Positions 1 to 64,000 of a DNA stretch of 64,000 nt are shown here, one piece after another. The stretch comes from Schmidtea nova (lineage: Eukaryota): assembly GCA_044892505.1 (NCBI GenBank), contig CM097884.1:82150001-82214000 (forward strand). Direction: 5' to 3'. Both the position numbers and the translations under genes were made by a program. The notes beneath the pieces were generated by a model. The model worked only from the letters and a program-made list of their open reading frames with translations. It was not told the DNA's origin and made no database searches. Every line of letters begins with the position of its first letter. Within the stretch, counting starts at the first letter, position 1.

Positions 1-2499
1 CCAAAAATACATGTTTTTTTTAGATTTAGATCCCTGAATTGAGTAGCGATCAGATTCCGCTTAAAGAATGATGCGTTATGAATAAATACATAGAGAATGT
101 TTGCCTTTTTGTGATTAACAACTTTTGTGTGTTTGGAAATAACTGTTTTCTTTGCTACATTTTAAGAATTATTTTGTCAAAAAAACTATATATTTGTTCC
201 ATCTTTTTTGTAAATTAAAAAAATACAAAAAAATAATTAAATATGTCAAACTAAAATACAATAATAAATCACATATACTCCATAGAGAAAATAATGGTCA
301 AAGAATTAAATCAAAGAATCAAACGAAAATTTTTAATAATCAGTCAGTATCATATAAGTTATTATCACTGTCATTTTGAATTGTTGACTTTTCTTTTATT
401 GGTGTTCTTTATCCACATGTACATTTATCCTATATTTTTTCCCTATTCTATAATTTTCGCTTATCTCAAATTTATTCGTTAATTTCTCTGTATTTAACAA
501 TATCATCACAAAATATCATCATATTATAGTGCCAAATACACACAAAATATCATCAAATATATGAAATATTATCACAAAGTACCATTAAATACATTAAATT
601 TCATCACAAACTTTCATCATAAAATATTAAAAATACATAAATATATTTATCATACATACTAGAAATGCGGACAATAATAATAATCAATAATACACGCAAA
701 ATATCACAAATACTCACAAAATATCGAAGAATACATAAAATTTCATCATATACACATACAACTGTCGGGCTGGCGAAATCGAAAATAAAATTTTGTTTGA
801 ATTCATCAAAAGTTAAAAAGAAACAAGTTTAAAAACGCACGATAAAGCATTACGCAGTAAACTAACGCAAAAGAAAATAAAACGGTAAAGTACAATAGTA
901 ATCATACGAACCGCATTCGATAAGTCGGTCAAGATAGGGCTTAAACGATAGAAAAGAGGCATCTCAAAAGAGAGCCCACAATTCGAGTGCAAGTCGCATT
1001 TACACATGGAGGACCGCTCGAGAATTGAATGGGGAAGATCATCGCTGTACAAAATAACGAAAAGCATGATCAAAGAATAAAATTGATATCAAAATAAAGA
1101 AAATCATTTATTAAAAAGTATAGGAAAAGTCCCCATTGATATATCGGAAAAATAACAGAGGTAGGAACAAAAATAGAACTAAATTAAATTTGATTGTTTT
1201 AATCAATCAATAAATGTACAAAAACAATGGACACACACATCATTTAACGGAATTAAAAACAAATATTTTAGAAATAAATAAATAAAATTATAAAATAAAA
1301 TTTACAAAAAATTAAAGAAATAATCGTTTATTGAAACAAATAAATTGAGTTTCAATCACAATATAATAATTTGAATGAAAACATGCCTGGGTTTCAGTCT
1401 ATTTTAGTATAAATAGACACAAAAAATCAGTTGAATTAACTCAGTTAGTTTCTGCAAGTTAACACAAAATTTTGATTTCGTGTTTACGCCAGTCAGTCTC
1501 TTGGGTAAGTATATTTGGTTTTGTAATGTTGCGTAGTAATCATTTTGTCATGGTTAATCATGTTTTTTGGTGTTTTGTTGTAAGTGCTATGACATCAAAT
1601 AAATATTACGAAGCATAAATTTGATGATTATTTGCGGGTAAACCCTCATAACAGCCGGGGTAAAATCGATAAGGGCAGGTCCTGATGATCTCGCGACATG
1701 ATGGGCAATAATTGGTCTCTCGTCCTGGCTCTCTTCGGAAGGTTAGGCGATGCGGCATACTTGAACAAAATTTGGGCGAGAGGAAATGGGATTGCCAGGA
1801 GCATTCATCGTTTTAGTGAATTAATTGAGAAGTAATAAAGGTATATTGTAGATAGCGAAAAGTAATAGATCGTTAGAAGGAAAATCATGCGATAAGACCG
1901 AAAAGAAAGTAGATGTGTAAGTCCTTCTATCGGCAGCAAGAACCCGAAAGAGAGAATTTAGTGAGGAGTAGTTTATGCAACGGAGCTCACCTGCTCACTA
2001 GATTCTCGCCACCGTGTACAGTACCAACATAGTTATTTGTGGAATAACTATGGGTACATGTGTGTGATGGATTGACATTTATGTTGCGGTGTGGGTTGCT
2101 TTAACCCCTGGAATCGTTAATAGTTTTTATGACAACACCCATACAGAAATTTGATTGGAATCTTTTAAATGTCATCAAAAACCCAATAACCCAACACAAC
2201 TACCGGTTACGGACTCGCGGATTAGACCGGTAATGTTAAACGATTTTAAAACGGCCTTCTTAGGATAGTAAAAAAAGTTAACAGCACTTATAATAGTGCA
2301 AAGAAGTTGTTAAATAAAATAAATAAATTATAAATATAAATAAATAAATTTTACCATTCAAATATTTCTTTATTCCGGCAGCATCTTCACATATATCATT
2401 TATTATAAAATCTTCTTCGAAAGTAGAGCAAATAAATATTAAATAATTGAAAATAATTCTTTTAAAAACATTATTTTAATTTTAATTTTTTATATTTCT

Positions 2500-2507
<8 letters not shown>

Positions 2508-2552
<45 letters not shown>
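2508..2552. repeat. (TA)n microsatellite; others at about 22283-22307, 24643-24692 and 27960-27978
   Basis: Direct reading of the sequence. Confidence 0.95.
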
Positions 2553-2554
<2 letters not shown>

Positions 2555-3089
2555 AAGATGTAATCGTGAATTTATAAATATAATTTAATAAATACTAATT
2601 TATTCCATTTTATAGTCTCTTACTGAAAAAAACGATTTGTTAAGATTAAAATTAAATTACATCATTTAAACAAAAGAATCTCATGAATGTCGGTGTTGAC
2701 ATTTTCGAGATTTGATAAGAAATATATTTTTAGAGAGGGAGAGAGAGATTCTAGACAATATGTTCAGCGACGAAATTTCATTAATTTACATTAAATTTAG
2801 TCGTTATTAATCAAATTGTTTAAATGGACATAACACTACAACTATATTTACTATCATCAAATGCCTGTAAATGCGCATGAACTGAACAATCTTTCGACTG
2901 AAATATTTAGAAAGTGACAAATAGTGAAGTCCGTCGTAACGCGCAAACTTGGAAATCATTGATAATTTATCTAAGAACTTACACAGTGACGAATACAAAT
3001 AATCATTTTGAGATAAAATTCAAAAAGTTTCACTGACACTTCGAAGTTCATTTTAGTTCATTCGCGTTTACTGCAATTTCGACAGTGAA

Positions 3090-4406
3090 ATGAATATCAA
3101 ATCTTCAGAACATAAAGACTCGATTTCTCATCATGACAAACCGAAATCCATGAATGAATCTTTCTCGGAAATATTTGCAATCCAAAGATCCAGTTCGGCG
3201 TTTGCGGCTGGTTGGAACATCACGAACATCATCCAAGGAATCGGCATATTGGGAGTTCCGTACGCTATGTTGAAAGGCAGCTGGATTGGAGTGTTCATGA
3301 ATGTTTTCTCAGCGATAATTTGCTGTTCAACTGGCAAAATGATAATTAGTTGTTTATATGAACGGGTTGGTGTGTTGGATATTAGCATAAAAATACATGA
3401 AGATTATTCTGATATTGGAGAGAAGGTCTGGCCGAAATTCGGGAGAAAGTTCGTCATACTCATAAGCATCATTGAAATGTTTGGCGCTTCAACGCTTTAT
3501 GTGATTTTGTTGGGATCCTCGAGTTATACATTGTTTAAGAACATATTTCCCAACTTGACCGACCAACATTGGTTTATCATTTGTTGCTGTTTGGTATTGG
3601 CTCTTCTTTTTATCAAGCAAATGTCATATATTTCGTGGTTTTCTCTGCTAGCGGTCATCGGGCTATCGGGAACTATTATTTCAATAGTCATTTATTGTTT
3701 AACTAAATATCGAGATATTAAATTGAAAAATGTTCCAAGAATCTCAATTCAGGACTTACCAATTAGTATGGGGATAATCGTATTTTCCTATTGCGCCCAT
3801 CCGCTGTTGCCAGCAATAGAGGCCAGCATGAAAAAACCGGAACAATTCAATAAAATGATAAATGTTTCCTTTACTATTTCTTTAATTAGTAAAGTGATAT
3901 TCGGAATAATTCCTGTTCTGATTTTTGGGAGAAATACCTTGCAAATGATCACCAACAACTTTTCAAGAAACGACCAAGCTTTCTATGTGGCCACCAATAC
4001 CTTTGTATTAATAAACGTCTTCTTCAGTATGCCGTTGGTCATATTTATCCTATCGCAAAATATTGATGAAATCCTTCTTGTCAAGCATTTTCATCCCATA
4101 TTTTGGCCCCATGGCCAATTGCATTTTGCGTGGATGCTGATGAGTCGGTTGATAATTCTTCTCACTATATTACTCACTGGTCTAATAGTTCCGTACTTTG
4201 GTCTTGTGATGAGCTTCATCGGCTCGTTTACTGGAACGTGCTTGACATTCATTTTGCCCTGTTGGTTTAGTTTAGTACTGAAAAGGAAAGAGTTAAATGT
4301 CAGACAAAAATTATACAGAGTTTCAATTATAATTTGTGGAATGTTTTTCGGAATAACTGGAATGATTTTCGCAGCAAAAGAAATGATAACAATTTCTATG
4401 TTATGA
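3090..4406 (+). CDS. SLC32A1: Vesicular inhibitory amino-acid transporter-like protein (SLC32/VIAAT/unc-47 family, AAAP transporter), intronless, 438 aa
   Basis: AGWNITNIIQGIGILGVPYA, CCSTGKMIISCLYE, SMGIIVFSY and GSFTGTCLTFILP match SLC32 motifs; there are about 10-11 hydrophobic segments. It may be a paralogue rather than the orthologue. Confidence 0.8.
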   Translation: MNIKSSEHKDSISHHDKPKSMNESFSEIFAIQRSSSAFAAGWNITNIIQGIGILGVPYAMLKGSWIGVFMNVFSAIICCSTGKMIISCLYERVGVLDISIKIHEDYSDIGEKVWPKFGRKFVILISIIEMFGASTLYVILLGSSSYTLFKNIFPNLTDQHWFIICCCLVLALLFIKQMSYISWFSLLAVIGLSGTIISIVIYCLTKYRDIKLKNVPRISIQDLPISMGIIVFSYCAHPLLPAIEASMKKPEQFNKMINVSFTISLISKVIFGIIPVLIFGRNTLQMITNNFSRNDQAFYVATNTFVLINVFFSMPLVIFILSQNIDEILLVKHFHPIFWPHGQLHFAWMLMSRLIILLTILLTGLIVPYFGLVMSFIGSFTGTCLTFILPCWFSLVLKRKELNVRQKLYRVSIIICGMFFGITGMIFAAKEMITISML

Positions 4407-4805
4407 TTAAAATAATCTGTAAAATACATTTAATATTTTCTTTAGTTTTACTATTATTTTTTCATTCAATAATTTTCATATTTAATTTTTTGTAAGAATA
4501 TATATCAAAATCTTTTTTTTTGGTTGGTACACGATATTTCGGCACAGTGGTGTAACATCTATTTTTGTGCACGGAGCAAAGATTTAATTTGCGCCCTTCT
4601 TCGAAGCTTTTGTTTGAGCATCATTTTCTTAATTGCGATTAATGTTAAGATTTTAAGAATTACCATTAAAACAAGCTAACGTAAATATTTTAGCTATAAA
4701 AATTCAAAGTGAACTATACAGATTTAGTTAGATATTAACGGAATGAAATAAATTTGAAGTTTGAAATTTGAATTGAAATGTAGTCAAAAATGTAGTAGAC
4801 AGTAC

Positions 4806-6305
4806 CATGGGCGCCCGCAAAAAATTTTCTAAAGGGGGCAAAATATTTTGAGTAATGCTTAAATGTAGTTTTAATTTACTGTAGCGTATTTGTATCCTTA
4901 TTTGGATCTCTAATATTTGACGCGAAGTGTTCAGCATCTTGTTGAGACCCACGATGCCATGCTGAGCTGGTATGGTTTCGGGCACATTCATTAAAATCTT
5001 TGTACTTTGTACAAAGAGTAGTAATGAAGGCACCTTGAATTCCTCTTTTTAACCATTGAGTATACTTGGATAGCCAAGATTCACTGAAACAACGTTTTCC
5101 ACTTCTTGACACGTCGCCTTCAAAATCATATGACGGGGGAGGTTTGTATGAATCAGTTAGCAAATCAGTTAAGCTTAAAATCGATGGGAATCTTCGTAGT
5201 AGATTTTACATAGAGTCCAGTGTCATAAGTTAACCTAGTATCTCCAGTTTCAAGCTTGTCACGATCTGGTTCTGGTGATAGCGTTGCTGCTGCAGATGAA
5301 CAAGCAACAGCATCCGTTTTCCATGTTTTACCAACAAGAGTTAACGTTATTTCTTCAACATCTGGAGTCGATTGCTGTGACTGTCTGAGAGGTTTTAAAA
5401 GTTTCCAAATTTCCATGACACTTAAAAGTAACAAGAAAGACAAAGAAAAAGAATAAATAAGAAAGAACAAAAAAGAAAACTTAAACTAATACTAAAACCC
5501 AACCAGTCTCCATAGGCCTGGTAGAAATTAAAATAAATACAAGTTAAGAAACAAAAATCTTTTTAATAATATTACATAATTAACAAAATAAATTATGTTA
5601 ATTTACGCTATAACAAGCTTAGTAATTATAACTAATGGAAAATAACCACAATAATTAGATTATTAAAGGCTTACAAAATAACTTTAACCACTGTATGTGC
5701 AAACAACCTCATTAATTATTCAAACATAGGACTGTACAATAAAACATGTAGCTTATATAACGAAATTTATAACGAAATTAAAATAGATGATTTATATTTT
5801 TCTAATACTTTTTTGGCGCTGACGTGCGTGGAAGATGGAATTGACTAGGATTTTGATATCAGAATGTCCCACGCCTGTCGGCCAATTTTTGCTTTTGCGG
5901 TTGACAATAAGGAGAGCATGTAATATTGTTAATGTATGATAAGGTTAAGTAATACTCACGGCTCGATTCACAAGTTTATAAATATAAAGATTACAGAAGT
6001 ATTTGCTTAGATAAATACAATACGACGCGCGGAGTGAAACGGACGCGGCACTTGCTTCAGGCGGCAGAGAAAAAATGATCGGCCCGAACGATGAATGCAC
6101 GGTGGCCAAACGCTTGACGCTCATGTCACACCTGTGCGTCGCCAACCTGGCGATGATGTTGCTCCAGGCTGACAAAAGTTCTGTCGCTCCACCCTTTCTT
6201 TATGCTAAAATAAAGTGATTTAAAATAAAAGTAACATTATTTGACTATTTTCAATCAATCCAGAGGGGGCAAGTGCCCCCTTGTTTCCCACTGCGGGCGC
6301 CCATG
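4806..6305 (-). mobile_element. Internally deleted hAT DNA transposon (ZnF-TTF-type transposase remnant)
   Basis: Perfect 14-bp TIR CATGGGCGCCCGCA and 8-bp TSD GACAGTAC (4798-4805 and 6306-6313). ORF 4876-5163 contains KRCFSESWLSKY..WL...GAF...H..S.WH, which is ZnF-TTF-like. Confidence 0.85.
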
Positions 6306-6589
6306 GACAGTACGGTGTCTCTATAAAGATAAATGTAGCAAAGAATTGTAATAGAAGACATATTTTAATCTCTCTAAACAAATATTTTCTTTAATTTTTA
6401 GTAAACTCCAATTCTTTTTGTGAGCCCTTTAACACCTTGCGTCTTCAGCCTTTTCTCAATTCGCATATAGGCAGTTATGCCTGTGTTACACACTGTTACA
6501 GGCTGTGACAAAATATCGGGTACCAACCAAAAAATATGTGTGTAAATTGTTTTAAATCGATTTTGTTTATTATATTTTCCAGTGTTGTA

Positions 6590-6841
6590 AACTGCTTTCA
6601 GTTCAGAAAGAACCTCTTCTCTATTTTTTCCTTTCAGAAAGAGAAAGTGAATAACGCTTTGATATTGAATAGTTTTCAGAGGCATTTTTCGAATGTTCGC
6701 AAAAATATACTTAAACAATAATGGATTATTAAAACAAAATACATTTTCTTTATCTATATATGTTGAAGTTTAAATGTCTGTATCAATTTTCTTACTATTA
6801 TTATTTCTATATTAGTCTCACGACTTATTGGGCGCACCACG
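6590..6841 (-). mobile_element. Truncated mariner element (5' TIR plus transposase N-terminal HTH)
   Basis: The minus strand reads TA|CGTGGTGCGCCCAATAAGTCGTGAGACT, a mariner-like TIR. ATG at 6685 gives MPLKTIQYQSVIHFLFLKGKNREEVLSELKAVY, a Mos1-type HTH start. Confidence 0.7.
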
Positions 6842-7376
6842 TAAATTGAAATTGTTTTCGTGGATCATGGGTATCCATTTAAAATCGAAAACTATATTAT
6901 TGTTTATTGAGATGAACAAATAAATAATTTCAATGCATTGTATTGTTGATTTAAAAAGTGAATTGCTAAAAAAATTATTAAGTTGGTTTTCATTGTTTTG
7001 AATAAGGACACATGGAGTCAGATCATATTTACATCCCTATTAAAATTGTTAAAACTTTAAATATACAAATAGATCAGTGGTTTGCAAACTGTTACAAGTC
7101 GAGACCCACTATTAAAACCATAAGGTTCTTGCTACCCACCTTATAAAAAAACAAGGAAAAAACTAAAAACTTTTTAAATATATTTATTAAAAGTACATAT
7201 TTAAACATAATTTAGAGGATACATGAGATGAATGAGCTTGCCTTCTTTTTTTGGCAATAACATCTTCGACATCTACTTTGTTCTTGTGACAAATTAATTA
7301 AAAGCAAATTAAAATAAACACAAATATAATAATAAGGTAACAGTGCTAAGCCTTTCTCCGAAATGTTTATTTAAAT

Positions 7377-7578
7377 CAGCGGTTCCAAACTTTTCTGGTG
7401 CTGTGACCCCATGATAACATTTGCCAATTTGTGACGACCCAAACAATAAAATCAATAAGGTTGCACTTCAGTTACAGCATTTTTGCAGCCAAATATTATG
7501 ATAATTATGTTTTGGCGGCCCCTGGCAAACTGTCACGAGACCCCGTTGGGGTCGTGACCCCAAGGTTGGGAACCGCTG
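7377..7578. mobile_element. hAT-type MITE, 202 bp
   Basis: TIR CAGCGGTTCC(A/C)AAC and perfect 8-bp TSD ATTTAAAT (7369-7376 and 7579-7586). Confidence 0.9.
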
Positions 7579-8341
7579 ATTTAAATAAAATATTTCGATC
7601 TTAATAAGACCCTGATCACTTCAATACGAAATTCTTTCCAATTGACTTCCTAATTCTTGCTGAATATTTTCTTTCTCCTGATTTCTATTTAATATTAATT
7701 ATTAAAACAAAAATAGATCTTAATTTGTTTTAATAATTAATATTAAACCAGAATTCAGGAGAAAGAAAATATCCAGCAAGAACTAGGAAGTCAATTTGAA
7801 AGAATTTCGTATTTGAGTGATCAGGATCTTTTTAAGATTGAAATATTTTATCAAATAAACATTGATTAGAAAGGCTTAACACTGTTACCTTATTATTATA
7901 TTTTATAAACTGCTAACGACAAAACAATTCGTATTTATACTTTCAATTTGAGCCAGATTACCGTCATCTTCAAAATAGCTACGGATAAGATTTTAAAAAT
8001 TTAAATTCAAAGTAAGATTTTTCCTTATGAAATTCATAAAAAGAGCTTTTTATTGAAAGAATTATTTTAATTTTGTGAATAAAAGTAGTTTTTATTTTTT
8101 AATGTTTTAATTAAAAAATAAGCATTTTATTAATGAAAAGACTTTGATTCTCTATGATTTTTTAAAATATTTTTAAAGAAAGAACACTCTAATTATTAAA
8201 ATTAATAAATAAAAAATTTTTAATTAAAATTAATCTATCTCCAGAATAAATCTTAATTTGTTTTAATAATTAATATTAAACCAGAATTCAGGAGAAAGAA
8301 AATATCCAGAAAGATCTAGGAAGTCAATTGGAAAGAATTTC

Positions 8342-8391
8342 GTATTGGAGTGATCAGGATCTTTTTAAGATCGAAATATCTCATTTAATAC
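8342..8391 (+). ncRNA. Minimal type-I hammerhead-like motif, G3-C8 variant (sister copies 7817-7847 + and 7589-7619 -)
   Basis: GUGAUCA-G-[GAUC uuuuuaa GAUC]-GAAA-UAU-C. Helix II stays pairable in all three copies, helix III is the palindrome AUAU, and a bulged helix I is possible. Activity is untested. Confidence 0.55.
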
Positions 8392-8679
8392 ACATTGCAG
8401 AGAAAGGCTTAACACTGTTACCTTATTATTAAATTTTAATAAGATCTCCCAACGACAACAACAAATGATACGAGCAACCCGCTTAAGTCGGTTCGCGACC
8501 CACACTGAGAACAACTGGAATATATTAAAAGTGAATAGAAAGTTTTTTTTACTTTTTATATTATAAAATAATTATAAAATAAATTCGATTGTTTGTTTAA
8601 ATAGACCAAAAATCTTTTCCGTAATTTTTAAAATTTAAAACAATTTGTTTAAATAATTGAATAATTAATTGTATTAAAA

Positions 8680-10044
8680 ATGAACACTGATCAAGATTGC
8701 GTGATATGTTACTCTCCAATGGCCATTGAGTCAAGTATAACATTTTGCGACTGTCGACATTCATTTTGTCGATATTGTGTGGAAAAATGGCTGGTTACCA
8801 ATCCAACTTGCCCTTTGGATAGAAGGCCAGTTACGTCACTTGGTTTATTAAATGGGAAACGCGAAAATGTTTTAAAAATTAAAAATTTCATTGACTTTAT
8901 CGATTTAAAAAACTCCGTAAGGAAAATAAATTCCAAATTGTGCAGTTTACCAAAATTTATCAAACCAAATAAATTTTTGCCATTTTTTCAATCTCTAAAT
9001 CAAGAAATATCAGAAGAAGAAGTCAATGGCATTTTTAAAAATTTTCAAGATAAACACATTGCATTCCGTAAATCCACAAATTCGTTCACAATATTCTACA
9101 GTGGGTTTGTGATCCTTATTTCTAACATTTCCGACATAGTCAGTAAATATCAATTATCCACTAGTGCGACCCATCGCTTGTTAGCCTATGAACTTCAAAA
9201 ACAATTTTACACATCCGGCATTTCTCTCCGTAGAAAACTCGATATTTTCCTAATCGCAGAAATGTGCATTGAATCGTATCAGCACCAAAAAATCAATCAA
9301 ACTCAACTTTTTGATTATTTTCAGCAATTTGCAAAAAGGCTGGAAAAGTCGAGCGAACAATACGAATATTCTTTTTCATCATTCCCATGGTTGATAGAAC
9401 AACTTTTTGTCTTATTCAACAACTTCGCGGAAAAACACCTCAAGGATTTCTTCCCTAATGTTTCCATTGAATATAGATCTTTAGATTTTTCACGGTCAGA
9501 AATTTTCATTGAAAGTCGTGGAAGTGAAGAGAAAATTCAGAAAATCAAAGACATGATAGTAAAATGTACAGACGATGACATTGGCAATTTTATTCTCGAT
9601 GATAAGTTGCAAGTTGCCATTGACATGTTCCAGAAGCTTTTGGAGTCGATAGAAAAAATTTCGAAAAATTGTTTACTGTCATATTCTTTACCTTTGGAAC
9701 TAAAAATACTTGAATTTGACTTGGATTCGATAAAATATGGCTATTCAAGAATTTTTGAAACATTTAGAATACTCTCTTTAAAGTATCTACAACCCAATTT
9801 AAATACATTTATTAAAAAGTCTATAAATATATTAAATTGCATATTTAACCTAATAACAGCCTTTCAAGATTATATTTCAAATGTTGACAATGGACATTTT
9901 CTTCTTATAATTAAACTGTTAGAAAAGAATCTCACAACGGAATTGAAATCTATGATAAAGTTATTTGGCTTGGAAATTAATTGTAAAGTTTTAAAAATTT
10001 GTAATTTAATGGAAAAATTCTATTCTTTTCTTGAGAATTTTTGA
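8680..10044 (+). CDS. RING-finger protein (putative E3 ligase) with an unrecognised C-terminal region of about 400 aa, intronless, 454 aa
   Basis: N-terminal C-x2-C...C-x-H-x2-C-x2-C...CPLD RING, with the last ligand Asp as in PHRF1/SCAF11/TRAF-type RINGs. A 1365-nt open frame is unlikely by chance in such AT-rich DNA. Confidence 0.75.
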   Translation: MNTDQDCVICYSPMAIESSITFCDCRHSFCRYCVEKWLVTNPTCPLDRRPVTSLGLLNGKRENVLKIKNFIDFIDLKNSVRKINSKLCSLPKFIKPNKFLPFFQSLNQEISEEEVNGIFKNFQDKHIAFRKSTNSFTIFYSGFVILISNISDIVSKYQLSTSATHRLLAYELQKQFYTSGISLRRKLDIFLIAEMCIESYQHQKINQTQLFDYFQQFAKRLEKSSEQYEYSFSSFPWLIEQLFVLFNNFAEKHLKDFFPNVSIEYRSLDFSRSEIFIESRGSEEKIQKIKDMIVKCTDDDIGNFILDDKLQVAIDMFQKLLESIEKISKNCLLSYSLPLELKILEFDLDSIKYGYSRIFETFRILSLKYLQPNLNTFIKKSINILNCIFNLITAFQDYISNVDNGHFLLIIKLLEKNLTTELKSMIKLFGLEINCKVLKICNLMEKFYSFLENF

Positions 10045-10480
10045 TGGTCAATAATTTCTAAGAAATCAAAATGAAATTTTTATTTCAATCGGGAACGTTT
10101 AATAACAAAATAAATTATTTTAATTCCACTTATAATTAATCCTTTTAAAATGAAATTGTTTATTACTGTTTCGAAAATAGAATTATTTTCTTTATTTTAT
10201 TAACCTTGGCAATAGGTTGTAATTTTAGTTTATTAAAAGATTAATTTTATAAATTATGATTATTTTTGATTAAATTGTACTGATTGAAATTAAAATGGTT
10301 TTCTTTGAATAAAATAATTTATTACCCAAAGGATTAATAGTCAATTATTATTATTATTTACTTTCATAGAAGGCAAAATTATATAAATTAATATTTACAA
10401 CAAAATAACTGTTTACAATATCATATCTTTTGTTTTCACCTTTGACCTCTTCTTTTTAATTCAATAATTTTTATTAATTT

Positions 10481-11120
10481 TTGTAAAACTATAAATCAAA
10501 ATTTTTTTTGGTTGTTGGTATACGATATTTTGGCACATCAGTCAAAAACGTGAAAATCATACATTATTGATATGACCCATCAACAACTCAACACAAAACA
10601 TTAGTCAAAACCATCTTGTTGCCCGTCACAATTTATCGTTGGTAATGCAACAAATGAGTGGATTTTCTCAAACAGTGAGCGTTGAAAAGTCGAAACTATG
10701 ATTGATTGAACATTTCAGTGGGTTCAAAAGCGACCGATAGAAGGTTTTTTGCCCATTTTGAGTCCATTAATATAATCATTATGTTATTTACTTCAAATGT
10801 TTGTAAAACTATAAATCAAAATTTTTTTTGGTTGTTGGTATACGATATTTTGGCACATCAGTCAAAAACGTGAAAATCATACATTATTGATATGACCCAT
10901 CAACAACTCAACACAAAACATTAGTCAAAACCATCTTGTTGCCCGTCACAATTTATCGTTGGTAATGCAACAAATGAGTGGATTTTCTCAAACAGTGAGC
11001 GTTGAAAAGTCGAAACTATGATTGATTGAACATTTCAGTGGGTTCAAAAGCGACCGATAGAAGGTTTTTTGCCCATTTTGAGTCCATTAATATAATCATT
11101 ATGTTATTTACTTCAAATGT
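10481..11120. repeat. Exact tandem duplication of a 320-bp unit
   Basis: 10481-10800 and 10801-11120 are identical on visual comparison. Confidence 0.92.
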
Positions 11121-11329
11121 ACTTAGTCTAAAATCATTGCTGAGATTCTGCGATCGATTTTAATATAATATACATATAATTGCTGTTAATTATTCCAAAA
11201 TAATAGCCAATCATAAAGAAAATCAATTTATATGCATGGAATTCATAATTTGTAATAATATTTGTTAATACATATGGAATTAAACAATGAACAATATGTA
11301 AAACAACAAAATCAATCACGATTCAATCA

Positions 11330-11820
11330 CATAGTTTTTTAAAAATCACTTTGCTCACAACACAGTGTGATCTATTGTCTCCAAGGATATTTTCCGGATC
11401 TGTCCTAGCACACAACCTTCCTGACAGCGTTTGTGGCGCCCTCTGATGCCTTTGTTGAGCTTCCAGCGTTTCAGCGTCTCGGTTGTTCGTCTTCTGCTCG
11501 GACGGGTAACAATTCAGGCGAAAGGCAGACTGCTTTGGGCAAAACAACTGAGATGATACTCGTGTCAGTTTGCACCTGCGCGATTACCGTGTCTTTCTCT
11601 TTCACCATCATCTTGAACTCCCGTAGTTGGATAGCGTCCTCGAAAGCCTGCTGGTTCAACAGTTGTATCAGTCACTTTAGTTTCTCGGTGCCCTCTTTAT
11701 TTGTACAGGTCGCTTCAATCGACTGGCAACGAGACCTAAACTTTTCCATCATAGTAATTTTCCACCCTTCCTCCATGTCGGAGAGTCTGACGTCAAATGA
11801 ACCGATTGCTTGGCGCATTT
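11330..11820 (-). pseudogene. Gag-like retrotransposon remnant
   Basis: A GC-richer island reading MRQAIGSFDVRLSDMEEGWKITMMEKFRSRC...KLK*LIQLLNQQAFEDAIQL... with an in-frame stop. It resembles LTR-retrotransposon gag N-termini; the family is not determined. Confidence 0.4.
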
Positions 11821-13219
11821 TCTGTGGTTCGTTTCAATAAAGTAATAATTAATTCTTCTGTTTAAATTAGACATCCATCTAACACTCCCTCTAACACTCG
11901 ACAAAATGTATCAAACCATGCAGACACATCATTCATACAAAAATTTATTTTTCAACATTTGGTGATAACCCACTCGCACACTTAATTATCTATAAAGTTA
12001 TCCTTCATTGAATATCATATGCTTCCTATACTGATTGAGTTTAAGTGGAATTCTTGTCTCTCAGTGACGAGCTCCAAAATTTCTGTGTAAATGAATAATA
12101 CAACAAAGAAATTAACATCGGTTTATCGAATTAAGAGGGAAGGAATCTATATGAATTTAATCAAATTCATACAGATTAATAAATAAAAATAATTGAAATT
12201 AATGTGTTCGAATTTCCACGGAGGCTATAGCAACAGCAAAGGTTTTCGTGTAGAGATTCTATTAATTTCTGTTTGATTTCGGTCCTTTTTAGCCTTAAAA
12301 ATTCAATGTACTCTAACAAAAATTGAGCTGAATTAGAGAAAAACAAAATTCTTAGAGACCCTTTAGTATAAGGTTTGAAAAATAAAAAATGCTACTATAA
12401 TGAATTTTTATAAGAATTATTAATTCAGAATTAGAATAGAATTTAGATCAAAGGAATTCTCATTTTATCCCTTTCCCATTAATCAGCTTATATTATGAAA
12501 TGCATTTTTAATGATAATTTATTGAATTTGTTACCAGCTATTTTTAGAACGAAATCCAAAGATTCATTGATGATTTTAAGCAGTACGAGTATGAATGTTT
12601 TTATTCTTATCATGATTTCCTTATCTTTCATTTCAGTTGACAACTTTGCCCTTTTAGATTATGAACGCGTTCAGATTCGCTCACCAATCTATGGGGATTC
12701 AAGTAGTAATAGTTTTCGAGAAAATTTCACCTTAGTTAATTTAATTCATAGATAATTCATTTAAAAATCTCTAATTTGTTTATTAAATTTATTATTGGAT
12801 TTTGGTGTCATCATGAATTTTAGACATCGCGCTCTTTCAGTTTCGTTTATGGTTGTATATTTACAACCGTATACAATATGCAAATGGGAGTTAATATGAT
12901 TGAACTAGGTATTATTTATTCAGGTTACATTTTTATTTCCCTTTTTCATTAAGATTTCTTTAAAAAAAATATTTAGGAAAATATTTTTTGTGGATTTTTA
13001 CATATTAAATAGAGATACAAAACTTTATATTTTGGCGATATTTTGGCCCGATATTTTGTATCCACCGTTTCCAGCTAAAGCCGACTCTGATCAGCATAAT
13101 AAATTACAGACCGTTTTGTTATAAAATAATATAAAAACATGAATAAATCTTATAATTATATATTTAATCATTAATAAAATATTATTATTTATAGATTCTT
13201 ATATAATTAATTCTAAAGG

Positions 13220-14184
13220 TTATTTAATATCACAGAGCAAGGCGACCCCTCGCATGACCCAATGATCGGGTGTTTTGGAACAAACTAATTCCACTGAAGC
13301 AACATACGTTAAATCAGTTCGACGAGGCTTCTTATAAATCGGTGTAGTATATAATTTTGAGGTGTCAATTTTATTCTTCGTTGCTTCCTGGATAGCAAAA
13401 ATATTTATCACAGGTAAATTATCATATAACTCTTTTGGTTTTGGTTCAGTTAATCTACTGTTTCGCTTATCCCATGCAGCTCCTTCAATAAATAATCCAT
13501 AGACATAGACACCTTCTTTAGGTGGCTCTCTTAATTCATCATGCAAATGTTTAGTGACTTTACTAGTCAAAACAACACTATCCAACGCCCAACCTTCATG
13601 AGATCGAGTAACTTCTTGTCTCATTGCGGTCAAAAATCCTTGAGCATTAAAAAATCCAGTCATCCAAAATGCAACTGGTCTTCCGTCGTTCAACCACGTA
13701 CTAAACTGATTATTTCTGTCAATTAACTCACTAAACCAAAAGCCTAAAGTTGCCGAATCCCAAGAGATCTGTAAAATGTTATTTATTTACAATTAACAAA
13801 TAACTTGATCTAACTTTCAACCAAATGTGGGGAATTTTCGCATCATATAGGTTGTCTAAAGCATCCCGAAGATTTTCATTCATTATTATTGTTCCTTGAA
13901 TTGCCAATTGCAAATCATTTAGTGTCGCTCGAACCATTTTAATGACTTTATTCATTCGATCTACTTCTTGTCGAAGAAATATGTTCATTGGTGCCAATGA
14001 TCCCATCTTTTGTAATTTCTCTTGAACTTGGTAAGGAATGTAATTACTCGGTAATTTCTGTAACATGTCTCCACATTGTCGCATTACAACACTCTCTCGA
14101 GTTTCACCCCCTCCGCTTGCTACATCTTTAGGTTGGATCGACAAAATTGTGTCTAAAATTTGTTTTGTCGTTTTTGTAGAATAA
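13220..14184 (-). CDS. DNAH5: Dynein HC terminal exons (C-terminal domain): 13815-14184 and 13220-13768
   Basis: 46-nt GT-AG intron 13769-13814 joins HIWLK|[11 protein letters not shown]; stop TAA at 13222-13220. Confidence 0.92.
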
Positions 14185-17100
14185 CTAAATAAATATTTTG
14201 GAAAAATTAAAATGAGATTAATTTAAAGGTTTTTATTAGTATGTTAATAACTACGTAAATTTCATATTTCAAACAATATAAGAAATATATTTCTTTTTAT
14301 TCAACACAAATTTTTGGCACTTCCAATTTTATGTTTTTAAATTTTAACATTTAATTAACAGTGCCGAAAATTTATGTTGATTAAGGGAAATAGTTTTAAT
14401 CTATTGTCTGAAAATATGTGAAATGGAAAGATCAAAAGGTGATTTAGATTTAAGATTTTAAGGATAATAAATGATAAATTATATGGAATTTCAGGAAACT
14501 GAGCCTTTTAAACAATGACTCCAATATAAGATTTTATTTACAATGAATATGATTTTGGTTTGCCTATTTCGATTTGTTTTTCATCCCGTCTTTCAAAAAA
14601 GCTTCAAATTGGCCAATATTTTAATATTCGAACCTCGATTTTGTGTCCTTTTAATTTAGGAATTCAAGAATTATAATAACTATTATCCTGTTATCCAGAA
14701 TTGGCGTATTATTATGTTCAAGCAAAAGAAAAGTAATAAATATTTTCGTTATTTATTTATTGATTATGTACTGGATAATTTGCAATTACTAGCTTTAATT
14801 TGAGTGTTGGTTATGAAATCTAGTGCCCTACCAAGGGCTATCATTAGGAATTGAAAGGACTGTGTAGAGTTGCTTAGTCGACAAGTATCATCTTGTAAAT
14901 ATTCGGCAAGGTTGGTGCAATTATTTTATGTTTGTAAAGCAAGTTCTCTTGAAAGAACCAAAACTGTTGTGCCAGCTCCGTTGTTTGCTCTAGCAACTAC
15001 GTTCTCAACGTGAATTATTAAAGTAATAGAAATAGATTGAGTAGAGGAAAGCCATTTTAGATTCCAATCGGTTCGACTGTTTTGTGCAATGGTATCAGCT
15101 AAAACATTGTAAAGTTTTGTCATTTTTAAGTCGGAATCAACGACAGAATTCAAGATTTGAGTCCTAATAACATGTATCTTTATTGGTAAATTGGATATTT
15201 ACAATTATTATTATGAAAATTATTAAATATAAAAAAAGAGATCCAAGATGAAACGAAAAATAATTATGATATTATTAAAATAAGTATTAAATAAAATCCA
15301 ATTTAAATATTGCTTATTTGTCAACGTCATAGTGTACGATGCATTTCAGAATAAAATTAGATCATAAAATATACAAAAACTTACATTGGGTAGAGAATTT
15401 CTTTAAAGTTAAAAATCTTTATTACACCTATTTTCATAGTTTAAGAATAACTATAATTACATCTACGTGTTACTAATAATTATTTGTCTTTATATTACTT
15501 AGTAAATTTTTAAAAATGGCTATAAGGTAAGTTTATTTATCAAAATATTTTTTAAGGCTTCTTTTGTGACCTTACAATGACATGAGATCACTATAGAAGC
15601 TTTGAAAGATTATCTTTGTTCTACAATTTAATTTTTATATTATTTTTAATACTTTCTAGGAAATATATGTTTTGTGAATTATTTACGTTAAAAGAAAGTT
15701 GAAAAATCATTTTAAACTAAGAATTATTACAATAATTATTATTAAATAAAAATTTTCTAATTATTTTTGAAATATTTTTTTGGATATTTCAAATCGGAAG
15801 TATTTTTTGCCATTTTACATGGCTATGACTATCCTGATTTTGTAGATTTTAGAAATTTTATTGTAGTATTTTATTTTCCAAATTGAAATTCCAAGTTTTA
15901 TTTTTTATTTTAAGCATTGCCAAATTTTACTGTCCTGAATTATCTGAGACTGAAAAATTATCTAAATTACCTTGTTAATATGTTTAATTGCTTATAAATT
16001 AAAAATAGTTATACATTATTATCTTTTTGGCTTCTGTAAACGGAAAAATAACTTTTGGAAATATATAAAATTTTCTATTAAAATTCATCAAAATAAAACC
16101 TACGATGTTTTTTATTCATTTTCTCGTCGACTTCATTAGGAAATATTCAAAAAACTCTATTTTAAAAGTAAATGAATTTATTATAGATCTCTTAATCGCG
16201 TATATAATTTACCTTTTTAAGTTGGCATGCCTTTTTCACTGTATGCTGTGTTTGGGTATGGGATTTATCATTTCTTTCACTTTGTATATCACATAACTAA
16301 TTTATATGTCACGTAAGTTTTCATTTGATATTGGTAATCTCTTAATGTATGAAAACAGGTGTAATAGACCAACGGATAGATAAATTAAACATACCAAAAC
16401 ATGCAAACTTATCATGTCATTTTTATTTTAAAATTAAAAACTTTATATAAATAAATTTTAACTGTTTAAAAATATTTTCATTTTTTAACATTAATAATAT
16501 AGTGCCATGATGTTAAAATGTTGAGCATTACCCAATAAGAAAAATGAAAAATAAAATTTAGTGAGTGAGCAATAAAATTCTTAATATTTGAAACAGTTTA
16601 ATGTGGGTTACAGTAATTTATTACAGTATATTTGCCATAAGCAGAAAAATGTTAACAGTGCTTAATGCATGCGTACATACACATTAGAGTCAGGAGCACG
16701 GGAATTATAAACAGTACAAGATATTTAATAGGCTTAGACATGTTTTAATGCGTAAATTTACAACGCATAATTTAACTTCATAAATAAGTGTCAATTTAAT
16801 ATGACGAACATATTTTTTTCAATTTATAGTAGATTCGATTTAAATATGGTGTATAGTTCCAAATTTTGGATGTTTCAACAGGCTTTCTAATTTTTACTAA
16901 TTGCAATATATTTTTATTCATTTGAATTATGCCAGATAGCCATGGTAACGAAATTAAAACAATTGTATGCTTGAGAGTATGTTTAAGAAATACTTTAAAG
17001 CCGAATTCTGTTATTATTTTCAAACATCTTTGGAGAGGAACTTATATTAATATTATCCTTGGCTATTAAATCAATGAATCAATTACAATCATACGTTATG

Positions 17101-20100
17101 TCAGCGTTAGGATGCAAGCCGAAAGCTTCAGGTGTATCTTTACCAGGTAGCTGCATTATGTGGCTCATGTATTCCTGTGTGGTTGAAAACAGTGGAATAT
17201 TGTAACCAGTGTAAAAATTGAATTCGGGTGTAAACATTTTCTCTTGAAAATAATTTCTGGTAATGGTCAGCAAAAGAACTTTATCAAAATCATCAGTCAC
17301 TCTGCCGCCATATTGAATCTCAGAAATCATATATCTTACACATTTCCAGTCTATGCCCTAAAAGTTGGAAAATTATTGAAATAATATTTTTAGAAATGGA
17401 AATCAAACTCACGCTTATTTTTTGTGCTTTTTTAAACTCTATGCCGTCCAAATGATTTTGGATAAATTGAATACTGGCATTGAAATCAGACTGATTATAC
17501 TCATACGGAATATTCCAACCTAAAGGACCGAATTTTCGTCTTTCTTGAACGGTACAGTGCAAAAACGCCAATCCATATAGCATAATTTTCCAGTGAAATG
17601 TTACACAAGTGTCCAAAAAGTCTTGAGTTACATCAGTATAGGTGCGCATTAAATTGGCTTTGATTCCTTCTGGCGGCTCATTTGTGAATTTGATTGAAAT
17701 CTGTAAAAGGTTAATTGAAAATTTTCGATGTTCTTCAGTTGTTATCCACAGTCGATACTTTTCGTGCACGTTCTCTGCCTCGATAATTTGTAAAAATAAT
17801 TCCTCCACATAATCCAAACACAAATGACAATTTTGCAGCAGAACCCACCCGCCTTCTTGCATAAATTTTGAAATAAGTTTTCTGGCATGAATTTCTTGAC
17901 CTTGACCCATTGAAACGGCTTTGCATGGAATGTGTTTCTTTTTCGCTAATTGTTCAATCAAAGGAGTTGCATCAGAACCCATACTTAATAGATTTATTAA
18001 AGTACTTCGACAATCAGAATCCGCGAGTAATCTAAATACAATTGAACAATTATTACAATAAAGGGCTATAACAGTTACTTTTCCATGTTCAGTAAAACCT
18101 CTTCTGCAAATGCTTCTCCAAGTGAACTACTAATATATTTCTTAGCCTGCGGAAGGGTTCTGTCAGGACACCATGAACGAACCATTAAAAGTCTTCTAAA
18201 AGTATCTAAGTTAGATTCATATCCACAAGGAATCGATTCATTTTCAGGGTTTTCTTTATCATACCATTGTTTCCAATTTCTTTCAGTTTGAACGACTTGT
18301 TCAATAATAGCAGAGAACTGATTCAGTACGGAGAGAGCATTAAGATTAAGCCAAGTCAAATCCGTAATCCATTTGGCTGGTTTGGGTGGAACGGTTTTCA
18401 AATCTAAAACTGACCCTCCTTTAATCAAAACATCAAACTCTTCTTGACGGATGTTTTTGGACTGTATATCTATTTTCAAGGCTAACATGAGAGTTAGAGT
18501 CATGCGATCTTCTTTGTACATGCCTCTAACTGCAAACTTCCACATATCGAAAGTCATGTACTCAATTATAATGCTTATCCGTCTATGAGTGATGGGAGAT
18601 TTGTCTGATTTATGCATTGATTGATCGAAAAGTGTTAAAAACTGCTTAAGACCAATTTGGTACATTTGATTAACATTTGACATTTCAGTAAATAGAAAAT
18701 ATAAGACTGATCCCCGTGTCGCTACTGGGCGATATTCCTCTCGAGCAGTGTTGATTTCTTTTTCCGTTTCAGTAGCTTGAGAAAGCTGTAAACTGACTTC
18801 TTGTGAAGTAACCTTTGTGTTGTTGAGTACATCCAACAAATCCTGATCATCGACTAAAGAACCTTGAGTATTTGCCAATCGTTCTAAAAGACTGTCTTCA
18901 AGTTCTTGCATTCTTCTTTTGTTGTTTGTCATGTTTTCAACGAGTTCTATTCGGGATTTTTCTAACTCCTATTCAATAATTTATTTTAGCATAAAACTCT
19001 TAAAGGATAACTTACTTCTTTTTCAGTTTTAATAACCCGACCTAATAATTGGTCTTCCAAACCCTTGATAGTTACTGTAAAGTCGATTAGAGATGTTTTT
19101 GCATATATCTCCGGAGTGTAATGAGGATTTGGAAGTTTGGTAGTAATGTAAAGCATAAATCCTTTCATAACATCTACTTCTTTGTCCCCAACTTTAACCT
19201 TTTTTAAGAATGAAATTATTCATAGAGAATGTCAAATATAATATATTTCCTTAATTTTGTTAGACAATTAATTAATATGTTGCTTTTTATTTAACACGAA
19301 ATTTGGATCAGCTTTCGTCAAGTGTAAAAAATTGTATTAAATAAAACAATATTAATTTTGAGTCTGTAAAAATAAAAATAAGAAAAAATAAAAAAATAAA
19401 AATGAAATGAAAATAGATCAATGATGAAAAACATAAACAATTTTACGAACATAATATATATTTATCACATTAAATATATAAAATATTAGTGTCTGTCCGC
19501 CCATTCCATCCATGTCCAAATTTAAGAAATTTTATATATTATTATACTACTATTAAAAGTAAGTAGTATAATTTTAATAATTTTAAATCAAAGCTTCTTA
19601 ATATTATTTTATTAATATTTTGTATTATATATTACATGTATTATCATATAAATAAAATGTCTTTGCTTGTTCTTCCGTCAGTCAGCCTCACATTTTCTAA
19701 ATCTATTACTGATAATTTTCAGTAGATAAGTTCTAATAAATTCTCAATTAAAAATGATCTTCATATAATTAAATAGTACTGTCTGTCGGTCCGTCACCCC
19801 CCATATCTAATTTTATATAAATTCAAAACTAATGCGACCGTCATTTGGTGGGCTTTATATACAACTATTTTTATGATAATAGCATAAATTGAGTTTTGCT
19901 TGATTAACAAGTATCAAATAAAGAAAAATATATTTTTGCATAAAATGATTTTCTATTATAATCTGCCCCGGGCGCTGTATAATTTTACAGGCAAGATACA
20001 TTATTTTTGTTATTTTATAAATATTACCTAACCAGTCGAACAATTATCTAATCAATTTTATGGAATGTTTCCCATGTTGCCCGTTGTGTTTATATTTTTA

Positions 20101-23100
20101 TTTTCATTTTGTGACTATTAATTATTTTATTTAATTTATTTAATATTTAACCATCCAATTTAATTAATTTAATTTAATATTAGGTATTTGTCAATAACTT
20201 CAATTAAATAAAAACCCATATAAATATAATTAATACTTTGAGCCCTGTTCCCATTTTAATAAAATTCTTTTCTAGAACTTGATCCAAAGCCGGATCCAAT
20301 TCTTCATTAATGTCTTCTATAAGCATTGGTCTTCCCAGTGATAAAGCATCTTCCAAGTGTTGCCTGAAGTATTTATGATTCAAACTTGTTATCTAAAAAA
20401 AGAATCATTATATATATTTTTAACATTATTTATAAATTAACTTGTAATTCTTTGGCTGCTTCTCTATTTTTAATCCATATTTTACCTTGACCTTGTGGAT
20501 CTATAAGCAATGGATACCTCGCTGCTGATGTTACAATTATTCCATTTTGAATGGACAATTCATCATTGGGGAGACCTTGTAAATTCCATTCACTAATCTG
20601 TAAGTGAAAAATTTTATTTGCAATTAATTTAATATTTAAATAACCGTAGGGGCATCCGTCAGCGTTTTTATTAGATCTAATCCATGAGTTGATGGAATAC
20701 TCTTTCTGACTACTTCCAAATTCCATGTTGTCATCAATTTAACACGAAAATCCTGATTAAATGGACCGGTATAAGATAGAAAAGCTGTACATAATAAAAT
20801 ATCTCCGACTAGTTTTTTCGTTTGATCTTTAAATGATTTGCTTTGCTCTGTCCATCTGATTTTTTCCCCGGAAAGACCATCAATTAACTGTTTTGCCGTA
20901 TTCATTCTCCTCCGACAAGCTTCAGCATCATCTGCTAATTCTTGCTTTCGCTTCATAGCAGCTTCATATTGAGCTCTTACAATTGCAAGTAGTTCTTCTT
21001 TTTCCATCAAGAGATTTTCAGCAACTGCTAAATCACTGTTGGCACTGTTTAATTTTATTTCCTGTTTGGCTAAATTATCTTTTAATGGTAAAACCTCTCT
21101 GTTGACCCAGTAAAACTTTTCCATCGCTCTAGTCCAACCTAATAAACCTGCGACGTTTCCACAAACTTTCTTCGCAGTTTCTAGTGTATAGTCTTCCATA
21201 GCCAAATAAGGAGTCATTAGATCGACCATTTCTTCGTTAATTGAATCCCGTTGAAAATTCAAAAGATTGTTCAAAAATCCAGAATTAGCCATCAACTTTA
21301 GGGATTCGCCCCAGCTTGGTTTACAGCATGGCCTCTCGGGATCGCGAACGACAATATCCATACCTCTTTGGAAAAGCAATAACACGCAATCCATAATTCT
21401 CATAATTAAATGCGGCGGTTTTGCTAATTTTCTTACAGTTGAAATGTCTGCTGGTTTGATTGTGTTTAATGCTTCTTCGGCTTCGAGTAAAGCCGGCTTA
21501 GCTGCTTCCAATTTAGCCTCTGCGATTGCTTTATCTTCATTAATAGACATGACAATTTTTAGACATCGATCTTTGACTTTTTGAACTTTGTCCTTAACTC
21601 CTTGTGCAGCAGCGGTCTGCTGAGTAACGGTTTCTAATACTTTTTCCGCCTCTTTGTTGGCAACCTCAAGTTCTTTTTCTTTTTCCGCCAATTCAATGCT
21701 CAACTCCGCAATTGACTGTTGAGCTTCTATTAACTTCTGAAGACCAGAATCCATTCTTCTAGCCAATTCAAGAATGAAATCTTTCTTCTCTACGTAAACC
21801 TTCTGGTAGCTTTGCAGAAATGAAAGATATGATTTTGGAGTAACATGAGTAATTCGTCTGTATTTATCAAAATATTCACTACACTTATTTGCAACATCAT
21901 CATGAATAAAAGAAACACTGGAAATTATTCCAGTTTTAGTTGCGGCATCGCAGACCATTTCAAAGTTTCCCAAATAATGTTCAGCCACTGCTAATAATGC
22001 ATCTTTCGGCCATTTTTGAAACCAATCAGTAATACATCCTGAAATCAGACCTGGAAAATATAACGCGCGAGTTCGAAATTTTTGTCCAACAGGAGAAAAA
22101 CACAAGACCACATGAAGATTTTTTCGAACCCGACTGAAGAAATATTCAAGCAAATTCTCATTTGTTGGAGGTCTTTTTGGAAATTCCTTTTTCATAACTG
22201 GAACGAGCATTCCTGTCATCTCATCAATTTCATCTTTTTGAAAAAGCCCCGATACCTTTAATTTTAAGTAGTTAACTATAATTATATATATATATATATA
22301 TATATATCTTGGCTTACCAAAATTCTCCAGTCAGGCAGTAATTTACATATTGCAGTTTATAATGAATGTCTGCAGTGCAAATATGAACAGCAATGGGAGC
22401 AAAGGTCACCAACACCTTTAACATGCTGCATGCGCACATGTGCACAAGCACACACGCACTCACACACACAGACACATATAGAATATGACTACTGACATCA
22501 GACACACAACAGTGATAACAGTGAGTCATTTAAAGAAGGATTGTCATTTTCTTAGAATATAGTTAGACCTTACAGACTTTCAGAAAGGCAATATTTAAGG
22601 ATGTTACCTTTATGGAAAAAGTCATAGTGAAACTGCTGCATTGACTGGCCATCCCCAAAAGAACTATTAAGTACTTCCTGAGGAAGTACCGCCAGGAGCA
22701 GACACGTGTCAACAAGCAATGTTCAAGCCACCCTAAACTTCTGAGCATCCGTACACAACGGCCACTGAAACGACTTGTGGTAGTTCATCGTCGGTTCCCC
22801 CTGTCCAAGTTAGTGTCCACATTTAACACTGGCCCTGTGCATGCCAGGATGTCCACCATTCATCGCGCATTACATTTTCATTGTTTCTATCGCAAATACT
22901 ACGCAAGGAAGCCTTTGAATACAGAAACAATTCGTCATCGTCGCTTGAAGTGGTGCCGGGAGAGAAGAAGTTGGACAGCAGAACAATGGCACTTAGTCAT
23001 TTGGAGTGATGAATCACATTTCCTCATTTTTAAATCTGATGAACAGTAATTCTGCTGGCATCGTGCAGGAGAACAATTTCACACTGACTGCATTGAGCCA

Positions 23101-24636
23101 ACTGTGAAACATTGAGGAAGCTCCATCATGTTTTGGAGTCTTTTCTCAGTCCGTGGAACTGACTTCTAGTGAAGTGCAGCAATTACATGATGTTAGTGAA
23201 ATACCGTGCCATTCTGGAAAATGAGCTTGTTTTCTTTCTCCTATAAATTGAGGGGCTCATTTTCCAACAGGATAATGCACCAATCCGTACTTCACACATT
23301 ATGAAGGAATTCTTTCTGCAGCACAGTATCAACGTTTTGGATTGGGTTCCACAAATCCCTGATCTGAATCCTATTGAGTTTCTGTGGGGCGTCCTTGTTA
23401 GAAGAGTTCGCAAAAGGATTCCCATTGCCCGTAACGACCCCGAACTGGAAACGCAGCTGCATGAGGAATGGTCACACATATCCCCTGATTTCATGGAAAA
23501 AGTGGTCGATACAATGCCTAAACGAGTGCACTTTGTTATCCAGATGAAAGGTAATATAACGAAGTACTAACTCTCTCAGCACTACAGACATTCAGTATTC
23601 GTGTGTGTTTGTGACAATGGCTCCAATTGCTGTTCATTGTAAACTGTTCATAATAAACTGAAATATGTAAATAACTGCCTGACTGGAGACTTTTGGATTT
23701 CGAGAATTTTTAAATTACAAGTAACCCTCGAAATTACAAAATGTAATTCATAGTTTGTGTAAAATATCGAATAACTCAAGTATCGTGTAACTCACTGGTT
23801 ATTTGTAATATAAATATTCATTAGGTAAAAAAATTGTTTTATTTTAATAGTAAGTAAAACTTACAACGCCCGACGACAAAATATTATTCATATATTCTAA
23901 AAATCCTTCATCTTTAATATCATTATCAGTAAAAATAAATGTTGTTCCCTTTCCTTCTTGACCAGCGGTCCGGTAGAGAGTTTTTAAATCTTCTAATAGA
24001 TTTGAGACATTGTAGCTCCTATAAAATAGAAGTAACTAAATATAATAAAATATAAAATACTGTAAAATATCAATTTTAAGATGTTTTTTAAAAGAAAATA
24101 TAATTTCAAAATTCATTTTCACTAAGGGATTTCTCGATTGAGGACTTTATAATTCCGGGATTGTGACCGTATATTTTAAGTGTATTATTGCGTTGATGTC
24201 GATCATTCTTAATTTGAACATCTTATATAAAACACAAAACTGGTTCAAAGTTTTATTGAAAACAAAATTTGACTTCAAACAAATAATATTAACTTTTATT
24301 AAAAATTACCAATGCTCCATTGTGGTTTTAGCAGCTGAAATAAGACAAAATAAAACTAGAAAATAATTAAACATTTTATTTAAATTCCAATGTATTTGTT
24401 GTCTGGAAACTGATGATCTGTTATTTTGCTTCGTAAATTGATGATTCATTATTTTGATTTTGAAATTGATGATTCTTCGTTTTTGAAATAGAGGGGGAAA
24501 TGTTTGCTGCTATGAATTATATATTTTTTTGATTGATATTTTCTTCTTGCTTGGTATTTTTTGAATCAGTAAGAAAGTGCATTTTTTGGTGATTTAAACA
24601 ATCCATTTTTATTTGTATATATAAATTAATATTTGA

Positions 24637-24694
<58 letters not shown>

Positions 24695-27600
24695 GATATA
24701 ATATTTAACTAAATTTCTATATATAAAATATTATACTAATATATAAATAACGGAGGCACTACAGTGGTCAATTCAGGGAAAAATTGATCTACCAATAAAT
24801 ACAAGTATATGAATATAATTATAAATATTAACGTAAAAAAGATATATCCGGGACTGGCTTTACCTGGAAGCAATGGATGCAAAGCATTGGGCACCTCTTG
24901 TATATGGCGCTTAAAAATAGAATTTTAGTCTATTTAATATGTAAAAAACTATTAAAAAATTAATTTTTAATTTTTAAAGAAATTATTTTTAATAAAATTT
25001 CCTTGAAAAACTACGAGTCACTAGTTTTCAAAGTGTTACTGAATTAATTAGTTATTTCGCAAAAAAGTAATTATACATGTTCAAATTTACTTTGAAATAT
25101 AGTAGGCTATCTAGTTATCAATTATTTCGATGAAAGAAATTAATGCTATACGTATTTTCTAAAATATTATTTTAAAAGTCTACCAGTTATATTCAGTTTT
25201 CAATCTATTCAAAAAATGCAAACATATTTCGCTAATAAAAAACAACTTAATATTAAAATTTCATAGTAAAACATGTTCAGTATTTTAATATATGTAATTT
25301 TGAAAAGCCCAATAAATACTAATATTTATAATAACCATATTTTAACTTCCTCATATTTGATCTGTCACAATTATTAATATATAATTTGCAATTTAATAAT
25401 GTCTGTTTGTCCGGATGTAAAGCTTTTAAAGGGCGCTGGTTGGCCGAATTTTCAATCGGAAAACTTGCAAATTCTTTCACGCGTGTTTGATGTTTCATTG
25501 GATAATTATTTGCTATAATTTTTTTGATGACTCAATAGCATTCACCCAAAATATTATTGAGAACTTATGAATTTAATTTTTGGTTTATATAAATTTAGAA
25601 AACTTTTGTCATTTTTGACGGGATATCGCTAGTAATAAATAATATTGAATTTAAAAATCTAATCTATATGCTCGCATCGCTCGAAGTGAAAAACACTTGT
25701 TATTGATTCTTGGTATTGGATATTAATCTTGTCATAAAAGGTGTTGAATATGAATTAAAGCAATAAAAGAAAAGATTGATTTTAAATGCATCAGAAAATT
25801 ATGTATTTTAATAGATATTTAAACAAATGTCGGTCATTTTTGATGGGTTATAGCTCAATAATTTGATAACGTGTTTTTTTCTATTTAACAGAAACTTTAG
25901 TTCTGCGTTGCTTAAATGCTTTTGAACAATATTATTTAGTTAAGTTTATAAAAATGAAAGATAATAAATTAATTTTATCCTATGAAAATTTAACTAAAAC
26001 AAGTAAATCAAAAAACAATTGAAGACACGCTTTTATTACTTTATATTTCTTTTCCATGCAAAATATACGAATTTTGTAAGTTTCAACGTCCTAACTTGTC
26101 AGAAAACCGGTTAAATATCTAATTAGGAATTCCAGGACAAAAACAAACAAATAGGAGATAATTAAAAGCATGTAAAAAGACAAAAAGGCAATGATTCTAT
26201 GTGAGCTGAAAATTGACAAAAGAGGTTTTGGAGAGCAATCATCAGAAGGAATTTTTTAAACTCATTTTTTAAAAGTTGATCTTTTATTTCATCAATAGAT
26301 GGGGTCATCTTATGTACTTTTCACAATGTTCGCTTTAATTTTGGTCACCTTTTAGATGGGTTCATTAAATTAAGTACAAAAGAATTGAGCATGCCTCCTA
26401 TATAAGTTCAATTACATCCTAAATAAATTGGATTATAAACAGTTTTTTATGAAAAACGAAAATATTTGGTTGAAGATAAAAATAATTGCCAGATCAAAGT
26501 GTATGTCTTGAGGGAAAAGATCTGATATTTTAGTAAATTTTGTGATATTTTTAACAAAAAAAGAATCTTACAATTAGTAATTTAAAGCATATATATTTGA
26601 AAGAAAATCATCTATGTAATTAAAGGGTGTATTAAGACTAAATTGTGTCGTATAAGGGTACGGTGGCACAATAAACGCTAATTTTCACGACTTAAATTTC
26701 GTAACTCATCAAGATTTCAGTTCCGATTGCGTGAGTAAGTCATAAAATCATCCTAACCGTTTGCAAAAATAAATAAGAAGGTAACAGTTATTTTATTAAA
26801 CAGTATAAATGACATCATAGGATAAGTAATCAACAAAAATGAGAATGTTTATAAAATTCAAGGTAGAAGGAGTCTACTCTTACTTCATCCTGTGAACTCT
26901 CTAAAATGTCTTCAACTCGGACAGTTGAAGCATCTGCACCACACTCCGGTTTATTGACTGTATACAGTTAATATATTCCAACAATTCGAATCTACCATAC
27001 CACTCCAGTTTGACTTTTGTTGGCTGGCGTCTAACTTGAAGTAAAAGTATATATTTTTTATTGATATGAATTCTTAAAACCAGCGATTACCAAACATTTT
27101 GGAGTCCCAAACCCTATATTCTAAAAACATTTTACCGACGCCCCCCCCCACAAACGTAATATTTCTGATCCAGTCACGAATATAAAGGAATAATAAAAAA
27201 AAACTTATATAATATTTTTATTTATTAAAGTATTAGAGAGATCTTTAACTTCGATAAAATTGAACTGACTGAAAAAATGATTGACTTTATCATCAACTTT
27301 TCACTTGTCGATTGCTCTTGTTTTTTCTCTTATGAATTTATGTCGAACCAACCAGCGTTAACGATCGAAAAATTACACGAGTAACAATAAGTCTAAAATA
27401 TGTTTAAATAATAGTTTTGTAGCTCCGAATCCCTGAAATAGGCATATAATTGACTTGGTCTCCATAGACCCTTTTAATTTAACCTACCGCCCCAAGTGGG
27501 CGGTATTTTCCACTTTGGGAAACACTACCTTAAACAGTAAATCACTTTCAGGCCCATTGTTGCGATAGCAAAAATTGCTTAGTCTGTAAGCTGTAGAGAG

Positions 27601-30600
27601 AAAAAATAGGCTGGCCAGAGGTAGAGATGGGTGCAGATTCACTAGCAACAGAAACGAATGAGACCTCACTGGTATTATTGTAAAAATAAACATATAGAGG
27701 TTAAGTAAAGAATTTAGTAATGCTTTAAAATGTTGATACTTCATTTAACCATTTTTTTTGGTCGTTGTTGAATATTTAAACTGTTCTTTACCATTTTATA
27801 TTTATTTGTAACTTAAGTTAGTTAAAGATCAAGAGTTTTGATCAATTTACGTAGCTATTAACAACCAAGCGGATGTATTGAAACGGAACTACGAATAATT
27901 ACATACACAATTTTACATTTATTTATTATTTTTAAATGGAGTTTAAATAGATAACCGACAATATATATATATATATATCAAATATGAAAAGAGAAAAGAG
28001 AAAATTAATCAAAATTATCGGAGAACATGTTGCTGAGCGCGTGCTCCTCTCCATGCTTATGATGCTACACAATTGGTCTCAGTCCGATTGGTTACATATT
28101 TTAGTAAAATGAAAATAATATAGACAATAAAATATTTAACATTCCTTGTTAGTGTAATTTGAAAAGACGAGTATCCGGCAATATGCGCCGCCAATCTAGT
28201 CAAGGACTGTTTTCCAGATCCACCGACACCAACTAAAAGAGCATTTCCCAAAGGTGTGCGAATTATTCTCGACACTTTTACTAAATGTCCCATAGCATCA
28301 TTAAAAAACACCAAATCCATCCCTGCTCCACGAATAGATTCATTGTAATGATTCATAAACATAAGTAAACGGCTTTTTAAAGAGTTTAAGTCAGCAATCT
28401 GGATATCGCAAATAAATCAGTAAGGAATATAAACGATATAATAAAATAAACATACAGGCTCATAAATTTTCGGTGGCGAAAAATCAAAATCTTCAGGCTC
28501 TTCTCCAGTTGGCTCTGGGGCATCTCTAGAAAGCCATTAATTTAGATATGAAATGTAAAAATTGACAAGTTACCTCAAAAAGTCTACAAAATATGACGAA
28601 TCTTCAATTGACTCTGCCAATTCATTGGAAATTTCTTCTGACACCATTCTCTGTATTATTTTAATAAACCACTGTTCGTCGTCCAAACTGACAAAACGAT
28701 CGGATATTACTCGCATGCATTCATGCTTCCATAAAGCTAATAAAACCTCTCTGTTGGCTATGACCTAGATATGAAAAAAGATGAAACGTGGAATTTTTAT
28801 AATTTTATTAAAATCGTTTACGAATATAAAGTAAAGATTAAAATTTTCGATAGTTATCAAATTAAATAAAATTTAAAAATAAAATTTCATGTAAATTAAT
28901 AGTATTTTGTAAAGAGATAAAAAGATCTTTTGGGCTTCTAGTAGTGTAAAGATTTTCATGCGCTGAGAAACTAATTTAATTATTCTATTATTGTTTTTTC
29001 TTATTTTCACCTTTGATCTGTTCGTTTCTATTTCAGAAATTTTGATTTATTTTAAAAACTATTTATCAAAATTTTAAAGGCTACACAAATTTTTGGTACA
29101 ATCTATTTTTTTAAATGCATATACACACTTGAAAAAGCTGTGCTGAGAATTGGTGTTCCTTTAAAGCTTTAATTTCTGTCAGTCTATAAAGGACTGGCAC
29201 TAAAGTTTCCGTTTACGTTTTGTCAGTCCCCAAGAACTGACAGTAATAAATTACTTTGTGAAGACTCTTAATGTTTCGAAATAATAAATCAATAAAAATT
29301 AATAATTTAACCCTTTCCTATCCTGTGTCTATAAAAATATCACAAAAAAAATTAACCATTCTATCCTCTGTCTGTAAATAAATGACATTATTTTTGAATA
29401 GTTTATTTCCAATGCACTGTCGATTATATTATGACCAACTGTTTATAGAGCGATTATGACATTACACTTTTTTGAACTTTTTTTGAAATTTTATTAGGAT
29501 TGGAACGGGCGGGACACATAAAATAAAGAAGATAGGAAAGGGTTAATAAATTGATATATTATTATGTATTGTTGCATTTTGTAGTCTAGAATCATTAAAA
29601 ATCATATAACAAATGTATTTATCCGCCCTAAGGCGATGGGTAGGAACTGGTTGTAAATATAAAATATAAATTCAGAAACATTTTGTGATTTGCAATGAAG
29701 TTTTTTTTATATTGAAAATTTTGAAAAAAAGAGAAACATATTTAAGTTATTATCAATTGAAAGCGAGTTTAATTAAAATTGAGCTGTACATCTTTGTGAA
29801 TTCATTTTTCCAAAGATATTCAGCTTATCAAAGTTAATCTTATTTAACTTCTTGAAAAGCGTCGCAGAGTTCTTATTAAAATAAGAGATCCGGTGGACTG
29901 TAGATAAAAAAGGAAATTAATGAAATGTAAAATTAAATAATAAAATTAACATTTACGTTGAACTGAGCTCATGTCAGTCTATTATGCCACCTATCCAAGG
30001 CTACCACTTTGAGTCATTCTAATGAAATACCAACCTCGGTATCATGAAGATTTTAAAGAAAAAATAAAAAAGCAAAATCTTGCAAAATTTATTTTAAATA
30101 AGTAAATGTTTTGAGGTTGAATGCACTTGCTATAAAATGTATCTTTTTCAAGTTAAAAGCGACCCAGAAATCTGGATACTTAAATTTGGCGTGAAAGCGA
30201 TTACTGTTGGATGTTCTCTATTTCCTTCCTAGAGAAAAAAAAATTTATCTCCTTTTTCTCGTGAGATAATTACACCACAAGAACCCATTTTAAAATCAAA
30301 ATTGGCAGTAGTGAATCGGAAATTATGGATGTAAGGATGTAAGGATGTGATAAGTGTATCTTTTTTACGCGGAAAATGAACAACGTGGTACCCCTGTAAC
30401 CAATTGACGGCGTTCTCCGAGAAACAACAATGTGTATATTATGTACGTTTTAGTAAAAGCTTTATAAGGAATATGACTTTGTTTGATAAATCTTACATCT
30501 GAATTGGTATTGATAATCCCTTGCCATATCCTACTCAAATCTCGTAAATTAAATACGTAATGGAATTTTGCTGGAGTTGGTAACATTTTAGTTTTAGTAA

Positions 30601-33367
30601 CCTGCCATAAATTTCTAGTTAGAGGTATTAACTTTTTCACGTATTCAATGACTTCTTGACTGAAGCCCCTTTCAGAACAGTAATGCCCCAATCCAATAAC
30701 ACTAAACACTTTATCTATACTGTTATTACTCGGAAGAGTACAGTTGAAAATATTAAAATGTCTTTTCAATCTCTCTGGAATATCGTTTCTACCTCCTCCA
30801 GGATGTATCATAGCTGATAAAAACTTAAGAAAAATAGTTTTATTGATATAGACAAATAAGTATTTTACTTGAACATCAACGATATTAGTAAATTCACCGG
30901 GTCTTTCTAAGCTATAAAATCCTTTCATTTCCATAGTTTGACGGACAATCTCATTTGCAATTTGATCACCCCATTCATTTATTAAAGGCATATTAATATC
31001 ATCGATAAATACTGACATCTTTTTACCAGCAGGAGGGCCAAAAGTTGTCCCCACCCTTTTCTCCACAAAACTTTCGATAGTCCTCTACAAACGAGAATAA
31101 ATAATAATAATTTGCATTAATTATTTAGAATATATTTTTTATGATTATTAAAATGAAAATCAAATATGAGAACAATTTTCATAAAAATAAAGTCATTTTA
31201 AATTCTTTTTACTATTTTTTTAAAGCATACCCGTTTTTATCAATTCGAGTGTAATTTGACATACGGCAGAGAGACTGCCCATTATCTATGTACACGAATT
31301 CAAGAAAATTGCTGACCAAATAAAATTAGTAATCTTTGGGATCAAAAACAAGTATGTCTGATTTTGAAATTTTATTAAAATAATTTGGCAATTATTTGGA
31401 AAGAATCATTTGTAAGAATTGATATTAAAATTGTTAGATTCAAAAAAACTATGTTCAAAATACCTTCATCGTCAAGCATTTTAAAGGTTTTGTTTTGAAT
31501 TTGGTTTTAAACTTACGCAATTATCTAATATTTGCTCTTTGTATAATCCTTTCAATATGACTTATGGCCAATATTAGGAAAACACTGAAATTAATAATTC
31601 CTTGTTTGAATGAAACGATAAAATAATATGTAGCAATTTCTCAAAAAGTAAACTTAAATAATAAAACACAGGAAAAAAATTAAAAACAGAAATTAAAATT
31701 AAAAAAACAAATGTGCAAGAAGTAAGTACGAAATAACATAAACATGTTGAGGATACCTAAATTAGAAATAATATAATAAATAAACAAAATTACTTGGGGG
31801 AAAATCGTCATGGGGAATGACACGATTGATTGGAGCCTGGGAAAGAAAACGGAAATAAAAAGGAATGAGAAATGAGAATGGGAAACAAAAGAAAAGAAAT
31901 CAGACATGCAAAACGAAATAGAGGTCAGCACTAATTAACTAGTGCAAATAAGAAGAAATTCTAAAGTTGGGAAAAACAAAAACAACCACAAGAATTTTAT
32001 CTCGACAACCGGTCAGAGATAATGTGGGCAAAAATCAAACAAGCCGGAACGGCAAAAAGGAAAAAAACAGAGGTTATCTTGACAGCTGTCAAAGATAACT
32101 GCGTTGCTGAGAAGATGAATGGGAAATCATGTTGGAAAAAAGGGAATAACAGCTTATAATTTTAAGTGCTACAAAGTGAAGATGTATTAAAGGAGGAAGC
32201 ACCTCAGAAGAGGACACAACATTGTATACAGAAGTTATTAGAGAGAACATTGTAGACAGAATATTTGAGAGACAACGATTGAGACAGAACATTTGAGAGA
32301 ACATATTTGGCGGAGAATATTTGCGTTTAAAGACTGAAGTCAGAGGAAAAATAGGAGAAATTTGAAGCAGAAAAACGTCCAGAGAAAGTTAAAGAAGAAT
32401 CAAAAGGAGAATCCAACAATTGAAACCAGAAACTAAGGGATAAGCAGCAGGAACTTATTCAAGAGTTTGAGAAAATAAAGCTAGTAAAATTCAGCGGGTA
32501 AATCCAAGTCAAACTAAGAAAATAACCAGTCAAATTACCAATTGTTATACTCCCCAGCAGTGTGTGATTTCGAATATCGATTATACACCAGTGCTATTCT
32601 TCACTATAGTGTCGTAATAAGCACTGTATAATCAGCTGTAGTTTTGAATTTGGTCAGTTCATTGTAAATTGAAATTATTTGTGATAATCAATAAAATTTC
32701 CTGCTGTCAGTTGTTATTGTGGGTCAATTAGGAGCACGTTTTGGAGTCAGGGTAATAATTTGTTAATTATAAAGTCACCAACGACCCAATAACCCAACAA
32801 ACATAACAAATAAATCCAAAAAATAGAAATTATGCAAGGAAATGAAATTCGAATAAGTTTTATAATAATTATTTTAGTTTTGAAGTTAAAAATAAAGGAA
32901 TTATCATGAAAAACATTTAGAATAAAAGTTAAATTTAAATAGTTTGAATATTATATAAAACTAGGTTGTTTTTTGTTAGATGTTACTAGTACATCTTCTA
33001 GATTAGATTCATTAGATGTTATAATTCAAAAATATTATTAATATCATAATACTAGGTTGTTCTAAGGCGCCAAGGCGCCCCCTTAGCCAATTTTTCACTT
33101 TTGGCAGTTTCATTTTTTAGTATTAAATAATTGAAAAAAATAAATGTTTTTTAAAGTTGTTAACTTTTAACTTAGAATTTTATTCAACTTATTATGATTT
33201 GCCTAAAGAATTTCATTGTACACAATGTTTCATGTAAATAAACGATCGTCACCTAACAAATGTCCATCTTCAATCTTGATTTTGACATTTTTTGCGTTTC
33301 TTGATCTTGATCCTGTATATCCAAGATCAATATGGTCATAAACTCTCTTAAAAAAATCCCCAAAAAG

Positions 33368-33408
<41 letters not shown>

Positions 33409-36400
33409 GAGTATTGATTTAGATCTATTAAATTTTAGATAATATTAAATTAAATTTTTAAATTAAATTAAATTAAATTTTAATAATATAACCTGAAATA
33501 AAGCAGGTGTAGTAGCAGACGAAAAATTGAAAGATTTTGAAATTCGAGTCTCAATATTACTCTTGCCCATATATTTTGTAATCATAACTGTTTTTGCAGT
33601 TCCTGGCTCTCCGATAAGTAAGACCGATTTTTCTTGTTTCGCTATATTATCCATAAGAAACTCCGTTCTCACGTTGTCTACGTTGGGTACGAGAATTTTC
33701 GAATACTCTGGAGTATAATCACGAGGATAAATATATTCATCCATGTAATGATTCCAATGGTCCCATTTCCCTATTTAGAAATTCAGCATGGAGGAGTAGT
33801 TTTAGAAAATATCTAACCTTCAGCATTTACTTTGTATTCAAAAATTGTAGAATCGGTTTCCACTTCTGGCAAATCTAAATTTATTTCATTGTCATTTCGT
33901 AAAAATTCTTCCATTTTCGCCCTTTCATTTAATTCAAGGAAAGCTCCCAAAGACCACATGAACGCAAACACGTACAATCTTTCAAGATGTTTATCTGGAA
34001 GACTTTCCTGGAAAATAATCCCTTGAAGAATGTCACAGGCTTGTCGTATAATAAATGCTTCCAAAATGACCATTTTCATAGTTAAGTTATTAACAACATA
34101 TTTCAATGTCTGTGGAAATGATTTTTCAAACAATGCATATAACTTTTCTCTTTCCGACATCGGTCTAGTCAAAAGCCATCCCTGTAGCATAAAAATGAAA
34201 CAAAAACACATATTATGTAATATAACCTTCAATATTGGACTCCAATTAAGTGCTGAACTAGACATAAACACCATTCCATTCCGTGAAACTGTTGCAGGAG
34301 ATGCATTGTCGATGTTATGTACCTCAAAGATGATTTTGCAGTTCGGACCCATGGGAATTCGATCCCCGTTGGCAAGAGTTAAAGTTTTATTATCATCTAA
34401 TACTGAATTCAAATTTTCGATCCAAATAGCGTCGACGGGACCATCTAAAATTAGCCAGCAATGTTCGCCTTTCTTTAATTTCAAAGTCCGTCTCCAAAGA
34501 GTGGAAAATATTCCATCTGTCCAGTCATTTGTTGCAACATCCAATTTACCAAACATTTCAGAAGCTAAAATTGCTTTCGGATTCATTCTCATTTCTCTAT
34601 GTGGATCACCACAGTCGGTGAGAGCCTTCATTAGGACAGTGATACAAATTGATTTCCCAGCTCCAGAAGGTCCAAGTGTCATCATGCCATGGCGAACGCA
34701 TTGTGTTTCATATAACTTAGTCAAATTAGAAATTTATTTGGTTATGTAAATTAATATACTTGAACGACTTTTAAAACCCACGGAGGATGATTTATCATTT
34801 TTAAACTGTCTACTTGTTTGCGTACAGAGCTTTCAAGCTCTGGATAACCAGCTTTGTCGAGAACAATTCCGGGAAACAGATCATTTATCAAAGACAAAAA
34901 TAGAGGTTCATCCTGGTCTACCAGTTTGCTCAAATTCATATCTCTTAAAACTCGCATTACAGTGCGGTCTTCTGAATCATTTGGCGCGACTCTTCTAGCT
35001 GAGCCGAGAGATCTCAATACGGATAAAATGTTCCTCAATCCAAAGTCATAATGAACCTGTCATTGAAATAAATTTTCAAGGAAAAATGAATAATTTTAAG
35101 TAAACCACTTGTAAATATTTATTTTTAATAACAACAGATTTTACAAAAAATAGTATCAATAAAATTATATATGCTTATTACAAAATAAATGATATTGTAG
35201 AGACTTTTTATCAAAATTATAATTATTATTTTAATAAGTCAACAACTAATAGAGATATCAATTACTGAATGATCTATCATTTATTTACTCAATTCTTAAC
35301 AACAGAAGAACAATTGAGATAATGTTTGGATTTCGTTGTTATACGATATTTCGCTTTACGGACAATTCTTTAGGGACGTATCTAGACTGCATGACGAGGT
35401 ATTTGTGAAATCACTTTTTCTAATTTCAAAAAAGCACTCGAAATTANNNNNNNNNNNNNNNNNNNNNNNNNNNNNNNNNNNNNNNNNNNNNNNNNNNNNN
35501 NNNNNNNNNNNNNNNNNNNNNNNNNNNNNNNNNNNNNNNNNNNNNNNNNNNNNNNNNNNNNNNNNNNNNNNNNNNNNNNNNCAAAAATTTTTTTTTATAA
35601 ACAATAACACAATATTTCGGCACAGCCTTTATCAAGTGTGTATTTGTTTAAATATTTAGTAATAATCAGTATTAATTATGTTCAAATTGTATCAACATTC
35701 AATTTTTTAAAAAAAATTCTTCAAATAATTTTCAAGTTGATTTTTTTATGTAAAAATATATTTTAAAAAACAAAAATTTTAATTTTTTTATCAAAATTGA
35801 ACAAAATAATTTTTTTTCAATACCAGTTTTAAAAAAATGAAAAAAAACACATTAAAAATCCAAAACACAATTCGAAAAATGCAACATCCAGTTACTTAAA
35901 CACATTCAAAATATCCGTAGAAGATATTATAAAAAATACCTCACAAGTTACTCATTCTCATTAATTACTCAAACTTAATTAATTACTCATTAATTACTTT
36001 TGTAATAATATTAAAGTGAGAGATCTATAAAAATTACTTTGAAAATTTTATATCTGAAGAATATATTTAAAAAAATTGAATGTTAATACAATTTGAAGAT
36101 TATTATTATTGATTAATTTGTTAAAATATTTCGAATTTTTTATTTTTTATTTATTATCCTGATTGCTGGCCTGAAGAAGAGTGATATTCGGACGAAATAT
36201 ATAGCGTTATGTTGAATATACTTAGCTGGCGTTTCTCATTTATTAAATCATTGCCATATTTTTTTGATTAATTATTANNNNNNNNNNNNNNNNNNNNNNN
36301 NNNNNNNNNNNNNNNNNNNNNNNNNNNNNNNNNNNNNNNNNNNNNNNNNNNNNNNNNNNNNNNNNNNNNNNNNNNNNNNNNNNNNNNNNNNNNNNNNNNN

Positions 36401-39400
36401 NNNNNNNNNNNNNNNNNNNNNNNNNNNNNNNNNNNNNNNNNNNNNNNNNNNNNNNNNNNNNNNNNNNNNNNCTAGCATTCATACTTTTATTGTGATATAT
36501 AAAATTTCATTGTTTGTCCGTCCATCACAACCCATATTTAAATTTATATAAATTTATTATAAAAAATTATTATAAATTTATATAATTTTAAAAAAATTGG
36601 ACCGTCATTTAATCGTAACCTATTTAAAAATTCTGATAATTATTTTATCCTCAATATCAACATCAATGTTTTCAAATTTTTAGAGCCCAAGGTACCGTTG
36701 AAAATATACTTTCATTATCAAAGATACAATATCAAATTTATCACTTTTTACGACTCGTATTTTGTATGTTTAATTGGAAACTAAAAGAATCACTACAGCT
36801 TTAACTCTATGTTACACAATACGTGAAACACGTATGAAGATCTTTTCAATTTGTTTCTATTCATTCTTTATGCTTTCACTGTCACCTCATTTTATTCAGT
36901 GCCCAAATTGAATCCAATGTTACTGTCACCCTCTGCATCTTCACAGCACCCACTTTAGGAACCACATCATTAAGAGGCTTATGTTATTTACATTAAAAAT
37001 AGCTTAAAATTCGGAATAAAAATTGCAAAAGACTTACTTGTTTTGTTAACTGTTCTTCGCACAATTTGTAAAGAACAAAGAATTTTCTCGCCAAAATTAT
37101 ATTTTCAATAAATCCACAAGCGGCCAATTTGACACGAATAATTATTTGTCGATCCGGCACCATCATTGCTACAGACCTAAAATTAATTTTTAAATTTTCT
37201 GGCAATTCTTGCCGACCAGCATATCCAGGATTCTAATTTATTCAGAATATTTGAGATTTTCGGACAAAAATTTAATAAATTTAACCATTGTCAAAAACAA
37301 TCCGAATTCCGGATTCATTTCCACCATATCACCATCACTGAAAATAAATTGGGATTTCCCTTCCTTTTTACACTGTAATATAATTGCTATTTGCTGAGCG
37401 GCTACCGATAATACTGGCAACTCTATTCGGTTGAATTCATCAAAACACCCCCAGGATCCCGACTGCGCCAATCCTTTGAATATCCTTCCCAAACCTCGGA
37501 AATCCATTTGATCAGAACAGTTGAAAACTACGACGTATTTTCCCAAACATCTACCCATGTCCTAAAAAATGACTCATTAAAAAAGATAATGAACAGTTCA
37601 TAGTTACTTTTGTGGTTTCCGTTTTACCGGTTCCTGCCGGACCAGCTGGTGCTGCCCCTAAACTCATACTCAGCGCTTGAGCAATAGTAATATAGCATCG
37701 ATCTGTCAAAGGGGTTATGACCAAACGTTCAGTACAACCAAGAAATTCATTTTGATACTCAAAGTCTACATCAGTAATTGAGATGACACATTTGTCGACA
37801 TCTTCCATAAAATAAAATCTAGTTTGCTTGGTCCATTCAAAATCATTTTGAGATTTTACGTTCAATTTACACTGAACAACATAAAAAGATTAAATCACAA
37901 TAAAAGTTTTAAAAATTATTTCAAGATCAAGAAAAGTTCAAAAGATGGATAAATGTATCTCATGTGCGCTAACCAAAAGTAGCAAGATGCAATATTTGTC
38001 AATTTCTACGTCATATTTGCTCTATAAAAAACTTACTAATTTTTGATGAAACGTAGATCATGCTTGATACTTCAAGACGATATGGTCATTGGTAAGACGC
38101 AGATACTCGATCTGCTAAAATCTTTAAATCTTCACTAAAAACTGTTGTTTAATGTTTGATAGCGAACCATCTCAAGACACGCAAAACAATACATTCTTAA
38201 TGAATTAATAATATGCATAATGCTATTCGCCAAAGACTTAAAGACTAAGAATCGTCGTCAGTCAATCTAAAAAACCAAGCCATTAAAGATTGATAATGTA
38301 CAAATACACGCATAAGAACATTTTAGTTAATAAACTAACATTTAGTTAATAAACTTCATTTCATGGAATATACTTTACATTTCTCCAACCAACTATGATA
38401 TTATTTATATATAATCTTCGTCGCTTGATCTTCTTTCGATTTTATTTATTTTTAATACTAAAAAATGGCAGTACCGAAAATTTGCATTAAAAAAAGAAAA
38501 TATTTTTGATCTATTGTCTAAAAATTGAAACTTAATTAATTTATATTAAAATTAAATTAATTCAATTCAAATTCAATCTTTTTTTACATGTACCTTGATT
38601 TTGAAATTCCTTTAATTGATTGTTCAAATGTGCGTAACTTTTTATTATAGAAAATGTATGTTGAATATCTATGCAGTGATTGATGTTTTTGATAATCTGC
38701 TTTATTTTTCTATTTTATGTATGTATTTTAATTATGTATACACTGTGTTTCAATCAGTAGAATTAGCTATAATATACGTGAGTGTGACACATCCAAGGTT
38801 ATTAGTAAACATTTTTTAATTTGATGTATTAGCCATTTTAAAATGGCTTTTAGGTAATTTAGATGTCTGAGGATAACTTTTAAGGCTTTTATTTTGATTT
38901 CGTAATGATACGAGAAAAGCTTTAAAAAATTATCTATGTTCTACAATTTTATTTTTAATTACTTTGTAGGAAATTATGACTTTTTCAAAGAAATTTTTTG
39001 AATAATTCACAATCAAAATAAATTAAAATCATTTTTAATTAAAATTTTTTATGAAACTAATCTTCGAGGCTTGCTACCACCTTTCCAGCCTTTTTGTATT
39101 TGACCATATTTTTTTATAATTATAAATTATATTTCAGATCGAATATTTGAGTATTCCAAGTGAACTTCTCAAATGAAACTAGCTATGGTTATTTTCAATG
39201 AAATTTATTATCTTGCATTGTCAATATCTGAAGTCATAATCACCATATAATAGTTTTATAAATATATATTATTTCCGAAATAACGATTTTCGAACATTAT
39301 TTCGGGTTTCAAATTATGTGTAAACGATAGACGTAGATGAAATATCTGAAAGGCTAAGAACATGATAAATATTTGATAATATGATGACATAGGTTTAGGA

Positions 39401-42400
39401 GAGAAAATATATCTAAGACTAAAGCAAAATGAATTATTTTAGTTAAAATGAAATTTCTGTGCGCAATTTTCTTAACACCATTTATCTATGTTTTCTGTTT
39501 GTGTGTGTGCTTATATTTTTTCTCACTTTTTCTACGACATTAATTTTATTACTGAATGAAACAGCAATGAATAATGTACAGGTAGGTGTTCATTTTTATA
39601 TACTATAAACTTATTGACTTTATATATTATATGTGAGGATGCTGAGTGAAACACGGTAAATATTATAAGTTTCTTTTGTACCTTAAATATTGAAATGAAA
39701 CGAGTAAGAGTGAGAATTTTACTGCAATAATTTTATTTGTATTATAGGTGAAATTTAAATTTTGAAACGTTGTGTGTAACATTGGGAGAAAGTGAATGAT
39801 TCTAATAGTGACAATTTCGAGAAATGTTTTATTGTTTTAAAAGTTATTATCATAAATCTGACAAAATCTTTGCGGCAAGCTGGCATAATTTGATGATGTA
39901 ATATTGTAAAGACAATAAATAAAAAGACATACTAAATCATCAAAAATATCTCTCTGGTGTACATGAATAGTGATCAAAGTTTCGTATTTCGTTCGAGCAT
40001 ATTTAGTCAAATCACGAGTAGTTTCTCCGATCAGTAAATTCAATAGTAACAAAAATGTTTTGTTAGTTTTCTGCATAATTTTAGGATCGTTTCTTGCTTC
40101 TCTCAAAGCATCAGTGGCATTTCTAGTCCATAAAATTTGAATACCAAGCAATCCAACTTGAGATGGTTGAGCATCTAAAAATTCTACAAGATCGAGATCT
40201 TCATCTTGAATTTGAAAAGCGGCATTTTGAATGACTGTATGAAGTGAATATTGTGCAACTTTTAACAAACGACCAAGCCAAGATTCCACATGTCCTTCAC
40301 ATTTCACAGGTCTAATCATCTGTTATTTGTTATAATAAATAATTAAAAAAAAGAAAATTGTTCCTAATTTTACTTTCAGCTCCTCATTTTCTGACGAGAA
40401 TGCCGACACGATTAAGTCATACTGACGATCATCAAACTTAACGCGCTTTGTATTGTCAAATATGGACAATAAGTGAGCTTGGATGGAATGTGGATCAGAA
40501 GCTTGTCCTAAAATCTCCAAAAGTACAGGATCGGAAACAAAAAAGAATCTTGGAAAGACCAAACGCTTTTTTTCTAGATATCCAGTGAGTGATTTCTGGC
40601 ATATTTCTAGCTGTTCGAACAGTCGTGGTAATAGTTCAACAAGAGAGTGATCACTCGAGCAACACTGGACAACATTTGTGGTATCACGGGCTCTTTCCAT
40701 AACCTTTACATAAGATTTATCAATTCCCTGAAAACGTTTGGCTTCTTGTGGCAACTGCTTAGCAATATCTCCACCGACGAATACAGCTTCCAAATATACC
40801 CAAAGATTTTGAACTTTCATCCAATTTTCTAAAACCTCACTCGAGGTTGTCAATTTTTGAACCCATTCTGTGATAGGTTTTTTGAACGGAGCATTATATC
40901 TATGTTTTCAATACATTGTTATCATTAGCAAATAAATCCTTACTAACCTGTTACTCATTAAAGAGCTCAATACCATTAAAGAATCTTCAAGTAAGCTTAT
41001 AACTTCACTAACTCGGTCCCCTTTTAGTAGCAACTCGCCCCGATTTTTAAACGCAGCTAGCTTTAAATCTTGATTAGCCCAATCACTAATGACGCTATTC
41101 AGTTTTGCTTCTATATCTTTTTCTCTAACTGCAGATACACAAATGTCTTCAACGTCATCTTTCACCGCTAACAATGGGGCGTCAAGCATATTTTTCAACG
41201 TGAAAGCCTCTGATTCCACATCAAAACTATAATTCGTAAGATCAGCCAAGCGTTGCCAATGTCTTGGTTTCATAGCTTTATTTGTCATCATTTCCAACAA
41301 TGGCACTTTTTCATTAAAGTCATCGATAGTCTTTTGTAAATCAGTATATGCTGGCCAATCTTTTAAGGCCTTTGGTAATCTTTTACATCTATGAAAGAAA
41401 TTAAAAAGTCATTATGTGAACTAAGTTAGAATAAAAATAAATATTATTCAGTTGAGTGGGAAACAACTAAATGGTTAAATCTTGGAGTTTTACTGTAGTT
41501 TGATTCTTTTAGACCAAACCACAGGAATTTCTCAAAAAGAGCAATTAAAAATTAGATTAAAGGATTAAAAACCGTTAGAAATTATATTTTGGGCTAATAT
41601 TGTGAATCAAGTTTTATTTAAATATTGCAAATATAAAAAGACTCATTACTTATGAGATCAAGTGATAATAATTTACAAACTAGAAACGAAATGTGACAAA
41701 TGTTTATTAATTTCAATTATACTTTAAATAGACTAGGATATGACGATAATTTACGATATAGGGCTTCTCATTTGATCTTTGCATTAGATAGTGATAATAT
41801 TTCATTTATTAGTGATTTTTGGTAATTGTTATAATTTATATATTATTCTTTACATGATTTTTATTACCAAATAAAATTATAAGTGACCTTATGACAAAGA
41901 ATAAGGTATATACATTTATATTGTATTAAAATTCGTATAAAAATAATAATAAATAAATTATCACAATTACCAAAATAACTAATAATTCAAAGATTAACAC
42001 TATATAATGCAAAGTGATACTATTAAATTAGAAGCTCTATAAACTGAACAATGTTACATTTTATCATATCCAGTCATATTCTAACAAATATAAATGGCAT
42101 AAAATCCTAAATTGTTGTTTGTGTATGATGTATTATTAATGAATTTTAAATTACCCTGTTTTTTGGTTTTAAGGTACTACTCCCTACTAAGGTACGACTT
42201 TATTAAAGTTTTTGGAAGCCCACGATTTTTGTACCATCTTTACAAAGGTACCACTTTTTACTAAGATACTAATTCTACGTTATAATATTTAATAAAATTT
42301 TTTTTTAAATTAATATACTATTAATAAATCAATAATGTTTTTAATTATATAATTAATTTAACAAATTCAAATCAAATTGAAAAATGGCAGACAAAAAATG

Positions 42401-45400
42401 AAAAACATACAATACAATTTAAAGAAGCTGCTGTGAATTATGCTTTGAATTCATCCATTTCAAAAGCAGCTGAACATTATGGCTGTCACATTAACCTCAT
42501 CAAGCGATGGAAAAAACAAAAAGATCTTCTGCAATCGATTAGGAATAAAAATGCAAAAGTAGTCAAGAGAATTCGACTCATTCAATGGCCAGCATTGGAG
42601 GATCATTTGAAGAAATGGGTTATTCAGCAGAGAAAAAATGGATTTCCAGTTTCTGGAACATCAATTTTGCGAGAAGATCAAGCACAGACAATACAAATGA
42701 AAATTAACAACTTCAAAGGATCTTCATATTGATTTTCAGTTTCATGAAAAGAAATAGTCTCACAGTTCGGGCTGTTAGTTCAGTTGGCCAGAATCTTCCA
42801 GATGATTGGGAAATTAAAATTAAAAGTTTTGTAAATTTCATTACACGGCACAAAAATAATTACTCGCTTCAGCATATTGGCAATATGGATAAAGTACCTG
42901 TTACTTTTGACATGCCTTCAAAGTTTACAATTGATCAGGTAGGATCATCTGACATTCGCATCACAACAACTGGAGCTGAAAAATCGGTTCTCTGTCGCTC
43001 TTTGTGTAACTGCAGATGGTGGTAAATTACCAGCTTATGGGATTTTTCGACGAAAAACAATTTCATCAGGTTCCGTTCCATCAAATGTAATCGTATCAGC
43101 TAATGAAAAATCTCAAATGACTTCAACGGAAACTCTGCTGTGGCATGAAAATGTTTGGATGAAAAGAAAAATGGCGCTTTTCAATAGAAAATCACTTATC
43201 ATGATCGATTCTGCCCCTGGTCATCGCACTGATGAAGTCAAATCTAAATTTACTGCAGCTGGGACACTGATAGGTATGATTCCAGGTGGTTTAACAAAAA
43301 AATTACAAGTTCTAGATATAAGTGTAAATAAATCATTTAAAACTCATCTCCGACGTCATTGGGAGAATTGGATGGTAAAAGGATATCAAGAATACACAAA
43401 GTCTGGAAATATGAAGCGAGCTTCCTACGAAGAGATTTGTCATTGGATATCTGAGGCATGGAAGGCAGTACCAGTTTATGCAATAAAAAATGGTTTCAGA
43501 TCGACAACCATTGATTTTTATACAGAAGACTTGGATGATATTAATGAGCCAATGGTTGAGGAATTGTTGGATGATAAAGATGAAGAAGAAAAAGACGATA
43601 ATGATATTCGTGATCATGATTTCTTGATGGAGAAAACTTTGCTAGTGAAGAGGAAGTAGAATTTTTTGAATAAAATTTTTTAATACTTTTTATATTTTCT
43701 GAGTATAAATATTTTTACCGTTTTTTTTCTAAGGTTCCACTTGATACTAAGGTACCATTCTTTACTAAGGTACTTTTGGGCTCAAAAAAAAACTTTTAAA
43801 GTTTACTAAGGTTTTACCTTATAACCAAAAAACAGGGTACTTTTTAAATCAAACGAAAATGTAGAATATTTGAAAGATAAGTAAAAGTTTAAAAAAATAC
43901 TTTTAATTATTATCATATAGAAACTCAGAAATTAAAATGAATTATTGCAACAATTTTATTAGTTTCAGATATTTTCTAAGACAAAAAATTTCCATTGCGT
44001 ACGATTTTCCGTAAGTGCCAAAAAATTGATAAAATAATTAAAGGTGAACAAAATTAAAGATGTGTCTGGTTATTTATTTTCAGTCCGTTTTTTGAATGAC
44101 TTCTCGTGCTCCTATAACTACAAATAACCAAAACCCAACAAAATAAATTTTATTGAATTCCTTAATTTACAAACGTTAAATCAATACACTTTCAAATTTC
44201 TATAAAACAATCTGTACTCTTCTTTATTCCAGCGATAGGGATAATTTTACCAAGGGTAGATTTCTCTTTCTGATACGATTTATATTTGATAATATTATAT
44301 TTCTGATAATCGCACTTTTCACACTTACCCAACATGTCGTACTCCTTAATAATTTTTGCTTCGACCAAACTGGTGATTTACTGTCATTTTGCTATTCCTT
44401 TTATAGTAATTTTATTGCGTCAACATATCAATTAAATTGCAAGAATAGGGACATAATATAATTATCCTTTTTATGATTGGATTTTTTCAGAATTGAAATG
44501 ATTGTTGTCTCTAATAATTCAATCATTGCGGCCTGCGACTCCGAAAATTAGATTTTATGTCGGTTTTGACGGGTTTTCCATTTGTTAGGGTTTTTCATTA
44601 GTTCTAGTTTCCCATGTACTCGGGTTTCCCATAACTAGGGTTTTCTACATAACTAATAAATTATTCATTGATTTTTAATTAATTTTTATTTATCGAAAAT
44701 CTTTTACTAGGGACCCCCAATTGAGATTTTATTATCACACTCGTACTTGTCTCTCCATTTGCCATCCGTACATACCAATTGACTCTTAACTATATCAATT
44801 TTTAATTTTTTTTAATTTTTAATTAATTTTTATACTTATTTATAAATTGTGAATTTAACACTGTTCAGATTTTTATTGAGTTGCTAGATCCACGGTGCAC
44901 TCTTGCGTCATGTTACACCACTTTATACGAATTTCAACAGATGTTAATAATGATATTATTGCTGTATTAACTATTAAATGTATGATGTAGCATGTATGAT
45001 ACTTATTTCAAACTACTTAAGTCATTTTGGTAAATAACAATTTTTGGTGTAAATAACGATAGAAATTATGTATTAGAGTGCTGTTGATAATTTATACATG
45101 TGCATTGTAATTTATAAATATTTCCCAATTAATGAAACGCAAAAAAATTAATATCTAAATTAATTTTAGTATTATATTGACTTTTAGTTCATTATTAACC
45201 AATTTGAATTTGAGGTACATTTGTACCCCCAGCAGTTCCCCATCCATTTTCAAGGTTTCGGTACTCGAAGGTTAAAAAATAAATATCTATGAAAAAATTT
45301 CAATTAAAATTGAAATTTACTTATTCTGAAATTCTTGCAAATCTGATCCAATTTTGTCCATGTCGACATTTTTCCAAATGATTTCATAATATCCACTGAC

Positions 45401-48400
45401 GGTTTTGTTAACTTCATTATACAAACCGTAGAGACGTTGAAGAAGCTCTAGTTCTTTTCCGATTTGTAAAAAGGACGGATACGAAGATGTTGGCAGACCA
45501 AACAAAATTTCACCTTTTGCATAGCTTTCTAATTTTCGAAGCAAGTTATCAAATCTATTTTTAAATAGAATTTGTTTGTCCAAAGCTTCTACTGGTGGCA
45601 AACCCGGCTTCATTGGTCCTCTCTGAAAATAAATACGATTCAAATATGCACTTCATTCTTAAAAGAAACTTCATTGTAATCGTTAATAAAATCTTCAATA
45701 TCAATTTTCAGTTGACTGATGTTGTTGAGTAAGCCTTCTTTATAACTTCCTTGTATAGCTAAGATATGGTCAATAGCTTGAAATTCATTTTCCTTCATTC
45801 TGTTATAATTGCACCTGACCGCTTCTACTTGATCTCCTGTTGACTTAGGATACGGAATATCGAATTTACTCATTGTTTGACTGGCATACTTAATGAAACA
45901 CAATCATAGGGAAATGTTATAATCTACAATTAAAAAAAACCCTATGTTTACAGTTTACCATACACTACATTTAATCACAGCTTTCACTTTTTAACTCAAT
46001 TGATTCTCATTTCCTATAATAAATTAACCAAGATTAGTAAATTAATATTTGATAAAGGCGTTGTCCAAAATCGTGGTTATCCCTATGAATGTTATTGATC
46101 TAATTTCGTCAAAAACAAAACAAATATTTCTCTTATATTTCGAATATAAAATTTTATACGATTTCTATCTTATTAAACGAATTACAAAATTAAAGGTAAA
46201 TAAAGCGTAAATATCTCAAGGTCACATTGTGATTAAATTTTATTAAATATATTAGATGTCAAAATTACGATCTTCCAAATGTTTTGTTGATACAGGTCTC
46301 TCATAATCTGATAATATTAATATCAATAATTTCCATAAGACTATAGATCAAATTACCTTTATACAATTACACATATTTTGATCTATAATCTTATGGAAAT
46401 TATTGATATTAATATTAAAAAAAAAGATAAAAGGTGAAACAAAAAGATAATTATGATATGATAATATTAGATTTCTAAATTATTATTGATAAATGTAAAA
46501 TGACTTTCAAGCAGATGTAAACAACTTAGAAATTGTAAAGACTAAATTATATATTTAAACAACATTTTTTACAGAATGTTTATTACCAGAAACCAGTTAG
46601 ATATGTAATTAGCAGGATTAACGAGGTATTATGAAAGGGTTAATAATTGTGGATAACATTTTAAATTTTAAAAATGAGAATTTTGTCGAAAGTTTAAAAA
46701 ACATTGTATTTATCAGTATTAATTAGATACAAATTTAAACCAAAAAATGTCTGTCTAACACAGTGGTTCTTAACTTTTATAGTGGACAGCCCTCCCTTGA
46801 ATCTGAAAATAAACTCTCACACCCCCTTGAAAAATGTGTTTCTATTTTTTATTTAGGAAAATGCATTTATTGCAAAACAATTTATTTATTGTATAAACAA
46901 ATGAAAACAATTACAAATTTAGAAATTTGTCTCACACCCCTAGAAATGCTGTTTTGGACCCCCGGGGTGCACGCACCCAAGGTTAAGAACCACTGGTCTA
47001 AAATCAATTAAAATTTAAAAATGTAAAAATTACGTCAAATGTGTTAGATTTACTTATCAAGTAATGTACGTTTTTAAAAAAATGTTCTTGCTCCCTGTCG
47101 TATATTATTATGCACGAGAAAGAAAATAATAGTAAAAAACATTTGAATTTTAAAACTCACTCCGGATAAGGGTTCTTTTGAAAACAATATAACTTGTGAT
47201 AAAACGAATATAATTAACCTCAGCTGTCATTATGTCGTAATCCATTTTGATATCTATTTGTCTTATATAAGCCAGAGTATCCATTATAAATGCTATGTCA
47301 TCTAGGTTAGTTATATTCTTCGATAAATTCCTTTCTATTTCATCAAGCTGGGTCTGAATAGCTTCAATTCTGCCCACAAATCTTTCAGTACAACCAGTTA
47401 CATAAACCTTAATCAAATAATAAGTTACGTTTACAATATAAAATGATAATAAATACTTAAAATTTAAGTTAACATACTCACTACAAAGGACGAGTACTCG
47501 TCCTTCAGAATACGTAAATAAATATCCAGGACGAGCGTACTCGTAGTATATTTAAATGTGCTAAATAGCCGTTAGTAAGACTTAATGGCTACAGACTCAT
47601 CGAATCAGTAAATAAAGGTTGAAATAAATAAAAAGACAAAATTTAATAATAAAATTAAAAAATTACTGCACTCACATGCATAGAAATACCTTAAACATAA
47701 ATGGCAATATGAATTACATCACATAATTTTGGTTTGGCAAAAATATAATGACAAAATCTAATAACTTATGTTTGTGACTGAAATTAGAGCAGAGTAAACC
47801 ATAAAGCGAAAATATTCAGCTATTTTAAATCATAAAGTTTTGGTAGAAAAGTGTAAAATAATTTTAACAGATCTTAAACAAATAAAATTATTACAATTTA
47901 AGAATCCCTATTGTTATCCCCGTTGATTCATTAACACAAAACTTTATAATAACACAAGATGTATTGTTAAAACTATCCTTTGAGTCTTCAAGTGTAATCT
48001 ATTTTTAAAAAAATATATTTTCCCATCATCTGTAGATTTCGAAAATCCAATAATTATTTTTTTTCGAACAGGTATTATTAAATTATTTTATACCATTAAA
48101 ATGGTAGTTTATTTTCATTTTTTCAGACAATAAATAAAATTTCTTTCAATTCAACGAAAGGTTTCAACACCGTCTTTATCAGAGTCTTCAAATGGAATTA
48201 GCACTTGAAAAAAAGACAGTACCGGAAATTTGTGTTGAATTTGAGTAAAAGGGATTTTTAATCTGTTATCTAAAAAAGAAAATAAACAAAATTTCAAAGA
48301 TTAGAAAAATTAAAGATTTTAATAATAATTCATTAATACATTGGTTTCCAACCTTTTTGTACCGACGCCCCCCTTTTAAAAAAAAAGTTGGTGCGCCCCC

Positions 48401-51400
48401 TTTAAAAAACAAATTGTTGCGTCCCGTTAATTTATCTAAAAATCAAATTTCATAAATACTCAACTGATATTATAATTTATTTAATGGGCTACAAAATAAT
48501 ATACAATTCTGAATGGGTATAGTTAAATTATAAAGACATAGTAATGGGTCTCCGTAGAATTTCCCACCCTTAGGCAACAAAAAAAAATTCTGTTTACTGA
48601 AGTTTGGCGCGAGTAAGCACAATAATACCCGGGATGTTGCGAGTGCTTATCTTTTGATTCCACGCCCCACCGGTGCTCGGCTCCAAACGCGAAAGCGAGA
48701 TATTTCGTTCCAAGAAGAGTATGGATGGGATGTTTTAACATTTGTACCCGAAAAATTCGCGGCGAGGATTGTGGATTACGTATACCGCTGATTCATTTTT
48801 TGACACCTATTCGACTTTTTTGGTTTGTATTCGAAAATGATATTTTGGAAACATCTGCATGCACCCTTGCAACAGTCTCGCGCCCCCCTGTGGGGCGCGC
48901 CCCACAGGTTGGAAACCACTGCTTTAATATTTATAATTCATAATGTTTACATCTTATACCCCCGCTTTTTCAATTCATCAAAAGCTAGAGATTTAGGCAG
49001 GTACAAAATGTTTATAATATTAACCGTTTTATATAAATATAATAAATATTAAAAATGATGAATATTAAAAACATGTTAATTATATAATTAATAAGTTGTT
49101 TTAATATTCCTATATTTTGTGATATAAATATACCATTTGGAATTCGTTAAATTATTGATTCAAATATTATTTACCTATTATTTATGTTAAAATTTTTCAT
49201 TATTACAACTGCACTTTTTTTGTACTATTAAGAAATTTATCCTTGATTTGTTTGTAAATGATGTTTTAAAAAAAATAATGGTCAACAAGAATTGTCAAAT
49301 TGGTTAAAATTCTTTATGGAGATCTATTGTTGGATGAAAATGTAAAAATAACAAAAATTATTCACAATATTTTATTTATCATTGTACAAATTAGAAACAA
49401 GGGTTAAAAACCTACCCTAACTTCAAGTGGGTCGCATATTGGGCATTGCTGGTCTAGACAAAACATTCATATATAAATATAACGATCTAAAATGCATAAA
49501 TGATTCAAGAATAGAAAATTGGTTTAATTTACTTAAATTAATAAGCAAATTTAACATTAAAAGATAAATTTGCTTGGGCAGTAAAATAGTTCTAACTATT
49601 TCAGGTCAAATAATTTTATCCATTTAAACAAAGTGAAAAATTACTTGTTTGAAGTGCTTTAAATTAGCTAATGCTGCTAGTTTAAATTCACTAGTGTCGA
49701 TATACAACGGTCCAATGATATAAAATGGAACCTCGTTTTCTAATTGTTCCTGAACGCTATCAAGTTCTTTGAACTTGGATTGAAACTCATACATAGAAGG
49801 CTTATTTTTCATAAACTCGGCTATCTCTTCATTTGGATTTGATGTCCATAAATTTGAATAACATTGAAGGGTCTGCGTCAAACTTTTTATTTCCTTCAGT
49901 TCTCCTATTTAAAAATACTATTATGTTAAATAGAAATAGAAAAATAAAAATTTATTTAAAAGATTCTTTTAAATAAACAAATTTTCAATTTTTTTTAAAT
50001 TTCATTTCTATTCAGGCATTTCAAAACTTCAGGAAAATAAGACAGCTCACATAATTTCTGAAATGGTAACAAATGGTCATTAGGAACAAGGTATGAAGAA
50101 CTCATCATTAATCGCAGTGCAATTAGAAGAGCTAAAATGAAACATCGTGAAGCATCAGAAATCAGAAAACTTTATTTGATCCAAAGGTGCCATTGGCTTT
50201 TTATTGGTATGACAAAATCATGGAAGATCTTATTGGTCCTGATCGAGACTGGGTTGATTTATTTGGTTTTGGGACACGGTGTGGATAAGCTTTCGTCGGT
50301 CGCAAAACGTGATAATTAAACAGCAGAATGATGATTATGCTAAAGTATTAAGGGCTTCAGCTTTGATACAACGGCGCTTAACACGGAAAAAAATGGTGTG
50401 GTCTGTATTTTGATTGGAAAAAAATTATCAGAGCTTCTATTTTTGTTGTCTCGCCAGCACATGTCAGAGATCTTGCTGACGAACGTTTCAGCATCTCTGA
50501 TGTGTCTATGCCAATCAGCATGGATGGGCTTGGACATTAAATGAATTTCTGACCTCGAAAATATCAAGCTTCGTTTTCCACAGCGATTGAGGAAGAAAGC
50601 ATAATGCGATAATTGTAAGGTGAAAAGATGATATTATAAATTTCAAGGAAGCATCAACCACGACATGACCATCGTGAGCTTCCCGAACTAAGTATCATTT
50701 TTGGGTGGTACTTCTTAATGTGAAATTTGTTTTCGTTATCCTGGAGCCATTCACCATGCTCACTGAATGGCCAGGACCATTAAAATGTGGCCGTTTAAAA
50801 ATCAGTATCAACCGTACAACTAGGGTCAACTGGGTCATCTTGATTACGTTGTTTCGGGGCTTATCATATAAAAATGGAATCTAGATATACCCAAAAGATG
50901 TTTTACTCTTTGTGACTTGTATACATTAAATACTGGCTTGAAAACATAGTATTTATAACTGCTCCATGAAATTATCTTACCTTGCTATGCACTATCTCTT
51001 TCATTTTGCAAGCCTGTAATCACATTATTCAATTGTACTTTAATGTACTTATCGAAACTTTAAGTAGGATTTGGTTTCTTTAACGATGACGCATCAGTAC
51101 CGGAAAATCAATTGAAGGTTGTGGCACTGAAAAGAAGCAAAGGATCCAAAAGAATCTCTCCAATGGATCACACTTTTCAACGAACCAGTGGATTTTGTCA
51201 GGATAGCAATGGTAAGATTCTCCAAAATTCTTGATATGTCAGAAACTTTCTTGTAACATGATTCATGCGAATGTGGACATGAAGAATATTTGTGTAAGAA
51301 TTCAGCTCATCTTTCACAAGAAATAAAGACCAGAAGAAATACCTGCTGCAAGAATTGAACATCAAAGGAGGCAGTTTGTTGAAACACCAAAGGCTAGAGC

Positions 51401-54400
51401 TATCCAACAATCCGCATCATTGAGTGAATGAACTAAATTTGCGATATGTAACAGTAGGAGGCTATGTCCTGCCTGCGCCACTACCCACTGTGAGTATATT
51501 ACACAATCGCTCGGACTTTAGGTAATACTCGTTGTTATGTAATCATTATGTAATTAAGTATATTTAATAAAAACCGATAATTACGTAATTTCTTTTACAA
51601 TTACGTACTTCCATATATTTGTTTAAATTGATTGATTTTTTGTTTAAATTAAGTAAAATTTTGTTTAATTTAAGTGAATTTTTGTTTAATATACTGGAAT
51701 ATTTGTTTTAATTAGATGACTTTTTTTAATTTAATAAAAATATGAAATTTAATTTAAATTTAGTAAAAAAAATATATGAGTTCACACATGGGCGGGCAGA
51801 CCGCTCATTACTTCTTACTACAAAACTTCAAACGCATTTTTCGAGTCGATTAACCGGCCCGATCGATTTTTTAGTGAAACAATAGATAGACAGAATTTTA
51901 GTGCTTACAAGATGACTTGATTAAAATTCAAAATGTTGTGTATATTGTTGTGAACATGTGTTATGTTATTAAATTAGTATATTTCACCTAATTAAAATAG
52001 AATTTTTAAGTTTGCATTGTAATATTGTATAGATAAAATTTAATTGTCGACAAAATGTCTTGATTCAAAATTGTGTATGTCATTAAGATTGTGATGCACA
52101 CGTGTTTTGTAATTAAATTTGTATATTTCACCTAAATAAAGTAACTTTATTGTGTTTTCATTGTAATTACTTATAGATAAAATTTAAATTTCTATAAAAT
52201 CGCTTGATTATAAATTTAAAAGTTGTTGTTTTTCGTTTTGTACACAAGTTTTCTATTATAATACTGAAATTTTTCTGCAATTTAGCATAGATTTATCAAA
52301 TATTTATTGTAATCATATGTAAATATAATTTAATTTTCTATCACATACTAAAGAAAATTATAAAAATGTTGTGTATGTTATTGACAATTCTAATGTATTT
52401 TATCAAAGGTAATTCATAATTTTTATATGTGGCGTAATTACTGTAATATAATATAAATTTAGCTGTAATTTATTGAAATAATCGATCTAATTTATTATAA
52501 TAATATGAAGTGTATGATTCATTGAAATATTTTATAACTTGAATGTAAATTATAACTTGTTGAAATAATATGATTTTAACTAAATAATAGCGTCAAATCG
52601 TGTTTTAAAAAATTATTTATTTATTTTAAAATACTACAACGTAAATCATTCTCTATTCTTTTATTGAATTTGATTTGTTGATAATAATAACTTTCCTACC
52701 CCTTACTCGATTCTGATTGGCTGATAAGAATAAATTTCCTACACTTACTCGATTTTTATTGGTCAAAAGTAGGGCTGATAATGATCAATGTAATTTTAAT
52801 AGTTAACTTTTATAAAAATAACGATTAATTAATAGTCAATTTCGATTAAAAAATAACTGTAGTTAAAATCATGATCAAGTTTATTTAACAAAACAGCACA
52901 AGCTTTTCTCATTCAAACGTCGTCAGATAACCAGCTGCGCAAACACACCAACATATTCACCGTATTTGGTTCGAGTGATGAACGTGTCTTATTAACAATG
53001 TAACCGGCCGAGCTAAATAAACGTTCACATGGAACCGAGGTAGCTGGTATACAGAGAATATTTTTGGCCAATGAAGCCAATTTCGGATAACAATGTTCAT
53101 TAAGCTTCCACCATTGTAGTGGGTCAACTGACTCAGCAACTTTTTTTTCATTTTTATAGCGATTTAATTCATCGTCCGCGCTTTCAACCTCTTCTTCCGA
53201 GTCAGAGTCTGACTCCATCAACTTAATACGCCTTGCAGCAGGTTCGAATATAGGTTCAGTGAAGACGTCAGTATCATAATTAGTCTGCAGCTGATTATCA
53301 TTCTGACAGCATGCTATTTTTCTCCGAATAAGTGACCAAGTTTGTTCTTTTAATTCATCTGACAAGCACCTCAAGTTTTTATATCGTAGATCTAGTGCTG
53401 TTGCAATCTGCAATTTTTCAATATTAATCATACCAGTTACACGTTCTTTGAAGTCATCAATAGAAGCTTCCTTGAATCTGGCTATATAGCCTGGATCATC
53501 ATCATTTACCATCATATGTTTCGTCAATGATGATAATAACGGTAATACGCAACAACATGATACATACTGTTGACCACCAAGTAAGACCGTTGCCTGGCAG
53601 AACAAGTCCAAAATATCGACGTATTTTGAAATCTTCTCCCAGTCATTATCTGACAATTTAAAAACTTGGAATTTCTTTTCCTCCCGTGACATATGGACAG
53701 TTATTGCATCCCTGGCCCGCAGCAAACTTTGCATCATCACAAAAATACTGTTCCATCTTGTTGGAACATATTGTTGCAGTTTGCGCAATGGTGACTCAGT
53801 ACAACTTTTTAATTCTGACGTATTTGCAGCACTATGCTTAAAGTGGCTAACAATTTTTCTGCATTTATTAAATAAATTTTCAGTATCTGCGGCTTTAAAT
53901 GCGTGTAGTATGCTCAACTGTAGGCTATGAGCCATGCATGGAATATGAGAAAAGCCACTTAGATTAACGGCCGAAACAATATTCCGTGCATTGTCTGTCA
54001 CTAGAGCCTGAACTTTCTTTGATATGTTCCATTCTGCTGCAAACTGCTTGTATAATTCGGCCACATTGTTAGAATAGTGACGTTCAATAACAACCACACA
54101 TTCAAGAACAATACTTCGCAAATTCCAGTCATCGGTAATCCAATGGCCAGTAATACCACAGTAACTTTCATTTCCTAGAGATGTCCAAAAATCAGACGTT
54201 AACGCAACTGCAGTTGCGGTTTTCACTGCTTCTTTAACATTCGTACTTTTGCCGTCGTACATTTCATTCAACAATTTATCAATAGTTCGCCTGCATGGTA
54301 GTTTGTAGTCTGCATTTTGAAGTGCTCTGCGTAACACTTGCTGGAGGCCCTCATCTTCTACGATCGATATTGGTCTTCCACTACTAGCTATCCAACTTGC

Positions 54401-57400
54401 AAGTGATAATTTAATGTTGCCCTGTACAGCAGCACTAACCTGACGATTTGACTGGTAACAAAACTGACTTAGATTACTCTGTCTAGAAGTGGATGACGAT
54501 GCTGCAACCGAATTGCTAAATGAAGCTGTATTTACTTGCTAGAGTTTCTGATACTTTATTGGGTGTTTGTTTTGAAGGTGGTAAGTAAGAGAAGTGTTTG
54601 ATCCATGATACGCGAATTGTTTATCGCAATGTATGCAAGAAATGTAATCAACATTTTCTATCTTTCGTTCGTTCGACAACTTAAACCCAAAATGCTCATG
54701 TAATCGCCCAGTTATAGAATTATATTTAACATCTTTACTGATATTGGTCGTCAGATTACATTGTTTAGCGTCACCATTGTCCCCTGGATTCCTGTACATT
54801 TGTTAATGATGGGTAAACTGAAAATTGAAATGCGATTAATTGTTAAAAATAATTTAATCGTTAATTTTTTTTAACGATTAATCGATTAATTAATCGATAA
54901 TAACCGCAGCCCTAGTCAAAAGTTATGTGTTTAATAACTTTTATATATAAACAATAATCTTTCATTCATTATTCACTTTAACAAATACAAAATATTTACA
55001 ATGAACACTATAACAAGTTTTATGAGCAAAAAACCAAGTGACAAAGAAAATGGTAAATTTATTTTAAAAATTATTATCATTTAGTATTAATTTAGGCAAT
55101 ATCAATAATTTAATTGGGAATTCGATGTTAGAAAATGTGAAAGTAAATGGTACTTAAACTTAAACTTAGTATATTATTTAATTTTTACTTTAGGTGATGT
55201 AAATATGACTGAACTAACTACCATACAAACTAAGATTGTTAGTGACGAAAATATTATGAATGATGGAGTTATACTTGATGTGGTATTGAATGCCCAATGT
55301 AAGTATTGATTAATTTTAATTAATTTGATTATATTTAAATAACTATTTTAATTAATTTACTAATTAAATTTAGTAAAATATTTGTAAATATATATTTTTG
55401 ATAATATTTTGTAATAATTTAAATAATCTGTACTTTGCGTAAATAGTTAAGTTAAACAATTTTCTTTAATATTATTTTGTAATAAGATTTATATTAATTT
55501 TAAATTATTTTATGTAATTATTATATTTAAATAATATTCATTTTATAATAATTCATATTTGTATTAATTTATTTTAATGATTTTTTAATAAATTAAAAGA
55601 TATTTCATATTTAAGGTAATTTTTATGCGAATTATTTTTAGTCGTCAAATCACAACGACGGCCACAAATTAATGAAACAATACTATCGTCTTATAAATAA
55701 ACAAGTCACCTTCTATTTATGTCCCACATGTAAGAGTGCCCAAAATATAATATACATAGATTTTTATTTCCAACATTATCTCCATTAAAGTCGATTCCCA
55801 TGCACTAAGAAAAGCCTTTTCGCTTTAATTAATAAAAGTAAACGACTAAATGTCTTAAACCACCAAAAATAATTGTAATATCCGATGATGAAGATGTGCA
55901 TTCATCAAATGACGATGTTTTAGTTATTCATAATTTACATGTTGTCCAATATGTTGAACCTTTGGTTAAAAATAATCAATGATATAGGAGAAAATGTAGT
56001 TTTACCTTACTTTATAAATAATTCCAAAAAGAAAATGGAATATCTTTCCTTGCACAAATAAGATAATTTCATAGTTCTATAATTTTTTATTAGTGTAATT
56101 AACCTTTGAGAAATCCGGTTGAAGATCATGACCATTATACAGGTAAATATTTGAGTGCGGCTTGCTCTAAATGCAATTTTTCTCAGGAAATAAGATTCAT
56201 CAAAAGTTGCGCCAAAAAATTGTAAACAAAAATGAACTTGACCTTTGATCTCGATTACGTAATTTTGGATGCCAATACTCGGTCGAGAAATATTACGTAA
56301 TAACGAGTGAGCTACGTAAACAACTAGTATTATATAATGATTGCGTAATTATGTGCGTTATGTAAGGCCCGAACGATTATGTAATATACACATAGGGGTA
56401 TTGACAGACTCATCATAGCCTCCGACAATTAAACATTAAAGTTTGACTCTGGACAGTATTTCATCATAAAATAGACTGTGAATTGTGGAGCAACTCATCC
56501 TTTTATTTGTATTGTGCTTGCTTTTTTCAAAACAAATTCATTATTTATAGTTTTTGCTCATTTTCACAAAGTACAATGAATAATAATCTTTAAATTTGTT
56601 AAGTTAGACTTTTACATTATGAAGAAGCAAATAAATTCATAGGGTTTCTTATTTGATAATAAAAGCTTTGCATTAATATTTTATTTATAAGTGTCTTTTT
56701 TAATTGTAATAAATTATATATTATTTATTATTCTCTATATAAATTGTAGTACCAAATAAAAGTATAAGTGACCTAAATAAAGTATATACATTTATTTTGT
56801 ATTAAAATTCATCTAATAAATAATTATAAATAAATTATCACAATTACCAAAAAACACTAATAAATGAAAGATTAACACTATCTAATGCAAAGGTCATACT
56901 ATCAAATGAAAAACCTTATTTCACAATAAAATTTTAATGGAAGAAATTATTTTTGAAGTCATTTCCAAATCCAAAAATAAATATATAAATGGGAAAATTT
57001 TCTTTTGTCTTTTTTAAAAGTTATTTAAGTATTTTTAATAAAATACAATTTCTACCGTTAGGCAAAAACAATATCTTTCTCATATTGTTCATCCAGGACT
57101 GCAAAAATGATTGCAAACGATACACTTCTCGGTCGTGTTTAACGTCGTAATAACAGTTTTCAGCTTGTTCTTCAATGTCCAACTGAACAATTAAAGACAA
57201 CCCTAAAGTCAAGTTTAGAACAGTGAGAATAAATTGGAAATTATTTTACTTTGGCTGTCGTCGGGTTTTGTAGGTACACCTTTTGATTTAGATTTATCCT
57301 GCTGCATTTAATTCATTAAATTTTAATGAATTTGAATATCAAACTCTACCTGACTGTTTTGAGATTCAACATCACTCGTAACACTAGTCGACACCATTAC

Positions 57401-60400
57401 TGGAAATGATTCCTTTGTCGTCTTTCTCTCATTAGTTTTTTCATCTGTATTTCCTTCATCTGGAATCTCTTTCACAACTATATTAGGATTTTGCGAGATT
57501 TCATTTTCAGATTCTTTAAGTTCATTTAAAATAGTTTTCCTGCGGCCACGTTTTGACCATTTTGTAACTGCTTTCATGCTGTTCTGTATAGCGACTATGG
57601 CTTTTTTTATTATGTTTTGAATGTCTTCTAAAGAAGGTCGAATAGCCAATTTATTTCCCATAATCCTTACAAAGCATTTAATAAGTGGATTGGGTTTAAC
57701 TTTCTCTAATTTATTTATTAAATTATTACAAAGAAAGTTTAGATTTTTTATACCTGCCTTTACCACTTGTCCGAAAGAGGCATCTTTAATGGCAAAGGTC
57801 GCTTCTTTGCAAGCCATATAGTTCCATAAGTTATCCAGTGCCGTTCGAACGGACTTAACGACTGCGTCAACTGTTTTCTGGTCCATAATTCTTAATAAGT
57901 CGTTGCTAGCGTTACTTATTCGAATTACATGTTTTTCTGTCGATGTTAAGGTCACATCTGCATGCCTTAAAGCTGAGAAAATATATTATTAAAAACTTTG
58001 AAAAATTGAAAAACTTACCCCCTAGATTTAATCCCGACGATCCTTTGTTTTTAGAGTCTTTGGCAGATTTTTTAGACAGCAGTTTTTGCATGTTATTGTC
58101 TTCGACAAATTTATCAAATGATTCCAACAAAATATCAACGTAATCATTGGAAGCTTCGTAAATGCTTAAACTAAAATAATGCATAAACTGAGAGCCTTTT
58201 AAACATTTTGCAACTGTCGTTTCTAGAAACTTATTTATTTCCCATGGTTCCCCATTTTCTGGCTGAGCAAACAATTCCGTTTCTGCAATTGATGTCAAAA
58301 TATTGTTTATTCGAAAATCTCTAATGTCAAAAGCTCGATTTAAAAGCAACTCGAATTCGTAGATAAGTTTTAACAGATCCTGTTGAAAGATTAACTTTTT
58401 TTAAATGAAAGGTTTTTCACCTCAATATAATCCTCAACTCCAAGACAGCACCAATCATAGAGAGTCATTCCTTTTCCAATCGCCCGGTAGATCTTCGTGG
58501 TTATTGGTAATAATAGTTTTTCATATTCAGATGGGACTTTACTCATTATTCTTTTGTGTTCTTGGCAGAAATACTAGAGAACAAAAGGTTTTGACATTTT
58601 TATTATATTGCTAATGCTAATTTGATATTGCATTAATTGCAATAAAAATGGATATTTAAAATGTGAGTTTTAAAGAGAGATCAAAGACAGTCAAATAATT
58701 TATCCCTGTGTTCATCTAAAAAATCCTATTTACAAGTTTTTTTGAAGCCTTATTTTCTCAATACTTTGAAAAGAAAAGTTAATCGTAAGTGTAACATGGT
58801 TGAATAGGTGCCATTCTCTTTAATAACGTAATTTAATAGTAGAATTACCAGATCCGTCAGTCAGACTTGTTACAGAGTTCAACAGATCTATTCTTTTTTC
58901 AAAAAAGTACATCAAAGAAGGATAAATGAATATTATAGGTGTAAGGAACAAGTAGATTAATTAATTAAATTAATCTAGTACATAATAATAATTAAAAATC
59001 GTAGTTTCAAGATTAGAGGTTGTTTATGATGTTTGATTGTTGTGTTTGAATGTTACTATTCTCACACCGTTTTCAGCAAAATCTGTAAAAATAATGCCTT
59101 TGGCGTCCCATAAAACAAACAGCATCAAACACTTTCAGTGAGTTGCTGATGACCTCACTTTTTTAGTACTGGACTCGATAGGCAATTTTTACTCGAGAGA
59201 CTCTCTCTTGGACTCCGGGATGTAGAAAGACAGTGGTGTTTTGTCCTGAGTTATGATATTTTCTAAAGGTCACTCACCAACACTGTCAAAATTTTTTAAG
59301 TTCTCTTTACAACTTTCGTAACGATTAAGCCGTTATAAACCGTGGCACGAACCGGGAACATAATTTGCAAATCCCGCAAGAAGCAAGGAGAGTAAAAACA
59401 GTGCCTTTACTAACATTTAGGCGATATTTCAACTCTGACTGCACGATTTTCATCAGCTTTTCCGTTATTTCTCCATGAATTTTCGGCGGTCTTCCACACT
59501 TCTATTCATCCACAACTGACGTTCTGCCATTCTGAAATTCACTATATATTGTGCGTTTTGATGGACATTTTTCTTGGTAAACACCGCGTACTTCAGAAAT
59601 AATTCCTTCACGGTCAATTCTCTTCAAAACGAATATTGAACTGCTTCGAGAGACATTTTTGAATTAGTGCTCTGAAAACAAACAAAAACAGGAATATAAT
59701 CAAACAAACTAATATTTCTATTAAAAAAAAACGCCAATCCAAATATATATTCTGCACAATATATTCCAAGGACTTAATTCATTTCATCAGGTGCTACTCA
59801 ATCTTCCATTCAAATATAAATCGATTTTTCGAACGAACTAATATTAATTTTTAAAATAAAATGAATTTTTATAAATTTTATAAAATAGTCAAAAATTTTA
59901 AAACGAATAAAAATTTTTTAATTTAAAAAAAATCTTAAAAATATAATATTCTCTTTTTACAAAAAAAATAATTTTTTTTAAAAATATATTATAAATATTG
60001 TCATATTTATAAACAACAAAATGATTGTAAACAAATTCCATATTCCCCAATTGAAAATGTTCTAATACTCGAGTACAGAAAAGAAGTATATGAAGTAAAA
60101 CTTTAATTTACATGTCATTTTTATTTCTATATGAGAAACAGTACTTATTGGGCGCACCACGTAATAATGTAAAAAGATTTAAGAGATATGTGCTCCAGAG
60201 AGTCTGGTCTCTAATTCATTCGATTAAATAAATATTTAATTATAATTTTACTTTTAATCGACAAGATAATATTTTTATTACAATGCATTTTCAAAAATCA
60301 GCTTTTCTCTATTAAATGATGCATAATTTATAGAATTGCGTCAAGCATTTCTTTAAATAAATCTGCGAATTAATTTTTTGAATGTAATATTTGAAATGTA

Positions 60401-61440
60401 ACATAAAAAGGCATTTAATTATTTAAGTGTAATTTTATAAATTATAATCTGGAATGTGTATGTCTTCACCGGATGACTAAACTATTTAATATATGCAAAA
60501 GGAATATGAAAAAAAGTAAAATTGAAATTATTAAGTAGCCGTAAAAATTATTACTACTTTAATTTAATAATACCTGAATCTTTTCGGCCCTTCGTTTTAA
60601 AAAATCATTTTTTGCATAAATCTCCCGAGGAACAGATGTCAGAGCGCATCCAAGTCTGTCAAGACAACTAATTTCTCTAAGTAGGCCTAATACATCAGGA
60701 TCTATATTGAGAATACATTCACCATAGGGTTCATCGTTTGTCAATATAAATATCGAGGATTTCATTCCATTGAGCTTTGAAGTTATCTAGTTATTCAAAT
60801 GATTTCAATTTTATGAAAGAAAATCGTAAGACTTTACCAGTCGTTTCCAAGTGTGATAAACTGTAATTTCGAAATGCACCAGCATTTCCGTTGTCGTATT
60901 GTAAGTATGGACAATTCTCCGACCTTCAGTAATTGTAAAGACCTCTGGGCAAGTTAAAACAAATAAATTCATATTTTCTTCTAAGTGCAAATAAAGATTT
61001 CTAGCCCAAGCGATTCGACCTATAATTGGCAAATTGACAATTTAAAAGAGTTGCTCATTTGAAATAAAAATTACCAGCAAAATACGGCATGTCACGGTCA
61101 AGAGGCGGATTATCTTGATGTTCAATGAAAATATTTTTTATTGTCAAAATTTCGCTGCGAAAAGATTTAAAAATTTCCACATATCGAGCGAAATGATCTA
61201 GATCCGGAATGGAGATTTTCTCAATTTTCAACTGCATTCTTAAGCCGGCCGCTACTCCCTTTGATCGGTGGAAATAAGAGGTTATGACTCCAATCAGTGC
61301 GGAATGCAAATCTTCAATTTGGTTTTGAAATTCCTCATAGTCTTTATCGAATGCCAAATTTCTTTGATTTAGGAAATCATATTTTTTAGTAGTAATGGAT
61401 TGAGTTATTCTGTCATAACGATTCATTATCGCATCTTTTC
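13220..61440 (-). CDS. DNAH5: Axonemal outer-arm dynein heavy chain, DNAH5/DNAH8-like (gamma type); 37 exons resolved, 5' end (roughly 450 aa) not resolved
   Basis: Four P-loops [24 protein letters not shown] and GVGGSGKQ, and a C-terminus [14 protein letters not shown], as in DNAH5/8. The manually spliced exons total 12,590 nt (2 nt plus 4196 codons) with consistent phases. DNAH5 versus DNAH8 orthology cannot be separated by eye. Confidence 0.93.
14771..15153 (-). pseudogene. DDX6/Me31B/Dhh1-like DEAD-box helicase pseudogene fragment inside a dynein intron
   Basis: One frame reads [12 protein letters not shown] / [13 protein letters not shown] / DDTCRL / ALGRALDFI, matching DDX6 ILARAKNGTGK, PTRELALQ, DDIMRL and TPGRILDLI, with a stop and internal deletions. 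Confidence 0.7.
15510..15670 (+). repeat. Dispersed repeat of about 160 bp, second copy at about 38835-38980
   Basis: Both copies share aaaatggct..aggtaa...taaggctt...aagcttt.aaa.attatct.tgttctacaattt.atttttt...acttt.taggaaat. Confidence 0.7.
17095..19198 (-). CDS. DNAH5: Dynein HC exons (AAA5-AAA6): 19016-19198, 18079-18968, 17413-18031, 17095-17357
   Basis: GT-AG introns of 47, 47 and 55 nt; motifs SMGQGQE, KFTNEPP and QYGGRVTDD. Confidence 0.92.
19480..19860 (+). repeat. GTCTGTC-microsatellite repeat (Helitron/DINE-like), related copy at about 36505-36615
   Basis: Both loci have gtctgtc(c/g)gtcc..cac..cccatat.taa.ttt.atataaatt...gaccgtcattt. Confidence 0.55.
20237..22255 (-). CDS. DNAH5: Dynein HC exons (end of AAA4, stalk/MTBD, AAA5): 20645-22255, 20442-20597, 20237-20392
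   Basis: Motifs [24 protein letters not shown] and [10 protein letters not shown]; introns of 47 and 49 nt. Confidence 0.92.
22317..23696 (+). mobile_element. Decayed Tc1-family (DD34E) transposon in a dynein intron
   Basis: TIRs of about 45 bp (ccaaaa.tctccagtcaggcagt.atttacatatt.cagtttat). The fragmented transposase has an HTH, WSDESHF, FQQDNAP and DLNPIEFLW, with several stops and frameshifts. Confidence 0.9.
23865..24018 (-). CDS. DNAH5: Dynein HC exon (AAA4)
   Basis: Encodes (R)[51 protein letters not shown]; TAG acceptor at 24019 and GTAAGT donor at 23864. It is absent from the ORF track because it is short. Confidence 0.9.
25361..25632 (+). mobile_element. Non-autonomous Helitron-like element
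   Basis: A|TC...CTAG|T boundaries, an internal GTCTGTTTGTCC, and a 3' end ACGGGATATCGCTAG. Confidence 0.5.
27081..27526. mobile_element. Degenerate hAT-type MITE
   Basis: Ends are CAGCGATTACCAAAC and TTTGGGAAACACTA, with a subterminal hairpin TACCGCCCA-AG-TGGGCGGTA. It shares ccgacgcccccc with the 48.3-kb MITE. The TSD is poorly conserved. Confidence 0.45.
28145..28764 (-). CDS. DNAH5: Dynein HC exons (AAA3-AAA4): 28574-28764, 28456-28525, 28145-28398
   Basis: [19 protein letters not shown]|DAPEPTGE and P4 loop [17 protein letters not shown]; introns of 48 and 57 nt. The donor at 28144 is non-canonical or shifted (see findings). Confidence 0.9.
29311..29542. mobile_element. piggyBac-type MITE, 232 bp
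   Basis: TTAA|CCCTTTCCTATC ... GATAGGAAAGGG|TTAA: perfect 12-bp TIR and TTAA TSD. Confidence 0.88.
30497..31084 (-). CDS. DNAH5: Dynein HC exons (AAA3): 30869-31084 and 30497-30823
   Basis: FIDDINMP and [21 protein letters not shown]; the in-frame 45-nt intron 30824-30868 is read through by the ORF track. Confidence 0.92.
33374..33411. repeat. (GA)n microsatellite
   Basis: Direct reading of the sequence. Confidence 0.95.
33493..35056 (-). CDS. DNAH5: Dynein HC exons (AAA2-AAA3): 34760-35056, 34227-34715, 33818-34181, 33493-33770
   Basis: [42 protein letters not shown] and GEPGTAKT; introns of 44, 45 and 47 nt. Confidence 0.93.
35447..35581. other. Assembly gap (N run)
   Basis: 135 N. Confidence 0.99.
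35599..35649 (-). ncRNA. Minimal type-I hammerhead-like motif, U3-A8 variant (Penelope-type)
   Basis: aaacaaauacacac-UUGAUAA-A-[GGC ugu GCC]-GAAA-UAU-U-gugu uauuguuu. Helix I has about 12 bp with two bulges, helix II has 3 bp, and helix III is palindromic. Confidence 0.65.
36278..36471. other. Assembly gap (N run)
   Basis: 194 N. Confidence 0.99.
37038..37871 (-). CDS. DNAH5: Dynein HC exons (AAA1): 37608-37871, 37286-37561, 37038-37232
   Basis: [24 protein letters not shown]|[13 protein letters not shown] and TM|[15 protein letters not shown]; introns of 46 and 53 nt. Confidence 0.94.
39933..41388 (-). CDS. DNAH5: Dynein HC exons (linker, DHC_N2): 40948-41388, 40374-40899, 39933-40319
   Basis: [26 protein letters not shown] and [13 protein letters not shown]; introns of 48 and 54 nt. 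Confidence 0.92.
41725..42085. repeat. AT-rich fold-back repeat; related copy at about 56640-56910
   Basis: 41780-41868 is an imperfect reverse complement of 41930-42015. 41868-42030 aligns with 56751-56905 (accaaataaaa.tataagtgacct...tatcacaattaccaaaa...gattaacactat.taatgcaaag). Confidence 0.75.
42154..43837 (+). mobile_element. Decayed pogo-family transposon (HTH_Tc5 plus DDE_1)
   Basis: TA|CCCTGTTTTTTGGTT...AACCAAAAAACAGGG|TA with repeated subterminal TAAGGTAC. ORF pieces contain [28 protein letters not shown] and LQVLDISVN, with stops and frameshifts. Confidence 0.92.
45321..45888 (-). CDS. DNAH5: Dynein HC tail exons: 45670-45888 and 45321-45622
   Basis: YNE|[10 protein letters not shown] and GEILFGLP...[13 protein letters not shown]; 47-nt intron. 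Confidence 0.88.
46312..46417. repeat. Near-perfect 41-bp-arm hairpin
   Basis: taatattaatatcaataatttccataagactatagatcaaa and its reverse complement with one mismatch, around a 24-nt loop. Confidence 0.9.
46761..46995. mobile_element. hAT (Charlie/MER5-like) MITE, 235 bp
   Basis: TIR CAGTGGTTCTTAAC; TSD GTCTAACA/GTCTAAAA (7/8). Confidence 0.88.
47219..47407 (-). CDS. DNAH5: Dynein HC tail exon
   Basis: [10 protein letters not shown]...[16 protein letters not shown]...MTAE with a phase-0 AAG acceptor and GT donor. Confidence 0.82.
47473..47551. mobile_element. Tiny piggyBac-like MITE
   Basis: Flanked by TTAA on both sides. It contains the perfect 20-bp palindrome AAGGACGAGTACTCGTCCTT and a second copy, GGACGAGCGTACTCGT. 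Confidence 0.55.
48339..48921. mobile_element. hAT-type MITE, 583 bp, GC-rich interior
   Basis: TIR CA(T/G)TGGTTTCCAACC; TSD CATTAATA/CTTTAATA (7/8). Confidence 0.85.
49645..49904 (-). CDS. DNAH5: Dynein HC tail exon
   Basis: YSNLW...[11 protein letters not shown]...[10 protein letters not shown]; phases are consistent with both neighbouring exons. Confidence 0.82.
50050..51430 (+). pseudogene. Highly decayed DDE transposase remnant (FDTT..NT / RHH-type family, probably hAT-related)
   Basis: Frame pieces [32 protein letters not shown]...[11 protein letters not shown] and [18 protein letters not shown]. The family assignment is from memory of such motifs and needs a profile search. Confidence 0.6.
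51935..52225. repeat. Degenerate tandem duplication of about 145 bp
   Basis: gtatatttcacctaa..aaa and cattgtaat...tatagataaaatttaa each occur twice about 145 bp apart. Confidence 0.65.
52770..54914 (-). mobile_element. Near-intact autonomous-type hAT (Ac/ZBED1-like) transposon, 2145 bp
   Basis: TIR TAGGGCTG/CAGCCCTA and perfect TSD GTCAAAAG (52762-52769 and 54915-54922). It contains a BED finger, DDE motifs and the hAT dimerisation domain. Confidence 0.95.
52913..54799 (-). pseudogene. hAT transposase, 628 codons with one premature TAG (54541-54539)
   Basis: ORFs 54539-54799 and 52913-54337 are in the same frame and joined by open sequence; motifs CIHC..F...GSNTSL.YHL..KH, LTSDFW, VTDNARN, PLQWWK and SVPCERLFS. 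Confidence 0.92.
55022..55298 (+). CDS. Small spliced ORF of unknown function (exons 55022-55052, 55096-55149, 55194-55298), antisense within a dynein intron
   Basis: ATG start, two GT-AG introns of 43 and 44 nt and a following GTAAGT donor, all phase 1. It gives [63 protein letters not shown]. The 3' continuation is unresolved. Confidence 0.6.
56103..56225 (+). pseudogene. His-Me (endonuclease VII-like) motif fragment of the type associated with protein-primed PolB
   Basis: [26 protein letters not shown] versus the family consensus VRDHCHxTGxYRGAAHxxCN; bounded by stops. Confidence 0.6.
57056..58573 (-). CDS. DNAH5: Dynein HC tail exons: 58421-58573, 58019-58379, 57350-57972, 57250-57298 (49-nt microexon), 57056-57202
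   Basis: GT-AG introns of 41, 46, 51 and 47 nt give a continuous frame; [11 protein letters not shown] and [20 protein letters not shown] are typical DHC tail sequence. Confidence 0.8.
59040..60161 (-). mobile_element. Decayed mariner transposon
   Basis: Same TIR core as the 6.8-kb copy (TA|CGTGGTGCGCCCAATAAGT). Remnant frames read [14 protein letters not shown]...[11 protein letters not shown] and [15 protein letters not shown]. Confidence 0.75.
60574..61440 (-). CDS. DNAH5: Dynein HC tail exons (DHC_N1): 61075-61440, 60838-61019, 60574-60786
   Basis: [28 protein letters not shown]|RIAWAR and [12 protein letters not shown]; introns of 55 and 51 nt. Confidence 0.85.
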
Positions 61441-63325
61441 CTACATGATATATATATATAAACGTAAATATTGTAGAAAAACATTTTTGGGAACCCGCAT
61501 GTATTTTTTCGAGAGGGAGACAAAACAAAAATTGATTTTAGGGATTTCTAAAATGCATCTCGATTTTTGACTTGTTTACTGCACTCTGTTTCCATAGCAT
61601 GTTAACATTGATAAATTTAGCAAATTTAACACTATGTAACGCTATTAAAAGTCAATAGAATAATTTAAGTTTATTTCATATTAACAGTTGTAACGGTTTC
61701 ATTATATCTTTAATTAAATTTAAAGTAAGTTAAATATTTTCCTTTCCAATAATTCAAAATATTCATCCTGGATTGTGAACGAGCAGCCATCAGATGATTT
61801 CCAAAAATATTACTCATCAAAGTATTTTAATATGACTTGTATTTTATATGTCACTAGATAATACAAATAGAAACAACACCAAATTGTCATGCCCTTATTC
61901 CTGATTGTTAGTCAAATTTGGTAATCAAACCAACATATTTTTTTCTTTTACAAAATTTAATATTAAATAAATTTTAAAATATCGAAAAATACTTGGAAAC
62001 ATGTTTATAATTGTAAATAAAAAATTTCTTTGTCAATTTTAATTTATAACCTTATTAATTCTGTGATTCATTTTCATAATAATTAATAATACCTAAAAAT
62101 ATTAATATTCCTTAACTTAATAATTACAGTTATTAAATGTTTATTAAACATTTACAAAATATTAATTAATTTATAAAATGACCTGAAAATATGGTTAGTA
62201 AAAAAACATTATTAAATAAAAAAACAAATATACACTAAAAAATAACAATTGAATGAAACCAGATGTAAATATATTTATAGTAACTATACATCCAGATACC
62301 TAAAAAGTTCTTAAATTTTGAAACAGAGTAATAAATTACACCATTTAACACTGAATATCACCCTTTATAATACTAATTGATCATTTTCTTTTTATTTTAA
62401 ATCAATTAATTTTAATTATAATCATTTAAATATAATTTTGAGTACTTTTATAATTTGAATTTATTTTACATATAAAGTAAGCTATTAATATTGTAAACTA
62501 AAATTCATTTTAATCACATTCATTATCAAATATTTCAATATTTTTGAAAAAAATTTTAATTAATTATATATTAAAAATTAAATTAACTAATAAAATAAAT
62601 ATATATTAAAAGATAAAAATGATTACCACCTTTTATATATAATTCTTTGTGAATATTGTCACCCAACAACGAATTTCTTAATTTAAGAAACAGGGTGTAA
62701 TATGGCCGACACACTAACTTAGCCTTGTGTTTAAAATTTATTATGAGCTTTAATTCAGTGATATAAATTAATATATTTACAGTTTACACACGTTTTTAGT
62801 ATTTAACTATTTTTTTCTACCCAATTTGTCTTTGACATAACAAAGATTTTATTCATTGTTAGCATATGTTAAGATACAGAAGAGTTTTTGTGTCTCTTAT
62901 ATTGCAACTGAATTTCATATAATAGGGTTTTTAATGATTGTTATACATGTATCAGTTTATAATTCTACCTGTATTGCTTTCGTCATATATAAATATATTT
63001 ATATTTTAAAGTACTGTAATATATTACATATATGTATATACACCAAAGCGCATAAATTAAGGGCCAGACAGGCAAAATTTAAAGTTTCTATAATAACAAA
63101 TTATTTTATATATAGAAAAAATATACATACCTACTGCAGATTAGGACAAAGTAAAAAAGCACGGTAATAAATTACGGGCCTACACTATAGAAAATAAGAA
63201 AAATTAATTAGGTCAAAAAAATACACTTACACAACACACAAAAAACCTATAGTGAAAAATACAAACACATGGACATAATTTAAGGGACAGTCTTTAATTA
63301 AGGGATTTTAAAATTTAAAAAAATC

Positions 63326-63860
63326 ATGATTTATGATGATATTTCAGAAACGTTTTTGGAATCAACTGTACCATTTATTGGAGAGTATCAAGAAGAAATG
63401 TAAACTTACAATTATATTAAAAAAATTTTAAAAAATATTTTTATAAATGCAGAAAATGAAGCTATAATGCCTCAAATGGCCGAAACTGTAGAAAGAAAAC
63501 ATCGAAAAACGTAAAACAAATTTGAATTTTTAATTTTTAACTTAAAATTTTATAGATAATCTGAACATGACAAAAAATTATTAAAAGAAGTAATGAAACG
63601 GCGTGAAAATTATGAAGAATTCGGCAGGTAAATAGGTTTTGAACCTAAGATTATTAAAGACATAGAGTCGAGGTAGAAAAACTGGCATTCTTACAGCAGG
63701 AAAAGGAGGCAAATAAAATGTTAGCCTTATAATTGAAGAAAATGGAATACAATGAATTGATTGTGGACCAAAATTATTGGATTACTTTGGAAGAAATGAA
63801 AAACTTCTTGGATACAATTAGCTACAATGTATATACAAAAACAATATCCAAATGTTAAAA
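63326..63860 (+). pseudogene. Possible decayed spliced ORF
   Basis: Purine-rich coding-like blocks separated by GT..AG spacers of about 45-50 nt (e.g. SEHDKKLLKEVMKRRENYEEFGR), with stops and frame breaks. No family is recognised. Confidence 0.3.
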
Positions 63861-64000
63861 AAATAAGCTGATAAATTTATGAAGACTTACTTTTTTCTGT
63901 ATTTCATAAATATCTAAAAAATATCAAGAGAAAATAAATTGGTATTTAACTTAAAATATTAAATAAATTTAAAATGTGCTAAAATAGCTTAAATACATAG

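What the first reader, a model, noticed from the sequence alone, without database searches (positions are those of the whole stretch)
7325..8445. Tandem-plus-inverted array of G3-C8 hammerhead-like motifs: candidate retrozyme or Penelope-LTR unit inside a hAT shell
Seen: three copies of a unit of about 190 bp each contain GUGAUCA-G-helixII-GAAA-UAU-H (8350-8380 +, 7817-7847 +, 7619-7589 -). Helix II differs between copies (GAUC/GAUC, GAUC/GAUU, GGUC/GAUC) but stays pairable. The two plus copies are 533 nt apart, and the cassette lies between hAT-like ends. Established: the hammerhead core is CUGANGA..GAAA with a 3-8 base pair, and Penelope-like elements carry minimal hammerheads with a palindromic helix III in tandem or inverted LTRs that can act as dimers. 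Inference: a rare G3-C8 variant that could release a monomer of about 533 nt, possibly circular, and may have been moved by a DNA transposon.
Basis: partly seen in the sequence, partly recalled or inferred. Interest (0 to 1): 0.8.

Follow-up and report, generated by a model that had tools for sequence, protein, structure and literature searches.

The report
Penelope-type repeat trio with hammerhead-like motif
Three diverged copies of a 194-bp repeat in a planarian intergenic region are laid out like the terminal repeats of a Penelope-like retroelement, and each carries a hammerhead-ribozyme-like motif with a swapped core base pair; this may be a new natural ribozyme variant, but cleavage and conservation are untested.

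Summary
The motif is present in all three copies at the stated places (7619-7589 -, 7817-7847 +, 8350-8380 +). The copies are repeats of one 194-bp unit (Y), 89-92% alike, so they count as one event.

The layout is: inverted Y (7322-7717) | direct Y (7718-7905) | 339 bp non-coding AT-rich DNA | direct Y (8245-8438). This is the published typical Penelope-like element (PLE) insert: two direct pseudo-LTRs plus one head-to-head inverted pseudo-LTR of about 190-220 bp.

The motif has the published features of PLE minimal hammerheads:
- an unpaired base after A9;
- G10.1-C11.1;
- a 6-bp helix II;
- a short helix I;
- a palindromic AUAU in place of helix III.

Its core pair is G3-C8 instead of C3-G8. 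A motif this complete appeared 3 times in 556 Mb of composition-matched random sequence, never with G3-C8.

The "hAT shell" is not there. The outer inverted ends are the Y tails themselves. The only hAT-type feature is a 202-bp MITE nested in the inverted copy.

Three copies cannot show conservation or covariation. No further copies were reachable, and there is no Rfam hammerhead hit.

Best reading (about 0.5): an old, non-autonomous PLE-type insert carrying a G3-C8 hammerhead variant. Main rival (about 0.3): a foldback MITE plus a solo arm, with a chance motif.

The parts
7322..7376 (-). Outer (tail) piece of the inverted Y copy. Its last 8 nt (7369-7376, ATTTAAAT) are one copy of the duplication made by the nested MITE.
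   Evidence: Pairs with 7853-7903 (90%) and with 8384-8436 (89%) as an inverted repeat. Aligned. nhmmer hit 7390-7322, E=2e-9.
7377..7578 (.). Nested 202-bp MITE with 14-nt terminal inverted repeats (7377-7390 / 7565-7578). It is flanked by the 8-bp target-site duplication ATTTAAAT (7369-7376 and 7579-7586), the duplication length of hAT-type elements. It is a later insertion into the inverted Y copy, about 3-10 nt past that copy's putative cleavage site.
   Evidence: Sequence read. Terminal repeats (I7). The 8-mer direct repeat abuts the ends. The site is single-copy in the other two Y copies.
7579..7717 (-). Inner (head) piece of the inverted Y copy. On the minus strand it carries the hammerhead-like motif 7619-7589: G3 at 7619, helix II GGUCUU/AAGAUC, H17 = U at 7589.
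   Evidence: (I2).
7715..7720 (.). Head-to-head junction of the inverted and direct Y copies. The symmetry axis lies between 7717 and 7718 inside the palindrome AGATCT, with no spacer.
   Evidence: sequence. (I2: 5 nt between the arms; I8: 100% complementary 24-nt arms).
7718..7905 (+). Upstream direct Y copy (pseudo-LTR-like) with motif 7817-7847. Layout: G3 7817, C8 7822, bulged G 7824, helix II 7825-7830/7834-7839 (closing pair G.U here), GAAA 7840-7843, UA 7844-7845, U16.1 7846, H17 = U 7847. The putative cut is 7847/7848.
   Evidence: (D1).
7906..8244 (+). 339-bp body between the direct Y copies. It is 19% G+C, has no ORF of 25 aa or more, and has no repeat relatives in the window beyond low-complexity AT matches.
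8245..8438 (+). Downstream direct Y copy with the best-formed motif, 8350-8380. Layout: G3 8350, C8 8355, bulged G 8357, helix II 8358-8363/8367-8372 with G10.1-C11.1, GAAA 8373-8376, UA 8377-8378, U16.1 8379, C17 8380. The putative cut is 8380/8381. Homology to the other direct copy starts within about 6 nt of the palindrome axis of the first pair.
   Evidence: (D1, 92%).
8439..8464 (+). Possible short 3' extension ('tail') of the downstream copy. It includes an AC-rich stretch (8450-8464) that matches 7914-7927 after the upstream direct copy and is absent after the inverted copy. The evidence is weak.
   Evidence: Local alignment score reached by 6 of 500 shuffles, at nearly the same offset from the repeat end. 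Alignment.

Best explanation
The region 7322-8438 (perhaps to 8464) is one old, non-coding insertion of the Penelope-like-element (PLE) type in a planarian (Schmidtea-like) genome. It consists of two direct ~194-bp pseudo-LTR-like repeats (Y) around a 339-bp AT-rich body. A third Y copy is joined head to head, in inverted orientation, to the upstream one. A hAT-type MITE later landed in the inverted copy.

Each Y carries, about 55 nt from its outer end, a minimal hammerhead-type motif of the kind found in PLE pseudo-LTRs, but with the core pair written G3-C8 instead of C3-G8.

Inferred mechanism: in the source family, transcripts running through direct Y copies could pair two motifs through their self-complementary AUAU (positions 15.1-16.1). 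That would build a dimeric hammerhead, cut after position 17, and release a unit of 533 nt at this locus.

What is shown: the layout, the motif, and its rarity by chance.

What is inferred: descent from a PLE-mobilised family, any cleavage, and any circular RNA.

This particular copy is probably inert. Its three repeats differ by 8-11%, and one is interrupted.
For: Layout:
- Direct repeats 7712-7905 / 8245-8438 are 92% identical.
- The inverted copy pairs with both, and the axis lies inside AGATCT with no spacer.
- The published 'typical Penelope structure' is two direct pLTRs of about 190-220 bp plus an adjacent inverted pLTR, head to head, with palindromes at the junction, an optional ~31-bp tail and 0-10-bp duplications. 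Unrelated DNA can sit between the pLTRs (PMC3846280; PMC8557442).
- The Perere10 PLE clade is reported from Schmidtea mediterranea. The window is Schmidtea-like: its slc32a-2 ORF is 90% identical to the S. mediterranea protein.

Motif:
- It has the traits listed for PLE minimal hammerheads: a nucleotide between 9 and 10.1, G10.1-C11.1, a 6-8-bp helix II, a 2-5-bp helix I, and a palindromic 15.2-16.2 with no loop 3 (PMC4209133). These are seen here.
- Motif pairs 100-700 bp apart on opposite strands are reported in Schistosoma.

Rarity:
- The full descriptor occurs 0.00035 times per 64 kb in 556 Mb of composition-matched sequence, and never with G3-C8.

Plausibility of G3-C8:
- C3G/G8C partly restores cleavage, also in a PLE hammerhead (PMC8495972).
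- Natural U3-A8 covariants exist.
- A swap needs two complementary transversions at exactly the paired positions. Random decay of a canonical core would rarely give this (inference).

Single event:
- All three pairwise identities are alike (0.89-0.91).
- There is no other copy in the remaining 62 kb, so two independent hits 339 bp apart would be a coincidence.
Against: - No reverse transcriptase or GIY-YIG ORF is in the window, and no family copy next to one could be fetched. The tie to PLEs therefore rests on layout and motif alone.
- No Rfam hammerhead model matches, even at E<=10. By inference these models are not built for minimal, helix-III-less motifs.
- A natural G3-C8 hammerhead was not found in the held literature.
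- Core conservation is not significant (P about 0.15). Helix changes are one-sided G.U changes, and the shuffle control is null (349/500).
- MFE folds have ordinary z-scores and pair core bases G5-U7 with the cut-site bases.
- Helix I is only 2-3 bp in the hammerhead register, and the dimer helix III would be four A-U pairs.
- No significant target-site duplication bounds the whole unit.
- The palindrome arms end at the same base, so a clear 'tail' is lacking. The AC-rich extension is marginal.
- GATC is enriched throughout Y (5 in copy B against 0.55 expected). TGATCA and the GATC stems could therefore belong to a palindromic sequence theme unrelated to catalysis.
- The motif was found by eye in a scan of unknown size, which weakens the chance estimate.
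Confidence: 0.5

Rival explanations
1. Foldback or long-TIR MITE plus a solo arm. Under this reading 7322-7903 is a non-autonomous DNA transposon whose whole length is an inverted repeat (about 190-bp arms). 8245-8438 is the remnant of a second copy that lost its left arm by a deletion starting at the palindrome centre. The hammerhead likeness is a chance by-product of GATC-rich palindromic sequence. Read-through RNA would simply form a long hairpin, a possible small-RNA source.
For: - The palindrome is near-perfect and spacer-less, with both arms ending at the same base.
- Sub-threshold matches to long-hairpin, MITE-like plant MIR models reflect the hairpin.
- GATC is enriched across the unit.
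- The window holds several DNA transposons and MITEs.
- A 6-bp direct repeat, ATAAAC, lies within 1-2 nt of the palindrome's ends.
- No conservation signal is seen for the core.
Against: - The flanking 6-mer is not significant (P about 0.19) and overlaps sequence that copy B also shares.
- The ends match no transposase-encoding element or other repeat in the window.
- A half element that starts within about 6 nt of the axis, in direct orientation, 339 bp away, while 62 kb hold no other copy, needs extra coincidences.
- The complete minimal-hammerhead feature set is expected only 0.00035 times per 64 kb.
Confidence: 0.3
2. Unit-length, retrozyme-like short retroelement inserted twice. Under this reading Y (about 195-200 nt) is itself the full mobile unit, copied by a PLE enzyme from multimeric or circular RNA. 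The palindrome is one head-to-head dimer insertion and copy B is a separate monomer insertion. The 339 bp between them is ordinary host DNA.
For: - Copy B begins at the same point as the palindrome arms.
- The 10 nt after B's end (8439-8448) resemble the first 9 nt of the unit (8245-8253 and 7712-7720), as expected if slightly more than one unit was copied from a tandem or circular template (read).
- Candidate 6-bp duplications exist for each part separately: ATAAAC and ATCTCC.
- Animal retrozymes are proposed to be non-autonomous derivatives of PLE pseudo-LTRs (bioRxiv 10.64898/2026.07.22.740005).
Against: - Both 6-mers are at chance level (P about 0.2).
- Two independent insertions fall 339 bp apart with none elsewhere in 62 kb.
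- There is no head-to-tail array and no canonical type I hammerhead, which define non-LTR retrozymes.
- The 10-nt terminal redundancy is short and AT-rich.
Confidence: 0.12
3. Local, non-mobile rearrangement. Under this reading an inverted duplication and a nearby direct duplication of ordinary intergenic DNA produced the three copies. No element family exists, and the motif is chance.
For: No other copy was found in the window, in viral contigs or in metagenome contigs.
Against: - The collections searched do not hold planarian genomes, so this absence says little.
- The three copies share sharply defined ends.
- The motif's rarity by chance applies here as well.
Confidence: 0.05

Closest known systems
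Minimal hammerhead motifs (min-HHR) in the pseudo-LTRs of Penelope-like elements, especially flatworm PLEs (Cervera & de la Pena 2014, PMC4209133)
   Same: - Order of parts: core box, one unpaired base, long helix II closed by G10.1-C11.1, GAAA, self-complementary 15.1-16.1 tetrad with no loop 3, then UH.
- Short helix I.
- Location inside ~200-bp terminal repeats.
- Motif pairs on opposite strands a few hundred bp apart.
- A core 3-8 pair that can covary (U3-A8 in Schistosoma Cercyon elements).
   Different: - The 3-8 pair here is G-C, which I did not find reported for any natural family.
- No PLE ORF is nearby.
- Only three copies are known, so the family-wide covariation that supports the published motifs is missing.
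Typical Penelope insertion architecture (Arkhipova et al. 2013, PMC3846280; Craig et al. 2021, PMC8557442)
   Same: - Two direct repeats plus one adjacent inverted repeat.
- Head-to-head junction with a palindrome.
- Repeat length about 190-220 bp.
- Unrelated or non-coding DNA can lie between the direct repeats.
   Different: - The body is only 339 bp and non-coding.
- No significant target-site duplication is present.
- The 'tail' is doubtful.
- The inverted and direct copies are truncated at exactly the same point.
Non-LTR retrozymes of animals (Cervera & de la Pena 2020, PMC7229834)
   Same: - Short, AT-rich, non-coding units with a type I-like hammerhead.
- Units proposed to yield monomeric linear and circular RNA.
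- Proposed to derive from PLE pseudo-LTRs.
   Different: - Retrozymes are head-to-tail arrays of 150-450-bp units with canonical hammerheads (6-bp helix I, 4-bp helix II, loop-loop contacts).
- Here the direct copies are separated by unrelated DNA, and the motif is of the minimal kind.
Laboratory C3G/G8C double mutants of hammerheads (Martick & Scott 2006 as cited in PMC11167929 and PMC8495972)
   Same: Same swapped core pair. It is known to keep partial activity, including in a PLE hammerhead.
   Different: Those are engineered. This would be a natural occurrence, and it is untested.
Foldback-type or long-TIR MITEs
   Same: Spacer-less palindrome of about 380 bp (without the nested MITE), AT-rich and non-coding.
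   Different: - A direct solo arm lies nearby.
- There is no significant duplication and no matching autonomous partner.
- A rare ribozyme-like motif is present.

Membership tests
Hammerhead ribozyme (any type) | Conserved core: C3 U4 G5 A6 N7 G8 A9 ... G12 A13 A14, A15.1-U16.1, H17 | tested here: inconclusive
   U4, G5, A6, A9, G12-A14, A15.1, U16.1 and H17 are present in all three copies. Positions 3 and 8 are G and C instead of C and G, so they can still pair. The swapped pair is known only from engineered mutants with partial activity. U3-A8 is the only natural covariant I found.
Hammerhead ribozyme (any type) | Match to a curated covariance model (Rfam Hammerhead families) | tested here: not met
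   No hammerhead family matched at gathering score over the window or at E<=10 over 7200-8600. By inference these models are not built for minimal motifs without helix III.
Hammerhead ribozyme (any type) | Self-cleavage after position 17 | not testable with these tools
   No biochemical or RNA-end data were available.
Hammerhead ribozyme (any type) | Helices supported by covariation across family members | tested here: inconclusive
   There are only three sequences. Helix II is 6 bp and 100% paired, with two one-sided G.U changes. One helix I pair shows GC/GU/AU. 349 of 500 shuffles do as well.
PLE minimal hammerhead (min-HHR) | Unpaired nucleotide between A9 and 10.1 | tested here: met
   A G is present at 8357, 7824 and 7612(-) in all three copies. 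Criterion from PMC4209133.
PLE minimal hammerhead (min-HHR) | G10.1-C11.1 closing pair and a long helix II (6-8 bp) | tested here: met
   Helix II is 6 bp in all copies. It closes with G-C in two copies and G.U in the 7817 copy.
PLE minimal hammerhead (min-HHR) | Palindromic 15.2-16.2 with no loop 3, allowing a dimeric helix III | tested here: met
   GAAA-UA-U gives the self-complementary AUAU in all three copies. Whether a four A-U pair helix forms is not tested.
PLE minimal hammerhead (min-HHR) | Short helix I (2-5 bp) next to the cut site | tested here: met
   2-3 pairs form in the hammerhead register (columns 13-15 with 47-49). Longer outer helices in the MFE folds use a shifted register.
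PLE minimal hammerhead (min-HHR) | Located in the pseudo-LTR of an element encoding RT plus GIY-YIG, or homologous to one | tested here: not met
   No RT or GIY-YIG domain was found in any ORF of 75 aa or more in the window. Homology to a resident PLE could not be tested, because no planarian genome was reachable.
Penelope-like element insertion (structure) | Two direct pLTRs plus an adjacent inverted pLTR, head to head, with a palindromic junction | tested here: met
   Criterion from PMC3846280 and PMC8557442.
Penelope-like element insertion (structure) | 30-40-bp 'tail' at one end; variable target-site duplication | tested here: inconclusive
   A possible ~26-nt extension after the direct copies only (6 of 500 shuffles). 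Flanking 6-mers are at chance level.
Non-LTR retrozyme (animals) | Head-to-tail tandem array of 150-450-bp units, each with a canonical type I hammerhead | tested here: not met
   The direct copies are separated by 339 bp of unrelated DNA. Tandem Repeats Finder reports no array here. The motif is of the minimal kind. Criterion from PMC7229834.
LTR retrozyme (plants) | Type III hammerheads in ~350-bp LTRs, PBS and PPT, 4-bp duplication, G+C above 55% | tested here: not met
   The motif has type I topology. Repeats are 194 bp, G+C is 19-26%, and no 4-bp duplication abuts the ends. PBS and PPT were not searched. Criterion.
hAT-family element or hAT MITE (for the outer 'shell') | Short terminal inverted repeats flanked by an 8-bp target-site duplication | tested here: not met
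   The best direct repeat around 7322 / 8438 is a 5-mer (P 0.51), and around 7322 / 8464 a 6-mer (P 0.2). The nested MITE 7377-7578 does meet the criterion.

The most novel reading that the evidence does not exclude
Planarians harbour a family of Penelope-derived non-autonomous elements whose pseudo-LTR hammerheads use a natural G3-C8 core pair. This would be a second natural covariant of the catalytic 3-8 pair, after U3-A8, maintained by selection for pairing and able to release unit-length (here 533-nt) RNAs.
Probability: 0.35. Interest if true: 0.65.

Novelty: new variant of a known kind. Interest (0 to 1): 0.5.

Why it matters
The C3-G8 pair holds the general-acid nucleotide of the hammerhead in place. 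Only U3-A8 has been seen to replace it in nature. G3-C8 is known from engineered mutants with reduced activity.

A natural family with G3-C8, in the very context where minimal hammerheads live (Penelope-type terminal repeats of flatworms), would have three consequences:
- It would add evolutionary proof of that pair.
- It would widen the descriptors used to census ribozymes in animal genomes.
- It would give a handle on poorly annotated Penelope-derived repeats in planarian genomes.

If instead the motif is chance, the locus is an ordinary nest of decayed repeats 240 bp upstream of a RING-finger gene.

Tried and rejected
Searches and tests that gave nothing or were inconclusive:
- Rfam at gathering score over the window, and at E<=10 over 7200-8600. 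No hammerhead matched. Only sub-threshold long-hairpin plant MIR models matched, reflecting the palindrome.
- More copies in the window by blastn with word size 7, by a descriptor scan and by an nhmmer profile of the three copies. None were found.
- Copies elsewhere: one pattern scan of viral contigs and two of metagenome contigs. No hits. These collections are not expected to hold planarian DNA.
- Exact look-ups of two window proteins, to reach the source genome. Neither is on record. The word search placed the window near Schmidtea mediterranea but returned no genomic contigs of it, so no family census was possible.
- ORF-based retrieval. The element has no ORF above 57 aa, so protein tools cannot reach its copies.
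- Target-site duplications for the palindrome, for copy B and for the whole unit. Only 5-6-mers at chance level were found.
- Core-versus-flank variability and pair counts. Underpowered with three copies. In one search I placed the bracket for position 8 one column too far (column 22 instead of 21), so that row is meaningless. G3 and C8 are invariant.
- Thermodynamic folds of 61-nt and 141-nt segments. z-scores ran from -1.45 to +0.85, which is not informative.
- The opposite strand of the motif. It has CUGAUCA next to the hairpin but no helix II or GAAA in register, so I rejected it by inspection.

Steps deliberately not taken:
- I built no covariance model, because there was no further sequence to search with it.
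- I did not test a version with the canonical pair written in, because that would be an altered sequence of the element.
Full report
**Source and setting**

- The window is AT-rich (about 30% G+C) and eukaryotic.
- Its intron-less ORF 3090-4406 is an amino-acid transporter (Pfam Aa_trans). It is 90% identical over its full length to Schmidtea mediterranea slc32a-2. The DNA therefore comes from a planarian close to, but probably not identical with, that species.
- The finding lies in the intergenic stretch between this gene and a RING-finger ORF at 8680-10044. It ends about 240 bp upstream of the RING-finger ORF.

**What is in the sequence**

Repeat analysis resolves 7322-8438 into three copies of one 194-bp unit, called Y here.

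- Two copies are direct: 7712-7905 and 8245-8438, 92% identical, 533 nt apart.
- The third is inverted and forms a spacer-less palindrome with the first direct copy. 7585-7715 pairs with 7721-7851, and 7322-7372 pairs with 7853-7903. The axis falls inside AGATCT at 7717/7718.
- The inverted copy is split by a 202-bp MITE (7377-7578). This MITE has 14-nt terminal inverted repeats and an 8-bp duplication, ATTTAAAT, abutting both ends. The duplicated site is single-copy in the other two Y copies. I compared the two pieces of the interrupted copy separately and did not join them.
- Between the direct copies lie 339 bp of 19% G+C DNA with no ORF of 25 aa or more and no repeat relatives.
- Pairwise identities of the three copies are 0.89-0.91.

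**The motif**

The 30-nt string occurs three times and nowhere else in the window. It always sits at the same position of Y, so it is one inherited feature, not three independent ones.

In standard hammerhead numbering the best copy (8350-8380) reads as follows:

- G3 U4 G5 A6 U7 C8 A9;
- an unpaired G;
- a 6-bp helix II (GAUCUU, loop UUU, AAGAUC) closed by G10.1-C11.1;
- G12 A13 A14 A15.1;
- U15.2 A16.2 U16.1;
- C17.

The other two copies differ by one-sided changes that leave G.U pairs in helix II, and by a loop change. Next to the cut site, 2-3 pairs of helix I can form. One of these pairs is G-C, G.U and A-U in the three copies.

**Is it more than chance?**

- A loose descriptor (any Watson-Crick 3-8 pair, stem of 4 or more) is expected 0.9 times per 64-kb window, so that alone means nothing.
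- The full set of features present here occurred 3 times in 556 Mb of first-order Markov sequence with the window's composition. That is 0.00035 per window, and it never occurred with G3-C8 or C3-G8.
- Caveats: real repeats are richer in palindromes than Markov sequence; GATC is strongly enriched in Y; the motif was picked by eye from a scan of unknown size.
- With only three copies, conservation cannot be shown. 0 of 11 core columns vary against 19 of 120 elsewhere (P about 0.15), and the pair-count controls are null.
- Rfam's hammerhead models do not match, even at E<=10. The folds are thermodynamically ordinary.

**What the anatomy resembles**

I expected a foldback MITE with a chance motif. 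The literature changed the balance.

- Arkhipova et al. (PMC3846280) describe the typical Penelope insert as an internal region bounded by two direct pseudo-LTRs of about 190-220 bp. An adjacent inverted pseudo-LTR sits head to head, with palindromes at the inverted junction, an optional ~31-bp tail and duplications of 0-10 bp. They also report unrelated DNA carried between such repeats, and they place a flatworm PLE clade in Schmidtea.
- Craig et al. (PMC8557442) give the same scheme.
- Cervera and de la Pena (PMC4209133) found minimal hammerheads in PLE pseudo-LTRs. Their traits are exactly those seen here: an extra base after A9, G10.1-C11.1, a long helix II, a short helix I, and a palindromic 15.2-16.2 without loop 3. 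They also report motif pairs 100-700 bp apart on opposite strands in Schistosoma, and a natural U3-A8 core covariant with about 1,300 hits.
- Perreault et al. (PMC3088659) also report natural U3-A8.
- The engineered C3G/G8C double mutant partly restores cleavage, including in a PLE hammerhead. The same study found that cleavage was not needed for insertion in vitro (PMC11167929; PMC8495972).
- I found no report of a natural G3-C8 family in the held library. This is a limited negative.

**Weighing the readings**

The PLE-type reading explains five things with one event:

- the inverted-plus-direct layout;
- the repeat length;
- the head-to-head junction;
- the equal divergence of the three copies;
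- a rare motif at the expected kind of place.

It also explains why copy B's homology stops at the palindrome axis: that is where the upstream copies are truncated.

Against it:

- No PLE protein gene is in the window.
- Nothing significant marks the insertion boundaries.
- The tail is doubtful.
- The family could not be sampled. The element has no ORF for protein-based retrieval, the source genome is not on record, and pattern scans found nothing.

The foldback-MITE reading remains reasonable. Its cost is a solo arm starting at the axis only 339 bp away while 62 kb hold no other copy, plus a 1-in-thousands motif coincidence.

A third reading treats Y as a unit-length, retrozyme-like element inserted twice. 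It draws on the 10 nt after copy B, which resemble the start of the unit, and on separate 6-bp repeats. Both are at chance level.

- The motif, its copies, the spacing and the helix II variants are confirmed.
- The 'hAT shell' is not. The outer inverted ends are the Y tails, and the only hAT-type signature is the nested MITE, which arrived later and interrupts one copy.
- Strict retrozyme membership fails the tandem-array and canonical-hammerhead criteria.
- The Penelope-LTR idea is the best-supported reading, at moderate confidence.
- Cleavage, dimer action and a 533-nt circle remain inference.

**State of this copy**

The three repeats differ by 8-11%. One has G.U at the closing pair of helix II. 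One is split a few bases past its putative cut site. The locus looks old and inert whatever its origin.

- In one search the bracket for position 8 was set one column off, so that single row should be ignored.
- A profile HMM of the three copies was built for the window search and remains in /scratch.
- They were not used.
- The N runs at 35447-35581 and 36278-36471 were left untouched.

Noticed in passing
window 7377-7578 and 48332-48928: A 202-bp MITE with an 8-bp duplication (ATTTAAAT) is nested in the inverted Y copy. A second element with similar ends lies at 48.3-48.9 kb: 23-nt inverted arms, 87% complementary, 551 nt apart.
   Followed up: partly
window 51444-56436: hAT transposon remnant on the minus strand. 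It has a transposase ORF at 52913-54337 (Dimer_Tnp_hAT, E=2e-26), a separate zf-BED ORF at 54539-54799, and inverted repeats at 51444-51554 / 56329-56436. The nested MITE's ends were not compared with the ends of this element.
   Followed up: partly
window 42433-43659: pogo/Tc5-like transposase pieces on the plus strand, split over separate ORFs: HTH_Tnp_Tc5 at 42433-42732 and DDE_1 at 43117-43659. This looks like a decayed copy.
   Followed up: no
window 13220-61528 (minus strand): Exons of one dynein heavy chain gene span most of the window, from the C-terminal domain at 13.2-14.1 kb to N-terminal region 1 at 61 kb. The hAT and pogo-like remnants lie within its span, presumably in introns.
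   Followed up: no
window 10476-11120: Tandem duplication of a 320-bp unit, 2.0 copies at 99% identity, just downstream of the RING-finger ORF. It appears young.
   Followed up: no
window 8245-8448: GATC occurs 5 times in copy B (0.55 expected) and at the palindrome axis (AGATCT). It occurs 0 times in the 339-bp body. The window as a whole has the expected number. The element may have a palindromic sequence theme independent of any ribozyme.
   Followed up: partly
window 3090-4406: The slc32a-2-like ORF is only 90% identical to the Schmidtea mediterranea protein. The source is therefore likely a sister species or a divergent haplotype rather than the reference strain.
   Followed up: no
window 4728-6718 (minus strand): A run of five ORFs of 76-106 aa with no Pfam match lies between the transporter gene and the element. 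Their nature is unknown.
   Followed up: no

Follow-up and report, generated by a model that had tools for sequence, protein, structure and literature searches.

Minimal hammerhead ribozymes have been published from Penelope-like elements, together with a dimer model, the presence of many families per genome and natural versions of the motif with a U3-A8 pair (PMC4209133). The 3-8 pair places the general acid of the hammerhead (PMC6155905, PMC3884650), and the sections of PMC6155905 and PMC7151607 covered here contain nothing further on variants of this pair. Natural covariation to U3-A8 was described by Perreault et al. 2011 (PMC3088659), which, in the sections covered, names only this version for positions 3 and 8. 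The descriptors of Cervera and de la Pena 2014 (PMC4209133) are C3-G8 and U3-A8, the latter with about 1,300 copies in Schistosoma mansoni; among the 56 representatives in that source, as far as it was covered, one (Saccoglossus 1, Fig. S3) has U3·G8 and none has G3-C8. The G3-C8 pair is known as an engineered version, which was partly active as C3G/G8C in the Poseidon element PAc from Anolis (PMC11167929) and was also made as a mutant in PMC8495972 and PMC3884650.

Tandem transcripts are cut slowly through pairing of the palindromes of two motifs (PMC4209133; PMC6765202), cleavage is protein-assisted, and the tail of Penelope insertions arises from two internal RT starts (PMC11167929). Partial-tandem, inverted-arm and tailed insertions have been described, and some Penelope clades thrive without a hammerhead (PMC8557442). 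Non-coding repeats with hammerheads are known as well: the animal non-LTR retrozymes (PMC7229834; bioRxiv 10.64898/2026.07.22.740005), with one type I hammerhead per unit, and a 450-bp tandem of Drosophila willistoni (PMC4209133, Fig. S5), with one hammerhead per unit, are AT-rich tandems likely moved by a Penelope enzyme. For planarians, nothing specific on Penelope hammerheads was found in the literature covered, and a Schmidtea motif in PMC4209133 closely resembles one of the families described below.

Here we analysed a stretch of 64,000 nucleotides from Schmidtea nova (contig CM097884.1, about 30% G+C; hereafter the window). An earlier note had claimed that three Watson-Crick versions of the 3-8 pair co-occur in it, and all three, G3-C8, U3-A8 and C3-G8, were located. 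We consider it probable that the three motifs represent predicted minimal type I hammerheads near the 3' ends of three Penelope-type families, designated A (G3-C8), B (U3-A8) and C (C3-G8), in which selection on the RNA fold has likely maintained positions 3 and 8 in a pairable state, the identity of the pair changing between lineages. As far as the literature was covered, a natural G3-C8 core carried by a retrozyme-like repeat of high copy number is new and the element types themselves are known; no natural G3-C8 was found in that coverage, which excludes Lunse et al. 2017 and Przybilski and Hammann 2007, two works that could change this statement.

Hammerhead motifs in the window

The G3-C8 motifs starting at 7817(+), 8350(+) and 7619(-) read GUGAUCA-G-helix II (6 bp)-GAAA-UAU-H, and the U3-A8 motif starting at 35635(-) reads UUGAUAA-A-GGC/GCC-GAAA-UAU-U with a helix I of 4 bp (Table 1). 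Both versions lie where the earlier note had placed them and show the layout, ending in GAAA-UAU-H, that it had assigned to all motifs. The third version begins with CUGAAGA at 36171(+), six bases before the position of 36177 given for it, and departs from that layout, as helix I in its family pairs only as GAAA-UAUA-U-H, with AUAUAU as helix III and a cut site two bases later. This motif had been described as otherwise degenerate, and rightly so: helix II, 5 bp long in the majority of the family (30 aligned members, window copy included), is broken at two pairs in the window copy. Since the three G3-C8 motifs stem from a single insertion, the window provides three observations, not five, and the five motifs are presumably passively inserted copies, most of them decayed.

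Table 1 Features of the window and their coordinates
Feature	Position	Strand	Remarks
Family A, inverted copy, 5'-truncated	7322..7710	-	Head to head with the tandem; split by a later insertion
Miniature element, 202 bp	7377..7578	.	Terminal inverted repeats, 8-bp target duplication; inserted in the inverted A copy
Predicted minimal type I hammerhead, G3-C8	7589..7619	-	In the inverted A copy; 3' side broken ~10 nt past the cut site
Family A, partial tandem	7708..8458	+	~1.3 units (unit 572 bp, non-coding) at a spacing of 533; ends in the longer of two tails
Predicted minimal type I hammerhead, G3-C8, decayed copy	7817..7847	+	G·U at the base of helix II; helix I 2-3 pairs
Predicted minimal type I hammerhead, G3-C8	8350..8380	+	Helix II 6 bp; AUAU palindrome; predicted cut after 8380
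Family B, young Penelope-like element of 2.77 kb, short 3' stub	35582..35647	-	100% over 62 nt to the full element; runs into N
Predicted minimal type I hammerhead, U3-A8	35611..35635	-	Helix I 4 bp, helix II 3 bp; AUAU palindrome; commonest family B sequence
Family C, older Penelope-like element, 3' end	36020..36277	+	85-89% to best relatives; runs into N
Predicted hammerhead, C3-G8	36171..36203	+	AUAUAU palindrome (longer); two pairs broken in helix II; predicted cut after 36203

The motifs carry the core N3-UGA-N-N8-A ... GAAA ... U-H with a pairable 3-8. Like the min-HHRs of Cervera and de la Pena 2014 (PMC4209133), families A, B and C have an extra base after A9 and a helix II of G10.1-C11.1 type, which is broken in the 36171 copy and G·U in the 7817 copy. 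Further shared characters are a palindromic 15.2-16.2 with no or a short loop, the place in the pseudo-LTR, thousands of stubs and several families per genome.

A strict descriptor, drawn up after the motifs had been seen and missing the degenerate 36171 copy, gave 4 matches in the window, compared with none in 291 and one in 9 of 300 block shuffles; the equal rate in shuffled sequence that the earlier note had named as fatal to its reading was thus not observed. An Rfam search of the window returned no hammerhead family at E values up to 1, with models that may not cover minimal motifs, and its top match was a sub-threshold microRNA model on the inverted repeat at 7645-7791. The 202-bp miniature element is one that we take to be hAT-like, and the motifs at 35635 and 36171 lie between exons of a gene presumed by us to be dynein heavy chain-like.

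Families B and C are linked to Penelope-type frames

Full copies of family B form tandems whose units measure 2,762-2,769 bp and contain an 869-codon frame, in which RVT_1 and GIY-YIG were detected above cut-off, and the hammerhead lies 101-106 nt past the stop. When the C-terminal 174 residues were compared with the genome, all 150 scored matches, of 24,998 candidates, were 100% identical, indicating that B is a young and very abundant family. Tandem and inverted insertions, a tail and a hammerhead in the pseudo-LTR were all found, and in a sample of 56 copies the end lay 60-69 nt past the cut site in 21 and 100-109 nt past it in 26, resembling the two RT starts behind the Penelope tail (PMC11167929). 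PAc likewise combines RT with a C-terminal GIY-YIG, tandem units, a hammerhead near the frame start, two tail ends downstream of the hammerhead and AT-rich targets; it differs in its C3-G8 pair, and the first methionine of B lies downstream of the ribozyme (PMC11167929). The S. mansoni variant has the same pair as B (PMC4209133). A PDB search with the B protein gave one weak match (E 0.055). Two other views of B were discarded: the apparent extension that would make it a 95-nt element is (AAT)n, and an antisense orientation of the ribozyme disagrees with the full elements, which continue upstream into the frame.

Longer copies of family C contain GIY-YIG remnants just upstream of the motif at several loci, with ~45-68% identity. 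Inverted pairs and a fixed 3' end were also observed, and the single RT and GIY-YIG frame is seen as remnants only. The linkage to Penelope RT/GIY-YIG frames proposed in the earlier note therefore exists for two of the three window families. RT and GIY-YIG were found in three parent frames, with the hammerhead 101-470 nt past each stop, and the likeness of families B, E and G to Penelope is judged from domains and pairwise identities.

Family A is a non-coding tandem repeat with G3-C8

The A tandem in the window is 81% identical to a young tandem unit over 686 bp, and its direct repeat is 92% identical over 194 nt. Elsewhere in the genome the unit measures 572 bp with 21% G+C and a longest ATG frame of 28 codons. 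Copies of the family are stubs, partial tandems or long arrays of identical units with an inverted arm, and their flanks are (AAT)n/(ATT)n; one array has 19 units in one orientation and 15 in the opposite one, with a single change among them. The tails stop at ~+50 and ~+90-95, giving two lengths as in B. Among the distinct A copies, N3 is G in 91/99 and N8 is C in 91/99. Conservation of the core (0.94, versus 0.90 and 0.89 in the flanks) was not used as evidence, many loci having been fetched by the core pattern.

The partial tandem, inverted arm and tail of A correspond to the layout of Penelope insertions (PMC8557442) in a repeat that has no frame. Judged by its sequence, A is a dependent, retrozyme-like repeat inserted in the Penelope way. 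We also weighed whether A might be the pseudo-LTR of an autonomous G3-C8 Penelope element that escaped our search. Most Penelope hammerheads are stubs far from a frame (PMC4209133), and the ~90 places opened, among which no coding parent with G3-C8 was found, are a small share of the 4,361 carrying this pair. However, the sequence upstream of the A motif enters the tail of the previous unit and so closes a 572-bp loop without a frame, and shared coding sequence was reached in none of the 29 A loci that were picked for their upstream part. The one frame found upstream of an A copy (locus L233) was rejected as its parent, being a family G frame that ends in its own ribozyme. An A derived from such an element is therefore very unlikely.

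The dependent repeat shares with the non-LTR retrozymes a non-coding AT-rich tandem unit with one type I hammerhead, and with the D. willistoni tandem a non-coding AT-rich tandem with one hammerhead per unit; like both, it is likely moved by a Penelope enzyme. It differs from the retrozymes (PMC7229834; bioRxiv 10.64898/2026.07.22.740005, in the parts covered) in its unit of 572 bp instead of about 300 bp, its minimal instead of canonical hammerhead, the G3-C8 pair, the inverted arm and the two tail lengths. As A has a minimal G3-C8 motif and a 572-bp unit and is known from sequence alone, we termed it retrozyme-like and did not file it as a member.

A young family with a U3·G8 wobble shares features with A

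Outside the window we identified family G, a young family with RT and GIY-YIG, in which the 3-8 pair is U3·G8 in 3,426 of 4,068 matches (0 in the control), the pair also seen in Saccoglossus 1. Its older relatives have U3-A8. G is missed by the layout of the earlier note because its helix III reads AAUU.

Families G and A have the extra G in common, and the beginning of helix II and a portion of the tail are likewise shared. Compared with 8 tails, the tail of young A copies matched that of G best, with a score of 43 that was reached by 0/200 shuffles; the tail of an older A copy gave no significant match, 12/200 shuffles reaching its score. The likeness is modest (68% over 104 nt, in AT-rich DNA). 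With this moderate support, G or a relative is the likely source of the helper enzyme for A. The earlier note had inferred several independent hammerhead-bearing retroelement families, and each motif indeed belongs to its own high-copy family; for A the word independent is doubtful, since it is a putative dependent, non-coding repeat whose tail resembles that of the wobble family.

States of the 3-8 pair across the genome

The 1.25-Gb genome was scanned with the pattern UGA-N-N-A-N-G, 7-18 nt, C-GAAA-UAU-H, and the reversed pattern was used as the control. The pattern matched 73,538 times (37,163+36,375) and the control 352 times (164+188). Among the matches, U3-A8 accounted for 50,340, C3-G8 for 13,104, G3-C8 for 4,361 and A3-U8 for 99, so that 67,904/73,538 (92.3%) are Watson-Crick at 3-8; these pattern counts are counts of copies, not of events. 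A crude expectation under independence, which ignores descent, is 59%. The 5,634 non-Watson-Crick matches comprise 2,084 with A3, 1,134 with U3 and 2,416 with C3 or G3, the last counted without being listed. Among the matches listed for A3 and U3 (100 of each), most represent either isolated altered copies of the large families or a second UGA within a motif of C3-G8 type. The text counts in PMC4209133, in the parts covered, reach about 9,000, compared with our pattern count and its U3-A8 majority. Most descriptors assume C3-G8, the pair of only 13,104/73,538 matches here, and standard searches would thus undercount such ribozymes.

Chance matches in AT-rich DNA could be suspected, given the short core, the composition of the window and one repeated match in a gag-like frame that was indeed due to chance. 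This explanation is refuted by the ~200-fold excess over the reversed control, the paired helices in all families, the fixed place after Penelope frames and the window shuffles, and is scarcely conceivable.

At the family level, the states of 3-8 are C-G (C, C', D, E and F), U-A (B and old G), U·G (G) and G-C (A), in a list of families that is incomplete. Eleven representatives from 10 families or subfamilies, picked by the author, have 3-6 pairs in helix II, 2-4 pairs in helix I and a palindromic 15.1-16.1 despite their differing sequences. The palindromes of helix III are AUAU, AAUU or AUAUAU, and helix I is short in A and C. Residues U4, G5, A6, A9, G12, A13 and A14 are kept in 11/11 representatives, found with patterns that required them.

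The earlier note had regarded covariation at this pair as what selection on ribozyme structure predicts. The genome-wide proportion of Watson-Crick pairs agrees with this. However, copies are inherited, and evidence for selection rests on about three pair changes, not on thousands; the U3-A8 of B and of old G may go back to a single event. The three non-canonical states at the family level (U-A, G-C and U·G) are all pairable, as are 5 of 15 non-canonical combinations, which by hand calculation gives a chance of (5/15)^3 ~0.04. This is suggestive of selection, on a small number, and agrees with the 3-8 pair as known (PMC3884650). The wobble in young family G indicates that strict Watson-Crick pairing is not required, and the rule of the earlier note holds for pairable, not for Watson-Crick, bases.

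Several further candidates were rejected. A fourth Watson-Crick family, A3-U8 (99 matches vs 24 in the control), came down to one recurring sequence carried as a passenger: a B-like fragment, broken and lacking helix I, within a larger repeat whose long frame is DNA-polymerase-like; the fragment occurs in that repeat as A3·A8 too. A repeated A3·C8 match lies inside a gag-like coding frame, has no helix I and was attributed to chance. The repeats with unpairable bases that were opened are thus not ribozymes, being the passenger without helix I and the match in coding DNA. A further G3-C8 family, with a different helix III, was also considered; its 154 matches (vs 59 in the control) were mainly changed A copies. 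Another small G3-C8 repeat, with three loci opened, showed no palindrome and no convincing helix I and was not counted.

Cleavage and selection on the pair

In the proposed process, tandem copies would be transcribed. Helix III would arise where two ribozymes of one transcript pair through the AUAU/AUAUAU palindrome, and cutting would be slow and probably aided by protein. The Penelope RT-endonuclease would nick AT-rich DNA and start copying 50-100 nt downstream of the ribozyme, so that even the shortest stubs would carry it. A would borrow its enzyme, most likely from G or a relative.

We tentatively propose that A is an active, naturally selected G3-C8 hammerhead, the natural counterpart of the pair engineered in PAc. 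The genome would then have four working 3-8 states (C-G, U-A, U·G and G-C) in young amplifying families, with slower cores sparing multimeric RNA as the template for long tandem insertions. Such a set of four natural core states, present in the young families of one genome, could serve to test selection on the cleavage rate and its effect on tandem length.

Selection may be weak, as dead ribozyme mutants of the anole element did not insert less in vitro (PMC11167929) and Penelope clades exist without the ribozyme (PMC8557442). Cutting may even no longer be needed, the fold being a signal for protein binding or packaging, or simply carried along beside the RT start, and the pairable 3-8 being partly luck. 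Consistent with this, RNA ends at the cut site were not observed for the anole element (PMC11167929, in the parts covered), family G amplifies with a wobble, and independent pair changes are few. The predicted dimer is also unfavourable: in a two-unit A transcript the dimer fold (-106.7) lies ~21 kcal/mol above the minimum-energy fold (-127.5), and single motifs did not fold as hammerheads when unconstrained. We nevertheless regard dispensable cutting as unlikely. The catalytic residues are kept in the 11 representatives while their helices differ, though the search patterns demanded these residues, and G3-C8 is two transversions away from any other version seen, both restoring pairing.

Predicted hammerhead families and their 3-8 pairs

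Family G, a Penelope-like family with an RT and GIY-YIG found outside the window, carries a predicted hammerhead with a U3·G8 wobble at the core 3-8 pair and the palindrome AAUU. In a genome-wide pattern count, 3,426 of the 4,068 family G-pattern matches had U3·G8. The 3' region of this family is 470 nt, and identity among its copies reaches 99%.

Family A, the tandem repeat with a predicted G3-C8 hammerhead, makes up a palindromic array in which 34 units, each of 572 bp, are almost the same in sequence. An element of family B (Penelope-like, U3-A8) lies at one side of this array and a family G copy at the other. Within the window, the C3-G8 family D is represented by a decayed copy, in which the GAAA of the core is changed to GGAA; the spacing in this family elsewhere is about 963 bp. 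This copy was absent from the motif list of the earlier note.

Relatives of family B

Many of the B stubs at loci L032-L060 and L111-L140 start no more than about 15 nt upstream of the hammerhead core and make up tiny head-to-head palindromes. Older B-like predicted hammerheads, with the palindrome AAUU, occur at L274, L278, L289 and L292, with U3-A8 in three of the four and G3·A8 in the other. A broken B-type hammerhead fragment with A3·A8 or A3-U8 was located about 590 nt upstream of the DNA polymerase B-like frame (about 1,425 codons) of a repeated element, presumably Polinton-like, at L238-L247 (G000 C1-C3).

Other features

The RING-finger frame starts about 220 nt past the tail of the family A insertion.

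Coordinates of the features in the window and elsewhere in the genome (G000)
Feature	Location	Strand	Remarks
RING-finger frame	8665-10044	+	intronless
Older B-like remnant	10424-10509		one tail alone
DNA transposon remnant	22645-23570	+	taken to be Tc1-like
Older B-like remnant	26219-26485		GIY-YIG frame piece
Dispersed repeat	35650-35920		flanked by B and C copies
DDE_1 family transposon frame	42328-43659	+	
Older B-like remnant	46312-46451		two-tail palindrome without ribozyme
hAT transposon frame	52913-54538	-	Dimer_Tnp_hAT
Family D copy (C3-G8)	59708-60077	-	decayed; core at 59790
Palindromic family A array	G000 C1:18440494-18459892 (L223-L225)		19 kb
Family G copy	G000 C1, L233:3604-6470		
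Family G copy	G000 C1, L145:3481-5400
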